Shown here: one piece after another, positions 1 through 64,000 of the stretch
Layout of the letters: each line of letters opens with the position of its first letter
Position numbering within the stretch: position 1 is the stretch's first letter
Assembly: GCA_965208575.1 (NCBI GenBank)
Contig: CBDBOV010000006.1
Span: forward strand, 96,001 to 160,000
Direction: 5' to 3'
DNA from: Spirochaetia bacterium
GTDB taxonomy: Bacteria > Spirochaetota > Spirochaetia > SZUA-6 > Bin103
Length of the DNA stretch: 64,000 bases
Made by a program: the position numbers and the translations under genes
Notes under the pieces: model-generated
What the model saw: the letters and a program-made list of their open reading frames with translations, nothing else
What the model was told of the DNA's origin: nothing
The model's database searches: none

Positions 1-1
1 G

Positions 2-487
2 GTGCAACTCGCCGAGCGGGTGGCCGAGTACGACCCGTTCTGGTTCGAGGAGCCGATCGCCCCGGACGACTACGAGGGCCACCGGCGGATCGCCGAGAAG
101 ACCACCATCCCGGTCGCTACCGGCGAGAACGAGTACACCCGCTACGGCTTCCGCGACCTGATCGCCACCGGCGCCGTGCCGATCCTGAATCCCGACGCGG
201 TCATTCTCGGCGGCATCACCGAGTTCATGAAGGTGGCCGCGCTGGCGCAGGCGCACGACCTGGACATCGCCCCGCACGGCGCCCAGGAGGTGCACGTCCA
301 CCTGGTGGCCGCTATCGCCAACGGCCTGATCCTGGAGTTCTATCCCGAATACATGGATCCGATGTGGGGCAAGATCTACACCGAGACCCTCACGCTCAAC
401 GACGACGGCACGGTGAGCCCGCCCGAGGTGCCCGGCATCGGCCTGGAGCCGCGCTACGAAACGCTCGCCCCCTACCGCGAGCAGTAG
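2..487 (+). CDS. Mandelate racemase/muconate lactonizing enzyme family protein (5'-truncated by window edge)
   Basis: WFEEP, PVATGEN and IAPH motifs; C-terminal PGIGLE typical of the enolase superfamily. Confidence 0.9.
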   Translation: MQLAERVAEYDPFWFEEPIAPDDYEGHRRIAEKTTIPVATGENEYTRYGFRDLIATGAVPILNPDAVILGGITEFMKVAALAQAHDLDIAPHGAQEVHVHLVAAIANGLILEFYPEYMDPMWGKIYTETLTLNDDGTVSPPEVPGIGLEPRYETLAPYREQ

Positions 488-489
488 CG

Positions 490-1227
490 ATGAGCGAGGT
501 AGCGATCGTGACCGGCGCCAGCCGCGGCATCGGCGCCGCGACGGCGCGCCTGCTGGGGCAGCGCGGCTACCGGGTGTGCGTCAACTACCGCACCGAGCCG
601 GAGGCCGCGCAACGGGTGTGCGCACAGATCGAGGCGGACGGAGGGCGCGCGATCGCCGTGGCCGCCGACGTGAGCGATGCAGAACAGGTGGAGCGCATGT
701 TCGCCGCCGTGGACCGCGATCTCGGCCCGGTCACCGCGCTGGTCAACAACGCCGGTTCCCTCGGCCCGACCACGCACGTCGCCGATCTCGCGTTGCACGA
801 CCTGCAGCGCGTGCTGGCAGTGAACGTGGTGGGCGTGGTGCTGTGCACGCAGCAGGCGCTGCGGCGCATGTCGACGGCCGGCGGCGGGGGCGGCGGCGCC
901 ATCGTCAACGTGTCGTCGGGTGCGGCCTACCTCGGCGGTCCGGGCGCCAGCGTGCACTACGCGGTCACCAAGGGCGCCGTGAACAGCTTCACCATTGGCG
1001 TGTCGCAGGAGGTGATGGCCGACGGCGTCCGGGTGAACGCCGTCAGTCCGGGACTCACCGATACCGCGATGGTGCGCCACACCGACATGGCCAGCGCCGC
1101 GGCCGCGATCCCGGCCGGCCGCGTCGCCCAGCCGGAGGAGGTGGCCGAGGCGATCGTGTGGCTCTTGTCGCCGCAGGCCCGCTTCGTGGCGGGCGCCAAC
1201 ATACGCGTCGCCGGCGGCCGACCGTAG
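490..1227 (+). CDS. Short-chain dehydrogenase/reductase
   Basis: TGASRGIG, NNAG, YAVTK; ATG at 490, 2 nt after upstream stop. Confidence 0.93.
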   Translation: MSEVAIVTGASRGIGAATARLLGQRGYRVCVNYRTEPEAAQRVCAQIEADGGRAIAVAADVSDAEQVERMFAAVDRDLGPVTALVNNAGSLGPTTHVADLALHDLQRVLAVNVVGVVLCTQQALRRMSTAGGGGGGAIVNVSSGAAYLGGPGASVHYAVTKGAVNSFTIGVSQEVMADGVRVNAVSPGLTDTAMVRHTDMASAAAAIPAGRVAQPEEVAEAIVWLLSPQARFVAGANIRVAGGRP

Positions 1228-1444
1228 TGACGTTGGTATGCCGTTGGATGGTGTCACGTCGGTCTGAAAGATGGACGGCGACGCCGATTCCGATACAGAT
1301 AGGAGGCGAGTAGCCAGAGTCATGGCGTGTCATGGCAGTGTTGTCGGTGCCACGTCCGTGGCAGGAGCACCTGGGAGTAGCAGCGACCCGAGTCGTTGGT
1401 CGAGATGCTGCGCCAGGTCGAATCGGACCAGCCGCGCTGCGAGG

Positions 1445-2476
1445 TCAGCCGCCCTGGTCGCGCGGGCGACGGAGCGCGGCAAGGAACTCCGTCTCATCCG
1501 CGCAGCCAATTGCCGCCGCCAGCAGCGCCTCATCGGACGCCGTGGCGAAAGCTGCCGTAGCGGCGGAGAACCGCGCCGACACTGCAATGCCGCGTGACTG
1601 CAGAATCTGACGGACCATCTGCGTCCGGGCTTCCGTCCGACCTGCCGCGTGACCTTCAGCCCGGCCTGCCGCAAGACCTGCTGCATGGCCCTGGTCGAAC
1701 CCCTGGCGCCGTTGCGAGCGGAGCAGCGGGTCGTCGTCCGGGCCGGTGCCTTCGCGCGCGCCGAGCGCCGCTCCGACCCGCTCCACCACCGCGCTGGTGC
1801 GCGCGGACGGCTCCGGCTCGGTCAACGCCAAGTGAATCTCGTCCGCCCGCCAGCCGGGAAACGCCCGGCTCTCCGCCGCAACTCGGAACCGGCCATGCTC
1901 CAGCAGGTGAATAGTCAGCCCCGGGCGGCGTCGGTGCGGCCGGCTCGGTGAAGGCGTGTCCGGCACCTCCACCCACACTTCCGGGAATCCCCACGATTCG
2001 TACATCGCGAGCTTGCCGCGGTGGACGTCGGTGGTGTGATCCACCTCCAGCACCACGTCGGGAAAGTCATCCTCGCCCACCACCATGGCCGCGGGCCCGG
2101 GCCCGGCACGCCCCGGAAGCAGGTACACCGACTCGTCGGCCTGCATGATGCGCCGCGGCTCGCCGCTTGCGTCGCGCCACAGCAGGTCCATCGAGCCGTA
2201 CGATTCGATCGGCGACCCGCGCACTGCGGCGATCCGCTCGGCGAGGCGCGTCAGGCGACGAGTGGGCCGCTCGTGGTAGGGGGTGGCCGGATCGCAGATC
2301 CAGGCGGTCTCGGTGGCCGCGTCCCAATACTCGAGCCGTCCCTCGAAGCGCTCGATCTCGGTCCGCGTCAGGCGAACGGGCGTGCAGCCGGGGAACGCCG
2401 GCGGCTGGCCGTACCGGGGTTGCGCTACTTCGTACGCTTCGTACCGTCTGGTTGACGGTGCTTTCGTGCTGGCCAT
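1445..2476 (-). CDS. Uma2/DUF820-family putative PD-(D/E)XK endonuclease with C-terminal G-x-x-x repeat tail
   Basis: QADESVY...PDVVLEVDHT...KLAMYESWGFPEVW pattern; start chosen at MASTK. Confidence 0.75.
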   Translation of the reverse strand: MASTKAPSTRRYEAYEVAQPRYGQPPAFPGCTPVRLTRTEIERFEGRLEYWDAATETAWICDPATPYHERPTRRLTRLAERIAAVRGSPIESYGSMDLLWRDASGEPRRIMQADESVYLLPGRAGPGPAAMVVGEDDFPDVVLEVDHTTDVHRGKLAMYESWGFPEVWVEVPDTPSPSRPHRRRPGLTIHLLEHGRFRVAAESRAFPGWRADEIHLALTEPEPSARTSAVVERVGAALGAREGTGPDDDPLLRSQRRQGFDQGHAAGLAAGRAEGHAAGRTEARTQMVRQILQSRGIAVSARFSAATAAFATASDEALLAAAIGCADETEFLAALRRPRDQGG

Positions 2477-2564
2477 GGGCGCCAGCGTATCCCATCGCGT
2501 GCACCCATGCAAACCGAACGTTCCAGACCATGTCGTAAACTGAGAATGAATGCCGCATTGCATC

Positions 2565-2596
2565 TTGACATCATCTCCATGAGGCATCATGATGTC
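2565..2596 (+). promoter_or_regulatory. sigma70-type promoter overlapped by an inverted-repeat operator for vapBC (probably leaderless)
   Basis: TTGACA (2565-2570), 17 bp, CATGAT (2588-2593); inverted repeat GACATCAT/ATGATGTC at 2567-2574/2589-2596; ATG at 2601. Confidence 0.65.
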
Positions 2597-2600
2597 TACG

Positions 2601-2861
2601 ATGCGAACTACCCTGACGCTGGACGATGACCTCGCTCAGTCCTTGAAAGAACGGGCACGGCTCCTCGACTTGCCATTCAAACAGGTCGTGAACGACACGC
2701 TGCGCCGCGGGCTGTCGCCGTCCTCAAGTGATGCGGCTCCGGCCCCTTACCGCGTCGTCCCCAACGCCAGCGGGTTGGTACCCGGCGTCGACCCGCTCAA
2801 GCTGAACCAGGTGTACGATCAGCTCGAAGCCGAGACGTTCTCCAGGACGCAACGAGGGTGA
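2601..2861 (+). CDS. vapB: VapB-type RHH antitoxin
   Basis: MRTTLTLDDDL N-terminus; GTGA overlap with PIN gene. Confidence 0.85.
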   Translation: MRTTLTLDDDLAQSLKERARLLDLPFKQVVNDTLRRGLSPSSSDAAPAPYRVVPNASGLVPGVDPLKLNQVYDQLEAETFSRTQRG

Positions 2862-3283
2862 TCGTCCCCGATCTCAACCTGCTGATCTACGCACACAACG
2901 AGGACGCGCCCCATCATGAGCCCGCCAGACGCTGGTGGGAGGGACTGGTGAACGGGACGGAACGAGTAGGCGTCCCGTGGGCGGTATCGACCGGATTTGT
3001 CAGGTTGATGACCAATCCCAGGGTGCTCCTCCATCCGGTGTCGACGGATGAGGCGACCGGCCACGTGCAGGCGTGGTTCCGCTTTCCGCACGTAACGCCG
3101 GTCAACCCCGGCCCCGGCCACCTCACGTGGTTTGCGCGCAACCTCGCCGCCGCCGGCGTAGGAGCCGACCTGGTTACCGACGCTCACATCGCCACGCTCG
3201 CCATGGAGTACCAGGCGGAGGTCCACTCCAGCGATACCGACTTCAGCCGCTTCCCGGGCCTCCGCTGGCGCAACCCTCTCTGA
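2858..3283 (+). CDS. vapC: VapC PIN-domain ribonuclease toxin
   Basis: MIVPDLNLLIYA, DAHIATLA, SSDTDFSRFPGL. Confidence 0.93.
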   Translation: MIVPDLNLLIYAHNEDAPHHEPARRWWEGLVNGTERVGVPWAVSTGFVRLMTNPRVLLHPVSTDEATGHVQAWFRFPHVTPVNPGPGHLTWFARNLAAAGVGADLVTDAHIATLAMEYQAEVHSSDTDFSRFPGLRWRNPL

Positions 3284-3380
3284 CGACGGGCGTCGCAGTC
3301 ATCCGCGGGCGACCACGCGGGGTTCGCGGCCCGGGGATCGTGCCGACCGTGCTCAAGGCTGCGTCGATTGGCGGCCGGGA

Positions 3381-4178
3381 TCAGCCCATGGCGATTCCGC
3401 CGTCGACGTGGATCGCCTGGCCGGTGATGTTGCAGGCTTCCTCGGAGGACAGGAAGGCGACCAGGTTGCCCACGTCCTCCGGCGTCTGCGGGCGCCCGAG
3501 CACGGCGCTGCCGGCGATTTCGTCGAACACGGCGCGCGGCTCGCGCTGCGTGCCGCCGGGATCCTGCGCCGCCAGCATCGGCGCCAGCCGCTCCCAGAAC
3601 GGCGTCCACACCAGCCCCGGCAACACCGCGTTGACGTTGACGTTGTAAGGGCCGAGGTCCTTGGCCACCACGCGGGTCAGGTTGAGCAGCGCGTTCTTGG
3701 CCGCCGCGTAGGTCGGCAGGAACACCGGGTCGCGCTTGGCGGAGATCGAGGAGATGTTGACGATCTTGCCGGAGCGGCGCTCCATCATGTGTGCGGCCAC
3801 CGCCTTGCACATGAAGAACGGGCCCTTCACGTTGACGGCGTAGTTCTCGTCCCAGTCGTCGCCGGTAAGCGTCGTGAACGGCGCCGACAGGTGGCTGCCG
3901 AAGTGGCCGGCGTTGTTGACCAGGATGTCCACCCCGCCGAATGCCGCCAGTGCCTGCCGCACCACCGCCGCGCAGTCGTCCTCGCTGGTCACGTCGCCGG
4001 CCACCGCCAGGCCGCGCCGGCCCGCCTGCTCGGCCGCTGCAACCGTCTCCGCGGCGCGTGCGACGTCGAGGTCGGACACCACCACGTCGGCGCCCTCGCG
4101 GGTCAGGCAGGCGCAGATGCCGCGCCCCATGCCACCGCCACCGCCGGTCACGATGGCCACCTTGTCCTGCAAACGCAT
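3381..4178 (-). CDS. Short-chain dehydrogenase/reductase
   Basis: MRLQDKVAIVTGGGGGMG, NNAG, YAAAK. Confidence 0.93.
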   Translation of the reverse strand: MRLQDKVAIVTGGGGGMGRGICACLTREGADVVVSDLDVARAAETVAAAEQAGRRGLAVAGDVTSEDDCAAVVRQALAAFGGVDILVNNAGHFGSHLSAPFTTLTGDDWDENYAVNVKGPFFMCKAVAAHMMERRSGKIVNISSISAKRDPVFLPTYAAAKNALLNLTRVVAKDLGPYNVNVNAVLPGLVWTPFWERLAPMLAAQDPGGTQREPRAVFDEIAGSAVLGRPQTPEDVGNLVAFLSSEEACNITGQAIHVDGGIAMG

Positions 4179-4377
4179 GCCTCGTTGTGCTACGCAAAGC
4201 CCGCTGTTGTCCAGCGCCGCGGCACCGGCTGCCACGCGGCAGCACGGAGAGTGCCGCGCTGGGCGACAGCCGTTCGCCGGACGGGATCGGAGGTGCAACG
4301 GATCGTGCGCACGGACAGCCGGATCGAGCGGCGCGGTCGCGTTGCCCGCCGGTGGCCGCGCGCGCCACAATAGCGGC

Positions 4378-5718
4378 ATGAGTGCCACTTCGCCTTCGCC
4401 GTTCGCGGCGCTGTTTACCGAGGACTCGATCTACCAGACCTGGCTCGATGTCGAGGTCGCCCTGGCCGCCGCGCAGGCGGAACTCGGCATCATCCCGGCG
4501 GCGGCGGCCGCCGAAATCGCCGCCAAGGCGAAGCTGGAGCTGGTGGACCGCGCCGCGTTTGCCGAGCACCTGGCGGTAACCAGTCACGCGCTGGTTTCGC
4601 TGGTGTGGCAGGTCGACAAGCTGTGCGAGGGCGGCGCCGGCGGCTACCTGCACTGGGGCGCCACCACCGTCAACATCACGCAGACCGCGCTGCTGCTGCT
4701 GGTGCGCCGCGCCCACCGCATGATCGGGCGCGACCTGGCGGCGCTGTTGCGCCACCTCGCCGGCCACGCCGACACCGCCCGCGACTACGCCATGGCCGGC
4801 CGCACCCATGGCCAGCACGCCCTGCCGATCACGTTCGGCTTCAAGGTGGCGACCTGGATCGACGAACTGCTGCGCCACGAGGAGCGCCTGCGCCAGCTCG
4901 AACCGCGCACCTTCCGCGCCATGTACGGCGGCGGGGCGGGAACCCTGGCCTCCCTCGGCGAGCGCGGCCCGGCGGTGCAGCGCGGCTTCGCTTCGCAACT
5001 GGACATGGCGGTAATGGAACTGCCCGCGCGCACCGCGCGCGACCACCTGGCCGAGTACGTGGCCGCGCTGGCGATACTGTGCGGCACGCTGGCGCGCATC
5101 GCGCGCGAGGTGTACACGCTGATGAAGCCGGAGTACGGCGAGGTGGAGGAAGCGGTGCCGCACGGTGCGGTCGGCAGCAGCACGATGCCGCAGAAGCGCA
5201 ACCCCAAGCTGTGCATGTTGATCCTGCAGCTCACCCCGCGCGCCCGCGCGCAGGTGGCGCCGGCGCTGGAGTCGCTCGAGTCGGATCACGAAGAGGACGG
5301 CAGCCAGTGCCACGTGATGGAGCACGCCATCACCGAGGCGGTGATCGCCACCGGCGACGCGCTGCAGGCGACGGTCGCGCTGGCCGCCGGGCTGCACACC
5401 GACCGCGAGCGGATGCGGCGCAATCTCGACATGAGCGGCGGCCTCATCGTCTCCGAGCGGGTGATGATGGTGCTCGGCGAGCGGATTGGCCGCCAGCTCG
5501 CCCACGACGCGGTGTACGAGGCAGCGCAGGGCGCCCACGCGACCGGCTCCACGTTCGCCGAGGAGTTGCTGGCCGAACCGGAGGTCGCCGCCCACCTCAC
5601 CGCCGAGCAGATCGCCGAGTTGCTCGACGCCGGCCGCTACACGGGCCTCTCCGCCCGCTTCGCCGAGCAGGCCGCCGCGGCGGCGCGCTCCGCGGCGGAT
5701 CGGGCGATCCCGGAGTAG
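4378..5718 (+). CDS. Adenylosuccinate lyase / 3-carboxymuconate cycloisomerase-like class-I lyase
   Basis: HWGATT, GRTHGQHA, signature GSSTMPQKRNP. Confidence 0.88.
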   Translation: MSATSPSPFAALFTEDSIYQTWLDVEVALAAAQAELGIIPAAAAAEIAAKAKLELVDRAAFAEHLAVTSHALVSLVWQVDKLCEGGAGGYLHWGATTVNITQTALLLLVRRAHRMIGRDLAALLRHLAGHADTARDYAMAGRTHGQHALPITFGFKVATWIDELLRHEERLRQLEPRTFRAMYGGGAGTLASLGERGPAVQRGFASQLDMAVMELPARTARDHLAEYVAALAILCGTLARIAREVYTLMKPEYGEVEEAVPHGAVGSSTMPQKRNPKLCMLILQLTPRARAQVAPALESLESDHEEDGSQCHVMEHAITEAVIATGDALQATVALAAGLHTDRERMRRNLDMSGGLIVSERVMMVLGERIGRQLAHDAVYEAAQGAHATGSTFAEELLAEPEVAAHLTAEQIAELLDAGRYTGLSARFAEQAAAAARSAADRAIPE

Positions 5719-5726
5719 CGGGCCGC

Positions 5727-5908
5727 GCTGCCGGTCGTACCGCCGCCCCGCAACCGGGCCGCGGTGCGCTGAGCGCAACCGCCGCGTCGCGACAGGCTCG
5801 CTTGCCTGCAACCGCCCGCGGCACGCGCGGTTGCAGACCGACCGAGGCCGAAGTAGCCGGCGCAGCGTTGCCGGTCGATCAACGCGGCAGCCGGGCCGCG
5901 GTGCGCTG
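5727..5908. repeat. Degenerate intergenic direct repeat with internal hairpin
   Basis: CCGGGCCGCGGTGCGCTG at 5754-5771 and 5891-5908, each preceded by TGCCGGTCG; stem CTGCAACCGC/GCGGTTGCAG at 5806-5836. Confidence 0.5.
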
Positions 5909-6177
5909 GGAGCAACCATCGGGTCGGCACCGATCCGCTTGCCAGCCATCGCCGGCGGCAAATCGGACGGCGGCACCGCGGCACAACCACGGGCGCGGTG
6001 CTCGAACCGACTCGGATTGGCGGCAGACGCCGACTCGCGCGGGTGCTTCCAGGCACGCGCAGAACCGCCGCCACCTCAACGTGTTGGGTATGATGTCCGT
6101 TCGGCTCGTTGGGGCGTGCGCCGAAGCGCTGGCGGCGCGGATCGCCGTTCGAGGCGGGGCGAACCAGCCGCGAAGGA

Positions 6178-7410
6178 CTACAGCACCACGAGCGGCACGC
6201 GCACCTCGTCGGGGCACATGCCGCCGTGCACGCCGACGTGGCGCAGCGCGGTCGATTCGGCGGATGCGTAGTGGGCGAGGATAAACGGGGCGAGCGCGAT
6301 GCCCACGTAGTCGCCGAAACGCCGCCGCGCGAAGTCGCTCAGCGGCTCCGGGCCGAACAGGCGCAGCTCCTCGGCCTCGCCCTGGCTGAGCACCGCCATG
6401 CGCCCGCCGGAGCGCTCCCCGACGCGCTCGGTCAGCTCCCGCTCCCTGCCCCGGCGCACGTGGAAGTGCGGCGTGCGCCCCTCGCCGCTCGGCATGCTCA
6501 GCAGGCAGTCGAGCAGCGGATCGCCGTCGAACAGCGGCGCCCGGTCGCCCTCGCCCAGGTCGATCAGGCCGTGGTCGGCGGTCACCGCCACGCGCACGTC
6601 GTCGGGCGCGCCGGCGGCCAACTCCATCAGCAAGTCGCGGATTTCCTCCAGCGTCGTGCGCGCCTCGCTGCTGGCCACCCCGTAGGTATGGCAGGCGGAG
6701 TCGTAGTCGGGGATGTACCAGAAGGTGACCGTGGACTCGGTTCGCCCGCCGTGCACGGCGCGCATGCGGCGCAGGATCCGCCGCTGCGCGTGCCGCGACG
6801 ACCGGTAGCCGCGCGTCCGGCTGCGCCCGCTGAGGTAGCGGTTGAAGGTGCTCAACAGGTACTTCCAGGGCATGTGCATTTCCATGCCGCCGGCCGCCTC
6901 GGCGAACCGCGACGGCTGCGGCCAGATGTCCGGAACGTGCACGCCGTGACGCCGCAACCGGCGCCCGCTCCGGCGTTCCTCGAACGGCAGCACCGTCACC
7001 GGCAAGTCATGTTCCGCGAGGTAGGCCCACCAGCCGGGAACGCCGTGCCGGCCCGGCCACTGCCCGGTCGCCACCGTGGTCATGGCGCAGGCGGTGGTGG
7101 CCGGAAACACCGAATCGATCTCCATGCGGACGCGCGCACGCAGGTCCGCCACGGTCGGATGGCCGAGCGCGCTCATGCCCATGCCGTCGACCAGCACCAG
7201 GACCAGGTGGGAGCGGTCGAACAGGTGGGCGGCGATCGTTTCGCAATGCGGGGTCGCCGGCGTGGAGGCGCCGGCGGCACGCTGCACCGCGCACACCAAG
7301 TCCACGAACGACGGCGCCGCGTCCGACGGCCGGCGCAGAACGCCGTCTCGGATCGCGGCCGCGATGATCTCGCCCTGGCCGGTCGGCGGCGCTGGCTCTC
7401 GCTCGCTCAC
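6178..7410 (-). CDS. Alkaline phosphatase superfamily (nucleotide pyrophosphatase/phosphodiesterase-like) protein
   Basis: LVLVDGMG, SVFPATT, DSACH, TADHG, GVHGG. Confidence 0.85.
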   Translation of the reverse strand: MSEREPAPPTGQGEIIAAAIRDGVLRRPSDAAPSFVDLVCAVQRAAGASTPATPHCETIAAHLFDRSHLVLVLVDGMGMSALGHPTVADLRARVRMEIDSVFPATTACAMTTVATGQWPGRHGVPGWWAYLAEHDLPVTVLPFEERRSGRRLRRHGVHVPDIWPQPSRFAEAAGGMEMHMPWKYLLSTFNRYLSGRSRTRGYRSSRHAQRRILRRMRAVHGGRTESTVTFWYIPDYDSACHTYGVASSEARTTLEEIRDLLMELAAGAPDDVRVAVTADHGLIDLGEGDRAPLFDGDPLLDCLLSMPSGEGRTPHFHVRRGRERELTERVGERSGGRMAVLSQGEAEELRLFGPEPLSDFARRRFGDYVGIALAPFILAHYASAESTALRHVGVHGGMCPDEVRVPLVVL

Positions 7411-7616
7411 ACGAAACTGCGGATCAGCAGGTACGCGCCGAGCCCGGTGGGGAACACCCCGTACGAAAAGGCGTAGAACGCGAAGCCCCGCTTGTCGCCC
7501 AGTCTCTTCTTCATCAGCTCCAGCTTGGTGGACCGGTGCGGTGCGAACAGCGTGATGTACAACATGGCCACGCCGTACACGAACATCAGGGCACCGAGGA
7601 ATGTTCTAGCGTCCAA
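7407..7616 (-). CDS. Small two-TM membrane protein
   Basis: Two hydrophobic segments; GTGA overlap with downstream gene. Confidence 0.6.
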   Translation of the reverse strand: MDARTFLGALMFVYGVAMLYITLFAPHRSTKLELMKKRLGDKRGFAFYAFSYGVFPTGLGAYLLIRSFV

Positions 7617-7698
7617 GCTGCATTCCTTCGCTCACAACGCGGGCTACCGTAGTCGGTAAACGGGCTCTTGTCGACGCTGGTTTGCTATACTTCCGGCC

Positions 7699-8595
7699 GT
7701 GCAGTCGACTCGCGCGGCGCTGGGGGGCCTGATCGACGAAATCGAGCGCCAGGAGCGGGCGGGCCGTTCCTGGCGGCTCACCCCCACGCACTTGCAGCGC
7801 ATCCTGGGCTTGAGCCCCGAGCGATACTACCAGGAGATCTACGGCGCGCAGGTTGCCGGCCATCCCCTGATCGGCCTGTCGCTCGCCCTGGAACCGTTCT
7901 CGCAGACCTCGGCGCCGGCGCTGGTGGCGGTGCTGGAGCACTTGTGCGGCGCCGGCGCGGAGGGCGCCCTGGAACGGGCCGGCGTGTTCTTCTCCCACGA
8001 GCAGCAAGCCGAGATCATGGCCGAGTTTCTCTCCGGCGCCGCCGGTGCGGTGCGGGAGCATCGGTTCCAGGACGAGGAGTTCGCCGCCATGCTGCGCACG
8101 TTCGGCAGGTTCCCGGAGGCGCGCCGCGTTTATCTCGATCACTTCTTCGACCTCGACGACCTGCAGGAGCGCGCCGCGCGGCGCTACTGCGCCGGGCGCA
8201 CGTTCACCCTGCCCGAACTTGCGCTCGCCAACGCCCGCGAGGTGCTGCGCGCGTTCTTCGCCAGGCACGTTCTGCGCCGCCGGAGCATCTTCGCGGCCCT
8301 GAGTGACGCCTTCCACCGCGCCGCGGTCGACGCCGGCTTCGCGGGAGAACAACGGACATCACGCGGACGCCGGGCACGCACGGAGGCGCCGCAGCCTCCC
8401 GCGCGCTCCGCCGCCGCCCGGGCGCGGCGAGCCATGGGACTGGGGCCGGGGCCGCTCACCGCCCGCGGCCTCAAGGCGCGCTACAAGCAACTGATGAAAC
8501 GCTACCACCCGGACGTGAATCCGAACGGGCTGTCGCGCTGCCAGGAGATCACCGCCGCTTACGCCACCCTCGTGCCGCTGGCGGCGCCGGGATGA
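7699..8595 (+). CDS. Protein with C-terminal DnaJ (J) domain
   Basis: LKARYKQLMKRYHPDVNP...EITAAY. Confidence 0.8.
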   Translation: MQSTRAALGGLIDEIERQERAGRSWRLTPTHLQRILGLSPERYYQEIYGAQVAGHPLIGLSLALEPFSQTSAPALVAVLEHLCGAGAEGALERAGVFFSHEQQAEIMAEFLSGAAGAVREHRFQDEEFAAMLRTFGRFPEARRVYLDHFFDLDDLQERAARRYCAGRTFTLPELALANAREVLRAFFARHVLRRRSIFAALSDAFHRAAVDAGFAGEQRTSRGRRARTEAPQPPARSAAARARRAMGLGPGPLTARGLKARYKQLMKRYHPDVNPNGLSRCQEITAAYATLVPLAAPG

Positions 8596-8849
8596 GTGCG
8601 CCGGCCACGGCATCCCGCGGTGAAGCGCGCGGGATTCGGGTCGGCGCGACGCGCCGGCGCCCCGGGGCTTACGCCGTCGCCTACGCCGCCAGGACCTCGG
8701 ACGCCGTCAAGGACCGGCTCGCACGCTCGCTTGGTGGTGGTGGAGAGCACCGAAAACCGGTGCACGGGTTCGCCCGCCGCTTCGGTTCTCGTGCCGGATC
8801 CGTGAGCGATGTCCGCGCGCGGCCATCACACCGGCGGTCCCGAGCGACG

Positions 8850-10013
8850 CTACCCGGCGCCGGCGGTGTGCAGGAACTGCAGCAGCAACTCGCTGACCCG
8901 CTCGGGCTGCTCCTGCTGCACCCAGTGGCCGGCACCCGGCAGCAGGTGGCAGCCGAGCATGCGCGTGCATACCGTCTCGCGCATCCGTTCGTAGGCGCCG
9001 GGGCTCTGGAACACGCCCCAGTCGGCGGCGCCGGAGATGAAGCAGGAGGGCACGTCGATGGTGCGACCGGCGAAGATCTGCTGCTCCCCCACCCCGACGC
9101 CGCCGGTGCCGCAGCGGTACCACTGCAGCCCGCCCTGGAAGCCGGTGGCGCCATAGGCGGAGCAGTACACCGCCAGCTCCTCGTCCGGCAGCCAGCGGCA
9201 CGCGGCGGCAGCCCCCGGTGACGGAGTGAACGGCGCCACCGCTTCCGGCATGGTGTCGCCGCGGTTCATCACGTAGTAGGTGGGCAGCCTGGCCAGCTCG
9301 GTGGCGGTCCAGCCTCGCAACCGGTACGGGGTGTTGCCCCGCCAGTCGGCGCTCTTGTAGTGGTAGTAGCCGCGCAGGAACGCGTGCAGCCCCTGGGTGC
9401 ACTCCATCATGTCGGCGTTGGCGGGGCGCGACGAGTAGTACCACTGGTAGTGCTTGCGCGGCGGCTGCAGGGCCGCCAGGTGGGCGTCGAACTCCGCCAT
9501 CGGGGGGCGCCCATCCGGCACCGGGCGGCGCGCCGGCGGGCCGCCGAACGGCGCGCTCATCATCGCCACCGCAGAGAAAATATCGGGGCGCAGCAGGCTG
9601 CACCAGCCGGCAACCCCGGCGCCGGCGTCGTGGCCGATCACCGCGTGCACCCGCTCGTAGCCGAGCGCGGTGACGACGCCGAGCACGTCGCGCACCAGGT
9701 TGAACATGCGAAACGGCGCCAGGTCGCCGTCGAATGAGGCATCCCAGCCCCGGGTGGCGCCGTAGCCGCGCTGATCGGGCGCCACCACGTAGTAGCCGGC
9801 GTCCGCCAGAACCGGCATCACCTTGCGCCAACTGTAGCCCAGCTCCGGAAACCCGTGCAGCAGCACCAGCAGCGGGCGCCCCTCGCTCTGCTTGCCTGCC
9901 TCCAGCAGGTGTACCGTGAGCCCGTTCACCCCGGCCAGAGTCCGCGAACGCACGCCAACTGACGCCAGCCGCCGGAGCGCGGCACGGTACGAACTCAAAT
10001 TGCCGCCGGTCAT
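8850..10013 (-). CDS. Alpha/beta hydrolase, epoxide hydrolase-like
   Basis: HGFPE, PDQRGYG, GHDAGA, GAGHWVQQEQP. Confidence 0.92.
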   Translation of the reverse strand: MTGGNLSSYRAALRRLASVGVRSRTLAGVNGLTVHLLEAGKQSEGRPLLVLLHGFPELGYSWRKVMPVLADAGYYVVAPDQRGYGATRGWDASFDGDLAPFRMFNLVRDVLGVVTALGYERVHAVIGHDAGAGVAGWCSLLRPDIFSAVAMMSAPFGGPPARRPVPDGRPPMAEFDAHLAALQPPRKHYQWYYSSRPANADMMECTQGLHAFLRGYYHYKSADWRGNTPYRLRGWTATELARLPTYYVMNRGDTMPEAVAPFTPSPGAAAACRWLPDEELAVYCSAYGATGFQGGLQWYRCGTGGVGVGEQQIFAGRTIDVPSCFISGAADWGVFQSPGAYERMRETVCTRMLGCHLLPGAGHWVQQEQPERVSELLLQFLHTAGAG

Positions 10014-10522
10014 GTCCGCTCCGATTCCGAGCCGTTACTGCCCGCGGAAGACGGCTTGAAACTCTGGCCCGCCTCGGCGGACGGGGCAACCTCGCTCACC
10101 GTCACGAAAGGGTTCTCCACGACAATTCCGTTATAGCGCTGATCGGGATTGAGGTCCTCGGAGAGCAGCTTCCGGCATCCGGAACGTTCCGCGGCGGCCA
10201 CGATCAGTGCGTCCCAATAGCTGATGCCGTAGCGCCTGAGCGTCTCGATGGCCCGTTCGACGAGTTGCGCGTCGATGTCGACGACGGATAACGCCCTGAT
10301 CGAGTTGACCGCGCTGCTCGCCTCCGCAGCGGTCATCGGATGTCGAATGCGGCGCGTCACCGCGTTGAAGAATTCGCCGAGTACCTGGACGGAGATGAAG
10401 CTGCTTTCCGCCAGGATGCCGTGCCTCAGAATCCTTTGCGCCACGGCCTGCTTGGCCGGCTCCGAGGCGTCGTATGCGTACACGGCGACGTTCGTATCGA
10501 GGAACTGCCTAGCGACGCTCAT
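10010..10522 (-). CDS. vapC: PIN-domain toxin with C-terminal extension
   Basis: FLDTNVAVYA, SYWDALIVAAA, LLSEDL, VENPF. Confidence 0.9.
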   Translation of the reverse strand: MSVARQFLDTNVAVYAYDASEPAKQAVAQRILRHGILAESSFISVQVLGEFFNAVTRRIRHPMTAAEASSAVNSIRALSVVDIDAQLVERAIETLRRYGISYWDALIVAAAERSGCRKLLSEDLNPDQRYNGIVVENPFVTVSEVAPSAEAGQSFKPSSAGSNGSESERT

Positions 10523-10742
10523 GCAGATCCTGTCGAGTCCAGCGGTGAGGCCCCATCGGACGGCTGAGCCGGGCGAACGAGTCATCGAGCGCGCGGACCG
10601 CCTGCTCCCGCGCTGCCGCGTCTCGCGCCGCCACCGATTCGAGGTACTCGCGCACCATCGCGGTCAGCGTGGTATTCCGGTCGACGGCGATCTTGCGCAC
10701 CTGCCGCACGATTTCATCGGCAACGCTCAATGTAATGTTCAT
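10509..10742 (-). CDS. RHH antitoxin (DUF6364-like)
   Basis: MNITLSVADEIV...WTRQDLHER; overlaps PIN gene; CCATAATA direct repeat upstream. Confidence 0.8.
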   Translation of the reverse strand: MNITLSVADEIVRQVRKIAVDRNTTLTAMVREYLESVAARDAAAREQAVRALDDSFARLSRPMGPHRWTRQDLHERR

Positions 10743-10891
10743 TCTGATCGCTCCTGTGGTGGATGGTACCATAATAAGGGTAAGCCATAATACGGTCCGA
10801 CGAGCGCGTGCGGGAACACCGCTCTACCGCAACGCGCCGCAGCCGTGGCAGAGTATGCGCACCGACTCGACATTGACCCTTGGGAGAGAAC

Positions 10892-11746
10892 ATGGCAGCA
10901 ACGACGAACAGCGAATCAGGCGCCGGGCGGCTGGCCGGCAAGGTGGCGTGGGTGACCGGTTCCTCGCGCGGCATCGGCCGGGTGGTGGCCGGCCACCTGG
11001 CGGCCCTCGGCGCACGGGTGGCGATCCACGGCACCAGCCCGACCTCCACGCGCGCCTTCGGCGAGGCCGACTCGCTGGACGCGGTGGCCGCGGAGGTCGC
11101 CGAGCAGACCGGCGCCGAGGTGCTGGCCGTGCACGGCGACCTGACCAGCGAGGACACCGTCAAGGCACTGTGCGGGCAGATTCGCGACCGCTTCGGCGCC
11201 ATCCACATCCTGGTCAACAACGCCGGCGGCGACATCGGCTCCCAGGGCACCACCGGCGAGCGCGCCGGCAAGCCGGCGTCCAACGACGCGCTCGGCATCT
11301 CGCTGGCCGACATCCGCACCGTCCTGGACCGCAACCTGCTCACCTGCATCCTGCCGTGCCGGCAGGTGGCGCCGGAGATGGCGGAGCGCGGGCGCGGCTG
11401 GATCGTCAACGTAGGCAGCGTCGCCGGCCTGCTCGGGCGCGCCTCGGAGGTGATCTACGGCTGCGCCAAGGCAGCCGTGCACCACTACACGCGTGCCCTC
11501 GCCGCCCAGTTGCGCCCGGTCAACGTGAACGTGAACGCCATCGCGCCGGGCGAGATCGTCACGCCGCGCTTCCTGGCCAGCCGCACGCCGCAGGCGGAGC
11601 GGCAGGTGGAGAGCGGCAACCTGACCCGCTACGGCTGGCCGGCCGAGATCGCGCGCACCGTGGAGTTCCTGGTCACCGACGACTCGTCCTACATCTCCGG
11701 CCAGGTGCTGCGCGTCGACGGCGGCGCCCAGCTCTGGCCCGCCTGA
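10892..11746 (+). CDS. Short-chain dehydrogenase/reductase
   Basis: TGSSRGIG, NNAG, YGCAK. Confidence 0.92.
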   Translation: MAATTNSESGAGRLAGKVAWVTGSSRGIGRVVAGHLAALGARVAIHGTSPTSTRAFGEADSLDAVAAEVAEQTGAEVLAVHGDLTSEDTVKALCGQIRDRFGAIHILVNNAGGDIGSQGTTGERAGKPASNDALGISLADIRTVLDRNLLTCILPCRQVAPEMAERGRGWIVNVGSVAGLLGRASEVIYGCAKAAVHHYTRALAAQLRPVNVNVNAIAPGEIVTPRFLASRTPQAERQVESGNLTRYGWPAEIARTVEFLVTDDSSYISGQVLRVDGGAQLWPA

Positions 11747-11757
11747 CCCGCGCGCCC

Positions 11758-11788
11758 AAACGAAAAGCGCCCCGCCGAAGCGGGGCGC
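11758..11788 (-). terminator. Rho-independent terminator of the minus-strand ABC operon
   Basis: Minus strand reads GCGCCCCGC-TTCG-GCGGGGCGC-TTTTCGTTT. Confidence 0.85.
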
Positions 11789-11830
11789 CTTCACCAGTCG
11801 CTCCGTAGGGCGACTCAGTTCTCAAGAACG

Positions 11831-13795
11831 TCAGTTCTTAAAGAACCACATGTTGGAGTAGTAGTTCATGGTCAGCCACGCTTCCGCCCACGGCGGCAGC
11901 ACGCGCGGCACGTTGCCCAGGTTGTTGCGCACTACCAGCGGATAGGGCGCCATGCCGACGACGCCGATGGTCCACAGCTTGTCGGCGTGCAGATCGAAGA
12001 TCTTGGTACGCACGTCGCGGTACTCCTGGCTGCCGAACAGCGTGGACTGCATGTCGGCGCGGCCCAACTGGTACAGCATGGCGAGGTCCTCCGGCGGCGG
12101 CTCGCCGATGCGGTCGGCCTCCGGCACGTTGCCGCGTTCGCCGCCCCACCAGGAGTAGAACCGGCCGGCGCCGCGGTGGCCGACACCCAGCATGCCGCCG
12201 TTGCCGGACAGGAAGTCGTACATCTCCATGCCCGAGGTGCGGGTGGCGCGCACGTCCATGGTGCCCTCGGTCTCCACCTGGCGGATCAGGTCGCTGTCGA
12301 GGGGGTTGAGCTTGATCTCCACGCCGACCGCGGCCCAGTCCTCCTTGACCAGCTCGTGGGTCAGGATCTCCTGCTCGCTCGCACCCTCCGCGCCGGCGTC
12401 GTAGGTGAGCGTGAAGCTCATCGGCTCGCCGTTGGACATCAGCCGCAGGCCGTCGCGGTTGCGCTTGTCCAGCCCGAGGGCGTCGAGCATGCTGTTGGCT
12501 TCATCGGGAGCGTAGCGGTTGTAGGGGTGATCCTCGCCCCACTCCGACTTGTAGAAGCTCACGTCGGCATTCAGGGTCGCCTGGCGCGGCACGGCCTGGC
12601 CGAGCCACACGGTCTCGTTGATCTCCACGCGGTCGATCGCCAGCGACATGGCGCGGCGGAAGTCGACGTTGTTGAACAACTCGCGCTTCACCGGATCGAG
12701 ATTGTCGAGCACGAAGGTGTAGGTAACGTCGCCGCCGTTGACGTGCGGAACGAGCTTGACCGTGTAGTTGCCGGTGCCCTCGTTCTGCTTCAGCAGGGGG
12801 AAGTCGCCGATGGTCATGGCGCCCGCGTAGTCCGCCTCGCCGGCGATCACCTTCAGCTTGTAGGTCTCGGCGTTGACGGTCTGGCTGACGATGCGGTCGA
12901 TGTAGGGGAGCTGCTGACCGGCCGTGTCGACCGCGTAGTAGAACGGGTTGCGTTCCCAGATGCGCACGGTGGTGGTGTGCTCCTTCCACTTCCACGGGTG
13001 CAGCGTCGGCTTGTTCACGTCCTTGGCCGGGCAGCAGAAGGTGTGGTGATTGTTGAACGCCTCCGCCCAGTTGTCGAAGCCCTCCTCCTTGGCCTTGGCG
13101 TCGGCGTTCGGGTTGTACTCGATGTGCCACTGCTTGAGCCAGGTGCTCGGCGCAACCACGGTCCAGTCGCTGCCGCGCCAGTGCAGCATGTTCAACACGA
13201 TGCGCGGATAGGGAACCTTGAAGTCGATCTGCACCGTGTAGTCGTCGATCGCGGTCACGGTGTCCACCTGGCCCGGGTAGCCCCAGGTGTCGATCGACTC
13301 GTGGTCATCCATCTTGTACTTCACGAACACGAAATCCTCGGACGTGAGGTCGTCGCCGTTGGACCACTTCATCCCCTCGCGCAGGTAGAGCGTGAAGGTC
13401 ATGAAATCGTCGCTCAGCTCGTACGCCTTGGCCTGGTCCGCCTCGATCGACCCGTCGAAGTTCATGCGCAGGGGATACTGGCTCCGCTCCGGCGAGTCGG
13501 CCAGGTCATTCCACGGGTGGTTGGCGTTGGCGAACACCTCTATGGTGCCGCCGTAGGTGCCGATCTCCTCGAGCGCCTCCAGCACCTTCGGCTCGATCGG
13601 CAGGCGCTCGTCCACCGGCGGCAACTCGCCCGCCGCGACCATCGCCGCCAGCATCGGTGCTTCCTTGTACTGGCCACCCATCGCCATGGCGGCTTCGCTG
13701 CTGGCGGTGTCTTCGCCTTCGCCACCCGCCCAGGCGGATGGTGCCATCAGAAGTGCCGCGCCTACCAGGACGGGCATCCATTTCGCAGTCTGCAT
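11831..13795 (-). CDS. ABC transporter substrate-binding protein, family 5
   Basis: Signal peptide, EAPMLA...GELPPVDERLP, LREGMKWSNG, GQQLPYID. Confidence 0.93.
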   Translation of the reverse strand: MQTAKWMPVLVGAALLMAPSAWAGGEGEDTASSEAAMAMGGQYKEAPMLAAMVAAGELPPVDERLPIEPKVLEALEEIGTYGGTIEVFANANHPWNDLADSPERSQYPLRMNFDGSIEADQAKAYELSDDFMTFTLYLREGMKWSNGDDLTSEDFVFVKYKMDDHESIDTWGYPGQVDTVTAIDDYTVQIDFKVPYPRIVLNMLHWRGSDWTVVAPSTWLKQWHIEYNPNADAKAKEEGFDNWAEAFNNHHTFCCPAKDVNKPTLHPWKWKEHTTTVRIWERNPFYYAVDTAGQQLPYIDRIVSQTVNAETYKLKVIAGEADYAGAMTIGDFPLLKQNEGTGNYTVKLVPHVNGGDVTYTFVLDNLDPVKRELFNNVDFRRAMSLAIDRVEINETVWLGQAVPRQATLNADVSFYKSEWGEDHPYNRYAPDEANSMLDALGLDKRNRDGLRLMSNGEPMSFTLTYDAGAEGASEQEILTHELVKEDWAAVGVEIKLNPLDSDLIRQVETEGTMDVRATRTSGMEMYDFLSGNGGMLGVGHRGAGRFYSWWGGERGNVPEADRIGEPPPEDLAMLYQLGRADMQSTLFGSQEYRDVRTKIFDLHADKLWTIGVVGMAPYPLVVRNNLGNVPRVLPPWAEAWLTMNYYSNMWFFKN

Positions 13796-13877
13796 AGCTG
13801 CTCCTTTTGATACAGAATTCCCTGCCACCCTATGCCATGCCGGCGGCTCGGTGCAAGATCGACCTGTTCCGGGAGGG

Positions 13878-14999
13878 CTACTTGTAGGGATCGGCCGCGT
13901 CGCGCATGCCGTCGCCCACGAAGTTGAAGCACAGCACCGTGAGCACCACCGCCAGCGCCGGAATCAGCAGCCACGGGTGCAGCGCCACGGTACGGATGTT
14001 GGAGGCCTGCTGCAGCGCCACCCCCCAGCTCACCACCGGCGGCTGCAGGCCGATGCCGAGGAAGCTGAGCGCGGTCTCGCCGAGAATCATGCCCGGCACC
14101 TCCAGGGTCAGGTGGACGATCAGGTAGCCGAGAAAGTTGGGCAGCATGTGCCGCACGATCACGTTCAGGCGGGTGGCTCCGCTCACGCCGGCGGCGGTCA
14201 CGTAGTCCTCCTCGCGAAGCTGCAGGATCTTGCCGCGCACGATGCGCGCCAGCCCGGTCCAGCCGATGATCGACAGGATCACGGTGATCAGGAAGTAGCG
14301 CCGCAGCGGCGACCAGTCGATCGGGATCGCGGCCGCCAGCGACATCCACAGCGGGATGGTGGGCAGCGACTGCAGGAATTCGATGGCGCGCTGGATCGCC
14401 ATGTCCACCGATCCGCCGATGAACCCGGACAGCCCGCCGAGCAGACAGCCGAGCACGAAGCTCATGGCGACGCCGAGCAGGCCGATGGAGAGCGAGATGC
14501 GGGCGCCGTGGATGATGCGCGACAGGATGTCGCGGCCGAGCTGGTCGGTGCCGAACAGGAACATCACGCCCGGTTCCTCGACCCCGAACAGGTGCCTGCT
14601 GGCCGTGAACAGGCCCAGCACCTTGTACTCGTCGCCGCGCACGAACAACCTGATCCGGTGCCGCTGCCCCGGGTCGATCTGGTATTCCATCAGCAGCGTC
14701 TCGGGGTTGCGCTGCCGGGTCAGGCCGTAGATGAACGGCGCCTGCAATCTGCCCTCGTGCAGGATGCGCACGCGCGTCGGCGGCGCCATGGAAAAGTCGG
14801 TACGGCTGGCTATCCTGTCGTACGGCGCTGCGAAGCCGGCGAACGCCGCGGCAACGTAGAGGATCGCCAACACGAACCAGGCGACCACGGCCAGGCGGTG
14901 CTTGACGAACTTGCGCCGCATCAGCGTCCAGCTCGAGGCGACGTAATACTGTTCGGCGGCGTCCGCGAGCTGCTCGGCGGTGGTTACCTGATCGGCCAT
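13878..14999 (-). CDS. ABC permease (DppC/OppC-like)
   Basis: FGTDQLGRDILSR, ETALSFLG, GDGMRDAADPYK. Confidence 0.93.
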   Translation of the reverse strand: MADQVTTAEQLADAAEQYYVASSWTLMRRKFVKHRLAVVAWFVLAILYVAAAFAGFAAPYDRIASRTDFSMAPPTRVRILHEGRLQAPFIYGLTRQRNPETLLMEYQIDPGQRHRIRLFVRGDEYKVLGLFTASRHLFGVEEPGVMFLFGTDQLGRDILSRIIHGARISLSIGLLGVAMSFVLGCLLGGLSGFIGGSVDMAIQRAIEFLQSLPTIPLWMSLAAAIPIDWSPLRRYFLITVILSIIGWTGLARIVRGKILQLREEDYVTAAGVSGATRLNVIVRHMLPNFLGYLIVHLTLEVPGMILGETALSFLGIGLQPPVVSWGVALQQASNIRTVALHPWLLIPALAVVLTVLCFNFVGDGMRDAADPYK

Positions 15000-15000
15000 G

Positions 15001-15996
15001 TCAGTTCTTCTGCTCGAAGCGGATGCGCGGGTCGACCACGACCAGCAGCATGTCCGATATCAGCGTGCCCACCATGGTCAGCATGCCGAGCATCAGGATC
15101 ACGCTGCTGGCCAGGTACATGTCCTGCTGGCGCAGCCCGTCCAACAGCATGGGGCCGATGGTAGGCAGACTCAGCACGATCGACACCAACGCCTCGCCCG
15201 ACACAATGCCCGGCAGCAGGTAGCCGATCGCACTGATGATCGGGTTGATGGCGATGCGCACCGGGTACTTGAACAGGATGTGCCGTTCATCGACGCCCTT
15301 GGCGCGCGCCGTGATCACGTATTGGCGGGAGAGTTCGTCGGACAGGGAGCTGCGCAGGATGCGGATCAGCCCGGCGGTGCCGGCCGTGCCGATCACGATC
15401 AGCGGCACCGGCAGGTGCTTCATCAGGTCCCAGACGCGCGCCAGGCTCCACGGCGCCGCCAGGAACTCGGGCGAGAACAAGCCGCCGGGACTCCACCCGA
15501 ACAGGCGCAGGGTAACGAACATCAGGATCAGCGCCAGCAGGAAATTGGGGGTCGCCAGGCCGATGAACCCGAACACGGTGCCGGCGTAGTCGCCGACCGA
15601 GTAGGGATGGGTGGCGGAGTAGATGCCGATCGGAACGGCGATGATGTAGGTGATGATCAGCGTGCCCAGCGACAGGATCACCGACAGGGTGAGCCGTTCG
15701 GCGATCAGGTCCGCCACCGAGTCGTTGAACGCCATCGACTCGCCCAGGTCGCCGCGCAGCACGATGTTGCCGATCCACTTCAGGTACTGCTCGTGCACCG
15801 GGCGGTCGAACGCGTAGCGCTCGTACAGGGCGCGCATCATCGCCTCGTCCACCGCGATGCCGCGCTGCTGCATCATGTGCACGAAGGTGGTGACGTAGTC
15901 TCCCGGCGGGAGCTGGATGATCATGAACGCCACCAGCGACAGCACCGCCAGCGAAAGCACCATGTAGAGCACCCGGCGGACGATGTACTGCGTCAT
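15001..15996 (-). CDS. ABC permease (DppB/OppB-like)
   Basis: MTQYIVRR, TARAKG, VVDPRIR. Confidence 0.93.
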   Translation of the reverse strand: MTQYIVRRVLYMVLSLAVLSLVAFMIIQLPPGDYVTTFVHMMQQRGIAVDEAMMRALYERYAFDRPVHEQYLKWIGNIVLRGDLGESMAFNDSVADLIAERLTLSVILSLGTLIITYIIAVPIGIYSATHPYSVGDYAGTVFGFIGLATPNFLLALILMFVTLRLFGWSPGGLFSPEFLAAPWSLARVWDLMKHLPVPLIVIGTAGTAGLIRILRSSLSDELSRQYVITARAKGVDERHILFKYPVRIAINPIISAIGYLLPGIVSGEALVSIVLSLPTIGPMLLDGLRQQDMYLASSVILMLGMLTMVGTLISDMLLVVVDPRIRFEQKN

Positions 15997-16073
15997 CAGC
16001 GCAGATAGTGGGCCATGCCCGCCGCACTTGTCCACCAGCCGGAGGCGGTCCGCGGGCGGCGGGAAGACGCGCT

Positions 16074-16207
16074 TCAGGCGAGGCCGATGGCGCGCAGCAG
16101 GGTTTCCTGCACGGTCAGCTCGTGGTCGAGCGAGCGCTCCGGCGGAGCACCACGTAGTCCTCAACCGCGTCCCTGAACGACGCGGCGAGATCTGCTACCG
16201 TGGTGCC
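16074..16207 (-). pseudogene. Two abutting gene relics: oxidoreductase-like 3' end (16074-16145) and HicB-like fragment (about 16151-16207)
   Basis: Minus-strand SLDHELTVQETLLRAIGLA* resembles Gfo/Idh/MocA C-termini; GTTVADLAASFRDAVEDY resembles the HicB core; both short and recognised by eye. Confidence 0.4.
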
Positions 16208-16363
16208 AACGCGCCACGCCCGCCGAGTCAAAGGGGTTGGCCTGACGCGGACGCTGCCGATCAGAGGATAACTCGTGAACGAGACGCCGCAGGAGCGCCC
16301 TCTCGTGTTCGTGATCGGAGACAACATTGACCGGGCCCGGCTGGTGCGCTAAATTGACGCACC

Positions 16364-16606
16364 ATGAAGACTGCCAGCGTTCGCGACGTGCAACACAATC
16401 TGAATCGGGTGCTCCGCTACCTCGAGCACGATGAGGAGGTGAGCATCACGCGACGTGGTCGAGTAGTTGCGAAACTGGTGCGGGCCGAACCCGCTGTGGT
16501 ACCGGTCGAACACCCCGACTACCTGGCTCGAGCCAGAACCATCTTCGCTCATCCCGCCGGGCCGCTACTCAGTCGCGTCATCGATGCCGATCGCGAGGAG
16601 AGGTGA
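16364..16606 (+). CDS. Phd/YefM-family antitoxin
   Basis: MKTASVRDVQHNL...EEVSITRRGRVVAKLV. Confidence 0.88.
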   Translation: MKTASVRDVQHNLNRVLRYLEHDEEVSITRRGRVVAKLVRAEPAVVPVEHPDYLARARTIFAHPAGPLLSRVIDADREER

Positions 16607-17043
16607 CCGATTTCTATCTGGATACGAGTGTTCTGGTAAAACTCTACTACCCGGAACCCGAATCCCAACGCGTTCAAGCCTGGGTGGGGCGCTACCGAAG
16701 AGCTCTTCCCTATACTTCGCTTCACCAGCTCGAACTGAACAACGCCTTGGCGCTCAAGCAGTTTCGAGGCGAGATCGATGCTGCTCAGGTTCGCCAATGC
16801 CAGGCTGCCGTGGAGGCAGATCTGGAGTCTGGTGCTCTGTTTCGACCTGTGTTGGACTGGGCGGAGATTTTCACGGTAGCAACTCGCCTCGCCAACCGCT
16901 ACACGGCCCAGGTCGGCGCGCGCTCGTTGGATGTCCTGCACGTCGCCGCCGCCGGGGCGGCCTCCTGCGGTGGGTTCTTCACCAACGACCCACGGCAGGC
17001 TCAACTCGCCCAGAGGGCAACGCTCACCGTCGAGAGCCTGTAG
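16603..17043 (+). CDS. vapC: VapC PIN toxin
   Basis: YLDTSVLVKLY, RSLDVLHVAAA, FFTNDPRQ; GTGA overlap. Confidence 0.92.
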   Translation: MTDFYLDTSVLVKLYYPEPESQRVQAWVGRYRRALPYTSLHQLELNNALALKQFRGEIDAAQVRQCQAAVEADLESGALFRPVLDWAEIFTVATRLANRYTAQVGARSLDVLHVAAAGAASCGGFFTNDPRQAQLAQRATLTVESL

Positions 17044-17212
17044 AGCGAGATTGCGACCACGACGGGGAGCGGAGCGCTGGCACAGCGGCCACCGGAATCG
17101 ACCAGGCCACCTTCGACCGGCTCAAGCACTCTGACGGCGGCGCAACCCACTCTATCAGCCCACCGGCGTTGTGCGACGGCAGAGCAGCAACGGAACCCGT
17201 ACAGGAGCAAGC

Positions 17213-18484
17213 ATGACCCAATCTACAACCGTATATCCGTTGTCGGCGGTGCGGGCCCTGGCGCTGCATGCACAGGGGTTAGGCGAACCGCTGCGGCGGG
17301 GCGGGCGGCCATCGGTGGAGGACGTGTATGACGCCATCGAGCGGGTTGGGTGGGTGCAGATCGACACCCTGCAGGTAGTGCGGCGGGCGCAGTACCTGAC
17401 CCTGTGGAGCCGGCTCGGCACCTACGATCCGGCCCACCTCGACCGGCTGCTGTTCGACGGCGGCAGCGGCGGACCGGACAACGGGCGGCGGCTGTTCGAG
17501 AACTGGATGCACGCGGCCTGCATCATTCCGCTGACCCACTACCGCCTGGCGATGCCGATGATGCGCCGGCGCGCGGAGGGCCGCAGCGGCTGGCACCGCA
17601 GGTGGGTGCGCGACCCCGCCCGTGCCCGGCTGCTGCGGCAGGTGATGGCGCGCATCGAGGCCGAAGGGCCGCTCCGTCCGGCGGACATCCGCACCGAGAA
17701 GAAGCAGCCCGGCACCTGGTGGAACTGGGACGACGCCAAGATCGCCCTGGAACACCTGTACGACACCGGCGCGCTGGCCATCTGCAACCGGGTCAACTTC
17801 CAGCGCGTGTACGACCTGCGCGACCGCGTGCTGCCGGCGTGGGTCGACCGCCACGAGCCGTCCCGCGAGGATGCACTGGGCGCACTGTTGGAGATTTCGA
17901 GCCGGGCGCTCGGCGCCTGCAGCGCCGCCCAGGTGGCACACTACTTCCATGCCAAGCAGGCCGACGCCCGGCCGCTGGTCGACCGGCTGCGGGCCGAGGG
18001 CCGGCTCGTCACCGTAACGGCGCGGCTGGCCGACGGCGCCGATCACGAACTGGTGGTGCGCCGCGACAACCTGGAGCTGCTGCAGCGCGCCGCGGACGGC
18101 GACCTGCGTCCGCGCCGCACCACCTTCCTGAGTCCGTTCGACAGCCTGTTCTGGGCCAACGGGCGCGACCTGCAGGTGTGGCGGTTCCGGCAGGTGCTGG
18201 AGTGCTACAAGCCCGGGCCGCAGCGCGAGTGGGGCTACTTCTGCCTGCCGATCCTGGACCGCGACCGCCTGGTGGGCCGCTTCGACCCGAAGCTGGAGCG
18301 CGCCACCGGCCTGCTGCGGCTCAAGAGGCTCTACCTGGAGCCGGGGGTCCGGCCAAGCGCCCGCCTCGCCACCTCCGTGGCGCGCGCCATGCGCGACTTC
18401 ATGCGTTTCCACGCCGCCGACGACCTCGCCGTCGAGCACTGCGATCCGCCGTGTTTCCGCGCGAAGCTGACATCAGCACTTTGA
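17213..18484 (+). CDS. ycaQ: YcaQ/AlkZ-family (winged-helix) crosslink-repair DNA glycosylase
   Basis: VQIDTLQVV (QxD), LSPFDSL, YKPGPQREWGYFCLPIL, GRFDPK. Confidence 0.88.
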   Translation: MTQSTTVYPLSAVRALALHAQGLGEPLRRGGRPSVEDVYDAIERVGWVQIDTLQVVRRAQYLTLWSRLGTYDPAHLDRLLFDGGSGGPDNGRRLFENWMHAACIIPLTHYRLAMPMMRRRAEGRSGWHRRWVRDPARARLLRQVMARIEAEGPLRPADIRTEKKQPGTWWNWDDAKIALEHLYDTGALAICNRVNFQRVYDLRDRVLPAWVDRHEPSREDALGALLEISSRALGACSAAQVAHYFHAKQADARPLVDRLRAEGRLVTVTARLADGADHELVVRRDNLELLQRAADGDLRPRRTTFLSPFDSLFWANGRDLQVWRFRQVLECYKPGPQREWGYFCLPILDRDRLVGRFDPKLERATGLLRLKRLYLEPGVRPSARLATSVARAMRDFMRFHAADDLAVEHCDPPCFRAKLTSAL

Positions 18485-18913
18485 TTCGCTGCCACACGGG
18501 CCACTTCCGCACTGCACCGATGAGGGCCGATGGTAAGCGTCCGCGCCTACAACGGACGCGACGGACTGCACCGAAATCCTCCGATTCCGCCGGGACATCG
18601 ACCGTACTGCGGCACTTGCGACGCCATTAGAATGATGGCTGCCATTTGCTTATATTCAGTTCCGTAGGATGATGCGCCGGATGACCCGAACTAGATCAGG
18701 ACTGCCGTCACCGGTCAGTACCGGTGCGAATCAGGTAGTGTACAGAAGCCAAAGACCGGCGATTCGGACAGACGGCGCCAGATCACGTGCGTCATCTTAT
18801 GGCCTCTCGAACGCATCAATCCAGTGCTCGACGATCAAGCTCAGGCATGGAAACTCTCTCCTTGATCCGGTAATCCACACCGCTAACGCGCTCACCCCCG
18901 TAGGACCCACAAG

Positions 18914-19147
18914 ATGCCACCAATACCTATACCGGATCCGTCCTTTCTCGATACGTGCGAGTACCTGGGTACGTTCTCCGGCGAAAAACGTTGGCGTTCT
19001 CATGATCGAAAGCGGTTGTACACATGGGATTCTTTACATGGAGAAATCGAGGTCTTCAATAGACGAGGCAAGCACTTGGGGGCTCTTGACGCTATCTCTG
19101 GGAATCTTAGGAAAGATGCCGTTAAAGGACGTCGGATAGATGTCTAA
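18914..19147 (+). CDS. Stand-alone colicin E3-like (Cytotoxic domain) rRNase toxin, 77 aa
   Basis: KRWRSHDRKRLYTWDSLHGEIEVFNRRGKHLGALDAISG...GRRI aligns by eye to colicin E3 YEWDSQHGELE..HLGSFDPKTG; D/H/E catalytic set retained. Confidence 0.85.
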   Translation: MPPIPIPDPSFLDTCEYLGTFSGEKRWRSHDRKRLYTWDSLHGEIEVFNRRGKHLGALDAISGNLRKDAVKGRRIDV

Positions 19148-19457
19148 CTTTCTCGACAGGTGCCTATCAGGTGACGCTCTCGTTGAAGACATAGATGATT
19201 ACATAGATGACTGGCATCAAGGTGACAGTGATCAGTCCTTGCACGAGTTCTTGGGCATGACTCCCAGCGAGTACCGTTTGTGGGTGAAGGATCCGAACTG
19301 TCTTCCGTACATCGTGAGTGCACGTGTACGAGGGCATGAATTGACCGAATCCTCCGAACGGCAGGATGAACTAGCATTCGCGGCGAGATCAGATCGTCTT
19401 CGCGGTATTCCGAAGAAATTGATCGCATGGTTGAAGGACGAAGGATTATGGGAATAG
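19140..19457 (+). CDS. Hypothetical acidic 105-aa protein (candidate immunity/antitoxin)
   Basis: Overlaps toxin stop by 8 nt and peptidase start by 10 nt; acidic VEDIDDYIDDWH. Confidence 0.75.
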   Translation: MSNFLDRCLSGDALVEDIDDYIDDWHQGDSDQSLHEFLGMTPSEYRLWVKDPNCLPYIVSARVRGHELTESSERQDELAFAARSDRLRGIPKKLIAWLKDEGLWE

Positions 19458-20440
19458 AATTTACTCCGGAGACCAACATAGCACGAAGAATCGTCGACAA
19501 ATACTCTCTTTCTCCTCCGGTCGACATCAAGTCCATGGTTGAGTCGCATGCGCGACTTACCTTTGTGCCAATACCGTTTGACGGTATAGACGGCATTTCC
19601 CTGAACTTGAAGACTATAGGAAGGTCAACGCATGTCATTGTGAATAGCATGATCGCTTCTGCAAGGCAACGATTCACGATGGCTCATGAGCTAGGTCATA
19701 TACTGATTCCGTGGCATGTGGGATCAGTCTTGATTGACCAAGTTGCTCCTGAATCTCCTCAGAGGTCAAGCTACTTTACTCCCGACAGTTGGACCATGGA
19801 GACTGAGGCGAATGCATTTGCCGCGGAATTGTTAATGCCATACTCGTGGATAAACAGACAGCTCTCAACCACGGGTGACCTCTCAAGGATCCACCGAGAC
19901 ATATCAGTATCCTGCAGAACGTCGGCACTATCGGCAGCCATTCGACTATCGCAATTCCTTCCCAAGAGAATCGTCTATGCAGCCGAGCGTGATGGACTAG
20001 TTGAGTTCTCGGGTACGACTGAGGGCACGATTGCAAGTCCACTCGGAAAGGGTTCTGCATTCCCTATGAATCCATTTGCCTATAGCGATCAACATTATGT
20101 GTCATCGATGCATCAACGACGACTTCATTGGTGGAGATTGCCGGAACACATCCATATAGATGTTTCCGATGATCGAACTTGGAGAAATATCCTCGATCAC
20201 ATTCTTCAAGACATCGGTCTCGGTACGCAAGAGATCGCGAGGATGAAGATGTCAATCAGTGGTGTTGTAGGATCCGCAAACAATCGGTGCAAAAACAAGC
20301 ACTGTGTGAGCGAAATAGTCTCTTCCTGCGTGCAAAGACTAAGTGACCGTAACCGCTATCGAGACCTAGTCGGACACAGAGATTTCTATGCGTTTATCCA
20401 AAAACGAGCCATGGATATTGCAAACAGAAATGAGGCTTGA
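19448..20440 (+). CDS. ImmA/IrrE-family (Peptidase M78) zinc metallopeptidase, no N-terminal HTH
   Basis: RQRFTMAHELGH (HExxH) and ETEANAFAAELLMP. Confidence 0.92.
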   Translation: MGIEFTPETNIARRIVDKYSLSPPVDIKSMVESHARLTFVPIPFDGIDGISLNLKTIGRSTHVIVNSMIASARQRFTMAHELGHILIPWHVGSVLIDQVAPESPQRSSYFTPDSWTMETEANAFAAELLMPYSWINRQLSTTGDLSRIHRDISVSCRTSALSAAIRLSQFLPKRIVYAAERDGLVEFSGTTEGTIASPLGKGSAFPMNPFAYSDQHYVSSMHQRRLHWWRLPEHIHIDVSDDRTWRNILDHILQDIGLGTQEIARMKMSISGVVGSANNRCKNKHCVSEIVSSCVQRLSDRNRYRDLVGHRDFYAFIQKRAMDIANRNEA

Positions 20441-20509
20441 AGTCCATGTGAGTTGGTCGGATGACCAGCGCGCCGCCTGGTCATCGACAACAGCCAGGGA
20501 GTCTTCCTA

Positions 20510-20865
20510 ATGCGCGAGCCGGTTCTGCTTTTCGATCTTGGCAATACCCTGGTCGAGACTTTCGGCCGGGGGGTCCATGCCAGTCCTGCAGGAGTCGATC
20601 CGCTTGGCCGGGGAGGCGCTCGGCGCGGCCGGCCACCTGGTTTCCTCCCGGCGCCGAAGTGGAGCGCCGGGTGGCGGAGGAAACTCGCACCGCGCACAAC
20701 TATCGGGTGCGCCCGCTGCACCGGCGCCTGGTGCGCATCTTTCGCGTGCACGGCGGTGCCTACAGTGACACCATGCGCGCCATGAGCCGCGCGTTCATGG
20801 GACCCATCTTTGCCACGGCGCGCCGCTACGACGATACGCTCGACGCGCTGCCCTCATGGCGTCGG
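20510..20865 (+). pseudogene. Diverged frameshifted copy of the 5' part of the HAD gene (about 24028-24384)
   Basis: ATGCGCGAGCCGGTTCTGCT vs ATGCGCGAACCGGTTCTGCT; 1-nt deletion and 1-nt insertion. Confidence 0.9.
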
Positions 20866-21078
20866 GTGGGCCGCTTCGACCCGAAACTGGAGCGCGCCAC
20901 CGGCCTGCTGCGGCTCAAGAAGCTCTACCTGGAGCCGGGGGTCAGGCCGAGCGCCCGGCTGGCCACCTCGGTGGCGCGCGCCATGCGCGACTTCATGCGT
21001 TTCCACGCCGCCGGCGACCTCGCCGTCGAGCACAGCGAACCCTCCGACTTCGGCGCCCGGCTTACGGCGGCCCTGTAG
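20866..21078 (+). pseudogene. Diverged copy of the ycaQ 3' end (18272-18484) with alternative C-terminus
   Basis: VGRFDPKLERATG...VEH, then SEPSDFGARLTAAL* vs CDPPCFRAKLTSAL*; same length. Confidence 0.92.
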
Positions 21079-21104
21079 CTCCCGCGGCGCGCAGCCCCGA
21101 CCCT

Positions 21105-22112
21105 CTACGAGCGCGCGTCGCCGTCCCTTTCCGTCGGCGGTGCTCCGTAGTAGGTCTCGATCACCTCCTCGATGTCCGGGGCGACGATGCTGAAGTCATT
21201 GATCCGCATGAGGCGCGAAAGCCGCGAGATGAGCTCCACCGAGTCGTGCCGATGGTGGTCGAACTCGAGACAGATCCTGCTGTCTTCCGCCGACCGCAGC
21301 CGGCAGCCCGGTATGTCGATGGCGGGAACGGCGTCGTCGGTCAGCACGTACACCAGCTTGTAGGGAGCGAGCTTGCGGGTGATGTTCGCGAGCCGGTCGT
21401 CCTCCACGATGCGGCCGTGGTTGATGACGATGATGCGCTCGCACAGCTTCTCGATGTCGGACAGGTCGTGGGTGGTCAGGACGACGGTCGTGTGGTAGGC
21501 GCGGTTCATCTCCCGGATGAAGGTCTGAATCTTCTTCTTGCCGACGATGTCGAGACCGATGGTCGGTTCGTCCAGGAACAGCAGCTTGGGGGCGTGCAGG
21601 AACGCGCCCACCAGGTTGCCGCGCATGCTCTGGCCGAGCGAAAGCTGGCGCACCGGCTGGTCGACAATCTCGTCGATGTCGAGCAACTCGGCGAAGATGC
21701 CCATGCGCTCGGTGTAGTCGGCGTCGCTGATGTCGTACATGCGCTTGAGCAACTCGAACGTCTCTCCTAGCCGGATGTCCCAGTACAGTTGGCTGCGCTG
21801 CCCGAAAACAACCCCGATGTCCTCCGCCAGCTCGCGCCGCTTCCTCGGCAGCTCCAGGCCGTTCACCGCGACGGTGCCCGCCGACGGATGCAGGATGCCG
21901 CACAGCATCTTGATGGTGGTGCTCTTGCCGGAGCCGTTCGGACCGATGTAGCCGATGATCTCGCCCTGCTCGACGCTGAACGATACGTCCTTGACCGCCT
22001 CGATGGAGCGAATGTCAGGGAACAGCATCCCCTTCACCGCGCCGGCCAGGCCCTTCTTCTTCTGATTGACCTTGAAGGTCTTGGAGATGCGCCTGGTCTC
22101 AATGATGCTCAT
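21105..22112 (-). CDS. ABC-2 type exporter ATP-binding protein
   Basis: GPNGSGKST, LSLGQ, LFLDEPTIGLD. Confidence 0.93.
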   Translation of the reverse strand: MSIIETRRISKTFKVNQKKKGLAGAVKGMLFPDIRSIEAVKDVSFSVEQGEIIGYIGPNGSGKSTTIKMLCGILHPSAGTVAVNGLELPRKRRELAEDIGVVFGQRSQLYWDIRLGETFELLKRMYDISDADYTERMGIFAELLDIDEIVDQPVRQLSLGQSMRGNLVGAFLHAPKLLFLDEPTIGLDIVGKKKIQTFIREMNRAYHTTVVLTTHDLSDIEKLCERIIVINHGRIVEDDRLANITRKLAPYKLVYVLTDDAVPAIDIPGCRLRSAEDSRICLEFDHHRHDSVELISRLSRLMRINDFSIVAPDIEEVIETYYGAPPTERDGDARS

Positions 22113-22125
22113 CTTGGCTGATCCT

Positions 22126-22941
22126 TTAGTGTCCGGCGCTCTCGTAGTACCTGAGCCCGAGACGGAAGAACAGGTAGGACCCCACGGTAAGTACCACGGC
22201 CATGACCGCCATGGCGACGAACACCCCGGCGCCGGCCACCAGGCCGTCCTCGATACCCAGCACCGCCGACGCCGGGTAGAAGGCGACGAAGCCGGTTGGT
22301 ATCAGGAACGTGAGGATGAACTGCATCAGCCACGGGTAGACGGTCAGCGGGTAGCGCCCGATGTCGTTCATCAGCGACGCCGAGAACTCCTTGAGGGACT
22401 CGCGGTTGCGCCACCAGAAGCAGGTCGTCGAGCCGACCAGGTAGAGCGCGCCGCGGATGATGCTGCACAGCAACAGGAGCAGCACCAGGCCGGTCACGTT
22501 GCCGGCCGTGGCAGTGAAGCCCATCTCGGCCAGGCTGTAGACAATCATCACCAGCGCCAGGATCGGGTTGGCCAGGTCCATGTAGTTGACCCCACGCGAG
22601 ACGTGCAGCCACAGCGTGTCCAGGGGGCGTACCAGCAGCAGGTCGAAATCGCCGCGCAAGATAACGCGGCCCATGTACCAGATCGGTTGCGCCACCACCA
22701 GCACGATGCCGTGGGTCATGAGATTGAAGCTGTACAGGAACGACACCCCGGCGACGTCCCAGTCGCCGATCGCCTGAAATTCCGTGAACATCACCCGGAT
22801 CACGAAGAAGCCGGTTACGGCGGTGGTCAGATTCATCAGGAAGATGTTCTGCAGGTAGACCGGGTACTCGATGAGGCGGATCAACGACAGCTTGGTATAG
22901 AACAGGCTGACGCGGAGGTGCCGGGCGAGGGTGCTCATCAT
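22126..22941 (-). CDS. ABC-2 family permease (DUF990-like)
   Basis: GDFDLLLVRPL, YPLTVYP, YYESAG; ATGA coupling. Confidence 0.88.
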   Translation of the reverse strand: MMSTLARHLRVSLFYTKLSLIRLIEYPVYLQNIFLMNLTTAVTGFFVIRVMFTEFQAIGDWDVAGVSFLYSFNLMTHGIVLVVAQPIWYMGRVILRGDFDLLLVRPLDTLWLHVSRGVNYMDLANPILALVMIVYSLAEMGFTATAGNVTGLVLLLLLCSIIRGALYLVGSTTCFWWRNRESLKEFSASLMNDIGRYPLTVYPWLMQFILTFLIPTGFVAFYPASAVLGIEDGLVAGAGVFVAMAVMAVVLTVGSYLFFRLGLRYYESAGH

Positions 22942-23777
22942 CCCCCCTGCACCACGATCTTCTTCTTGACCAGGTTCCACATCATGGCGGCACAGAGCAC
23001 GCCCACGGCAATCCACAGGAGCTGGGTCGCGAGCCCTTCGAAAATCTCTGCGCGCGAGAACTTGCCGATGTAGATGCCGAGCGGGAACTGGTAGATATAG
23101 ATGAACGGCAGGAACGACGAGATGCGCTGGAACCACTCCGGAAAGAACCAGATCGGCACCACGCTGCCGGACAGGAACACGACCGTCGCGCGCACGACCA
23201 GGCCGAAGTTGCCGAAGTCCATGTACCAGATCGAGGTGAGTCCGACCATGTAGCTGATCGAGGTCATCAGCACGTAGCTGAAACCGAGACTGACCAGGAA
23301 CCACAGGAACAGCGGCCCGCTCGCCGGCAGCGGGACGGCAATCAGCAGCGACGCAACCACGACCAGCGGCACGCCCCGAATGAGCAGCCGGCTCACCGCG
23401 GCGCCCAGGTCGTCGGCCACCCACGCCGCCCAGAGGTGCATCGGGCGGATCAGGTCGATGCTGATGCTGCCGTTGTAGATGCGCTCGTTGATCTGCTCGG
23501 GCAGGTCGGAAAACAGCAGTTGATTCATCGTCTGGGCGGCGATCAGGTACACCAGCATCTGGCCCAGGGTTACGGCGCGCGCGGTCTCCTGGTCGCCGTA
23601 CAGGGCCTTCCACAGGAACGACATGCCGACCACCACGACGAAGCTGGTCAGAACGAGGAACGCCACCTCCGTTCGATACTCGAGGCTCGACAGGAATCGC
23701 GTCTTGACTATGTGCCCGTAGAGCCGCGGCCGCATCGCGGGAATGTAGCGAGACTCGTCCACGCCGGCAACCGACAT
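22938..23777 (-). CDS. ABC-2 family permease
   Basis: GSISIDLIRP, LSGSVVPIWFFP, IVVQGG; start uncertain. Confidence 0.88.
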   Translation of the reverse strand: MSVAGVDESRYIPAMRPRLYGHIVKTRFLSSLEYRTEVAFLVLTSFVVVVGMSFLWKALYGDQETARAVTLGQMLVYLIAAQTMNQLLFSDLPEQINERIYNGSISIDLIRPMHLWAAWVADDLGAAVSRLLIRGVPLVVVASLLIAVPLPASGPLFLWFLVSLGFSYVLMTSISYMVGLTSIWYMDFGNFGLVVRATVVFLSGSVVPIWFFPEWFQRISSFLPFIYIYQFPLGIYIGKFSRAEIFEGLATQLLWIAVGVLCAAMMWNLVKKKIVVQGG

Positions 23778-23929
23778 CGGCCGCCGCGGGCCGCCGCGGC
23801 TGCCGCGTTCCTGCACGGTCCGGCGCGGCCAGGGCAATCACGCCGGCCGATGGCGCGCAGCAGCGCCGGTGGTGGGGCTTGGGGTGCTTCGGTGGTTCGG
23901 TGACGGCGCCGCGCGTTATCCGGGAGCCG

Positions 23930-24000
23930 CCGATGCTGTTCCTGACCATCACCGTCTACAGCCTGAACGTGCTTCGGTCGGATGCGTTGCTCGATCTCGG
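23930..24000 (+). pseudogene. Relic of a DppC-type permease 3' end
   Basis: LTITVYSLNVLRSDALLDL resembles LTITVWSLNMFGDAVRDL of 48008-48940. Confidence 0.45.
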
Positions 24001-24027
24001 CAACTTCGCGTACAGTCGGGCACTCCG

Positions 24028-24855
24028 ATGCGCGAACCGGTTCTGCTGTTCGATCTTGGCAATACCCTGGTCGAGTACTTTCGGCCCGGCGGGTTCACGC
24101 CGGTCCTGCGGGAATCGATCCGCCTGGCCGGGAAAGCGCTGGCCGAGGCCGGCCACCCGGTTCCTCCCGGCGCCGAAGTGGAGCGCCGGGTGGCGGAGGA
24201 GGATCACACCGCGCGCAACTACCGGGTGCGCCCGCTGCACCGGCGCCTGGCGCGCATCTTTCGGCTGCACGGCGGGGCCGACAGTGACATCATGCGCGCC
24301 ATGAGCCGCGCGTTCATGGAACCCATCTTTGCCACCGCGCGCTGCTACGACGATACGCTCGATGCGCTGTCCTCGTGGCGGCGGCGCGGCTACCGGATCG
24401 GCATCCTGTCCAACGCGCCGTGGGGCACGCCGCCGTGGGCGTGGCACGAGGAGCTGGCGCGGCACGGACTGGCCGAGCGCTGCGACCTGGCCCTGTTCTG
24501 CGGCGAGGTGGGGTGGCGCAAGCCCGCCCTCCCGCTGTTCCGCGCGGCACTGAACCACTTCGCCTGCCGCCCCGAGGACTGCGTGTTCGTCGGCGACGAC
24601 CCGCGCTGGGACGTGTACGGCGCGCGGCGGGCGGGCATCACGCCGCTGCTGATCGACCGCACCGGTGCCGGTGCACATGGCGCGCAGCCGGACTTGCGTT
24701 CGCTCGCCGACCTGGAACCGGTGCTGGCGCGCTGGGACGGCGCCGGCGGACGCTCCACCGGAGCCGGGCCGGCGGCCGGTACCGAGGCGACCGGCGGCGG
24801 CGGACGCGGTACCGGAACCGGGGCGGCGGGCGCCGCCGGCGCGGGTGGTGCCTGA
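24028..24855 (+). CDS. HAD-superfamily hydrolase
   Basis: LLFDLGNTL, ILSN, WRKP, FVGDD; Gly/Ala-rich tail. Confidence 0.9.
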   Translation: MREPVLLFDLGNTLVEYFRPGGFTPVLRESIRLAGKALAEAGHPVPPGAEVERRVAEEDHTARNYRVRPLHRRLARIFRLHGGADSDIMRAMSRAFMEPIFATARCYDDTLDALSSWRRRGYRIGILSNAPWGTPPWAWHEELARHGLAERCDLALFCGEVGWRKPALPLFRAALNHFACRPEDCVFVGDDPRWDVYGARRAGITPLLIDRTGAGAHGAQPDLRSLADLEPVLARWDGAGGRSTGAGPAAGTEATGGGGRGTGTGAAGAAGAGGA

Positions 24856-24922
24856 ACCGGTGCCGGCGCCGTCTCCGGCGAAGGCGCCGCGACCGCGGGA
24901 CGCGGCTGAACCGGCGCGGGCC

Positions 24923-26122
24923 ATGGCCTCCAACCGCAGCACGGAGAACGGCGCACTGCGCGCGGGAGTCCGCACGGAAGCCCGCACGGGAGTCCGTACG
25001 GACTCCCGCACGGATCTCCGCACGCACCTGCGCACGGAGCTGATCGACCTGACCCGCGCGCTGGTGCACGTGCCGAGCTCGGCGGCGCATCCGTCGGCGA
25101 TCGAGCGCGGCCTGGAGTTGCTGCGCGGCCGCCTGCGGCCGCTGGCCGGCGTGCGCATCGACGAGCATCTGTGCGAAGGCGTGCCGTCGCTGGTGGTGCT
25201 GCCGGCGGCGGTCGAGACGCCGTCGATCCTGCTGGTGGGGCACGTCGACGTGGTCGACCACGGCTCGCGGCGCCATTACCGGGCGCGGGTGCGCGACGGG
25301 CGCATCTACGGCCCGGGCGCCGGCGACATGAAAGGGTCGTTGGCGATCATGGTGTCGCTGTTCGGGGAGCTGGTAAGCCGCCATCCGGAGGTGCCGCTCG
25401 GCCTGGCGGTCACCGCCGACGAGGAGCGCGGCAGCCAGCACGGCACCCGCTACCTCCTGGACCAGGGACTGTCCTGCGACCTGGCGATCCTGCCCGACGG
25501 CGGCTCGATCGACACCGTGGTGGTGGCGGAGAAGGGCCTCTTGCACGTGGAGGTGGTGTGGCGCGGCGCCTCCACCCACGGCGCCTACCCGTGGACCGGC
25601 AACAACCCGGTGGACGGCATGCTGCACGACTTGGCCAGGATGCGCGAGCGGTTCGCCGCGCTCGCCACCGACCGGCCCGACCACTGGCACCCCACCTCTA
25701 CCGTCACCACGCTGGAGTCGGAGAGCAAGTCGGTCAACCGCGTACCCGAGTTCGCGCGCGCCGGCGTCGACGTACGCTTCACGCCGCCGTGGACGGTGGC
25801 GACCATGCTGCGCGAAGTGCAGGCCTGCCTCAGCCCGGGCGCGGAGCTGTCGCTGCCCAACGTGACCGAGTGCACCCGCATGACCGTGGACGCCGACTTC
25901 CGCGCCATCACCGAGCAGGTGCTCGGCACTCCGCTGCAGGAAATGCGCACCGCCGGAGCCAGCGATGCGCGCTTTTTCTCCGCGCAAGGCATCCCGGCCA
26001 TCCTCAGCCGGCCGGTGGTGGGCAACGTGCACCGCGTCGACGAGTGGATCGACATCGGCTCGATGCTGCAGTACTACCGTATCCTGCACACCTTCATCTC
26101 CCGGCGCCTGCACCTGTCCTGA
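24923..26122 (+). CDS. M20/M25/M40 metallopeptidase (ArgE/DapE-like)
   Basis: GHVDVV, GPGAGDMKG, DEE, SDARF; start uncertain. Confidence 0.88.
   Translation: MASNRSTENGALRAGVRTEARTGVRTDSRTDLRTHLRTELIDLTRALVHVPSSAAHPSAIERGLELLRGRLRPLAGVRIDEHLCEGVPSLVVLPAAVETPSILLVGHVDVVDHGSRRHYRARVRDGRIYGPGAGDMKGSLAIMVSLFGELVSRHPEVPLGLAVTADEERGSQHGTRYLLDQGLSCDLAILPDGGSIDTVVVAEKGLLHVEVVWRGASTHGAYPWTGNNPVDGMLHDLARMRERFAALATDRPDHWHPTSTVTTLESESKSVNRVPEFARAGVDVRFTPPWTVATMLREVQACLSPGAELSLPNVTECTRMTVDADFRAITEQVLGTPLQEMRTAGASDARFFSAQGIPAILSRPVVGNVHRVDEWIDIGSMLQYYRILHTFISRRLHLS
24959..25042 (+). repeat. 12-bp degenerate tandem repeat (about 7 units) encoding R-T-x-x
   Basis: CGCACGGAAGCC / CGCACGGGAGTC / CGTACGGACTCC / CGCACGGATCTC / CGCACGCACCTG / CGCACGGAGCTG. 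Confidence 0.8.
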
Positions 26123-26415
26123 ACCGCCTCAACCGGGACACTTTCGCCGCACGCGGCAATGGCGATCACAGCGCGATCGGGGTCTCGCGTTCAGATAAAC
26201 ACCGCGGGCGATACCCCGAACCTCCGGCTGAGCGCCCTAACCTGCCGAATGTTCAATTGCCGGCGGCCGCGAAGCACCTCAGACACCACACCCTGACTGC
26301 CGATTTACGGCACGTTGGACTGCGTGAGCCCGTGCTCGCCCATCAGGTACTCAAGCACGGCAACGGGATTTCCGGATGGCTCGGGATCATGCTCGCGCTC
26401 GTAGCTGTCTACTAG

Positions 26416-28489
26416 CGTGAGTTTCCTAGTTATTTCGGGTGGCTGGTAGTTTGAGTGGATAAGTCATTTTAGGATAGCAAGTTACTCGCTATCCTGTCGG
26501 ACGGGGCTTGTATACACTGACCGTGGTGCTGTCAGGGATGGGCGTGTCGGTATACGTCAAGTAGGCGGCACAGTTTGTCTTGCAGGGACGACCGTTCAGA
26601 GAGCACGTATTGAGCCCGGTAGCGCCCTCTGGTGGCCGGCTCAGGCGCGGCGTAGAGGTTGACCACTTCGGTCACGCCGCTGAGTTCCGTCAGTAGTTGC
26701 TCGATGGTAAGGAGTTGTCCGCCGTCGGCCGCCTTGCGTTGCAGCAGCGAACTCAGCAGCAGTGCCAACACACAATAGAACACGTGTACGCGCAGCTTCT
26801 GATCGGTCCAGTGGAAGGTCGGCGAGAAGCTCACCCAGTGGGGATTCTTCATCTGCTTGAACGCCCGCTCCACGTGATGTTGAGCGCGGCTGGCCAAGAT
26901 GATCTCCTGGTCGCTCCACGACTCGTTGTCGGTGCACAGGATGCGTTTGCCCAAGCGCCGGCGTTGCAAGCGCTGGTACGCTGCCCAATCGGTGCGAAAT
27001 CGAAAACTGAGCACGCCGTCGGATTCGCTGATCTGAACCTTGAGAATCTGCTTTACGTACTGACCCGAGGTGATCGTGTCGAAATGCTTCTGCAAGGATG
27101 CTCTGCTGTAGCCTTTGCCCTTTGCTCCCGGTAGCTGGCTGCGCGCCAGCTTGCTGCGCAAGGCGCGCAACGCAGCGCGCTTCTTGCGCAACGCGTGGTT
27201 GATCCCAGCCAGCTGCCCGTCCAGCAACCGGCGACTGTTGGTGACCACCACGGTGCGGCGCTCACCCCAGATCACCTTGTCGCTGCGGTAAGCGGTCACC
27301 CCGGCCAGCCGTGGGTCAGTGAAGGAGTGAAACCTGCCGGCGGGAACCGCCAGCAGATCCTCGTGCTGAGTCACGGTCAAGGAGGTGACGAAATGGTATG
27401 GGCCGGCTTGCAGCGCCTCGATATTCGCTCTCGAGGTGTTGCCGCCATCGAACACCAGCGTGACATCTTCGCAGTCCTGGGCCAACTGCTTGCAGCGGCT
27501 GATCAGCGTCTCGATCAAGCTCGAGAACATCGCGGCGTCATTCTGATTTCCCGGATACGGGTGTGAGAGCAGCGGAATGTGGTAGTCGCAGCTTACCAGG
27601 AGTGCCAAGCCCAGGATCCGCAGATCGGCGCGTTTGCTTTTCGCGTGGCCACGTTGTGCCAGTGCACTGACGGTGCGACTGTCGATGAACGTATCGAAGT
27701 TGGTCGCATCGAAGATGAGCGGTCGCAGATCGATCCGGTAGTGGTCGATCACCCGCTGCGCCAGTTGTTGCTCAATCGCGCCGATGGCAGCGCTGTCGAG
27801 CATGTTCATGTGATCCCAGAATCGCTGACTGGCGAGCGAGCGCTGTGCAGCGGGGAGCAGCCGATTCAACACCGTGCGTCGATACCACTGGTACAGAGAA
27901 GCCTTGCTGGAGGCGGCCACACAACGGTTCAGCGCCGCCACCAGCAGATACTGTCCGCAGGACAGTCCTTGGTCTCGCTTGGGGACCTGGGTATCGATAA
28001 GGCCCACCACATCCAACTCTTGGGCGATCTGCCAGAGCGCGGCCAACGCACCGAACTGAATGACCTTCGCCTTTGCCGGTCGGGTGGGAGCCTCACGGAG
28101 GCGCTGGAGCAACTTCTCTGCGCTGCCGAGATGTTCGAGGACGATGGGACGTGGTTTGCCGTTGACGCGTCTGGACTCGACGATCTGCCAGTAGGTGTGC
28201 CCGCGGGAGACCTTTTTCTGGAGGGTGGCCACTGCAATCAGTGTATACACTTAGTACGGAGACAGTCAAGGAGAACCGGCATGAGTGGGTCGGAAGGATC
28301 GAAGAGGGGATACTTCGAGTAGTATTGAGGAAGCTGTCCGGCACGGCGCTCGATATATTCAGTGTATACACTGATCCTCTCAAGAGGAGAGTCCACTTCC
28401 GTGAACCTATCTTGTTTCATGGTAACAACTTATCTGGATGAACCAGAGAATCCCGCGGTCAAATCAACGGGATAAGTAGGAAGGTCAGG
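26416..28489 (-). mobile_element. IS1634-family element A, copy 1 (2074 bp)
   Basis: Imperfect terminal IRs CCTGACCTTCCTACTTATCCCG / CGTGAGTTTCCTAGTTATTTCG; CTAG at 26412-26415 and 28490-28493. Confidence 0.93.
26532..28232 (-). CDS. IS1634-family DDE transposase
   Basis: IFDATNF, RGHAKSKRADL, VFDGG, HHVERAFKQMK; likely start GTG (MATLQKK). Confidence 0.9.
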   Translation of the reverse strand: MATLQKKVSRGHTYWQIVESRRVNGKPRPIVLEHLGSAEKLLQRLREAPTRPAKAKVIQFGALAALWQIAQELDVVGLIDTQVPKRDQGLSCGQYLLVAALNRCVAASSKASLYQWYRRTVLNRLLPAAQRSLASQRFWDHMNMLDSAAIGAIEQQLAQRVIDHYRIDLRPLIFDATNFDTFIDSRTVSALAQRGHAKSKRADLRILGLALLVSCDYHIPLLSHPYPGNQNDAAMFSSLIETLISRCKQLAQDCEDVTLVFDGGNTSRANIEALQAGPYHFVTSLTVTQHEDLLAVPAGRFHSFTDPRLAGVTAYRSDKVIWGERRTVVVTNSRRLLDGQLAGINHALRKKRAALRALRSKLARSQLPGAKGKGYSRASLQKHFDTITSGQYVKQILKVQISESDGVLSFRFRTDWAAYQRLQRRRLGKRILCTDNESWSDQEIILASRAQHHVERAFKQMKNPHWVSFSPTFHWTDQKLRVHVFYCVLALLLSSLLQRKAADGGQLLTIEQLLTELSGVTEVVNLYAAPEPATRGRYRAQYVLSERSSLQDKLCRLLDVYRHAHP

Positions 28490-28675
28490 CTAGGCTGCCA
28501 AGCGTCTCCATCAGCGAAGCCCACAGGTGGTCCTCATTCTCGCCGAACTCGTCGGTGACGCTGTCCAGAAGCGAGCGAAGCTCACGGTACGCTTCCTCCG
28601 TATGCGGCACGGCGAGCGTCTCACCGATCTTCGGCCATGCCTCGGACAGGTTTTGGAGTTCGCGAATCATGCCTT

Positions 28676-28720
28676 CTACTCCTTCCAGGACCCTCTGTCA
28701 TACTCGGCGTGCGTCAGAGC
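28676..28720 (-). pseudogene. higB: 3' remnant of higB toxin
   Basis: LTHAEYDRGSWKE* ending 5 nt upstream of higA ATG. Confidence 0.7.
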
Positions 28721-28723
28721 TCC

Positions 28724-29030
28724 AACCTCGAACAGATCGCGGACGCGGCACGGGGGCTATGCGACACCTTCTGCTGGATCCGTACCACACCGTGCGATGA
28801 AGCGGTGCACAACACGTGCCCTGCGGATCTTCATCGGTTCGCGGCCGACTGCCGCGCCTACAACGCCATAGCCGATTCGGTTATGCGTCGGTGCGCGTTC
28901 CGAAACTCGATCTGTCCAGCTTCACGTGCACCATGGGGCCGGATCTGTACGCAGACCATGTGCACTTTCATCCCCACATTTAGGCATCTCAGGCGGCTCT
29001 CATCGCCGGGTGGTTTTGGGCTGCTACCCC
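28724..29030 (+). pseudogene. SGNH/GDSL hydrolase 3' fragment (frameshift and stop)
   Basis: NLEQI...WIRTTPCDEAVHN...YNAIADSVM, then shifted frame PKLDLSSFT...DLYADHVHF (DxxH); TAG at 28981. Confidence 0.7.
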
Positions 29031-29296
29031 AGGTACATCAAGCCACTCCCTACAGCGTCGTAGACAATCTCCCGGTGACGAAGGGACTCAACTTGCGGAG
29101 CAACCTCGACGATGGACGTGCTGACGAATACCTGCCGTTCTCCCTCCATGATTTCGTCTTCAACCAGTTCGTGTTGTGTTCTACGAGATCAACAAGATCA
29201 TCATGAGGGACCAGATACCAAGTTTCATCCACCGGGAAGTTCATGAACAAGCCACGACCAACATACTTCTTATCGATGGTGACACGCCCCTTTAGC

Positions 29297-31273
29297 CCGA
29301 AGTTCCAGAGCGGGAATCTTGTTAATTCGTTATTGATCTGAAAATTGCGCTCAACAGCCGATGTCCGTTACTGGCTACACTTGGGCGCTGACCTCCAGGA
29401 GATCGAAACAGCGCTGCTGCAGCGCGGTCGGTTCGCTGTGCATGGTGAACGTGGCGCCGCTATCCACTATCCGCACGCGGTTGGCCGTCAGCGTCCCCAA
29501 CTCGCTCATCAGGCTGCGAAAGCTGTGCACCGGCAGACCGTCGTCGGTACGCTTGCTCGCCGCCTTCCGGTGTGCGGCCGGTGAGCGTTCCGCCGGTTGC
29601 ACCACCGACTCGCGCAGCGCCTCGCCGGCGGCGCGGTCGTGGTCGTCGAACAGCACCGGCGCCAGCTTGCTGCGCATGTGCCACTCCACGTAGTAGGCCA
29701 GCATGCACAGGAACACGTGCGCCCGCACCCGGTCAGCACTGCGGTGATAGATCGGTCGCACCTTCAGATCCACCGTTTTCATGCTGCGGAAGGCGCGCTC
29801 CACCTTGGCCAGATCCTTGTACGCCGTCACCGTCTGCTCGGCGTCGAACAGCTCCGGCTCCACGTTGGAGCGCACGATGTAGAGCCCGTCCAGTTCTTCC
29901 TCGGCCGCGATCTTGTCCAGGTCACGCACGAACGAGAACGAGTCGTCGGTGATGGTGGTGGTGAAATGCTTGCCCACCTTGTAGTGGTTGATCACCTTGC
30001 CCACCCGCAGGCCGATCGCGGCGGCGCCGCGCAGCGGCTTTTTGGCGCGCTGCGTGGCCGTCACGATCGGCGTCAGTTCCTCCTCCGTGGAGGCCAGCAA
30101 CTTCTGCCTCTTGCGCTGCCGTTGCTCGGCCAGGATCGGGTTGCGGCACACGATCAGCCGCTCGCCGGGGAACTCGGGTGAGCTGATCTCCGCCAGGTCA
30201 CGCTCGTCGAACATGGTCTGCGCCACTTCGCCGGCCTCGATCAGCTTGCGGATGGTGGGCGCCCGCAGGGTCGTGATCCAGCGCAGGCCGTCGATCCCCT
30301 GCAGGTCCTCGCGGATGCGCGCGCCGGTGAGCATGCCGCGGTCGCCGACCAGCACGACGCGCTGCAAGCCGAAACGGTTGCGAATCTTGTCGACCTGAGC
30401 GGCGACCGTCTTGGGGTCACTGGTGGAGCCCTCGAATACCTCGACGGCGATGGGACAGCCGTCTGCGGTACACAGCAGGCCGAACACGATCTGCAAGGTG
30501 CCGCGTTTGCCGTCGCGGCTGTGACCACGGCGCGCCAACGGGCAGGTGTGGCCATGGAAGTAACTGGAAGTCAGGTCGTACAACATGAGCGTGTTGTCAT
30601 GCAGATGGCGCTTGGCCAAGCGCTGCTCGATGCCGTGCTGGCGAGCGAGCAGCCAATCCATGGCGGCATACAGCTCATTCTCGTCGACGGCTCCCAACTG
30701 CAGCAGGTGGCCGAGGGAGGAGACGGCGCTTTCGGGGTTGAGGCCGCGAGCGGTGGCGAGTTTGGAGCGAGCGTCGACGACGCGAGCGACGATCATGGCG
30801 ACGACCAGGTCGCGTTCACGGGAGGCGGGACGAGCGACGAGGGAATGGAGGGAGAGCTTGCGGAGGGAACCGAGGACGGCGGCGACGTGGCCGTGGGGAT
30901 AGCTGCGCAAGATGGAGAGCAGTTCGTTGGGAGAGCGCAGAGCGATACCGCCGTTGAGGAGGACGCGCAAACCCTCGACGAGGTGATCGGGCCACTTGGA
31001 GAGGTTGGCGATGGTGCGTTTTTTGACCTTGCCGTGCTGGCGGAAGGACTCGCGGAGGAGGACGGCCGGGGGAGAGTTGCGGTTGGGGACGGTGTCGATG
31101 TACATGGGCACCCTACGGAGGGAATGGTAGATCATTTAATAATTACATGTCAACCAGATGAGAGAAAATTAACGCTGAACCACAGGACTATTTACATGGA
31201 CACGATTTACACCCATGAACACGCTAATTCCTGTAATAGGAAACAGTTACAAGAACGGCCTCTCAAACCTCGG
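29297..31273 (-). mobile_element. IS1634-family element B (1977 bp)
   Basis: IRs CCGAAGTTCCAGAG / CCGAGGTTTGAGAG; 6-bp TSD TTTAGC at 29291-29296 and 31274-31279. Confidence 0.92.
29375..31105 (-). CDS. IS1634-family transposase
   Basis: LLRESFR, LYDLTSSY, GHSRDGK, VGDRGM, VERAFRSMK, RVRAHV. Confidence 0.92.
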   Translation of the reverse strand: MYIDTVPNRNSPPAVLLRESFRQHGKVKKRTIANLSKWPDHLVEGLRVLLNGGIALRSPNELLSILRSYPHGHVAAVLGSLRKLSLHSLVARPASRERDLVVAMIVARVVDARSKLATARGLNPESAVSSLGHLLQLGAVDENELYAAMDWLLARQHGIEQRLAKRHLHDNTLMLYDLTSSYFHGHTCPLARRGHSRDGKRGTLQIVFGLLCTADGCPIAVEVFEGSTSDPKTVAAQVDKIRNRFGLQRVVLVGDRGMLTGARIREDLQGIDGLRWITTLRAPTIRKLIEAGEVAQTMFDERDLAEISSPEFPGERLIVCRNPILAEQRQRKRQKLLASTEEELTPIVTATQRAKKPLRGAAAIGLRVGKVINHYKVGKHFTTTITDDSFSFVRDLDKIAAEEELDGLYIVRSNVEPELFDAEQTVTAYKDLAKVERAFRSMKTVDLKVRPIYHRSADRVRAHVFLCMLAYYVEWHMRSKLAPVLFDDHDRAAGEALRESVVQPAERSPAAHRKAASKRTDDGLPVHSFRSLMSELGTLTANRVRIVDSGATFTMHSEPTALQQRCFDLLEVSAQV

Positions 31274-31736
31274 TTTAGCTGGACCCGCAATGTCTGATCT
31301 CCATCTATGTGATAGGCGAGAAAGTCAGCACCCTGCCAATCATCGTTCAACTTGATGCAGTTGAAACCATATTCAGCTAGCGTGAGTTTCCTAGTTATTG
31401 CGGGTGGCTTGCAGTCTGAGTAGATAAGTCATTTTAGGATAGCAAGTTACTCGCTATCCTGTCGGACGGGGCTTGTATACACTGACCGTGGTGCTGTCAG
31501 GGATGGGCGTGTCGGTATACGTCAAGTAGGCGGCACAGTTTGTCTTGCAGGGACGACCGTTCAGAGAGCACGTATTGAGCCCGGTAGCGCCCTCTGGTGG
31601 CCGGCTCAGGCGCGGCGTAGAGGTTGACCACTTCGGTCACGCCGCTGAGTTCCGTCAGTAGTTGCTCGATGGTAAGGAGTGGAGTTGCCCCACTTTCGTG
31701 GACACATTAGGAGTGAGGCGGAATGAGGAGGCAACG

Positions 31737-32051
31737 ATGCCGAAGACACATCGACCATACGCGCCTGAGTTTCGCCAGCAGATGGTCGAGCTGGTGCAGT
31801 CTGGGCGCACGCCCGAGGAGTTGGCGCTGGAGTACGAGCCGTCTGCGGGCGCGATCCGCAACTGGGTGGCGCAGCAGGAGCGGGACGCTGGACGCCGCGA
31901 GGACGGGTTGAGCAGCGATGAACGCCAGGAGCTGCGCCGACTGCGGCGAGAGAACAAGCAACTGCGGATCGAGCGTGACATCCTAAAAAAAGCAGCGGCC
32001 TGGTTCGCACGGGAGAGCGACTCGATCCCCGAGCGGGGTTCGAGTTCGTGA
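31737..32051 (+). CDS. IS3 OrfA (HTH)
   Basis: YAPEFRQQMVELV, ELRRLRRENKQLRIERDILKKA. Confidence 0.9.
   Translation: MPKTHRPYAPEFRQQMVELVQSGRTPEELALEYEPSAGAIRNWVAQQERDAGRREDGLSSDERQELRRLRRENKQLRIERDILKKAAAWFARESDSIPERGSSS
31985..31992 (+). promoter_or_regulatory. Programmed -1 frameshift site (A7G) for OrfAB
   Basis: CTAAAAAAAGCA at the LKKA motif, standard IS3 position. Confidence 0.8.
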
Positions 32052-32899
32052 AAGCCAACCAGGCGCGCTGGCCGGTACGCACGATATGTCGAGTGCTGGG
32101 TCTCTCCGCCAGCGGCTACTATGCGTGGGTGCACCGCGAGCCGTCGGCGCGAGAGCGGCGCGACAAACAGTTGCGGGAACGTATCACGACGATATGGAGA
32201 GCCAACCGCGAGGTGTATGGTCGGCCGCGCATCCACGCCGAGTTGCAGGCTGAGAACGAGCGAGTCGGGCACAAGCGGGTGGCGCGGCTGATGAAGCAGG
32301 CCGGCATCGAAGGGGCCAGTCGCCGCCGCGGGCCCAGGACCACAACGCGTGGCGCGGCGACCCGACCGGCGCCAGACTTGGTGGATCGGAACTTCACCGC
32401 GGCCGGGGCCGACCAATTGTGGGTGGCCGACATTACGTACGTGCCGACGTGGGCGGGGTTTCTGTACTTGGCGGTGGTGCTGGATACCTGGAGCCGCCGG
32501 GTAGTGGGCTGGTCGATGGCCGGTCATCTGCGCACGGAACTGGTGCTGGAGGCGCTGGACATGGCGCTCTGGCAGCGGCGACCCGAGCAGGTGATCCACC
32601 ACAGCGACCAGGGCTCGCAGTACACCTCGATTGCGTTCGGGGTACGCTGCAAAGAGGCCGGCGTGCGTCCGTCGATGGGCTCGGTGGGCGATGCATACGA
32701 CAATGCGATGTGCGAAAGTTTCTTCGCGACCCTGGAGTGCGAGTTGCTGGATCGGAGCCGATTTCGCAGCCGTGCCGAGGCGCGCTTGGCAATATTCGAG
32801 TTCATCGAGGGGTTCTACAACCGTCGCCGGCGTCACTCGGCGCTGGGCTACCAGTCGCCGGTCGCGTTCGAGGCCACTCGGACAGGAGCGGCAGCATGA
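32048..32899 (+). CDS. IS3 OrfB (DDE integrase core)
   Basis: WVADITY, HHSDQGSQY, DNAMCESFF, RRHSALGY. Confidence 0.94.
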   Translation: MKANQARWPVRTICRVLGLSASGYYAWVHREPSARERRDKQLRERITTIWRANREVYGRPRIHAELQAENERVGHKRVARLMKQAGIEGASRRRGPRTTTRGAATRPAPDLVDRNFTAAGADQLWVADITYVPTWAGFLYLAVVLDTWSRRVVGWSMAGHLRTELVLEALDMALWQRRPEQVIHHSDQGSQYTSIAFGVRCKEAGVRPSMGSVGDAYDNAMCESFFATLECELLDRSRFRSRAEARLAIFEFIEGFYNRRRRHSALGYQSPVAFEATRTGAAA

Positions 32900-33069
32900 G
32901 CATCGTCGTGGTGCCGATGCTGGCGCTCGGCCCCCTCCAGGGACAATATTCGTCGGCAATTGGCCCTCTCCGGACCGCTTGGCGTCCGAGTCGGCTGCAC
33001 GCGCCGACCGGCGTCGCGGTGAGCACGCAGCGCAGCGGGGATGCAGCGTCTGAGGTGCTGGACCAGGAG

Positions 33070-33083
33070 CCGTTACGTAACGG
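33070..33083. promoter_or_regulatory. Perfect 14-bp palindrome upstream of passenger gene (putative operator)
   Basis: CCGTTACGTAACGG, 12 nt before ATG 33096. Confidence 0.5.
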
Positions 33084-33095
33084 TGATCAGTGCCC

Positions 33096-33383
33096 ATGGC
33101 GTTGACCAATGCGCAACGCCAACGGCGCTATCGAGCGCGGCGCAAGGCGCAGCAGCCGCGAGCGCAGTACCGCCGACCGCACGACCGGCGCTCCCGACCG
33201 CAGCGCTGGCAGGATGCGGTGCGCACCCTGCTCGACCTCCAGGGAGAGTATCAAGCGTGGCTCGACAACCTGCCCGAGGCGCTCCAGGAGACCGCGCTCG
33301 GCGACAAGCTGGAGGCGATTTGCGCGCTTGATCTTGGTGCTCTGGAGAGCGTCGAGCCGCCACGCGGGTATGGGCGCGACTGA
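33096..33383 (+). CDS. Hypothetical passenger protein (basic N-terminus, helical C-terminus)
   Basis: MALTNAQRQRRYRARRK...; 95 aa, inside the IS3 IRs. Confidence 0.7.
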   Translation: MALTNAQRQRRYRARRKAQQPRAQYRRPHDRRSRPQRWQDAVRTLLDLQGEYQAWLDNLPEALQETALGDKLEAICALDLGALESVEPPRGYGRD

Positions 33384-35879
33384 GGCAACCTGCTGCCGAC
33401 CCGTTGCGACGGCTGCATAGTTTCCAAGCGGCGCACCGCTCGCGGGTCCGTCCCCACACGGGCGCCCCGGACCGGCTCGACCGCGCCGCTCCCGGCGGCT
33501 GCAGCCCCACCCGGGCCGACATCTTGCCGGTGCGGCGCGAACTGGCGCTCTCAGCGGCCCTGTAAGGCCGCTCCTCGCGAGCAGGTGGTCCCGGATACCC
33601 TTGCTGAACCCCGAATCCTCCCTCAGGCGCTCCGTTTCGACTCCCGGCACCCGCTGTCCATGCCGCCAGCACTGATCACGGTCGTGCGATCTCCTGACCG
33701 CGCACACCGGCGCCGCTCACGGCCATCCACACCGCCACCACCCCCAGCTTGATGCGGACTTGTCCACATATCCACAGGCAAATCCCACCCCTCCCCCGGA
33801 CCCCCACCCCCTTTACCGCCACCGTTTATTTGCCGTGGAATCTCGGGAGGCGTCGTGTCGTGGGGGTCGTGGAGGCGCGGGTTGACAACCAACCGAATAC
33901 ACCTCAACCTACCATGCACTACCCCGCCACCTCAGTAGTTACCTGTCCACCGAAACGGGGCACCCTCAGGAGTTGTCCGCCGTCGGCCGCCTTGCGTTGC
34001 AGCAGCGAACTCAGCAGCAGTGCCAACACACAATAGAACACGTGTACGCGCAGCTTCTGATCGGTCCAGTGGAAGGTCGGCGAGAAGCTCACCCAGTGGG
34101 GATTCTTCATCTGCTTGAACGCCCGCTCCACGTGATGTTGAGCGCGGCTGGCCAAGATGATCTCCTGGTCGCTCCACGACTCGTTGTCGGTGCACAGGAT
34201 GCGTTTGCCCAAGCGCCGGCGTTGCAAGCGCTGGTACGCTGCCCAATCGGTGCGAAATCGAAAACTGAGCACGCCGTCGGATTCGCTGATCTGAACCTTG
34301 AGAATCTGCTTTACGTACTGACCCGAGGTGATCGTGTCGAAATGCTTCTGCAAGGATGCTCTGCTGTAGCCTTTGCCCTTTGCTCCCGGTAGCTGGCTGC
34401 GCGCCAGCTTGCTGCGCAAGGCGCGCAACGCAGCGCGCTTCTTGCGCAACGCGTGGTTGATCCCAGCCAGCTGCCCGTCCAGCAACCGGCGACTGTTGGT
34501 GACCACCACGGTGCGGCGCTCACCCCAGATCACCTTGTCGCTGCGGTAAGCGGTCACCCCGGCCAGCCGTGGGTCAGTGAAGGAGTGAAACCTGCCGGCG
34601 GGAACCGCCAGCAGATCCTCGTGCTGAGTCACGGTCAAGGAGGTGACGAAATGGTATGGGCCGGCTTGCAGCGCCTCGATATTCGCTCTCGAGGTGTTGC
34701 CGCCATCGAACACCAGCGTGACATCTTCGCAGTCCTGGGCCAACTGCTTGCAGCGGCTGATCAGCGTCTCGATCAAGCTCGAGAACATCGCGGCGTCATT
34801 CTGATTTCCCGGATACGGGTGTGAGAGCAGCGGAATGTGGTAGTCGCAGCTTACCAGGAGTGCCAAGCCCAGGATCCGCAGATCGGCGCGTTTGCTTTTC
34901 GCGTGGCCACGTTGTGCCAGTGCACTGACGGTGCGACTGTCGATGAACGTATCGAAGTTGGTCGCATCGAAGATGAGCGGTCGCAGATCGATCCGGTAGT
35001 GGTCGATCACCCGCTGCGCCAGTTGTTGCTCAATCGCGCCGATGGCAGCGCTGTCGAGCATGTTCATGTGATCCCAGAATCGCTGACTGGCGAGCGAGCG
35101 CTGTGCAGCGGGGAGCAGCCGATTCAACACCGTGCGTCGATACCACTGGTACAGAGAAGCCTTGCTGGAGGCGGCCACACAACGGTTCAGCGCCGCCACC
35201 AGCAGATACTGTCCGCAGGACAGTCCTTGGTCTCGCTTGGGGACCTGGGTATCGATAAGGCCCACCACATCCAACTCTTGGGCGATCTGCCAGAGCGCGG
35301 CCAACGCACCGAACTGAATGACCTTCGCCTTTGCCGGTCGGGTGGGAGCCTCACGGAGGCGCTGGAGCAACTTCTCTGCGCTGCCGAGATGTTCGAGGAC
35401 GATGGGACGTGGTTTGCCGTTGACGCGTCTGGACTCGACGATCTGCCAGTAGGTGTGCCCGCGGGAGACCTTTTTCTGGAGGGTGGCCACTGCAATCAGT
35501 GTATACACTTAGTACGGAGACAGTCAAGGAGAACCGGCATGAGTGGGTCGGAAGGATCGAAGAGGGGATACTTCGAGTAGTATTGAGGAAGCTGTCCGGC
35601 ACGGCGCTCGATATATTCAGTGTATACACTGATCCTCTCAAGAGGAGAGTCCACTTCCGTGAACCTATCTTGTTTCATGGTAACAACTTATCTGGATGAA
35701 CCAGAGAATCCCGCGGTCAAATCAACGGGATAAGTAGGAAGGTCAGGCTAGAATAGCTGCTGACCTCTGGAAGTTGAAGGTCTCCTTCTGCCGAGCATTG
35801 AGCTTGCGGTAACAGATGCGCTTCAGAGCGATTGACATACTGACTCCATTGTTCGTACGGTTGCCGCGTGAGGCGGTCT

Positions 35880-36245
35880 TGGTTCCTTGGACAGGTCAAG
35901 GGGCAGGTTAAGGTAGAATCAGTCCGTTGTCAGCCTGCCCGGCCGTGTCTGAATAACAGGCGGCGGTCGTTATAGTAGTCGATCCATTCCGCGATCACCC
36001 AGTGCGCCTCGAAGCCGTCGGCCAGCTCGTGCAAGTACACCGCCTCATACTTCAGCGACCGCCACAGGCGTTCGATGAAGGCGTTGTCCAAGCACCGACC
36101 GCGACCGTCCATCGAGCACCGCATGCCGGCGTCCTGCAGCGTGGCCGTGAACGCGATGCTGGTGAACTGGCTGCTCTGATCAGTGTTGAACATCTCCGCG
36201 CCGCCGAAGCACTCCAGCGCCTCGGTCAACGCCTGCAGGCAGAAC
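35880..36245 (-). pseudogene. IS3-family transposase C-terminal remnant (different element)
   Basis: FNTDQSSQFTS, SMDGRGRCLDNAFIERLWRSLKYE. Confidence 0.85.
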
Positions 36246-36438
36246 TCGGTGATGAGCCGCCACGCTTTACCGCTGATCGACCTGTACGGATTTACGTGTT
36301 CTCAGGGGTCCGGATCTGTACGCCGATCATGTACACTCTCATCGGCATATTCAGGCGCGGCAGGCCGCCTTCATCGCTGGCTGGCTGTGCGCCCGCCACG
36401 GCGCCGCCATACCGAGACACCGCGCACAAGGGAGTTGA
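36243..36438 (+). pseudogene. Second, diverged SGNH hydrolase 3' fragment
   Basis: NSVMSRHALPLIDLYGFTCSQG, frameshift, DLYADHVHSHRHIQARQAAFIAGW; aligns to about 28875-29015; stop 4 nt before next gene. Confidence 0.65.
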
Positions 36439-36442
36439 GTGA

Positions 36443-37630
36443 GTGATTGATTCGCAGGCGCAGGTGCCGATTCGGGCCATCACGAAGGGGCCCGGTTACC
36501 ACTGGTTCGGGTACTACGACAAGCTGCAGTTCGACCCCGGCTCGCGCTACGTGCTGGCCATGGCGGTCGACTTCGAGCATCGCGCGCCGCGGCCCGGTGA
36601 CGAAATACGGATCGGCATGATCGACCTTGCGGACGGTGACGCGTGGTTGCCGCTCGGCACTACCACGGCGTGGTGCTGGCAGCAGGGCTGCATGCTGCAA
36701 TGGCTGCCCGGGTCGGCGAGCGAGGTGATCTGGAACGAACGCGCCGGCGACCGCTACGTGGCGCGCATCACCGACACCGCCACCGGCGCCAGCCGCACGG
36801 TGCCGGCGCCCGTGTACGCGCTCTCACCGGATGGCCGCAGCGCCGTCGGCCCCGACTTCCGCCGCCTCAACGACATGCGCCCCGGCTACGGCTACGAGGG
36901 CATCCCCGACCCGTGCGCGGACCAGCGCGCCCCCGAGCAGTCGGGCATCCACACCGTCGACCTGGACACCGGCGAGACCCGCCAGATCATCTCGGTGGCC
37001 GACGCCGCCTCCGTCCCCTACCCGCACGCCGACCTGTCGCAGGCCAAGCACTACTTCAACCACCTGCTGTTCAACCCCGACGGTTCGCGCTTCATCTTCC
37101 TGCACCGCTGGCGCACGCCCGGCGTGCCGGGCATGCGCACGCGCATGTTCACGGCCAACGCCGACGGCTCCGATCTGCACGTGGTGGACGACTACGGCGG
37201 CATGTCGCACTTCATCTGGCGCGACCCCGAGACCATCCTGGCGTGGTCGTGGCAGCCCTCCCACGAGGGCGCGTTCTACGTGTACCGCGACCGCACCGAC
37301 CGGGTGGAGGTGATCGGCACTCACGCCATGACCCTGAACGGCCACTGCACCTACCTGAGCGACCCGGACTGGATTCTCAACGACACCTACCCGCGCGAAG
37401 GGACGCGCACCCAGGAGCTGTACCTGTACCACGTGCCCACCGGCACCCGCGTCGAGCTCGGCGGCTTCCACGCCCCGGAGGCGTACCGGCACGAGTCGCG
37501 CTGCGACCTGCACCCGCGCTCCGACCCGAGCGGCCGCCTGGTCACCATCGACTCCGCCCACGCCGGCGGCCGCCAGCTCTACCTGCTCGACATCGCCGCG
37601 GTCACCGCGTCCATCGCCGAGCCGGGTTGA
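36443..37630 (+). CDS. Beta-propeller protein, oligogalacturonate lyase/TolB-like
   Basis: HWFGYYDK, HYFNHLLFNPDGSRFIFLHRW, RCDLHPR. Confidence 0.7.
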   Translation: MIDSQAQVPIRAITKGPGYHWFGYYDKLQFDPGSRYVLAMAVDFEHRAPRPGDEIRIGMIDLADGDAWLPLGTTTAWCWQQGCMLQWLPGSASEVIWNERAGDRYVARITDTATGASRTVPAPVYALSPDGRSAVGPDFRRLNDMRPGYGYEGIPDPCADQRAPEQSGIHTVDLDTGETRQIISVADAASVPYPHADLSQAKHYFNHLLFNPDGSRFIFLHRWRTPGVPGMRTRMFTANADGSDLHVVDDYGGMSHFIWRDPETILAWSWQPSHEGAFYVYRDRTDRVEVIGTHAMTLNGHCTYLSDPDWILNDTYPREGTRTQELYLYHVPTGTRVELGGFHAPEAYRHESRCDLHPRSDPSGRLVTIDSAHAGGRQLYLLDIAAVTASIAEPG

Positions 37631-37790
37631 CGTTAATTCTCAGAGGGCAAAATCCGGAATTTGACGGGTAGGAGCCGCGCGAATCCCGGTCCGGTCCCGA
37701 GGAGCGAATCGCGGGCGAGCCGGAGAGCCATGACGGCTCGACGCCGTTCGAATTCGGACTGCACTTCGACCCGGCGCCCGACGGAGTGAG

Positions 37791-39971
37791 CTACAACACA
37801 GCCTCGGAATCTACCCAGCGTCCCTTACTCGAACACGTAGCGCATCGCGGACCTCCTGGTGCAGTGCCGAACTGAGGAGCCTCACGCATCAAGCCGGAGT
37901 CCAGAACCCCATGGCCGAATTGCCGGGTCACTTCCTCTTTCGCTTGAAAGTGTCGGTACCTGCCGAGTCTGTGGCGCTCCTCCCTGTACCGCGCATGCGC
38001 CACCTCGGGCCAGCGTGCCGCATTCACGGCCAAGGCCCTCGTCAGCAACGCCAAGTCTCTACGGGACAGCTCCTGGCCTTCGTACGGGCCGTCCTCTCCC
38101 GTCAACTCAGCCGCCGCACTCAAGACCGAGCGAGTGGTCAACGCAGCAGCGCAACTCGTTCCGCGTGCGCGTTCGCAAGCACCCAATCCGCCACTCGCCG
38201 CCGCCACGAAGACCCCCGACCGCCTCGACTCTCTTATAACCCGCAATCGCAAGTTGTCACCCGCTGCAACCGCTCGCACGTCATGCCGGCCTCCGCTTGC
38301 CAGCAAGTCCGGCTTGATCGCCCCGAACGGGCCCGGTCCGTGTGCCGTCGAGATCGCTGGGCACGCTTCGTCCTCGTCCTGAATCACCACCTCACCTGCA
38401 CCAGGTGCCCAGCCCGGTGGTGCCAGATCTACCGACGCCGCGCCAACCGTCAAGGCGTTCAGCGCCTCAGACGGAGCCAGAAGAGTACGTTGGTGGCGAC
38501 TATCCTTCTGCGCCAACGCGACAAGCTTCTTGCGCTCCTCCAGCGTCGCATCTTCGAAGGCGATCGACGTGATGCCGGGTAGGTCCAGGTCCTGGAGCAC
38601 ATTTCCCGATGACACAACGAACAACACCCCCTCGGAGCTCGCCCACCAGTCCAGCAAACGCGCCAATGAACTGATGCGGCCGGCAAAATGCGAGCGTTTG
38701 AGACCCACTGACAGGTTGACCACGAATGCGTATGGCGCCAGCGGTTCCCGCCCGGCAAACGCGCGGCTGAGCGCAACATGCACAACATCGACAAACAGTC
38801 GGTCTTCGGGTGAAGCTGCATCGCCTTCCGCATCCACCAAGATCGGGATGCACAAAAGCCGGCTGGCCGGTACAGGAACGCCGTCCGCCACCAGATCCCC
38901 TCTCAGGATCAAGGACGCCATCGAGGTCGCGTGCCGCCGCTGTGCAACCACCGAACGGGCTACGAGATCATGAACGTCCTCGATTATCACCCCGCCATCG
39001 AGACTCCGATGCCCCGCAACGGGCGTCCCGTCGAGAAGAACCGCCCGCATGGGAGCCTCCGCATCGAACGCGGCTGGCCGATCAACACCCGGCGAGTCGA
39101 GAGGATCCGACTGATTTGGTTGCGACTGTGCGACGACCTGCGGCAGCACAAACTGGAGTCCGTCCAGTGTCGCCAGCCCTCCCGGAGCGGACGGACTCGC
39201 CATCATCTCACGGACAGCGTCGGCACTCAGCGCCGCCAACAACGCTTCGTAGATAAAGCCCTCTTCCTCGATCGAACTCCGGCTGACCACCCGTCCGCCG
39301 AGGGTCGCCACTCGCCGTTCCGTTTCCCGTCGCCACCGATCCCGACGCTCTCGGCTCCGTGTCGGCCAGACCTCCAACTCCAGCCGGATCTCCGCAGCGT
39401 CGTCACCCGCAAGACGTGCCGCCAATTCCTCTCTGGCCTCGACTGAGAACCGATCCTCCGGACCCCAAGCCCGCAAGTCGTTCAGCATGTCGAACAACTG
39501 GCGCCAAGGTGCATGTCCTTCCTCGGGCTGCTCGCCCCGTCGATAGGCTCGCCAGAGCCGACGCATCCGTTCGAACGACGCGACCGTCGGCATGGTCGCA
39601 TACAGTGTCGGCGACACCATGTCGCGGTGTTCCGCGATCAACTCCTCGTCAAGTGGGTAGTCGTCGTCGAGATCAAGCTCTGCCAGCACCTCCAATCCCA
39701 CAAGCCGGGCGGCACGGACGAAGTTGGAGATCGGGACCGCCGTGACGAAGACCAAAGCACGTTCGGGCGCGATCCCGCCCGGATCCCGTCGCAGCACGAC
39801 ATCCGGATCCTCCCCGGCAAGCGCCGCCTCCAGGCGGTCGAATTGCTCGCCCAATCGGCGCCCCTGCACCGCAGCTCCCGGCGAACGTGGCCTCGGACGC
39901 CGGTCCTGCTGCCCAGCCGTGCGCCGAGAAACTCGCCCGTCAGCCAGACGCAGAATCGGACGGTCGGTCAT
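37791..39971 (-). CDS. S8 subtilisin-like peptidase, IetS-type (C-terminus probably truncated)
   Basis: LLDG, RHATSMAS, SSGN, IKPDL, GTSCAAA; overlaps AAA gene. Confidence 0.85.
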   Translation of the reverse strand: MTDRPILRLADGRVSRRTAGQQDRRPRPRSPGAAVQGRRLGEQFDRLEAALAGEDPDVVLRRDPGGIAPERALVFVTAVPISNFVRAARLVGLEVLAELDLDDDYPLDEELIAEHRDMVSPTLYATMPTVASFERMRRLWRAYRRGEQPEEGHAPWRQLFDMLNDLRAWGPEDRFSVEAREELAARLAGDDAAEIRLELEVWPTRSRERRDRWRRETERRVATLGGRVVSRSSIEEEGFIYEALLAALSADAVREMMASPSAPGGLATLDGLQFVLPQVVAQSQPNQSDPLDSPGVDRPAAFDAEAPMRAVLLDGTPVAGHRSLDGGVIIEDVHDLVARSVVAQRRHATSMASLILRGDLVADGVPVPASRLLCIPILVDAEGDAASPEDRLFVDVVHVALSRAFAGREPLAPYAFVVNLSVGLKRSHFAGRISSLARLLDWWASSEGVLFVVSSGNVLQDLDLPGITSIAFEDATLEERKKLVALAQKDSRHQRTLLAPSEALNALTVGAASVDLAPPGWAPGAGEVVIQDEDEACPAISTAHGPGPFGAIKPDLLASGGRHDVRAVAAGDNLRLRVIRESRRSGVFVAAASGGLGACERARGTSCAAALTTRSVLSAAAELTGEDGPYEGQELSRRDLALLTRALAVNAARWPEVAHARYREERHRLGRYRHFQAKEEVTRQFGHGVLDSGLMREAPQFGTAPGGPRCATCSSKGRWVDSEAVL

Positions 39972-40953
39972 CGTTGCTATATCTCCCGTGTTGCACAACC
40001 CAAGCGTTTACCCGTTCCGTCACCAGAGTACGAAGGGTGATTCGGCCCTGCTCCAGCGCAATATGGCGGTGGACATCGAGAAAGAAATCATCGGCTTCCG
40101 AAAAGCTCCGCGGCGAAACCGCCGCGCGTAACCGTTTCGCGGTGTAGCCCGTTTTGTCTGGAAGCTCCTTCAGCTTCTGCGCGAAGAACTCCGTCATCCT
40201 GTCGTCGCTTGGTCGATTGAGATTCAAGCGCATCTCAAACCGCCGCCAAGTTGCACGATCAAGTAGCTCCGGATGGTTGGTTGCGCCGACCAGTACGCAA
40301 TACGACGGAAGGTCGTCGAACTGCAGGAGCAGCGTGGTCACCACTCGTTTGATTTCGCCCGTTTCGTGCAGGTCGCCTCGTTCCTTGCCGATCGCATCGA
40401 ACTCGTCGAAAAACAGAACGCAAGGCTCCGTGCGCACGAAATCGAACAGTCGGCGTAAGCGCTGGGCCGTTTCTCCCAGATAGCTCGTAACCACTGCGTC
40501 GTAGCGCACAACGAACAGCGGCAACGCCAGCTCATACGCGAGGCACTCTGCAAGTGATGTCTTCCCGTTCCCCGGCGGACCCACCAGCAGCAGTCGGTGG
40601 CGTGGTTCCATACCGTGCGCTCGCAGCACATCCGCTCGATGCTGTTCCGTGATAAGTTCCAGACACGCGTCGCGGGTACTCCGGTCCAGGAACAGCTCCG
40701 CCAAGGGCCGATGCGGTTCCCGCCTTTGGATCCCGCCCGAGCCGTCGCGCAGGCGTACGCCGCCACGGCGGGGCTGTCCTGCCATCCGGGACCGATCCGC
40801 GCTGGTGAGAGCCCTAGCGATTCGGTCAGCGACGCCCGAGTGCTTCTTGGCGCGTTCATCTGCCGCAATCGCCTCGGCGGTCTCGCGCACGGACGCCTGG
40901 TCACCAGTGACCCCAGCCCTCACCAATTCAACGATCAGATCGCTGCGCGCCAT
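39940..40953 (-). CDS. AAA+ ATPase, IetA-type
   Basis: GPPGNGKT, FFDEFDAIGKERGD...GEIKRVV, ATNHPELLD. Confidence 0.9.
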   Translation of the reverse strand: MARSDLIVELVRAGVTGDQASVRETAEAIAADERAKKHSGVADRIARALTSADRSRMAGQPRRGGVRLRDGSGGIQRREPHRPLAELFLDRSTRDACLELITEQHRADVLRAHGMEPRHRLLLVGPPGNGKTSLAECLAYELALPLFVVRYDAVVTSYLGETAQRLRRLFDFVRTEPCVLFFDEFDAIGKERGDLHETGEIKRVVTTLLLQFDDLPSYCVLVGATNHPELLDRATWRRFEMRLNLNRPSDDRMTEFFAQKLKELPDKTGYTAKRLRAAVSPRSFSEADDFFLDVHRHIALEQGRITLRTLVTERVNAWVVQHGRYSNDDRPSDSASG

Positions 40954-41243
40954 GTTTGACCTGCCTCACCCGCACTCACAACTCTACCACCCCACCAAGC
41001 AGGCGGCAACCGATACGTCGAATACTCGCCCGATTTCAGGCATTGTGCAACCGTATTCTCGAATTCTCTACGCAACTACCGCTCGGAGGTGACCAACAGG
41101 ATCACCAGCGGATAGCTAGCGAAGGTACCACGTAGCGGCTCCCGCCCCCTAGCGGCGGCGGGGCTGCGCGCGGGACGCTGCTGGTAGGCGGCGCGAACGG
41201 GTCGACGCTGGCGGCGAAGAGCGACGCTATCACGGTGAGGGTG

Positions 41244-41896
41244 GGCGAAATCCGCCAGATCGTCTCGGTGGCCGACGCCGCGGCGGTCGCCTACCCGCAC
41301 GCCGACCTGTCGCAGGCCAAGCACTACTTCAACCACCTGCTGTTCAACCCCGACGGTTCGCGCTTCATCTTCCTGCACCGCTGGCGCACGCCCGGCGTGC
41401 CGGGCATGCGCACGCGCATGTTCACGGCCAACGCCGACGGCTCCGATCTGCACGTGGTGGACGACTACGGCGGCATGTCGCACTTCATCTGGCGCGACCC
41501 CGAGACCATCCTGGCGTGGTCGTGGCAGCCCTCCCACGAGGGCGCGTTCTACGTGTACCGCGACCGCACCGACCGGGTGGAGGTGATCGGCACGCACGCC
41601 ATGACCCTGAACGGCCACTGCACCTACCTGAGCGACCCGGACTGGATTCTCAACGACACCTACCCGCGCGAAGGGACGCGCACCCAGGAGCTGTACCTGT
41701 ACCACGTGCCCACCGGCACCCGCGTCGAGCTCGGCGGCTTCCACGCCCCGGAGGCGTACCGGCACGAGTCGCGCTGCGACCTGCACCCGCGCTCCGACCC
41801 GAGCGGCCGCCTGGTCACACCATCGACTCCGCCCACGCCGGCGGCCGCCAGCTCTACCTGCTCGACATCGCCGCCGCACTCGACTCGATCCGGTAA
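41244..41896 (+). pseudogene. Duplicate of the 3' ~630 bp of the Ogl-like gene (36971-37599), 2-nt insertion, different terminus
   Basis: Near-identical core, diverged first ~45 nt, GTCACACCATC vs GTCACCATC, ends IAAALDSIR*. Confidence 0.92.
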
Positions 41897-41919
41897 CCGC
41901 ACGGCTCCCCGCGCCTCCC

Positions 41920-42115
41920 CGCGCATCATCATCTCCACCGGGCTGTACGAGAACGTGGTCAAGATCGACGACCACACCGTGCGCATCGAATACAGCAAGC
42001 CGTCCGACAACCTGTTCTGGGTGCACTTCGGCAAGGCGGTACCCGCTCACCAGAAGAAGTACTCCAGCCAGTTCCACCCCGAGTTCCGGGACAAGGACGA
42101 GCTGGAAGCACTGGT
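41920..42115 (+). pseudogene. Diverged internal fragment of the SBP gene (50211-50406)
   Basis: RIIISTGLYENVVKIDDHTVRIEYSKPSDNLFWVHFGKAVPAHQKKY...DELEALV. Confidence 0.92.
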
Positions 42116-42244
42116 AACCTGCTCACCTTTGCAAGCATCCGGAGGGGCTTTTCTTTTCCCAGCTCCTACCGTGCCCAGATTCCCCGCTCAACCACCTCGC
42201 AATCCGTGCCCGTGCTCAGGCGCGTCCATAGCAAGCTCGCCTAG

Positions 42245-44318
42245 CCTGACCTTCCTACTTATCCCGTTGATTTGACCGCGGGATTCTCTGGTTCATCCAG
42301 ATAAGTTGTTACCATGAAACAAGATAGGTTCACGGAAGTGGACTCTCCTCTTGAGAGGATCAGTGTATACACTGAATATATCGAGCGCCGTGCCGGACAG
42401 CTTCCTCAATACTACTCGAAGTATCCCCTCTTCGATCCTTCCGACCCACTCACGCCGGTTCTCCTTGACTGTCTCCGTACTAAGTGTATACACTGATTGC
42501 AGTGGCCACCCTCCAGAAAAAGGTCTCCCGCGGGCACACCTACTGGCAGATCGTCGAGTCCAGACGCGTCAACGGCAAACCACGTCCCATCGTCCTCGAA
42601 CATCTCGGCAGCGCAGAGAAGTTGCTCCAGCGCCTCCGTGAGGCTCCCACCCGACCGGCAAAGGCGAAGGTCATTCAGTTCGGTGCGTTGGCCGCGCTCT
42701 GGCAGATCGCCCAAGAGTTGGATGTGGTGGGCCTTATCGATACCCAGGTCCCCAAGCGAGACCAAGGACTGTCCTGCGGACAGTATCTGCTGGTGGCGGC
42801 GCTGAACCGTTGTGTGGCCGCCTCCAGCAAGGCTTCTCTGTACCAGTGGTATCGACGCACGGTGTTGAATCGGCTGCTCCCCGCTGCACAGCGCTCGCTC
42901 GCCAGTCAGCGATTCTGGGATCACATGAACATGCTCGACAGCGCTGCCATCGGCGCGATTGAGCAACAACTGGCGCAGCGGGTGATCGACCACTACCGGA
43001 TCGATCTGCGACCGCTCATCTTCGATGCGACCAACTTCGATACGTTCATCGACAGTCGCACCGTCAGTGCACTGGCACAACGTGGCCACGCGAAAAGCAA
43101 ACGCGCCGATCTGCGGATCCTGGGCTTGGCACTCCTGGTAAGCTGCGACTACCACATTCCGCTGCTCTCACACCCGTATCCGGGAAATCAGAATGACGCC
43201 GCGATGTTCTCGAGCTTGATCGAGACGCTGATCAGCCGCTGCAAGCAGTTGGCCCAGGACTGCGAAGATGTCACGCTGGTGTTCGATGGCGGCAACACCT
43301 CGAGAGCGAATATCGAGGCGCTGCAAGCCGGCCCATACCATTTCGTCACCTCCTTGACCGTGACTCAGCACGAGGATCTGCTGGCGGTTCCCGCCGGCAG
43401 GTTTCACTCCTTCACTGACCCACGGCTGGCCGGGGTGACCGCTTACCGCAGCGACAAGGTGATCTGGGGTGAGCGCCGCACCGTGGTGGTCACCAACAGT
43501 CGCCGGTTGCTGGACGGGCAGCTGGCTGGGATCAACCACGCGTTGCGCAAGAAGCGCGCTGCGTTGCGCGCCTTGCGCAGCAAGCTGGCGCGCAGCCAGC
43601 TACCGGGAGCAAAGGGCAAAGGCTACAGCAGAGCATCCTTGCAGAAGCATTTCGACACGATCACCTCGGGTCAGTACGTAAAGCAGATTCTCAAGGTTCA
43701 GATCAGCGAATCCGACGGCGTGCTCAGTTTTCGATTTCGCACCGATTGGGCAGCGTACCAGCGCTTGCAACGCCGGCGCTTGGGCAAACGCATCCTGTGC
43801 ACCGACAACGAGTCGTGGAGCGACCAGGAGATCATCTTGGCCAGCCGCGCTCAACATCACGTGGAGCGGGCGTTCAAGCAGATGAAGAATCCCCACTGGG
43901 TGAGCTTCTCGCCGACCTTCCACTGGACCGATCAGAAGCTGCGCGTACACGTGTTCTATTGTGTGTTGGCACTGCTGCTGAGTTCGCTGCTGCAACGCAA
44001 GGCGGCCGACGGCGGACAACTCCTTACCATCGAGCAACTACTGACGGAACTCAGCGGCGTGACCGAAGTGGTCAACCTCTACGCCGCGCCTGAGCCGGCC
44101 ACCAGAGGGCGCTACCGGGCTCAATACGTGCTCTCTGAACGGTCGTCCCTGCAAGACAAACTGTGCCGCCTACTTGACGTATACCGACACGCCCATCCCT
44201 GACAGCACCACGGTCAGTGTATACAAGCCCCGTCCGACAGGATAGCGAGTAACTTGCTATCCTAAAATGACTTATCCACTCAAACTACCAGCCACCCGAA
44301 ATAACTAGGAAACTCACG
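42245..44318 (+). mobile_element. IS1634-family element A, copy 3 (2074 bp)
   Basis: CTAG at 42241-42244 and 44319-44322; reverse complement of copy 1. Confidence 0.93.
42502..44202 (+). CDS. IS1634-family DDE transposase
   Basis: Translation identical to copy 1. Confidence 0.9.
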   Translation: MATLQKKVSRGHTYWQIVESRRVNGKPRPIVLEHLGSAEKLLQRLREAPTRPAKAKVIQFGALAALWQIAQELDVVGLIDTQVPKRDQGLSCGQYLLVAALNRCVAASSKASLYQWYRRTVLNRLLPAAQRSLASQRFWDHMNMLDSAAIGAIEQQLAQRVIDHYRIDLRPLIFDATNFDTFIDSRTVSALAQRGHAKSKRADLRILGLALLVSCDYHIPLLSHPYPGNQNDAAMFSSLIETLISRCKQLAQDCEDVTLVFDGGNTSRANIEALQAGPYHFVTSLTVTQHEDLLAVPAGRFHSFTDPRLAGVTAYRSDKVIWGERRTVVVTNSRRLLDGQLAGINHALRKKRAALRALRSKLARSQLPGAKGKGYSRASLQKHFDTITSGQYVKQILKVQISESDGVLSFRFRTDWAAYQRLQRRRLGKRILCTDNESWSDQEIILASRAQHHVERAFKQMKNPHWVSFSPTFHWTDQKLRVHVFYCVLALLLSSLLQRKAADGGQLLTIEQLLTELSGVTEVVNLYAAPEPATRGRYRAQYVLSERSSLQDKLCRLLDVYRHAHP

Positions 44319-44970
44319 CTAGCCTGGAATTCGACGGATCGATGATGACGCGCCATGATGACAGTCAGCGCAGTGGCCGGTTGGCGGCGACGTTCGGTGA
44401 CCGCCGAGTCGTTGACAGGCGCGCCGCGCCTATGCTAGCGTGCCCCGGCTGGTATCGAGGAATGACGATGAAGCGTCACAACCACCGCCAGTGCAGTAGC
44501 CGGTTCGCGCCACCGGTGCATCATACCCCCCCCAACTCGTGTCGAACCAAGAAACAACTAACCGCTCCGGCTGATCGCCCCGGACGTGCCCCCGCGCACG
44601 CCGTCGCCTTCACCGCCGCCGTAGCTATCGGTGGCGCCGGCTCGGTCCATCGCCGAACCGGCATGCAGGCCGCCGACGCCCTTCCCGGCGACTCAGGCCG
44701 TCCCGGATCCCCGCCGACGACACCCGCAGTGTTGCCGGCCATTCAGACTGGCTGCTGCTCAGACCACCAGCACGCGTGGCGTGGTAACGCAGATCCCGAC
44801 GTAGACAGAGAGAAAATGGAGGCTCGAATGATACTCAAAGAACCGCACGCGCGCGCGGCGTGAGCCGGGGTGCACCCGGATGAGTCACACGCTGCGCGTT
44901 TTTTGGTGACTTGACTCAGTCTGGTCGCCCGCGTTGCGGGCGCGAAAAGAGATCGACACAGGAGTTATGT

Positions 44971-46788
44971 ATGCAGATTGTACAATTCACAAGGACCTTC
45001 GCGGTTGCGTTGGTCCTCGTAATGAGCGCGACCGGCCTCTGGGCCGCCGGCGCAGATGAAGAGGGGGCGGCAGCGGCCGCCGACAAGAAGTATGTGACCG
45101 ACCCCACCACCGGTAAGGAGGTGCCCGCGCCAGAGTATGGCGGGACATTCACCTGGGTCAGCCGATACCAAACAGGTCAAAACACTGACAGTTATCCCAC
45201 ACCCACCGGCGGCCTAGCTGCGGTGGGTGGTGTCGTCGAGAGGCTATCCATCGCGGACTGGGGAATAGATAGGGACGTACATCACCACATTAGTCTGGCT
45301 GTACCTCTCTGGGTCATGAAAGGGCAGCTGGCGGAAAGCTGGGAGACGCCCGACGACACAACGATAATCTTCTACATCCGCAAGGGCGTTCACTGGCACG
45401 ATACGGAGCCGATGAACGGTCGGGAGCTAACTGCCAAGGATGTGGAATACAACTGGCACCGCTATTTTGGTCTGGGCAAGTGGAGTGAATTTGGACCTGT
45501 CCAAAAATATGAGAGCCTGCCAATTGAATCGGTAACGGCTACCGACGATTGGACGGTTGTTTTTGAGCTGACGAAGCCATACCTCGGGGTGCTGTCGGTT
45601 ATCTTCAACAACTATGATCCTTATATATATCCCCCCGAGATAATCGAGGAACACGGGGACGCTAACGATTGGAGGAACGTGATCGGCACCGGTCCCTATA
45701 TGATCACTGATGTTGTCGAGGCGACCTCTGTCAGCTGGACCAAGAATCCTGACTACTGGGGCTATGACGAGAAGTTCCCGGAGAACCGCTTGCCTTATTT
45801 TGACGAGATCAGGCTCCTGATGATGGAAGATGAAGCAACACGTATTTCGGCAATGCGCACGGGTAAGATTGATTACATGGGTTTCAGTGGCGGCTCTGAA
45901 ATAAGACCCGACCAAGTAGATGGCCTCCAGAAGACCAACCCCGAACTCAAGTTTCACCCGTACCAATTTCGGTCGGACTGGACATCTTTTGCCATGAACG
46001 TACGTCAGCCGCCCTTTGACGACATCAGGGTGCGCAAGGCAATGCAGATGGCACAGGACCTCGAGACAGTCAACAATGCCTACTACAAGGGTCGGGCCAA
46101 GTGGATACCTCAGGGGGTGATAGGTGACGGCGCTGTGGATCATTTCGTGCCATTTGATGAGTGGCCCGAAGAGGTCAAGAGCGGCTATAGGTATGACCCG
46201 GAAGGGGCCGAGAAGCTGCTTGATGAGGCTGGCTACGCGCGCGGTGCGGATGGCATTAGATTCAAGACCACCCAGACGCAGTTTGGGGCGGCGTTAGGGG
46301 ACACAAGCCTTTCAGAAATAGCTGCCGACTACTGGGCTGCTATTGGCGTTGATGTAGAGGTAACAATAGCCCCCGACACCTCTGCTCATTGGCAAGCTAT
46401 GACACGTGACCATAGCTACGAAGGTATGTCATCGGCGATGTTGGGGTTCGATCATGGAGACCCCATGTGGATGATGCGCGCTTTTGGTCACTCGGAAGGA
46501 ACGATTAACATACCGGGAGTACAGGACGCGCATCTTGACAGCTTGATTGAAGCCGCCGCAGCCGCTACCACCTTGGAGGAGCAGCAGAGGCAACTGAAAG
46601 AGGCGGATGCGTACACTATTAAGAACCATTACTACGTATGGTACTTCAAAGTCCCAATGTTTAACGTGAACCAGCCGTGGCTCGTAGGTTACAATGGTGA
46701 ATTCCAGCTGGGTTGGGGGCAGCGTTATGGTCAGTTATGGGCCCGCGTATGGATTGATTCCGAGATGAAGGAAGCAATGGGTTATTAA
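44971..46788 (+). CDS. Peptide/nickel ABC substrate-binding protein, family 5 (lower GC)
   Basis: RBS AGGAG; LAESWE, IGTGPY, PFDDIRVRKAMQMA. Confidence 0.92.
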   Translation: MQIVQFTRTFAVALVLVMSATGLWAAGADEEGAAAAADKKYVTDPTTGKEVPAPEYGGTFTWVSRYQTGQNTDSYPTPTGGLAAVGGVVERLSIADWGIDRDVHHHISLAVPLWVMKGQLAESWETPDDTTIIFYIRKGVHWHDTEPMNGRELTAKDVEYNWHRYFGLGKWSEFGPVQKYESLPIESVTATDDWTVVFELTKPYLGVLSVIFNNYDPYIYPPEIIEEHGDANDWRNVIGTGPYMITDVVEATSVSWTKNPDYWGYDEKFPENRLPYFDEIRLLMMEDEATRISAMRTGKIDYMGFSGGSEIRPDQVDGLQKTNPELKFHPYQFRSDWTSFAMNVRQPPFDDIRVRKAMQMAQDLETVNNAYYKGRAKWIPQGVIGDGAVDHFVPFDEWPEEVKSGYRYDPEGAEKLLDEAGYARGADGIRFKTTQTQFGAALGDTSLSEIAADYWAAIGVDVEVTIAPDTSAHWQAMTRDHSYEGMSSAMLGFDHGDPMWMMRAFGHSEGTINIPGVQDAHLDSLIEAAAAATTLEEQQRQLKEADAYTIKNHYYVWYFKVPMFNVNQPWLVGYNGEFQLGWGQRYGQLWARVWIDSEMKEAMGY

Positions 46789-46809
46789 GTGGCTTAGCTC
46801 AGGGAAAAG

Positions 46810-46841
46810 GGGAGCTGGGAAGCGTAGGCTTCCCAGCTCCC
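46810..46841. terminator. 14-bp perfect hairpin after SBP (terminator or mRNA stabiliser)
   Basis: GGGAGCTGGGAAGC-GTAG-GCTTCCCAGCTCCC; no U-tract on + strand. Confidence 0.65.
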
Positions 46842-46901
46842 GATACTCCTCAAATAATGAGAGGGGCGCTTTGTCCAGAAACGCAACCATTTGAAATTAC
46901 T

Positions 46902-46927
46902 CTGGATTCCCGCCTTCGCGGGAATGA
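46902..46927. repeat. REP/dRS3-like palindrome ATTCCC-N8-GGGAAT
   Basis: CTGGATTCCCGCCTTCGCGGGAATGA. Confidence 0.65.
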
Positions 46928-46960
46928 TGGGGGGCTCGCAATGACAAGGAGTAGTGTGAC

Positions 46961-47989
46961 ATGAGAGCCTATCTCATCAGGCGGTTATTGCTCATAATCC
47001 CCACCTTGTTTATATTGAGCATCCTGGTCTTTCTCTCGGTCCGCTTCATCCCGGGCGATGTAATAGACGCAATGGCGGCTCGGATGGATTTTGGATACGA
47101 TATTGACCGTGAAGCTCTTGAGCATATACTGGGATTAGACGTGCCTATTCATGTGCAGTATGGACGCTGGATAGGAGTGTTGCCGACCCCTGACTGGTTT
47201 ACCGGTGAGTCCCACTTCAAAGGTCTCCTTCAGGGCACCTTAGGAGAATCACTGTTTGAGCGTGGCGAATACTTCATAACCTCGCCGGCTTCAGCTCTTT
47301 CGATAGAGGAGAGGATATTACGTAAACTCCCGGTAACCATTCAGCTTGGCGTCATGGCAATCGTAATCGGGCTAGTGATAGCCCTGCCAGTCGGCATCTA
47401 CTCGGCGATTCGCCAGGATACCGCCGCCGACTACATGGGGCGCACCATCGGTATCATCGGCATGGCAGCGCCCAACTTCTGGCTGGCACTTATGGTCATG
47501 ATATACCCGGCAATCTGGTGGAACTGGTCGCCACCGATGACGTGGATTCCTTTCGTGGAAGACCCGCTGGGGAATCTCGGGGTGCTCATCATTCCCAGCC
47601 TAATTCTGGGGACCGGCATGGCTGCCGGCACAATGCGGTTGACGCGCACCATGATGCTGGAGGTGCTCAGGCAGGACTATATCAGGACGGCCTGGTCCAA
47701 GGGTCTCAAGGAGCGGGTAGTCATTATCAGACATGCCATGAAGAATGCACTCATCCCGGTAGTTACCCTGGTAGGTGGGTCTTTGCCCCTGCTGGTAGGT
47801 GGCTCAGTTATCATAGAGAGCATATTCAACCTGCCGGGGTTAGGTCGTTTCTTTCTGGAGGCACTCCGTCTTAGAGACTACCCGGTGATTTCCGGAGCAA
47901 ACCTGTTTTTCGCCGGCATAACTATGTTGGCCATTCTACTTACCGACATGATTTATCCTTATTTAGACCCCAGGGTCCGCTACAGATAG
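46961..47989 (+). CDS. ABC permease (DppB-like)
   Basis: MRAYLIRR, DYIRTAWSKG, LDPRVRY. Confidence 0.93.
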   Translation: MRAYLIRRLLLIIPTLFILSILVFLSVRFIPGDVIDAMAARMDFGYDIDREALEHILGLDVPIHVQYGRWIGVLPTPDWFTGESHFKGLLQGTLGESLFERGEYFITSPASALSIEERILRKLPVTIQLGVMAIVIGLVIALPVGIYSAIRQDTAADYMGRTIGIIGMAAPNFWLALMVMIYPAIWWNWSPPMTWIPFVEDPLGNLGVLIIPSLILGTGMAAGTMRLTRTMMLEVLRQDYIRTAWSKGLKERVVIIRHAMKNALIPVVTLVGGSLPLLVGGSVIIESIFNLPGLGRFFLEALRLRDYPVISGANLFFAGITMLAILLTDMIYPYLDPRVRYR

Positions 47990-48007
47990 AGGGGGAAAAC
48001 CGGAAAC

Positions 48008-48940
48008 ATGAGCGACGCCATAGGGATACCTTCAGCAGTAAGTGAGCCAAAGAGACGTGCCGGGCTGGCTGCTTTCTTCATCAGGCTGGTCAAGGAGAAG
48101 CCACTGGGTACTGTCAGCGGGATTATCTTATTGATATTGATTCTTGTCGCTATCTTTGCCGATGTTTTGACCCCTTATTCATATGATGAATTACACCTGG
48201 TAGACAGGCTTCAGGGTTCATCAGCCAAGTATTTCCTGGGTACTGACCAAGTGGGGCGAGACTTCTTGAGCCGCATTATCTTTGGGGCTCGTATTTCCGT
48301 ACTTATCGGTCTGACAGTGACCACTCTTAATGTTGTGCTCAGTACCCTGATAGGCGGCATCTCAGGATTCTTTGGTGGTAAATTGGACCTGGGTGTGCAG
48401 AGATTTGTTGATACCTGGATTAGTTTCCCGGGACTGCTCCTGTTGTTAACCGTAATGTCCATAGTGGGAAGGGGTTTGCCACAGATAATACTGGTTCTGG
48501 GGATATCAGGAGGCATCGCCGGCAGTAGAGTAATCCGAAGCGCCGTCATTGGCATTAAAGAGAATGTGTATTTTGAGGCGGCTGAGGCGATTGGCAGCTC
48601 AAGATTGAGACCATTTCTGCGACATGTCGTGCCCAATCTTATGCCTATCATAATCATTTCATTCAGCATGCGTATAGGAGACGTAATCCTGACTTTGGCT
48701 TCTCTGGGCTTCCTCGGATTCGGTCTGCCTCCCGGGATTCCTGATTGGGGTGGTCTGCTCAGCCAGGAAGGACGTAGGTTCATGGATATAGCGCCACACC
48801 TGGCTCTCTGGCCGGGTCTTGCCCTGACGATTACCGTTTGGAGTCTAAACATGTTCGGCGATGCCGTCCGGGACCTGCTTGACCCGAGGCTGAGGGGCGG
48901 TGGCGGTGGTCTCGGTGCCGGAGCCGCCGGGTCGGTTTAA
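48008..48940 (+). CDS. ABC permease (DppC-like)
   Basis: LGTDQVGRDFLSR, GDAVRDLLDPR. Confidence 0.93.
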   Translation: MSDAIGIPSAVSEPKRRAGLAAFFIRLVKEKPLGTVSGIILLILILVAIFADVLTPYSYDELHLVDRLQGSSAKYFLGTDQVGRDFLSRIIFGARISVLIGLTVTTLNVVLSTLIGGISGFFGGKLDLGVQRFVDTWISFPGLLLLLTVMSIVGRGLPQIILVLGISGGIAGSRVIRSAVIGIKENVYFEAAEAIGSSRLRPFLRHVVPNLMPIIIISFSMRIGDVILTLASLGFLGFGLPPGIPDWGGLLSQEGRRFMDIAPHLALWPGLALTITVWSLNMFGDAVRDLLDPRLRGGGGGLGAGAAGSV

Positions 48941-49117
48941 GAGAGCCATCATGGGTCTCCCAGTACGGATGCGCGCCTGCGGCGGCCGAGGTGGCCACGC
49001 GCGCCTGCACATCTCGGCCGTCCGACCGACCGTAGACGGTCCCCTTCATTGATGACCCGCAGGTCTTTCGGCGGTACGAGATCGGTGATTTCGATGTTCG
49101 TGCCGCGATCAGCCACT

Positions 49118-49336
49118 CTACATCCCGCGGATGAGTGCGACCGCGTGCAATTCCTGGGTGTCGTTGTCTTCTTCCACTATCCCCAACGACCTGCCCTTGG
49201 TCGTTTCCCGCTCGACCAACACGAGCACTGCGAGCGCACGGCGCACCGCCTCCGGCTTGCTGACCCGGTTCCTCGTCGCGAAACTCGTCAACACCTCATC
49301 GAAGCTGTGCGACAGTTCCAGGGTCATACGGCGCAT
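49118..49336 (-). CDS. Small CopG/RHH-like DNA-binding protein
   Basis: RBS GGAGG; MRRMTLEL...SKPEAVRRALA. Confidence 0.65.
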   Translation of the reverse strand: MRRMTLELSHSFDEVLTSFATRNRVSKPEAVRRALAVLVLVERETTKGRSLGIVEEDNDTQELHAVALIRGM

Positions 49337-49594
49337 GGCAGTACCTCCCAATAGAGCACCCGTGAGAGCGGCGCGCCAACATGCTACAGGAGTGCCGCCG
49401 GCATCGTCAAACTCCGGAAGCCTCGACGGCCTCGACCCGGAGCCTCTCGAAGAGCGCCGCCGCACACCTGTCATGACGGCGCCGTGGACGCGGCTGAACG
49501 AGCTTGACGGCATGCCGAGGCAGTGTAAGTATCGGTCACGGGTATCGTTGGCGCCGGGCAGGTTCCGGCGTCCCTTCAAGAACAGGAGGTCAGT

Positions 49595-51631
49595 ATGACT
49601 CGATCAATGACTCGATCAATGAGAGGAGCCGCGTGGTGTGCGCTCTTCATGGCAGCGGCCATCCTGCCGGGAGCGGTGTTTGCCGCGGGCGCGGAGGACA
49701 CCGCGGCGGCGCCCGAGGCGGCAGCGGAGGGCGCATACAACTACGAACATGAGTTCGGCACCTACCACTGGGTCACTCCGGGGGCGTTCACGCAGGCGAC
49801 CGGCCAGACCGTGGGGGACTACACGGAGGCGCCGCAACTGGCGCAGTTGGTGAGCGAGGGCAAGCTGCCGCCGGTCGACGAGCGGCTGCCGCTGGAGCCG
49901 CTGGTGCTGGGGCGCGAGATCGGCACCTACGGCGGCACCCTGCACGTGGGCGGCGGCCACTTCGCCGCATTCCAGTACGCGGGCACCCCGTACAGCAACT
50001 ACGGCGTGGGACTCGCCGAGCACACCTGGACCGCCGGCACCTATCCGAACCTGGTGAAGGGCTGGGACGTGGAAGACGGCGGCAGGAAGTACACCCTGCA
50101 CCTGCGCGAAGGCCTGCGCTACTCGGACGGCGAGCCATTCACGGCGGACGACATCATGTTCTGGTGGGAGCACATCGTACCGACCAATCCCACCTTCCCC
50201 GACCTGTTCACGCGCATCATCATCTCCACCGGCCTGTACGACAACGTGGTCAAGATCGACGACCACACGGTGCGCGTCGAGTACAGCAAGCCGTCCGACA
50301 ACCTGTTCTGGGTGCACTTCGGCAAGGCGGTACCCGCCCACCAGAAGAAGTACTTCAGCCAGTTCCACCCCGAGTTCCGGGACAAGGACGAGCTGGACGC
50401 ACTGGTGAAGGAGGCGGGGTTCAGCAACTGGATCGAGCTCTACGAGCACAAGCTGGACATCCGCGGCAACGCCAACCCCGAACGCCCCATCCTGCTGGCG
50501 TGGGCGCTGAAGCAGGTGCCGCCCGGCGACTACATCCTGGAGCGCAACCCCTACTTCTGGGCGGTTGACCCGGCCGGCCAGCAGCTCCCCTATCTCGACC
50601 GCATCTACTACTTCGCCGGGCTGGAACCGGAGGTGCGCAACCTGAAGGCGCAGGCGGGCGAGCTGGACTTCGCCGACGTGCCGATGGACACCTACCGGCT
50701 GATCAAGGAGAAGGAGTCGGAGGGCAAGATCCGCGGCCAGCGCATGGCCGGCGTGGGCCTGAACTCGGCGCAGCTCAGCTTCAACCTGAACCATAGGGAT
50801 CCGGCGGTGCGGGAGATCTTCATGGACAAGCGGTTCCGGATCGCCGCCTCGCACGCGCTCAACCGCGAGCGCATCAGCGAGCTGGTGTTCCTGGGACTGG
50901 TGCCGCCGTGGCAGGTCGCCTCGCACGCGGGCAGCGACTACTACCACGAGCGCATGGCGCACTCCTACATCGAGTACGATCCGGACAAGACGAGGGCGAT
51001 GTTCGACGAGATCGGCCTGCCGGTCGGCGATGACGGCTTCCGCAGGCGGCTCGACGGCGAGAAGCTGCAGATCAACCTGCTCACCTGGGACAACGCGCGG
51101 CTGCAGTCGGCCAGGATCGCGGAGATGATGGCCGAGGATCTGCAGGCGGTCGGCCTGGACGTCAACCTGAAGGTCATGGAGAGCAGCGTGGTGCGGCAGA
51201 CCACCACCGCGAACGACCAGGACGCGGTGATGGTGCCGGGCGCCTGGACCACCATCGAGGGCGGCTTCTGGCTGGGCAACTCGGCCACCGCGTTCGTGCC
51301 GGTGCACACCAACGGCAGCATGCACGCCCAACTCTGGTACGAGTGGTACGAGTCGTTCGGCGAGAAGGGCGAGCGACCGCCGCCGGAAATGGAGCAGGTG
51401 ATGGAGTGGTACCGCGAGGGCCTGGGCACCATCGACGCCGCCGAGCGCAAGGATATCTGGTTCCGGATGGTCGACGTGGCCGCCGACAACCTGTGGGTCA
51501 TCGGCACGGTGCAGCACCCGGGCTACTTCAAGGTGATCAACACCAAGCTCGCCAACTACCCGGAGGACACCCTGCCGTGGGACCGGGGCGGCGACAAGGG
51601 GCGCCCCGAGATCTGGTTCTACCGCGAGTAG
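49595..51631 (+). CDS. ABC substrate-binding protein, family 5 (module 1)
   Basis: RBS AGGAGG; EAPQLA...LPPVDERLP; DRGGDKGRP C-terminus. Confidence 0.93.
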   Translation: MTRSMTRSMRGAAWCALFMAAAILPGAVFAAGAEDTAAAPEAAAEGAYNYEHEFGTYHWVTPGAFTQATGQTVGDYTEAPQLAQLVSEGKLPPVDERLPLEPLVLGREIGTYGGTLHVGGGHFAAFQYAGTPYSNYGVGLAEHTWTAGTYPNLVKGWDVEDGGRKYTLHLREGLRYSDGEPFTADDIMFWWEHIVPTNPTFPDLFTRIIISTGLYDNVVKIDDHTVRVEYSKPSDNLFWVHFGKAVPAHQKKYFSQFHPEFRDKDELDALVKEAGFSNWIELYEHKLDIRGNANPERPILLAWALKQVPPGDYILERNPYFWAVDPAGQQLPYLDRIYYFAGLEPEVRNLKAQAGELDFADVPMDTYRLIKEKESEGKIRGQRMAGVGLNSAQLSFNLNHRDPAVREIFMDKRFRIAASHALNRERISELVFLGLVPPWQVASHAGSDYYHERMAHSYIEYDPDKTRAMFDEIGLPVGDDGFRRRLDGEKLQINLLTWDNARLQSARIAEMMAEDLQAVGLDVNLKVMESSVVRQTTTANDQDAVMVPGAWTTIEGGFWLGNSATAFVPVHTNGSMHAQLWYEWYESFGEKGERPPPEMEQVMEWYREGLGTIDAAERKDIWFRMVDVAADNLWVIGTVQHPGYFKVINTKLANYPEDTLPWDRGGDKGRPEIWFYRE

Positions 51632-51834
51632 CGAGTGGAAGGGCTGACGCGTCCGCGGCGAGAGCCCGGGCGCGGTCGGCAGCCCGCGGCGGAACCCGGC
51701 GTCGCACCGAGAGCGCCGCATGCAATGCAGCCGGAGCTTCGCCACGGGCTGCGGAGAAGCCTGAGGCCGGCCGGCGGACGGTGGGCGTGCTGCCAGCCGC
51801 CGCCCGCCGGCCGCCACTGGCCTGAGCGCCGATC

Positions 51835-52821
51835 ATGACCGAATACCTGATTCGCCGCCTGCTGCTGATCGTCCCGGTCCTGCTGCTCATCTCGGTGCTC
51901 GCCTTCATCGTGATGGAGGCGCCGCCGGGCGACTTCGTCACCTCCTACATGATGCGGCAGGCGGAGGCGGGCGCCCTGTTCGACGGCGCCGGCGTCGAGG
52001 AGGGGCTGCGCGCGATGTGGGGGCTGGACAAGCCGTGGTACGTGCGCTACCTGCGCTGGCTCGGCAACCTGGCCCGCGGCGACCTGGGCTACTCGCTGTT
52101 CTGGCAGGCGCCGGTGGACGAGATCATCGCCTCGCGCTTCATCCTCAGCATGACGGTGGCGCTCGCCGCAACCGTGCTGGTGTGGGTGATCGCGTTCCCG
52201 ATCGGCATCTACTCGGCCACCCGGCAATACTCCCTGTCCGACAACGCCGTCACCTTCGTCGGCTTCCTCGGGCTCTCCATCCCCAATTTCCTGCTGGCGC
52301 TGATCATGATGTATCTCGCCAACCGCTTCCTGAACATTTCGATCGGCGGCCTGTTCTCGCAGAAGTACGTCACCGCCGAGTGGAGCTGGGGAAAGCTGCT
52401 CGACTTCCTCGGACACCTGTGGGTGCCGATCATCGTGATCGGGGTGGCCGGCACCGCCGGGCTGATCCGGATTCTGCGCGCCAACCTGCTGGACGAGATC
52501 AGCAAGTCGTACGTGGAGATGGCGCGCGCCAAGGGGCTGCGCGAGACCGTGCTGATCATGAAGTACCCGGTGCGCATCGCCATCAACCCGTTCATCTCGT
52601 CGATCGGCTGGGTGCTTCCCGGCATGATCTCCGGCGACGTGATCGTGTCGGTGGTGCTCGGCCTGCCCACCGCCGGGCCGCTGTTCCTGCAGGCGCTGCG
52701 GCAGCAGGACATGATGCTGGCCGGCGCCTACATCATGCTGATCTCGGTGTGCACGGTGGTCGGAATCCTGCTGTCGGACATCCTGCTGGCCGTGGTCGAT
52801 CCGCGCATCAGGTACCATTAG
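51835..52821 (+). CDS. ABC permease B (module 1)
   Basis: MTEYLIRR, MARAKG, DPRIRY. Confidence 0.93.
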   Translation: MTEYLIRRLLLIVPVLLLISVLAFIVMEAPPGDFVTSYMMRQAEAGALFDGAGVEEGLRAMWGLDKPWYVRYLRWLGNLARGDLGYSLFWQAPVDEIIASRFILSMTVALAATVLVWVIAFPIGIYSATRQYSLSDNAVTFVGFLGLSIPNFLLALIMMYLANRFLNISIGGLFSQKYVTAEWSWGKLLDFLGHLWVPIIVIGVAGTAGLIRILRANLLDEISKSYVEMARAKGLRETVLIMKYPVRIAINPFISSIGWVLPGMISGDVIVSVVLGLPTAGPLFLQALRQQDMMLAGAYIMLISVCTVVGILLSDILLAVVDPRIRYH

Positions 52822-52987
52822 AGGCGCGTCGGGATGCGGCAGGCCAATCCGAAACAAGTGGCCGGCGACCGATGCACGTGCGGCACGGTGCGCCGCGGTT
52901 GGCGTCCTGGATCGACCGCGCCGGCTCACCGTGCCAGCCGGTGGCGCCGCACCGCGCGCCGGTCGGCGGCGGTTGCGGGGCACTGAC

Positions 52988-54100
52988 GTGGCAACCGATC
53001 TGGCGGCCCACGAAGCGCTGGCCGCGCCGCGCGCGAGCATCCCGCAGTGGCGGCTGGTGTGGCGCAAGTTCCGCAAGAGCCGGCTGGCGGTGGCCGGCGC
53101 CGTGGTCATCGTCATGTGCTACCTCATGGCCGCCTTCGCCGAGTTCTGCGCGCCCTACGATCCGCGCTTCCGCGACGTGGACCACCCGGCCGCGCCGCCG
53201 ATGCGGGTGCGCCTGTTCGCCGACGGAACGCTGCACCGGCCGTTCGTGTACGGCGTTGTGCAAACGGTGAACATGGAGACCCTTACCCGGAGCTACGAGA
53301 TCGACCCCGACCGGCGCCACCCGCTGGCCCTGTTCGTGCGCGGCGACGGCTACCGCCTGTGGGACCTGTGGGACGGAGAGATTCACTTGTTCGGCACCGC
53401 CGACGGCGGCCGGGCGTACCTGCTCGGCACCGACCGCGACGGCCGCGACCTCCTGTCGCGCATCATCCTCGGCTCCCGGCTGTCGCTGTCGATCGGCCTG
53501 GTGGGGGTGGCGCTGAGCTTCTGCTTCGGCATCGTGCTCGGTTCGGTCTCCGGCTATTTCGGCGGCGCGGTGGACATGGTGATCCAGCGCTTCATCGAGG
53601 TGCTCACCTCCATCCCCACCCTGCCGCTGTGGATGGGCCTGAGCGCCGCCCTGCCGCTGCGCTGGCCGGTGGTGAAGGTGTTCTTCTTCATCTCCCTGAT
53701 CCTGTCGCTGCTCGGCTGGCCGGAGCTGGCGCGGGTGGTGCGCGGCAAGTACCTGTCGCTGCGCGAGGAGGACTTCATCACCTCGGCGGTGCTGGACGGG
53801 GTGGGCACCCGCGGCGTGATCTTCCGCCACATGCTGCCGTCGTTCATGAGCCACATCATCGCCGCGGCGACCCTGGCGGTGCCGAGCATGATCCTGGCGG
53901 AGACCGCGCTCAGCTTTCTCGGCATCGGCCTGCGCCCGCCGGCGGTGAGTTGGGGCGTGCTGCTGCAGGACGCGCAGAGCGTCGACTCGGTGGTGGCGAT
54001 GCCGTGGCTGTTCACGCCCGGCCTGTTCGTGGTGGTCAGCGTGCTCGCCTTCAACTTCTTCGGCGACGGCCTCCGCGACGCCGCCGACCCCTACAAGTAG
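52988..54100 (+). CDS. ABC permease C (module 1)
   Basis: GTDRDGRDLLSR, DAADPYK; start uncertain. Confidence 0.92.
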   Translation: MATDLAAHEALAAPRASIPQWRLVWRKFRKSRLAVAGAVVIVMCYLMAAFAEFCAPYDPRFRDVDHPAAPPMRVRLFADGTLHRPFVYGVVQTVNMETLTRSYEIDPDRRHPLALFVRGDGYRLWDLWDGEIHLFGTADGGRAYLLGTDRDGRDLLSRIILGSRLSLSIGLVGVALSFCFGIVLGSVSGYFGGAVDMVIQRFIEVLTSIPTLPLWMGLSAALPLRWPVVKVFFFISLILSLLGWPELARVVRGKYLSLREEDFITSAVLDGVGTRGVIFRHMLPSFMSHIIAAATLAVPSMILAETALSFLGIGLRPPAVSWGVLLQDAQSVDSVVAMPWLFTPGLFVVVSVLAFNFFGDGLRDAADPYK

Positions 54101-54142
54101 GGGGGCCGTTCCACCACATTCCGTCGCCGGGCGCCGGCGAAG

Positions 54143-55708
54143 TCAGGCGTCGGCTACTTCGAACGCCGTGAGGTTACGCGTTGCGCGGCTGAATTCTACT
54201 CCGACCAGGTGGATCGGCTCGCCTCGTCCCCGGTACTTCGCCGCGTAGTCGCGCGCCTGCAACTGCGCCAGCGCCGATCCCGGCGGCGCCATCTCCGCCA
54301 CCTTGAACTCGAACAGGTACACGTGCCCGTACGCGCGCACCGCCATGTCCAGCCGCCCGTGGCTGCTCGACTCTTCCACCGCGATCTCGTACCCCAGCGC
54401 GGCGAAGTAGGAGTAGAACACGCTCGCGTAGAAGCCCTCGTACTCGGCAATGTCGTTGTTGGTGTACCATTGGTAGGGAATGCTCGCGTAGAACGCCTGA
54501 AACAGCTCCTTCAGCCCCGCGCAGTCGTGCGCTTCAAGCAGCCGCGCCAGCCGCATGCTGTTCGCCGTCTGCCGGTCGGCATCCTGCACCAGGTGCAGCA
54601 GCAGTTGTTCGTTCAGGCTCTCACGCACCTCCCGGTTCGGATAGCCGAGCCGATAGAGCGTCCTGCCTCCCAGCCGCTCTTCTCCCGTTATCGTCAGGTA
54701 GCCGGTCTGGAACAGCAGCGCCTCGGTGCCGATGTGCTCAGCGGCGGAGCGGCCGCCGACGTCGAACGCCGACAGCAGTCTCTCCGTGCTCACCATCTCG
54801 TCCAGTGCCACCGTCGACACCCGACGCTTGAACAGCGTCTCCACCAGGAACGCCGGCGTCCCGGTCTCGAACCAGTGCGCGGCGAACCGCCGCCGCCTGA
54901 GCAGCAGCAGCACGTCGTAGGGGTTGTACACCTTCTCGTCGCCCAGCCAGCCGTAGCCGTTGTACCACTCGCGCACCCGCTCCCGGTCCAGGCCGGCCAT
55001 CTCGGGGCCGAACACCGTGTCCAGGTCACGCTCGGTGTAGCCGCAGATCGACGAGTAGACCGGATCGAGCGTGATGTCCGTGAGGTTGTTCAGTTGGGAA
55101 AAGAGGTTCACCTTGGAGAACTTGCTGATGCCGGTAAGGAACGCGAACCGCACGTGTGCGTCGCTGTCCTTGATCACGCCGTACAGGCCGCGCAGGAAGT
55201 CACGGTTGGCGCGCGCCACTTCGGGCTTTTCCAGCGCGTCCAGGATCGGCTTGTCGTACTCGTCCACCAGCACTGCCACGCGCTGCTCCGCCCTCAGATG
55301 CAGTACTTCGAGCAGGTGAGCGAACCGCTCCGGCGCCGTGGCGTAATCAGACCTCGCACCGGTCCGCCGCTGCACGGCATCCAACTGCGCCATCACGTTA
55401 CCTTCAACCGTGTCCGGTTCTCCGAAATGGCGGCCGCCAAAGCTCAACCGCACCACCGGGTGGCGAGCCGACCAGTCCCACCGCTCGTGGATGTACAGCC
55501 CCGCGAACAGCTCCTCGCTGCCCTCGAACAGCTCCCCCAGCGTGTCCAGTAACAGGCTCTTCCCGAACCGCCTCGGACGTGACAGGAAGTAGTGGGTGCC
55601 TTCGTCCAACAGACGTTCGATGAAGTACGTCTTGTCGACATAGTAGCAGTCCCGCTCCCGCAGCGTGCGGAATGTCTGTATGCCGATCGGCAGTCTGCGG
55701 CGGGTCAC
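54143..55708 (-). CDS. AAA-ATPase-like domain plus C-terminal PD-(D/E)XK nuclease
   Basis: LPIGIQTF, YVDKT, RPRRFGKS, VDEYDKP, GRLDMAV...YLFEFK. Confidence 0.9.
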   Translation of the reverse strand: MTRRRLPIGIQTFRTLRERDCYYVDKTYFIERLLDEGTHYFLSRPRRFGKSLLLDTLGELFEGSEELFAGLYIHERWDWSARHPVVRLSFGGRHFGEPDTVEGNVMAQLDAVQRRTGARSDYATAPERFAHLLEVLHLRAEQRVAVLVDEYDKPILDALEKPEVARANRDFLRGLYGVIKDSDAHVRFAFLTGISKFSKVNLFSQLNNLTDITLDPVYSSICGYTERDLDTVFGPEMAGLDRERVREWYNGYGWLGDEKVYNPYDVLLLLRRRRFAAHWFETGTPAFLVETLFKRRVSTVALDEMVSTERLLSAFDVGGRSAAEHIGTEALLFQTGYLTITGEERLGGRTLYRLGYPNREVRESLNEQLLLHLVQDADRQTANSMRLARLLEAHDCAGLKELFQAFYASIPYQWYTNNDIAEYEGFYASVFYSYFAALGYEIAVEESSSHGRLDMAVRAYGHVYLFEFKVAEMAPPGSALAQLQARDYAAKYRGRGEPIHLVGVEFSRATRNLTAFEVADA

Positions 55709-56062
55709 CGGCTCATCCTACCCTATGCGCGCCGGCTCTGTCGGGGACTCGGGGAAGCAGCGAGTTGACGCCGGCGGCCGACGGCAGGGGCGTCCTCGAC
55801 AGCCGCAGGCTGCGGCCGCCGCTGCGACGATGGCCGCTGTGGCCAACGCTTCGCTTCCTTGACGGGCACTCACAACCGTGCTACCAACAAAGGTCATAAC
55901 AGATACGGGAGGTGACGACGGAAGGGAATACCGAGAAGCGCTGAGGATCGAGACGCATCACGAGCCGGACGCTGCCTGACTCTCATTACATCCATCGAAA
56001 GAAACCTCAGGATTTAGCCGTTTGCAGTACATACCGGATCAACTGTTTCTGGAGGAACAAAC

Positions 56063-58045
56063 ATGAACAGGAGACACGGAACGGCACTTGTCATTGGCAT
56101 TATCGCGCTGAGCATGTCCACACCATTTGTGTTCGCTGCCGCCGCCGACGAGACCGCCGCCGAGGCCGCTCCCGAGCAGGACATGGTGGTCTATGACACC
56201 TACCACTGGGCGACGCCTGCCGAGTTCGAACAAGCCACGGGCCAACAGGTGGGCGAGTACAACGAAGCTCCCATGCTGGCCGCCATGGTTGCCGCGGGAG
56301 ACCTGCCACCCGTAGAAGACAGGCTGCCGAACGAACCACTGGTGATAGGCAAGAAGATCGGCAAGTACGGCGGCACCATGTACATGGCCAACCCGTGGAA
56401 GGCCTGGTCCTACGGGGCGGAGCCTTACAGCCTGTACGGGTTCGGCATAGCGGAACACACCTGGACCTACCACATCTACCCGAACCTGGCGAAGAGCTAC
56501 GACATGGAGGATGCGGGCCGGGGCTGGGTGATACACCTCCGCGAGGGCCTGAAGTGGTCCGATGGAGCGCCGTTCACCGCCGATGACGTGGTATTCTGGT
56601 GGGAAGACATCACCACGATGCAACCGCATCCCGACGTGTTCACCAAGCACCAGATGGAGACGCACGTCTACAAGGGCGTCGAAAAGATCGACGACTACAC
56701 CCTCAGGTTCACCTTCAACGGCCCCACGCGCGACGTATTCTTCAGCGTCCAGGCGGGCAAGGCGATCGCCGGATTCGCCAAGCACTACTTCAAGCAGTTC
56801 CATCCCACCTATGCGGACGCAGGGGACCTGGATGCGCTTGTGAAGGAAGGCGGGTTCGATTCCTGGCAGACGCTGTTCGCCAACAAGTTCGATCAGCGCG
56901 GCCTGCACAACACGGAACGGCCGGTGCTGCTTCCCTGGACCCTGTCCAAGGGCACTCCCGGCGACATCATCATGACCAGGAACCCGTACTACTGGGTGGT
57001 GGACCCGGCCGGCAATCAGCTCCCCTATATCGACGAACTGTACCGCTTCATGGAGCTGGAGTTGGAGACCATCAACCTGAAGGCGCTCGCCGGCGAGCTG
57101 GACGTGGCGCGAGTCAGCATGGAGACCTACAATATCGCCAAGGACCGCGAGGACCAGGGCAAGATTGTCGCGGCACGGTACGCGGCTTCGGACCGCGTGC
57201 ACACCGCGTTCGGATTCAACTTGACGCACAAGGATCCGGTCCTGAGAGAGATCTTCCGGGACAAGCGGTTTCGATTCGCCACCTCCCATGCCCTCAATCG
57301 CGAGCAGATGAACGAGCTGGTGTTCAATGGCTTGTCGCGGCCGTGGCAGGACGGGACGCCGGAGGGCGATCCTTACTACCACGAGCGGCTGGCAACCACG
57401 GCGACCGAGTACGATCCGGACAAGGCAAACGCCCTGCTGGACGAAATGGGCCTGGAGAAGGGCTCGGACGGGTTCCGCACACGTCCCGATGGCAGCAAGC
57501 TTCAGATCACCATGATCAGCCGCACCAACCGGGGGCCCGGGGAGCGCATCGCGGAGCTGATAGCCGACGACCTGAAGGCGGTCGGGCTGGACGTCAACCT
57601 GCGGATTGTCGAGCGCAGCCTGATGGTCGAGACGTGCCGTGCCAATGAAATCGAGATGAAGGTCGACGACGGCGGAGCAGCCGGCATGACGTTCAGCGGC
57701 TACTTCGAAGGCCACCTGGTGCCGGCGCATCCGACCTGCCCCTTCTCGCCGGGGTGGCAACGTTGGGGGGTGGATCCGAGCACGGGCGAGGAACCGCTTC
57801 CCGCCATGCAGGAGGCCATGGCGGCCTATAGAGCGGGTTTCGAGACCATCGACCTGGCGGAGCGCCAGGAACTGTGGGCACGGGTGGCCGATATCGGCGC
57901 CGACAACCTGTGGGCGGTCGGCACCGTCACGTCGCCGGGTTACTTCAAGATATACAGTTCACGCCTGGACAACTGGCCCACGGACGAACTGCCGTTCGAC
58001 CGTGGCGGCGACAAGGGACGCCCCGACATCTACTTCTTCAAGTAG
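56063..58045 (+). CDS. ABC substrate-binding protein, family 5 (module 2)
   Basis: RBS GGAGG; paralog of 49595-51631 (AEHTWT, YPNL, DRGGDKGRP). Confidence 0.93.
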   Translation: MNRRHGTALVIGIIALSMSTPFVFAAAADETAAEAAPEQDMVVYDTYHWATPAEFEQATGQQVGEYNEAPMLAAMVAAGDLPPVEDRLPNEPLVIGKKIGKYGGTMYMANPWKAWSYGAEPYSLYGFGIAEHTWTYHIYPNLAKSYDMEDAGRGWVIHLREGLKWSDGAPFTADDVVFWWEDITTMQPHPDVFTKHQMETHVYKGVEKIDDYTLRFTFNGPTRDVFFSVQAGKAIAGFAKHYFKQFHPTYADAGDLDALVKEGGFDSWQTLFANKFDQRGLHNTERPVLLPWTLSKGTPGDIIMTRNPYYWVVDPAGNQLPYIDELYRFMELELETINLKALAGELDVARVSMETYNIAKDREDQGKIVAARYAASDRVHTAFGFNLTHKDPVLREIFRDKRFRFATSHALNREQMNELVFNGLSRPWQDGTPEGDPYYHERLATTATEYDPDKANALLDEMGLEKGSDGFRTRPDGSKLQITMISRTNRGPGERIAELIADDLKAVGLDVNLRIVERSLMVETCRANEIEMKVDDGGAAGMTFSGYFEGHLVPAHPTCPFSPGWQRWGVDPSTGEEPLPAMQEAMAAYRAGFETIDLAERQELWARVADIGADNLWAVGTVTSPGYFKIYSSRLDNWPTDELPFDRGGDKGRPDIYFFK

Positions 58046-58063
58046 TATCGGCTCTGGAACCGG

Positions 58064-58094
58064 CGGGAGGGGAGCGCCATATGCTCCCCTCCCG
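58064..58094. terminator. 12-bp hairpin between SBP and permease
   Basis: CGGGAGGGGAGC...GCTCCCCTCCCG. Confidence 0.6.
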
Positions 58095-58145
58095 AATTCT
58101 CTGCGCTACCGCGAGCCAGCACGCTTATTCGCACCAATTTGACGC

Positions 58146-59132
58146 ATGGTAGATTACCTGATTCGACGCATTCTGCTCGTCCTGCCAACTCTCCTCGTCG
58201 TATCCATTCTTGCGTTCCTGGTGATGGAAGCGCCGCCCGGCGACTTCGTTACCACCTACATCGCGGGCCAAGCCACCTTGGGCGTACAGGTCGGCGGCAT
58301 CGAAGTCGAAGAGCAGTTGCGGGAGATCTGGGGCCTCGACAAACCGCTGCACATTCGCTACCTCAGGTGGATCGGCAACCTGCTCAGGGGCGAGCTCGGC
58401 TACTCGCTGTTCTGGCAGGCACCGGTCAAGGAAATCATCGCTTCCCGGTTTATCCTCAGCATGGTGATACCGGCCGTGGCCACCGGATTCGTCTGGGTCG
58501 TGGCATTTCCCATCGGCATCTACTCGGCCACCCACCAGTACTCGGCTTCCGATACAACACTGACCCTGCTCGGCTTTCTCGGCCTGTCCATCCCCAACTT
58601 CCTGCTGGCCCTCGTTCTGATCTATCTCGGCAACACCTATTTCGGCATTTCGGTCGGCGGTCTGTTTTCCAAGGAATATCTCAGAGCTTCGTGGAGCCTG
58701 GGAAAGGCACTCGACTTCATCAAGCACCTGTGGATTCCGATCATCGTCGTCGGCACCGCCGGAACGGCTGGTTTGATCCGCATCATTCGCGCCAACCTGC
58801 TTGACGAAATAGGCAAGTCGTACGTGGAAATGGCCAGGTCCAAGGGCCTGTCGGAACCGCGGCTCATTTTCAAATACCCGGTACGGATCGCCATCAGTCC
58901 GTTCATTTCGTCGATCGGCTGGGTGTTGCCGGGAATGATCTCCGGCGAGGTGATCGTGTCCGTGGTGCTCGGCCTGCCGACCGCCGGTCCGATATTCCTG
59001 CGCGCGCTGCGCATGCAGGACATGCAGCTCGCCGGTGCCTATATCATGCTCATTTCGGTATTCACGATCGTCGGGGTGTTTCTGTCCGATATTCTGCTGG
59101 TCATTGTCGACCCGAGAATCCGGTATACCTGA
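58146..59132 (+). CDS. ABC permease B (module 2)
   Basis: 328 aa, collinear paralog of 51835-52821. Confidence 0.93.
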   Translation: MVDYLIRRILLVLPTLLVVSILAFLVMEAPPGDFVTTYIAGQATLGVQVGGIEVEEQLREIWGLDKPLHIRYLRWIGNLLRGELGYSLFWQAPVKEIIASRFILSMVIPAVATGFVWVVAFPIGIYSATHQYSASDTTLTLLGFLGLSIPNFLLALVLIYLGNTYFGISVGGLFSKEYLRASWSLGKALDFIKHLWIPIIVVGTAGTAGLIRIIRANLLDEIGKSYVEMARSKGLSEPRLIFKYPVRIAISPFISSIGWVLPGMISGEVIVSVVLGLPTAGPIFLRALRMQDMQLAGAYIMLISVFTIVGVFLSDILLVIVDPRIRYT

Positions 59133-59136
59133 CGAA

Positions 59137-60213
59137 ATGAGAGAGGGTCTCCACAGCGCCTCTCAATCGCGGCTGATCTGGCGCAAGTTCAAGAAGAGCC
59201 GCGTCGCGGTGGGTTCGGCGATTGTCATCGTCCTGTTCTACCTGATGGCCGCCTTTGCCGAGTTCGTGACGCCCTACGATCCCGGCGCGCGTGACATGAA
59301 TCATCCGTCAGCCCCGCCCATGATGGTGCGCATTGTCGGCGATGGGCGCTTGCAGATGCCGTTCGTGTATGGCCTGAAGAAGGACACGGGCACGTACGCG
59401 CGCAGGTACGTCGTGGACAAGACCAGGAAGTATCCGCTTGCCTTGTTCGTGCGCGGAGACAGATACCGGATGTGGGGCGTGGTGAACAGCGACCTGCACC
59501 TGTTCGGAACGCCGCATGACACCCGAGTCTACCTGTTTGGCACCGACAAGGACGGACGCGACCTGCTGTCACGGATCATCCACGGGGCGCGGCTGTCGCT
59601 GTCGATAGGGTTCGTCGGCGTCGCGATAAGCTTCTCGATCGGCATTGTGCTGGGATCGATATCCGGCTACTTCGGGGGAGTCGTGGACATGGTCATTCAG
59701 CGATTCATCGAGATTCTGAGCTCCATTCCGACGCTTCCGTTATGGATGGGGCTGAGCGCCTCCCTGCCCCTGCGCTGGTCCGTAATCGAGGTGTTCTTCG
59801 CCATTTCGGTGATCCTGTCGTTGCTGGGTTGGCCGGAGATGGCGCGCGTGGTGCGAGGCAAGTTCCTGGCGCTGCGGTCGGAGGACTTCATCGTTTCCGC
59901 GCGCCTGGACGGGGTCCGCACCAGCGGTCTCATGTTTCGTCACATGCTGCCGCTGTTCCTCAGCCACATCATTGCGGCGGCGACGTTGGCGATTCCGGGC
60001 ATGATCCTGGCCGAGACCAGCCTCAGCTTCCTGGGCATCGGGCTCAGAACACCCGCGATAAGCTGGGGCGTGCTGCTGCAGGCGGCTCAGAACACGGAAA
60101 CGGTGGCCTCGGCGCCGTGGCTGTTCATTCCCGGCGCGTTCGTGGTGGTCGCCGTACTCGGCTTCAACTTCCTCGGCGATGGGCTTCGCGATGCCGCCGA
60201 TCCCTACAAGTAG
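59137..60213 (+). CDS. ABC permease C (module 2)
   Basis: GTDKDGRDLLSR, DAADPYK. Confidence 0.92.
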   Translation: MREGLHSASQSRLIWRKFKKSRVAVGSAIVIVLFYLMAAFAEFVTPYDPGARDMNHPSAPPMMVRIVGDGRLQMPFVYGLKKDTGTYARRYVVDKTRKYPLALFVRGDRYRMWGVVNSDLHLFGTPHDTRVYLFGTDKDGRDLLSRIIHGARLSLSIGFVGVAISFSIGIVLGSISGYFGGVVDMVIQRFIEILSSIPTLPLWMGLSASLPLRWSVIEVFFAISVILSLLGWPEMARVVRGKFLALRSEDFIVSARLDGVRTSGLMFRHMLPLFLSHIIAAATLAIPGMILAETSLSFLGIGLRTPAISWGVLLQAAQNTETVASAPWLFIPGAFVVVAVLGFNFLGDGLRDAADPYK

Positions 60214-60295
60214 CACCTCCGCCGCTCGGCCGCTCTCGGCCGCGCAGCGAGTTGACACCGTATAGCCCGCGTGCAGAATTGAATTGGAGCGCGCG

Positions 60296-61306
60296 GTGGA
60301 CGACAAGCTGCTGGAAGTGAAAGACCTGTCCATTTCGTTCCCGACCGAGGCGGGGGTGATCCGGGCGGTCAACGAGGTGTCGTTCGAGGTGCCGCGGCGC
60401 ACCACCGTCGGCGTGGTGGGCGAGAGCGGCTGCGGCAAGTCGGTCACCGCACGCGCGCTGCTCAACATCGTGCAGCCGCCGGGGCGCATCGACGGAGGCC
60501 AGGTGCTGTTCCACGGCGACGACGACGCGGGCGAGCCGGTCGACCTGCTGTCGATGGCGCCCAAGGGCGCGGCCATCCGCCACTTCCGCGGCAAGCGCAT
60601 CGCCATGATCTTCCAGGATCCGATGACCTGCCTGAGCCCGGTGCACACGGTGGGCAACCAGATCGCCGAGTCTATCCGCATCCACGACCGCGACGTATCT
60701 GCGCGCGAGGCGCGCGAGCGGGCGGTGGCGCTGCTGTCCGAGGTGGGCATCCCCAACCCGGCGGGACGCCTGGACTCCTACTCCTTCGAGCTCAGCGGCG
60801 GCATGCGGCAGCGCGCGCTGATGGCGGTGGCGCTGGCCGCGGAGCCGGAGCTGCTGATCGCGGACGAGCCCACCACCGCCATCGACGTCACCATCCAGGC
60901 CAAGTTCCTGGACCTGATTCAGCGCCTGCAGCACGAGCGCCACATGTCGATCCTGTTCATCACCCACGACCTGGGCGTGATCGCCGAGATCAGCCGCGTG
61001 GTGGTGGTGATGTACCTCGGCCGCGTGGTCGAGGTCGGCCGGGTGGAGGAGATCTACGAGCGCCCCCTGCACCCCTACACCCAGCTCCTGTTCCGGTCGA
61101 TCCCCAACGAGCACGTGCCGCGCAAGACGCCGCTGGCGCAGATCAAGGGCGTGGTGCCCGATCCGTTCTCGCGCCCCCCCGGCTGCCCGTTCAGCGACCG
61201 CTGCCCCAGCTTCGTGCAGGGCACCTGCGACGCGGCGGTGCCCCCATTGTACGAGGTGGAAGAAGACCACCACGCCCGCTGCTTCCTCTACGAGGCTGAC
61301 GCGTGA
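60296..61306 (+). CDS. Oligopeptide ABC ATPase (OppD/DppD-like)
   Basis: [33 protein letters not shown]. Confidence 0.94.
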
Positions 61307-61388
61307 GCGGCGGGCTCGTAGAGCAGGTCAGGCTGGGCGGGCGGCGGCGCCACGGGCGCCGGCGCACGGGCGACGACGAGGCCGGCGG

Positions 61389-62408
61389 GTGAGCCACAAC
61401 GCGAACGGGGCGCTGCTGGAGTTGCGGCGCCTGCGCAAGCACTTTCCGATCCAGCGCGGGGTGTTGCGGCGCACCGTGGGCTGGATCCGCGCGGTGGACG
61501 ACATCGACCTGGAGGTGAACACCGGCGAGACCGTGGGCCTGGTCGGCGAGAGCGGCTGCGGCAAGACCACCGCCCTGCGCACCATCGTGCGCGCCGTCGA
61601 GCCGACCGCCGGCGAGATTCTGTTCCGGACCAATGGCGAGATGCAGTCGATCACCGCTCTCGAATCCGACGCGTTGCGGGAGGTGCGGCAGCAGATACGG
61701 GTGATCTTTCAGGATCCTCAGTCGTCGCTCAATCCGCGCTTCAAAATCCGGGACATCATCGCCGAGCCGCTCAAGGCCTACGGCGTGACCGCCAGCCGCG
61801 GCGAGCTCGACGACATTGTCGTGGACACCATGGAGCGGGTCGGGCTCGACCGCGCCTACGTCAACCACTACCCCTACTCGCTCAGCGGCGGCCAGCGCCA
61901 GCGGGTCGGCATCGCCCGCGCCCTGACCACGAGCCCGCGCCTGATCCTGGCCGACGAGCCCACCTCTGCCCTGGACGCCAGCGTGCAGGCGCAGATCATC
62001 AACCTGCTGCTGCGCCTGCAGGAAGAGATGAGCCTGTCGATGCTGTTCGTGACCCACGACCTGAGCGTGGTGCGCCACGTCAGCGACCGCATCGCGATCA
62101 TGTACCTGGGCGAGATCGTGGAGCTGGGCGACACCGACGAGGTGTTCCGGCGCCCCCGCCACCCCTACACCGAGGCGCTGTTCGCGGCCATCCCCAAGCC
62201 CGACCCACGCCAGCCCAGCCGCCGCATCATCGTCGAGGGCGACATCCCCGACGCCGCGCACCGGCCGCCCGGCTGCCCCTTTCACCCCCGCTGCCGCTAC
62301 GCCACCGACCGGTGCTCAACCGAGAAGCCGGCTCTCGAGCACCGCGACGGCGCCCACCCCGTAGCCTGCCACTTCCCCCTCCCCCACGAAGAACCCGCCT
62401 CACCTTAG
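61389..62408 (+). CDS. Oligopeptide ABC ATPase (OppF/DppF-like)
   Basis: GESGCGKT, LSGGQRQR, DEPTSALD, GCPFHPRC. Confidence 0.94.
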   Translation: MSHNANGALLELRRLRKHFPIQRGVLRRTVGWIRAVDDIDLEVNTGETVGLVGESGCGKTTALRTIVRAVEPTAGEILFRTNGEMQSITALESDALREVRQQIRVIFQDPQSSLNPRFKIRDIIAEPLKAYGVTASRGELDDIVVDTMERVGLDRAYVNHYPYSLSGGQRQRVGIARALTTSPRLILADEPTSALDASVQAQIINLLLRLQEEMSLSMLFVTHDLSVVRHVSDRIAIMYLGEIVELGDTDEVFRRPRHPYTEALFAAIPKPDPRQPSRRIIVEGDIPDAAHRPPGCPFHPRCRYATDRCSTEKPALEHRDGAHPVACHFPLPHEEPASP

Positions 62409-62528
62409 TCCCGGGTACGAACAGATGAGTCGGCGGTCCTGACCTCGAACGATACCCATCCTGGGCAGCCATAAACGAGCCTCAACGTATGGTCGCCCTG
62501 ACGAAGCTCCGAAACGTCCCGTTATCAC
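62400..62528 (-). pseudogene. N-terminal remnant of a retropepsin-like aspartyl protease
   Basis: MITGRFGASSGRPYVEARLWLPRMG, then breaks before the expected DTG motif; typical DUF5678 neighbour. Confidence 0.45.
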
Positions 62529-62534
62529 TATTGT

Positions 62535-62801
62535 CTACAGGATCAGTGTGCGAGGTTCGCGTTCCATATAGCGAATGATCACGCGGTCGCGTGGGACGCC
62601 GCTCGCTTCCAACTCACCGATAACTTCTTCAAGGCTGGCGCCGTGAGACGCGACTCTGCCGTCATGTACCGCGACCCACTGCTGTGGGTAGTCGTTCAAT
62701 AGTTGCGTGTCAGCTTGGGACAGTACCTGGACCGACTCGGCATATGCCTGCAAGTCCTCCCAAACCCTCTGCGGGTCGCCTATGTGTTGAAGGTCAATCA
62801 T
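62535..62801 (-). CDS. DUF5678-like small protein
   Basis: LLNDYPQQWVAVHDGRVASHG. Confidence 0.7.
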   Translation of the reverse strand: MIDLQHIGDPQRVWEDLQAYAESVQVLSQADTQLLNDYPQQWVAVHDGRVASHGASLEEVIGELEASGVPRDRVIIRYMEREPRTLIL

Positions 62802-62908
62802 GGTGGTTCGTTCCTCCAGTGGCCAACTCTACGAACTATACTTGGTGATCATCTGCATGCGCAAATTGACTTGACGCCCTACGTTGCGCCGAAGGGTTCA
62901 ACGCCTCT

Positions 62909-63907
62909 CTACGCGCACACGGGTTCGGTGCCGCGCCAGCGGTGGGCCGGATTCGCCGGCGGATGGGCGGCCAACCGGTCGCGGGCGGCGTACCAGAGCC
63001 GGGCCCACGCATCCGGGTCGCGCAGCTCGCTGCCCGGATCGCGCCGGCTGCGGGCCACGAAGCCGGGGAACTCGGGGCGGCCGGTGGGCTGGCCGGTGGG
63101 GTTGTAGCGAAGGTCGAGGCTCCAGCGGATCTCGTCGCTGACGTTGGGGAGGGAGCCGTGGATGGTGTGCTTGTGCATCAGGATCACGTCGCCGGAACGC
63201 ACCGGAACGGGGGTGGCGCGGTCCAGGTCCATGAGCGTGTCGGGGATGGCCAGCGGGCGCCCCGGTATGTTCGGGCAGTGGGTGCGCAGCGCCTGCCGGT
63301 GGCTGCCGGGAATCACCTGCAGGCAGCCGCGCTCCACGGGAGCGTCGGACAGCGCGATCCATACCGTGAGCATGTCGGTGCCGTCGGCGACCGGGTCCAC
63401 CACGCCGTTGTCCTGGTGCCACGGGTTGGCGCACGCCAGCACGTCGGTGGAGCCGTCGGGGAGCAGGCGCTCTGGCGGCTTGATGCGGATGTGCTGCACC
63501 GGGTTGGAGTAGATTTCCGGGCCGATGAGGCACTCGACCAGGTCCAGAACCCGCTCGTGGGTGATGATCCGGAACACCGCCGGCCCCGCCCAGAACGGGG
63601 TGTCCGGGGTCACGCCGCGGGTCAGCAGGCTGGGGTCGAAGTAGCGGGAGTGGTCGCGCCCGGACTCGCGGTAGATACGGATCAGCCGCTCGGCGAACGC
63701 GAGATCGGTGTAGGCGGAGGCGATCTCGCCACGGTCATGCAACTCGCCCGCCAGCCGGTCGAGCACCCCGCCATACTCCGCAAACAACGGCTCGACCACC
63801 GCCGCCGGGTCCAGCACGCCCTCGACGCGCAGGTAGCCGTCACGCTCGAATCGGCTGAGTTGAGCGGAATTCAAACGGCGCCTCCCGGCCCGTGCGCCAC
63901 GGCTCAT
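62909..63907 (-). CDS. Phytanoyl-CoA dioxygenase (PhyH) family Fe/2OG oxygenase
   Basis: FERDGY, PWHQD, WIALSD...GCLQVIPGSH, IHGS, RWSLDLRY. Confidence 0.92.
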   Translation of the reverse strand: MSRGARAGRRRLNSAQLSRFERDGYLRVEGVLDPAAVVEPLFAEYGGVLDRLAGELHDRGEIASAYTDLAFAERLIRIYRESGRDHSRYFDPSLLTRGVTPDTPFWAGPAVFRIITHERVLDLVECLIGPEIYSNPVQHIRIKPPERLLPDGSTDVLACANPWHQDNGVVDPVADGTDMLTVWIALSDAPVERGCLQVIPGSHRQALRTHCPNIPGRPLAIPDTLMDLDRATPVPVRSGDVILMHKHTIHGSLPNVSDEIRWSLDLRYNPTGQPTGRPEFPGFVARSRRDPGSELRDPDAWARLWYAARDRLAAHPPANPAHRWRGTEPVCA

Positions 63908-64000
63908 CTTCGCCTCCTGCGATGACCATACCACGCCGGAGCAAGCGGGGGTCACGGGCCTCCGGGGCGGGCGCCGCGGGCGAGACCGACCCGCGGCACG

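Follow-up and report, generated by a model that had tools for sequence, protein, structure and literature searches.

Direct copies of flanking-gene segments bracket cargo, probably added, at two variable sites in a Spirochaetia genome

Introduction

How does a gene island grow when no integrase is found within it? This question is raised by a window of 64,000 nt (the whole stretch of DNA analysed; all coordinates are positions in it) from a sponge-associated Spirochaetia bacterium (GCA_965208575.1, contig CBDBOV010000006.1, positions 96,001-160,000 of the forward strand). The genome is a metagenome-assembled genome (MAG), 95% complete with 5.75% 'contamination'. An earlier note on positions 17213-60213 described cargo blocks bracketed by direct copies of host-gene segments, seen at least five times, and read them as DNA of relatives added by homology-anchored recombination. 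Checking the repeat pairs by self-BLAST and a repeat search of the window sequence partly confirmed this observation, and the reading is partly supported by what follows. Of the five pairs, four hold up (AlkZ/ycaQ-3', HAD-5', 'Ogl'-3' and one within an SBP gene; 177-631 bp, 90-98% identity), whereas the fifth ('SGNH') is a weak match of 116 bp at 74%. The first two pairs are two faces of one joint, so the count becomes three robust events and one weak one. The robust events fall at two variable sites, AlkZ/HAD and Ogl/SBP, each flanked by conserved genes. The end of the range, 56197-60213, does not belong to the pattern: it is a paralogous Dpp operon (65-76% identical to 49759-54100), not an arm.

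Results

Two alleles stand in tandem at the AlkZ/HAD site

The left flank of this site is a full-length gene for an AlkZ-like DNA glycosylase, called ycaQ earlier (17171-18484, + strand; Pfam PF06224, 5.8e-52), with orthologues in the related genomes G006, G007 and G001. Its 3' end forms arm a (18266-18480, +). Arm b (20860-21074, +) runs to an AlkZ-type stop codon at 21078, and the two are 87% identical over 215 nt and 94.4% over a 177-nt core. Cargo 1 (18669-20440, +; about 49% GC) comprises ORFs of 156, 105 and 337 aa, the last of which encodes an IrrE/M78, CapP-like protein (Pfam Peptidase_M78, 2.8e-12; PADLOC capP, 7.5e-29). It is followed by copy a of the HAD-5' arm (20510-20865, +), a pseudogene fragment with three 1-nt indels. 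Copy b (24028-24384) is the first 357 nt of the full-length HAD hydrolase gene (24028-24855, +; Pfam Hydrolase/HAD_2), and the HAD pair is 89.7% identical over 358 columns. Cargo 2 (21105-23952, - strand) is an ABC-2 type exporter (Pfam ABC_tran and ABC2_membrane_6), made up of an ATPase gene (21105-22112) and a membrane protein gene (22126-23952).

The order is thus AlkZ, cargo 1, HAD-5', then AlkZ-3', cargo 2, HAD. Because both AlkZ/HAD alleles stand in tandem and meet at a single joint, the AlkZ and HAD pairs record one event. At this joint, J1 (20860-20866, strand not assigned), HAD nt 356 abuts AlkZ nt -215 with a microhomology of at most 3-4 nt; J1 is an illegitimate joint.

Each of the two alleles is also found singly. 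In G006 only the ABC-2 exporter lies between AlkZ and HAD, and cargo 2 of the window is 94% identical to that allele; in G001 and G007 only the IrrE/CapP triad is present, and cargo 1 is 70-72% identical to it.

IetAS and Dpp cassettes lie at the Ogl/SBP site

The left flank here is a conserved 395-aa gene, called 'Ogl' earlier (36443-37630, +), full length with its last 10 codons supplied by the cassette border. Its product has no match in Pfam, NCBIfam or PDB; its atlas neighbours are 'hypothetical', PD40 occurs in 12% of members, and homologues at 53-69% exist in other phyla. The Ogl-3' arms (copy a, 36971-37599, +; copy b, 41244-41874, +) are 98.4% identical over 631 columns; copy b is frameshifted by a 2-nt insertion and then continues into the native Ogl tail. 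Between them lies an IetAS defence cassette with its borders (37600-41243, -), identified by PADLOC (IetS, 37791-39998, 3.2e-168; IetA, 39940-40953, 3.1e-133). Its right-hand joint, J2, between 41243 and 41244, has 5 nt of microhomology. At the DNA level the cassette is absent from 23 of 23 other genomes of the family, barring an AAA-domain similarity of about 70%, and no donor was found among those 23.

An internal SBP fragment (gene nt 617-812; 41920-42115, +) begins 24 nt past the Ogl stop codon. It is 95.9% identical over 196 nt to positions 50211-50406 (arm b) of the full-length resident SBP gene (49595-51631, +; Pfam SBP_bac_5). Between the two lies a low-GC Dpp-type cassette (44323-48940, +; assigned by Pfam), in which a multi-copy leader (44323-44910) is accompanied by one gene for an SBP (44911-46788) and two for permeases. 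This cassette is 98% identical to one in the same place in G006, and the joint of the Ogl stop plus 24 nt to the SBP fragment is common to the window genome and G006. Since both share it, this joint predates their split. In G007, G009 and G001 the site is empty, and Ogl directly adjoins SBP.

Two further Ogl-3' copies around other cargo occur in G006, which is a genome record of its own and matches this region at 91-98% where the two align. These copies bracket a Dpp cassette and a degraded cargo 1-HAD-M20 segment (88% to the G001/G007 allele). The left ends of three independent Ogl-3' copies (window copy b and G006 copies 2 and 3) lie within 42 nt of each other. The claim that DNA was added rather than swapped is supported by the single-cassette alleles (G006; G001, G007) and the empty Ogl/SBP site, and further by the recurrence of the architecture with other cargo in G006 and elsewhere in the window genome.

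The AlkZ and HAD arms diverge as sister species do

Arm differences had been described as largely synonymous in the ycaQ and SBP pairs. By the Nei-Gojobori method, synonymous to non-synonymous counts are 16.5:11.5 for AlkZ (omega 0.22), 16:18 for HAD (omega 0.38, with the copy a indels in addition), 4:4 for SBP (omega 0.26) and 4:4 for Ogl (omega 0.32). The description overstates the raw counts (AlkZ, SBP), but per site all four pairs do show purifying selection (omega 0.22-0.38). For the AlkZ and HAD arm pairs, omega equals that of orthologues compared between the window genome and G006 (AlkZ 0.255, HAD 0.40-0.56). The AlkZ arms are as close to each other (94.4%) as to the sister species G006 (92.7-93.8%), and so are the HAD arms (90.4% versus 89.0-92.4%). 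For these two pairs, divergence like that of sister species and omega like that of functional orthologues fit diverged alleles. The Ogl arms are not clearly such alleles, because they cluster by genome and are near-identical beyond the first 46 nt: arm b has 7 mismatches within those 46 nt, and from there on the arms are 99.5% identical (1 mismatch and the 2-nt indel in about 585 nt).

The window has insertion sequences but no tyrosine or serine recombinase

The 'SGNH' repeat (copy a, 28907-29021, +; copy b, 36277-36392, +), at 74% over 116 nt, has a longest exact block of 14 nt, and its name finds no Pfam match even at E<=1. The supposed 'PD-(D/E)XK gene' between the copies (29375-31135, -) is actually a second IS1634-family DDE transposase gene (NCBIfam 2.2e-96; DDE_Tnp_1 5.5e-15). 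Three copies of a 2,084-bp IS1634-family element went unnoticed in the earlier note, as did an IS3 element and an rve fragment (35930-36229). Copy A (26412-28495, -; NCBIfam 2.6e-80) and copy C (42239-44322, +, inverted) are inserted at CTAG, with empty sites in G001 and G006, respectively; on sequence evidence both are demonstrably later simple insertions. Copy B is split (31377-31680 and 33968-35751, -) by a 2.3-kb insert carrying IS3-family orfA/orfB (31662-32899). Copies of the 2,084-bp element in the window are 99.95-100% identical, and the genome has 8 full-length copies.

The label "integrase-free" therefore holds for tyrosine and serine recombinases only, as the stretch has five transposase genes and one transposase-gene fragment. 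In a six-frame search, none of the 18 genomic Phage_integrase matches falls in the window, and Resolvase has 0 matches genome-wide. The window also has 0 tRNA genes, as had been stated.

Direct repeats are in excess genome-wide

Counted over the whole genome, low-copy local repeats 0.2-20 kb apart are direct in 132 cases and inverted in 11 (p = 7e-25 against a same-strand baseline of 0.528), while low-copy repeats on different contigs are balanced (98 direct, 96 inverted). In 95 of 118 direct events, less than 30% of the unit after the first arm is collinear with the next unit. Relatives have shorter intervals at two further loci (L111, L106). Twelve other loci were inspected, chosen for high identity and short spacing and not at random, and 5 of the 12 gave no clear reading. 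The genome encodes Ku and LigD, 5 kb apart.

Discussion

One-sided homology with an illegitimate joint as the probable mechanism

Given the arms, the joints, the single-cassette and empty alleles of relatives and the genome-wide direct-repeat excess, we think it probable, with real room for doubt, that segments from related lineages were added beside the resident allele by one-sided homologous plus illegitimate recombination and were later remodelled. One side of each addition would result from homologous recombination within a flank gene, and the other would end in an illegitimate joint, where microhomology is 0-5 nt. Because one side is homologous and the other illegitimate, a piece of the flank gene would be duplicated, giving the arms. 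Homology-anchored recombination, as proposed earlier, would account for one side; homology alone is insufficient because every event needs one illegitimate joint.

There are two possible routes: (a) homology-facilitated illegitimate recombination (HFIR) of a linear fragment, or (b) circularisation of a fragment by end-joining, a process for which Ku and LigD are encoded, and its integration by one RecA crossover (Campbell-type). Both give the same product, and the data do not separate them; what we infer is by which route and in which direction DNA moved, and whether Ku/LigD or DNA uptake had a part. Later remodelling would include IS1634 insertions, arm-trimming deletions and gene conversion between arms. 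Re-excision of cassettes through the arms, the 'accordion' of the earlier note, is plausible because the arms contain exact blocks of 40-304 nt.

Several points weigh against this reading. The Ogl event could be an intragenomic duplication, or gene conversion could have erased its signal. The clustering of Ogl-3' left ends within 42 nt is not predicted by a purely random illegitimate joint. Either route requires one more deletion to account for the SBP fragment. The failure to find a donor for IetAS and the non-random choice of the 12 other loci also count against it. Finally, continuity could be checked at read level only with short contigs from a strain-rich metagenome, which we count against it.

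Alternative explanations

An unlikely alternative is that an intragenomic tandem duplication between the flank genes came first and the cargo of one unit was then replaced by a double crossover with a relative's allele. Tandem duplications are common, the final map would be identical, and the Ogl arms, almost identical and clustering by genome, fit it. The flanks of J1, however, differ from the resident full-length genes, with mismatches to HAD 6, 12 and 19 nt from the joint and to AlkZ at nt 3 and 5. A crossover cannot fit in so few bases, so the joint-proximal DNA was not copied from the resident genes, barring further replacements. This history also calls for at least two rare events, kept together by selection.

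We give less credence still to the cassettes being non-autonomous integrative elements with a replacement 3' end (compare prophage e14 in icd), moved in trans by a site-specific recombinase acting near Ogl nt 529-570. Such elements would explain why the three Ogl-3' copies start so close together and why the full-length gene stays intact with a new tail, and a co-occurring variant in the sample diverges at 36939, which is 32 nt upstream of where the arm begins (36971). Yet the three left ends are at different positions without a common core, the arm edge is the most diverged part rather than an identical core, and no recombinase gene lies in or beside any cassette examined in the window. J1, which fuses fragments of both flank genes, would be left unexplained.

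An assembly artefact, in which co-occurring strains were concatenated, is very improbable. The assembly is a MAG with the 'contamination' given above, and its sample is rich in related strains: each run contributed about 2,100-2,900 contigs that aligned to a 20-kb stretch, roughly half of them only 90-95% alike. J1, however, joins unrelated sequences, so no overlap could make it, and 0.93-0.99 of 123 sampled 31-mers around it (20300-21400) are present in contigs of four runs from one sample. The Ogl-stop/SBP-fragment joint recurs in the separate record of G006, and one contig that matches without a difference begins 30 nt to the left of the Ogl/IetAS joint and extends 2.2 kb into the cassette. 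The genome contigs (0.5-1.7 Mb) run through eight identical 2-kb IS copies, which implies long reads.

That IS1634-family transposition made the long repeats is scarcely credible: Mycoplasma IS1634 is known to make long target duplications of variable length, as alluded to in PMC2853133, and elements of the family lie inside two of the five bracketed blocks, but copies A and C are simple CTAG insertions with empty sites in relatives, the arms do not abut IS ends, no IS lies within the AlkZ, HAD and Ogl blocks, and the arms differ by 2-10% whereas the IS copies are 99.95-100% identical.

Relation to known systems

We class the pattern attributed to one-sided addition as a variant of processes already described: HFIR, insertion with long target duplication, and orphan arrays. 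Repeated sequence (an IS) reportedly acts as the alternative pairing site in pneumococcal merodiploids, with large resident segments duplicated. These merodiploids, formed by natural transformation in Streptococcus pneumoniae (Johnston et al. 2013, PMC3784515), are described as showing that incoming DNA can yield tandem duplications, not replacements; here, unlike there, the units carry different content and meet at illegitimate joints.

HFIR (de Vries & Wackernagel 2002; Prudhomme et al. 2002; Meier & Wackernagel 2003, as cited in PMC5361080), described also in E. coli conjugation (PMC3240628), shares with our case one homologous anchor, one illegitimate joint with short microhomology, and foreign DNA placed beside the anchor. 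In these accounts the evidence for HFIR comes from transformation and conjugation in the laboratory, with short inserts, whereas here we infer it from natural scars. Here it would also have acted serially, site by site, and the incoming DNA would itself be an allele of the locus that receives it, which is why pieces of flank genes are duplicated.

Restriction-modification genes inserted with long target duplication (Furuta, Abe & Kobayashi 2010, PMC2853133), for which the authors propose a cycle of insertion, amplification through repeats and release, likewise involve a defence insert without a mobility gene, direct repeats of tens to hundreds of bp, and a single copy in a related genome. The repeats in that account are near-identical (e.g. 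417/423), whereas the divergence of the AlkZ and HAD arms is at the level of sister species; here one joint fuses pieces of both flank genes, and the cargo is not restriction-modification (IetAS, CapP-like triad, ABC-2 exporter, Dpp operon). Orphan arrays formed by C-terminal displacement at rhs/CDI/T6SS loci (Kirchberger et al. 2017, PMC5361080, citing Jackson et al. 2009) also have a full-length gene followed by displaced 3' fragments, each with cargo, and HFIR is proposed for them with no integrase. As presented there, what is arrayed is toxin tips and immunity genes, with selection driven by competition; the genes repeated here are of housekeeping type (DNA glycosylase, HAD hydrolase, propeller-like protein, SBP, permeases).

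Core defence hotspots, whose replacement islands are exchanged through flanking core genes (Johnson et al. 2023, PMC10250203), similarly hold variable defence content between fixed core genes, with many sites lacking a detectable mobile gene (29% and 47% there). That account infers scar-free swapping and leaves open how the sites are built, whereas here additive scars are preserved. On our reading, such scars record one route by which gene islands can grow without an integrase.

Gene content and repeat pairs

Self-BLAST and a repeat search showed that four of the direct repeat pairs described in the earlier note are real. The 3' end of the gene for an AlkZ-like glycosylase (ycaQ in that note) is present at 18266-18480 and 20860-21074 (87% identity over 215 nt, 94.4% over 177 nt), and the 5' end of a HAD hydrolase gene at 20510-20865 and 24028-24384 (89.7%). 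'Ogl', a conserved gene of 395 aa, is duplicated in its 3' part at 36971-37599 and 41244-41874 (98.4%), and an internal fragment of an SBP gene at 41920-42115 and 50211-50406 (95.9%). We refer to these duplicated pieces as arms, with copies a and b. A fifth pair, 'SGNH' (28907-29021 and 36277-36392), is weak: identity is 74% over 116 nt, the longest exact block is 14 nt and no family match backs the name. 'Ogl', 'SGNH' and the first two proteins of cargo 1 had no sequence match in Pfam, NCBIfam, PADLOC or the PDB; the Atlas lists 'Ogl' only as 'hypothetical', with PD40 in 12% of members.

Besides the AlkZ-like glycosylase and the HAD hydrolase, the window encodes cargo 1, a block of three ORFs (18669-20440) of which the last is IrrE/M78 and CapP-like; cargo 2, an ABC-2 exporter (21105-23952); an M20 peptidase; IetS and IetA (PADLOC, 3e-168 and 3e-133); and a low-GC Dpp-type operon with two paralogous Dpp operons (65-76%) after it. 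The supposed PD-(D/E)XK gene (29375-31135) is a transposase of the IS1634 family (2.2e-96). As the earlier note had stated, the window holds no tyrosine or serine integrase (0 of the 18 genomic Phage_integrase matches in a six-frame search fall there) and no tRNA was found in it; a resolvase had no match anywhere in the genome by six-frame search. The architecture as first described is confirmed in part, and its interpretation, homology-anchored addition of DNA from relatives, is supported in part, since each event also has a joint made without homology (see below).

Two further segments were noted. Directly upstream of AlkZ, about 950 bp (16208-17157) are missing from the sister species G006, the closest relative, and their ORFs have no family match. 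Between two Dpp operons, a minus-strand gene with AAA-ATPase_like and PDDEXK_9 domains (54143-55708) is not there in G006. Because many copies of this gene, at about 77-85% identity, occur across the genus genomes searched, it may belong to a selfish or mobile gene family.

IS elements

Three copies of a 2,084-bp IS1634-family element and an rve fragment had been overlooked. Copy A occupies 26412-28495, copy B 31377-31680 and 33968-35751, and copy C, inverted, 42239-44322. The insert that splits copy B is a 2.3-kb block with IS3-family orfA/orfB and a 6-bp duplication. The element inserts at CTAG, which makes target duplication uninformative, so insertion was judged from empty sites in relatives: uninterrupted sites in G006 and the related genome G001 identify copies A and C as later simple insertions at CTAG. 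Several partial copies of the element accompany the eight full-length ones in the genome. Contigs of three sequencing runs contain a back-joint (44419 to 42221) that adds 5 letters, and one run has an IS-less joint (42247>44330); the sample therefore includes variants that lack copy C, and others arranged differently around it.

The AlkZ|HAD site

The order at this site is AlkZ, cargo 1, HAD (nt 1-356), AlkZ (last 215 nt), cargo 2 and HAD. At the joint J1 (20860-20866), HAD-5' copy a stops where AlkZ-3' copy b starts, with at most 3-4 nt of microhomology, and the AlkZ and HAD repeat pairs are one event. In G006, AlkZ and HAD flank cargo 2 alone (94% identical); in G001 and G007 they flank an allele of cargo 1 alone (70-72%). 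The single-cassette alleles that the earlier note had anticipated among relatives thus exist. Because each relative has only one of the two cargoes, the window holds both alternative alleles of one AlkZ|HAD site in tandem.

The AlkZ arms are 94.4% identical to each other versus 92.7 and 93.8% to G006, and the HAD arms 90.4% versus 89.0 and 92.4%. Arms that have diverged like sister species suggest that the added DNA came from another lineage. Omega of the arm pairs (AlkZ 0.22, HAD 0.38) equals that of the orthologues in the window's genome and G006 (0.255 and 0.40-0.56), and HAD copy a contains three 1-nt indels. Simple duplication within the genome, with a later swap of one unit's cargo, would give an identical final map. 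On sequence grounds it is hard to reconcile with J1, since both sides mismatch the resident full-length AlkZ and HAD within a few bases of the joint. Sliding identity to G006 across AlkZ, cargo 2 and HAD revealed no clear break between donor and recipient and did not by itself single out the resident allele.

The Ogl|SBP site

In related genomes, the region upstream of SBP starts 30-52 nt after Ogl (G007 and G009) or within 250 nt of it (G001); G003 has about 1 kb extra between Ogl and SBP. In the window the order is full-length Ogl, IetAS, Ogl-3' copy b and the native Ogl tail, then 24 nt, the SBP fragment, IS copy C, a leader with the low-GC Dpp operon, and full-length SBP. The joint between Ogl tail and SBP fragment and the Dpp cassette (98%) are common to the window and G006. 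The addition of the Dpp cassette therefore predates the split of the two genomes and is no artefact of a single assembly. The Dpp operon (44323-48940; 53-55% GC) has a leader of about 590 nt (44323-44910) with dozens of copies in the genome, and most genus genomes contain many copies of its permease pair, at about 80% identity.

IetAS is present in the window's genome only, and no close DNA match to a donor was found in 23 other genomes of the family. Its joint with Ogl-3' copy b (J2, 41243|41244) has 5 nt of microhomology. The Ogl arms have 7 differences in their first 46 nt; past nt 46 they are 99.5% identical, with one mismatch and a 2-nt insertion that frameshifts copy b. In a tree, Ogl arm copies group by genome. 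This likeness either reflects a recent IetAS event or is maintained by gene conversion. Both Ogl arms match one single Ogl in G007, G001, G003 and G009, and the AlkZ arms behave likewise. The common right end of the Ogl arms (37599) is only apparent; it marks the onset of between-species variability in the C-terminal tail and downstream DNA.

The architecture recurs in G006 around different cargo: with two additional Ogl-3' copies, the arrangement there is Ogl, Dpp cassette, Ogl-3', a degraded cargo 1-HAD-M20 segment (88% identical to the G001/G007 allele), Ogl-3' and SBP. The three truncated Ogl copies start at different positions, all within 42 nt of one another, a clustering not expected of purely random illegitimate joints. 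The window's genome and G006 are the two genus genomes with partial Ogl copies, among nine having Ogl, and the two with partial HAD copies, among five having HAD.

In all four runs that contain the locus, one contig leaves the window at 36939, inside Ogl and 32 nt upstream of the arm start (36971), and another enters at 50912, inside SBP. Their continuations are absent from the window's genome and the relatives' loci compared; they are probably a further allele of the hotspot from a co-resident strain.

Assembly

The genome, G000, is 6.5 Mb with 67% GC, in six contigs of 0.5-1.7 Mb; the window is 96001-160000 of contig C6. Its contigs traverse eight full-length copies of the 2-kb IS that are 99.95-100% identical, which suggests a long-read assembly. 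Protein search identified close relatives that carry the title 'MAG: Spirochaetia bacterium', some of them deposited as single chromosomes. The runs with the locus come from one sample with many related strains, and a small share of the locus words is also present in sponge and reef metagenomes.

A chimera of strains could in principle mimic a tandem arrangement, and the four runs provide short contigs from a strain-rich metagenome in which depth is summed over organisms. Such an artefact is unlikely because J1 fuses unrelated sequences, which no overlap could join, and because 0.93-0.99 of the 123 31-mers sampled in the 1.1 kb around it occur in contigs of the four runs. The joint between Ogl tail and SBP fragment shared with G006 also argues against it, as does a contig that crosses the Ogl|IetAS joint with zero differences, starting 30 nt to its left and reaching 2.2 kb into the cassette.

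Genome-wide pattern

A count across the whole genome covered low-copy repeats with lengths of 100-1500 bp and identities of 84-100%. At 0.2-20 kb apart, 132 were direct and 11 inverted; the numbers were 38 and 2 at 20-100 kb, 20 and 32 over 100 kb, and 98 and 96 on different contigs. Against a same-strand baseline of 52.8% of ORF pairs within 20 kb, the local direct bias has p = 7e-25. Among 118 direct events (0.5-20 kb), collinearity covered less than 30% of the unit in 95, 30-70% in 20 and at least 70% in 3.

We inspected twelve events, a non-random choice that favoured closely spaced pairs of high identity. At least five of these 12 are gene-end or internal fragments around unrelated cargo; a permease is the source of two, and a MoCo-binding dehydrogenase, an NHL-repeat protein and a LuxR-type regulator of one each. 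Another event is simply a tandem paralogue pair, one adjoins a tyrosine integrase, an IS3 element and a reverse transcriptase, and five were left unclassified. At two inspected loci, relatives have shorter or empty intervals. An automatic classification of all 127 direct pairs, based on reading frames and the ends of ORFs, was discarded (70 'unclear') because high GC gives long spurious frames.

Ten partial Phage_integrase matches cluster with several local direct repeats at G000:C1:143000-206000 (contig C1 of the same genome), possibly an array of another type that is linked to a recombinase. A 1.3-kb segment on contig C5 (G000:C5:66424-67747; L111:5025-6348), whose 348-aa ORF belongs to no known family, has at least 10 copies in the genome (87-96% identity) and is found in relatives too.

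Mechanism

Every event has one homologous side and one illegitimate joint. The homologous borders fall within AlkZ, HAD, Ogl and SBP, genes whose orthologues occupy the corresponding positions in relatives. Two routes could be envisaged: homology-facilitated illegitimate recombination (HFIR) of a linear fragment, or a single crossover of a fragment first circularized by end-joining. Either would give exactly these products. A Ku gene and a 999-aa LigD-type ORF lie 5 kb apart (G000:C5:579317-585426) and together form a complete end-joining system; each family matched only one of 14 well-known control genomes. HFIR requires RecA and the uptake of linear DNA. Genes for ComEC and DprA are also present; both are widespread and no proof of competence.

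Exact blocks inside the arms measure 40-304 nt. Blocks of this size are RecA substrates that can mediate deletion or amplification, and the arms could serve either. A broader reading is that a cassette and one arm form a RecA-dependent mobile unit, which would loop out as a circle through the arms, move between co-resident strains and re-enter any relative through one crossover; Ku/LigD end-joining would make the units that arise for the first time. Hotspots would then be integrase-free accordions, and the roughly 95 arm-only direct repeats of the genome their record. On this reading, which as a whole seems doubtful at present, adding DNA instead of swapping it would be a main route of genome growth in this sponge-symbiont lineage.

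Discussion

The features of HFIR are a homologous anchor on one border, which the arms provide, and an illegitimate joint with a few nucleotides of microhomology, as at J1 and J2. A third feature, an origin of the added DNA in another lineage, is indicated by the divergence of the AlkZ and HAD arms but not by the Ogl arms. Two known architectures come closest. The first is insertion with long target duplication, as presented for RM genes in PMC2853133 (Furuta 2010). That work describes direct repeats longer than 30 bp matching a single-copy sequence in relatives, which are present here, and inserts without a mobility gene, which is true of cargo 1, cargo 2 and IetAS, whose ORFs have no transposase or integrase domain; the Dpp block carries IS copy C, a later insertion. 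Its near-identical repeats agree with the Ogl arms (98.4%) but not with AlkZ (87-94%) or HAD (89.7%).

The second is the orphan array of T6SS/rhs loci, ascribed to HFIR in PMC5361080. A full-length gene followed by displaced 3' fragments with their own cargo is likewise seen here, with one extra 3' copy of Ogl in the window and two in G006, and one of AlkZ. The cargo in that account is a polymorphic toxin tip with its immunity gene, whereas here it is IetAS, the CapP-like triad, the ABC-2 exporter and a Dpp operon. Unlike in both architectures, some arms here are homeologous rather than target copies, one joint combines parts of the two flank genes, ordinary genes are the ones repeated and the pattern is genome-wide.

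Other systems fit less well. The arms do not abut IS ends, and copies A and C are simple CTAG insertions, which speaks against long target duplication of the IS1634 type. An e14/icd-type element would bring its own or an adjoining site-specific recombinase and an identical border core. Neither was found: divergence within the Ogl arm is highest at the left edge (7 of 46 nt), and the three Ogl-3' copies begin at different positions. An integron has an IntI tyrosine recombinase beside its array, and none of the 18 genomic Phage_integrase matches lies in the window. The IS-mediated, integron and tRNA-island readings were rejected.

Flank-mediated exchange normally leaves no scar. In the literature searched, we found no description of alternative alleles of one hotspot in tandem, although one may still exist. 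Work on core defence hotspots (PMC10250203) describes many sites that lack mobile genes and leaves their construction open. The scars kept here are an illegitimate joint fusing pieces of both flank genes and arms whose level of divergence indicates donors roughly as remote as the sister species, and relatives hold each intermediate state. Because the scars are preserved, the additive route can be counted directly in long-read metagenomes. This matters since many defence and transport islands between fixed core genes have no integrase. Our findings suggest that end-joining and homologous recombination, amid crowded close relatives, can enlarge genomes cassette by cassette.
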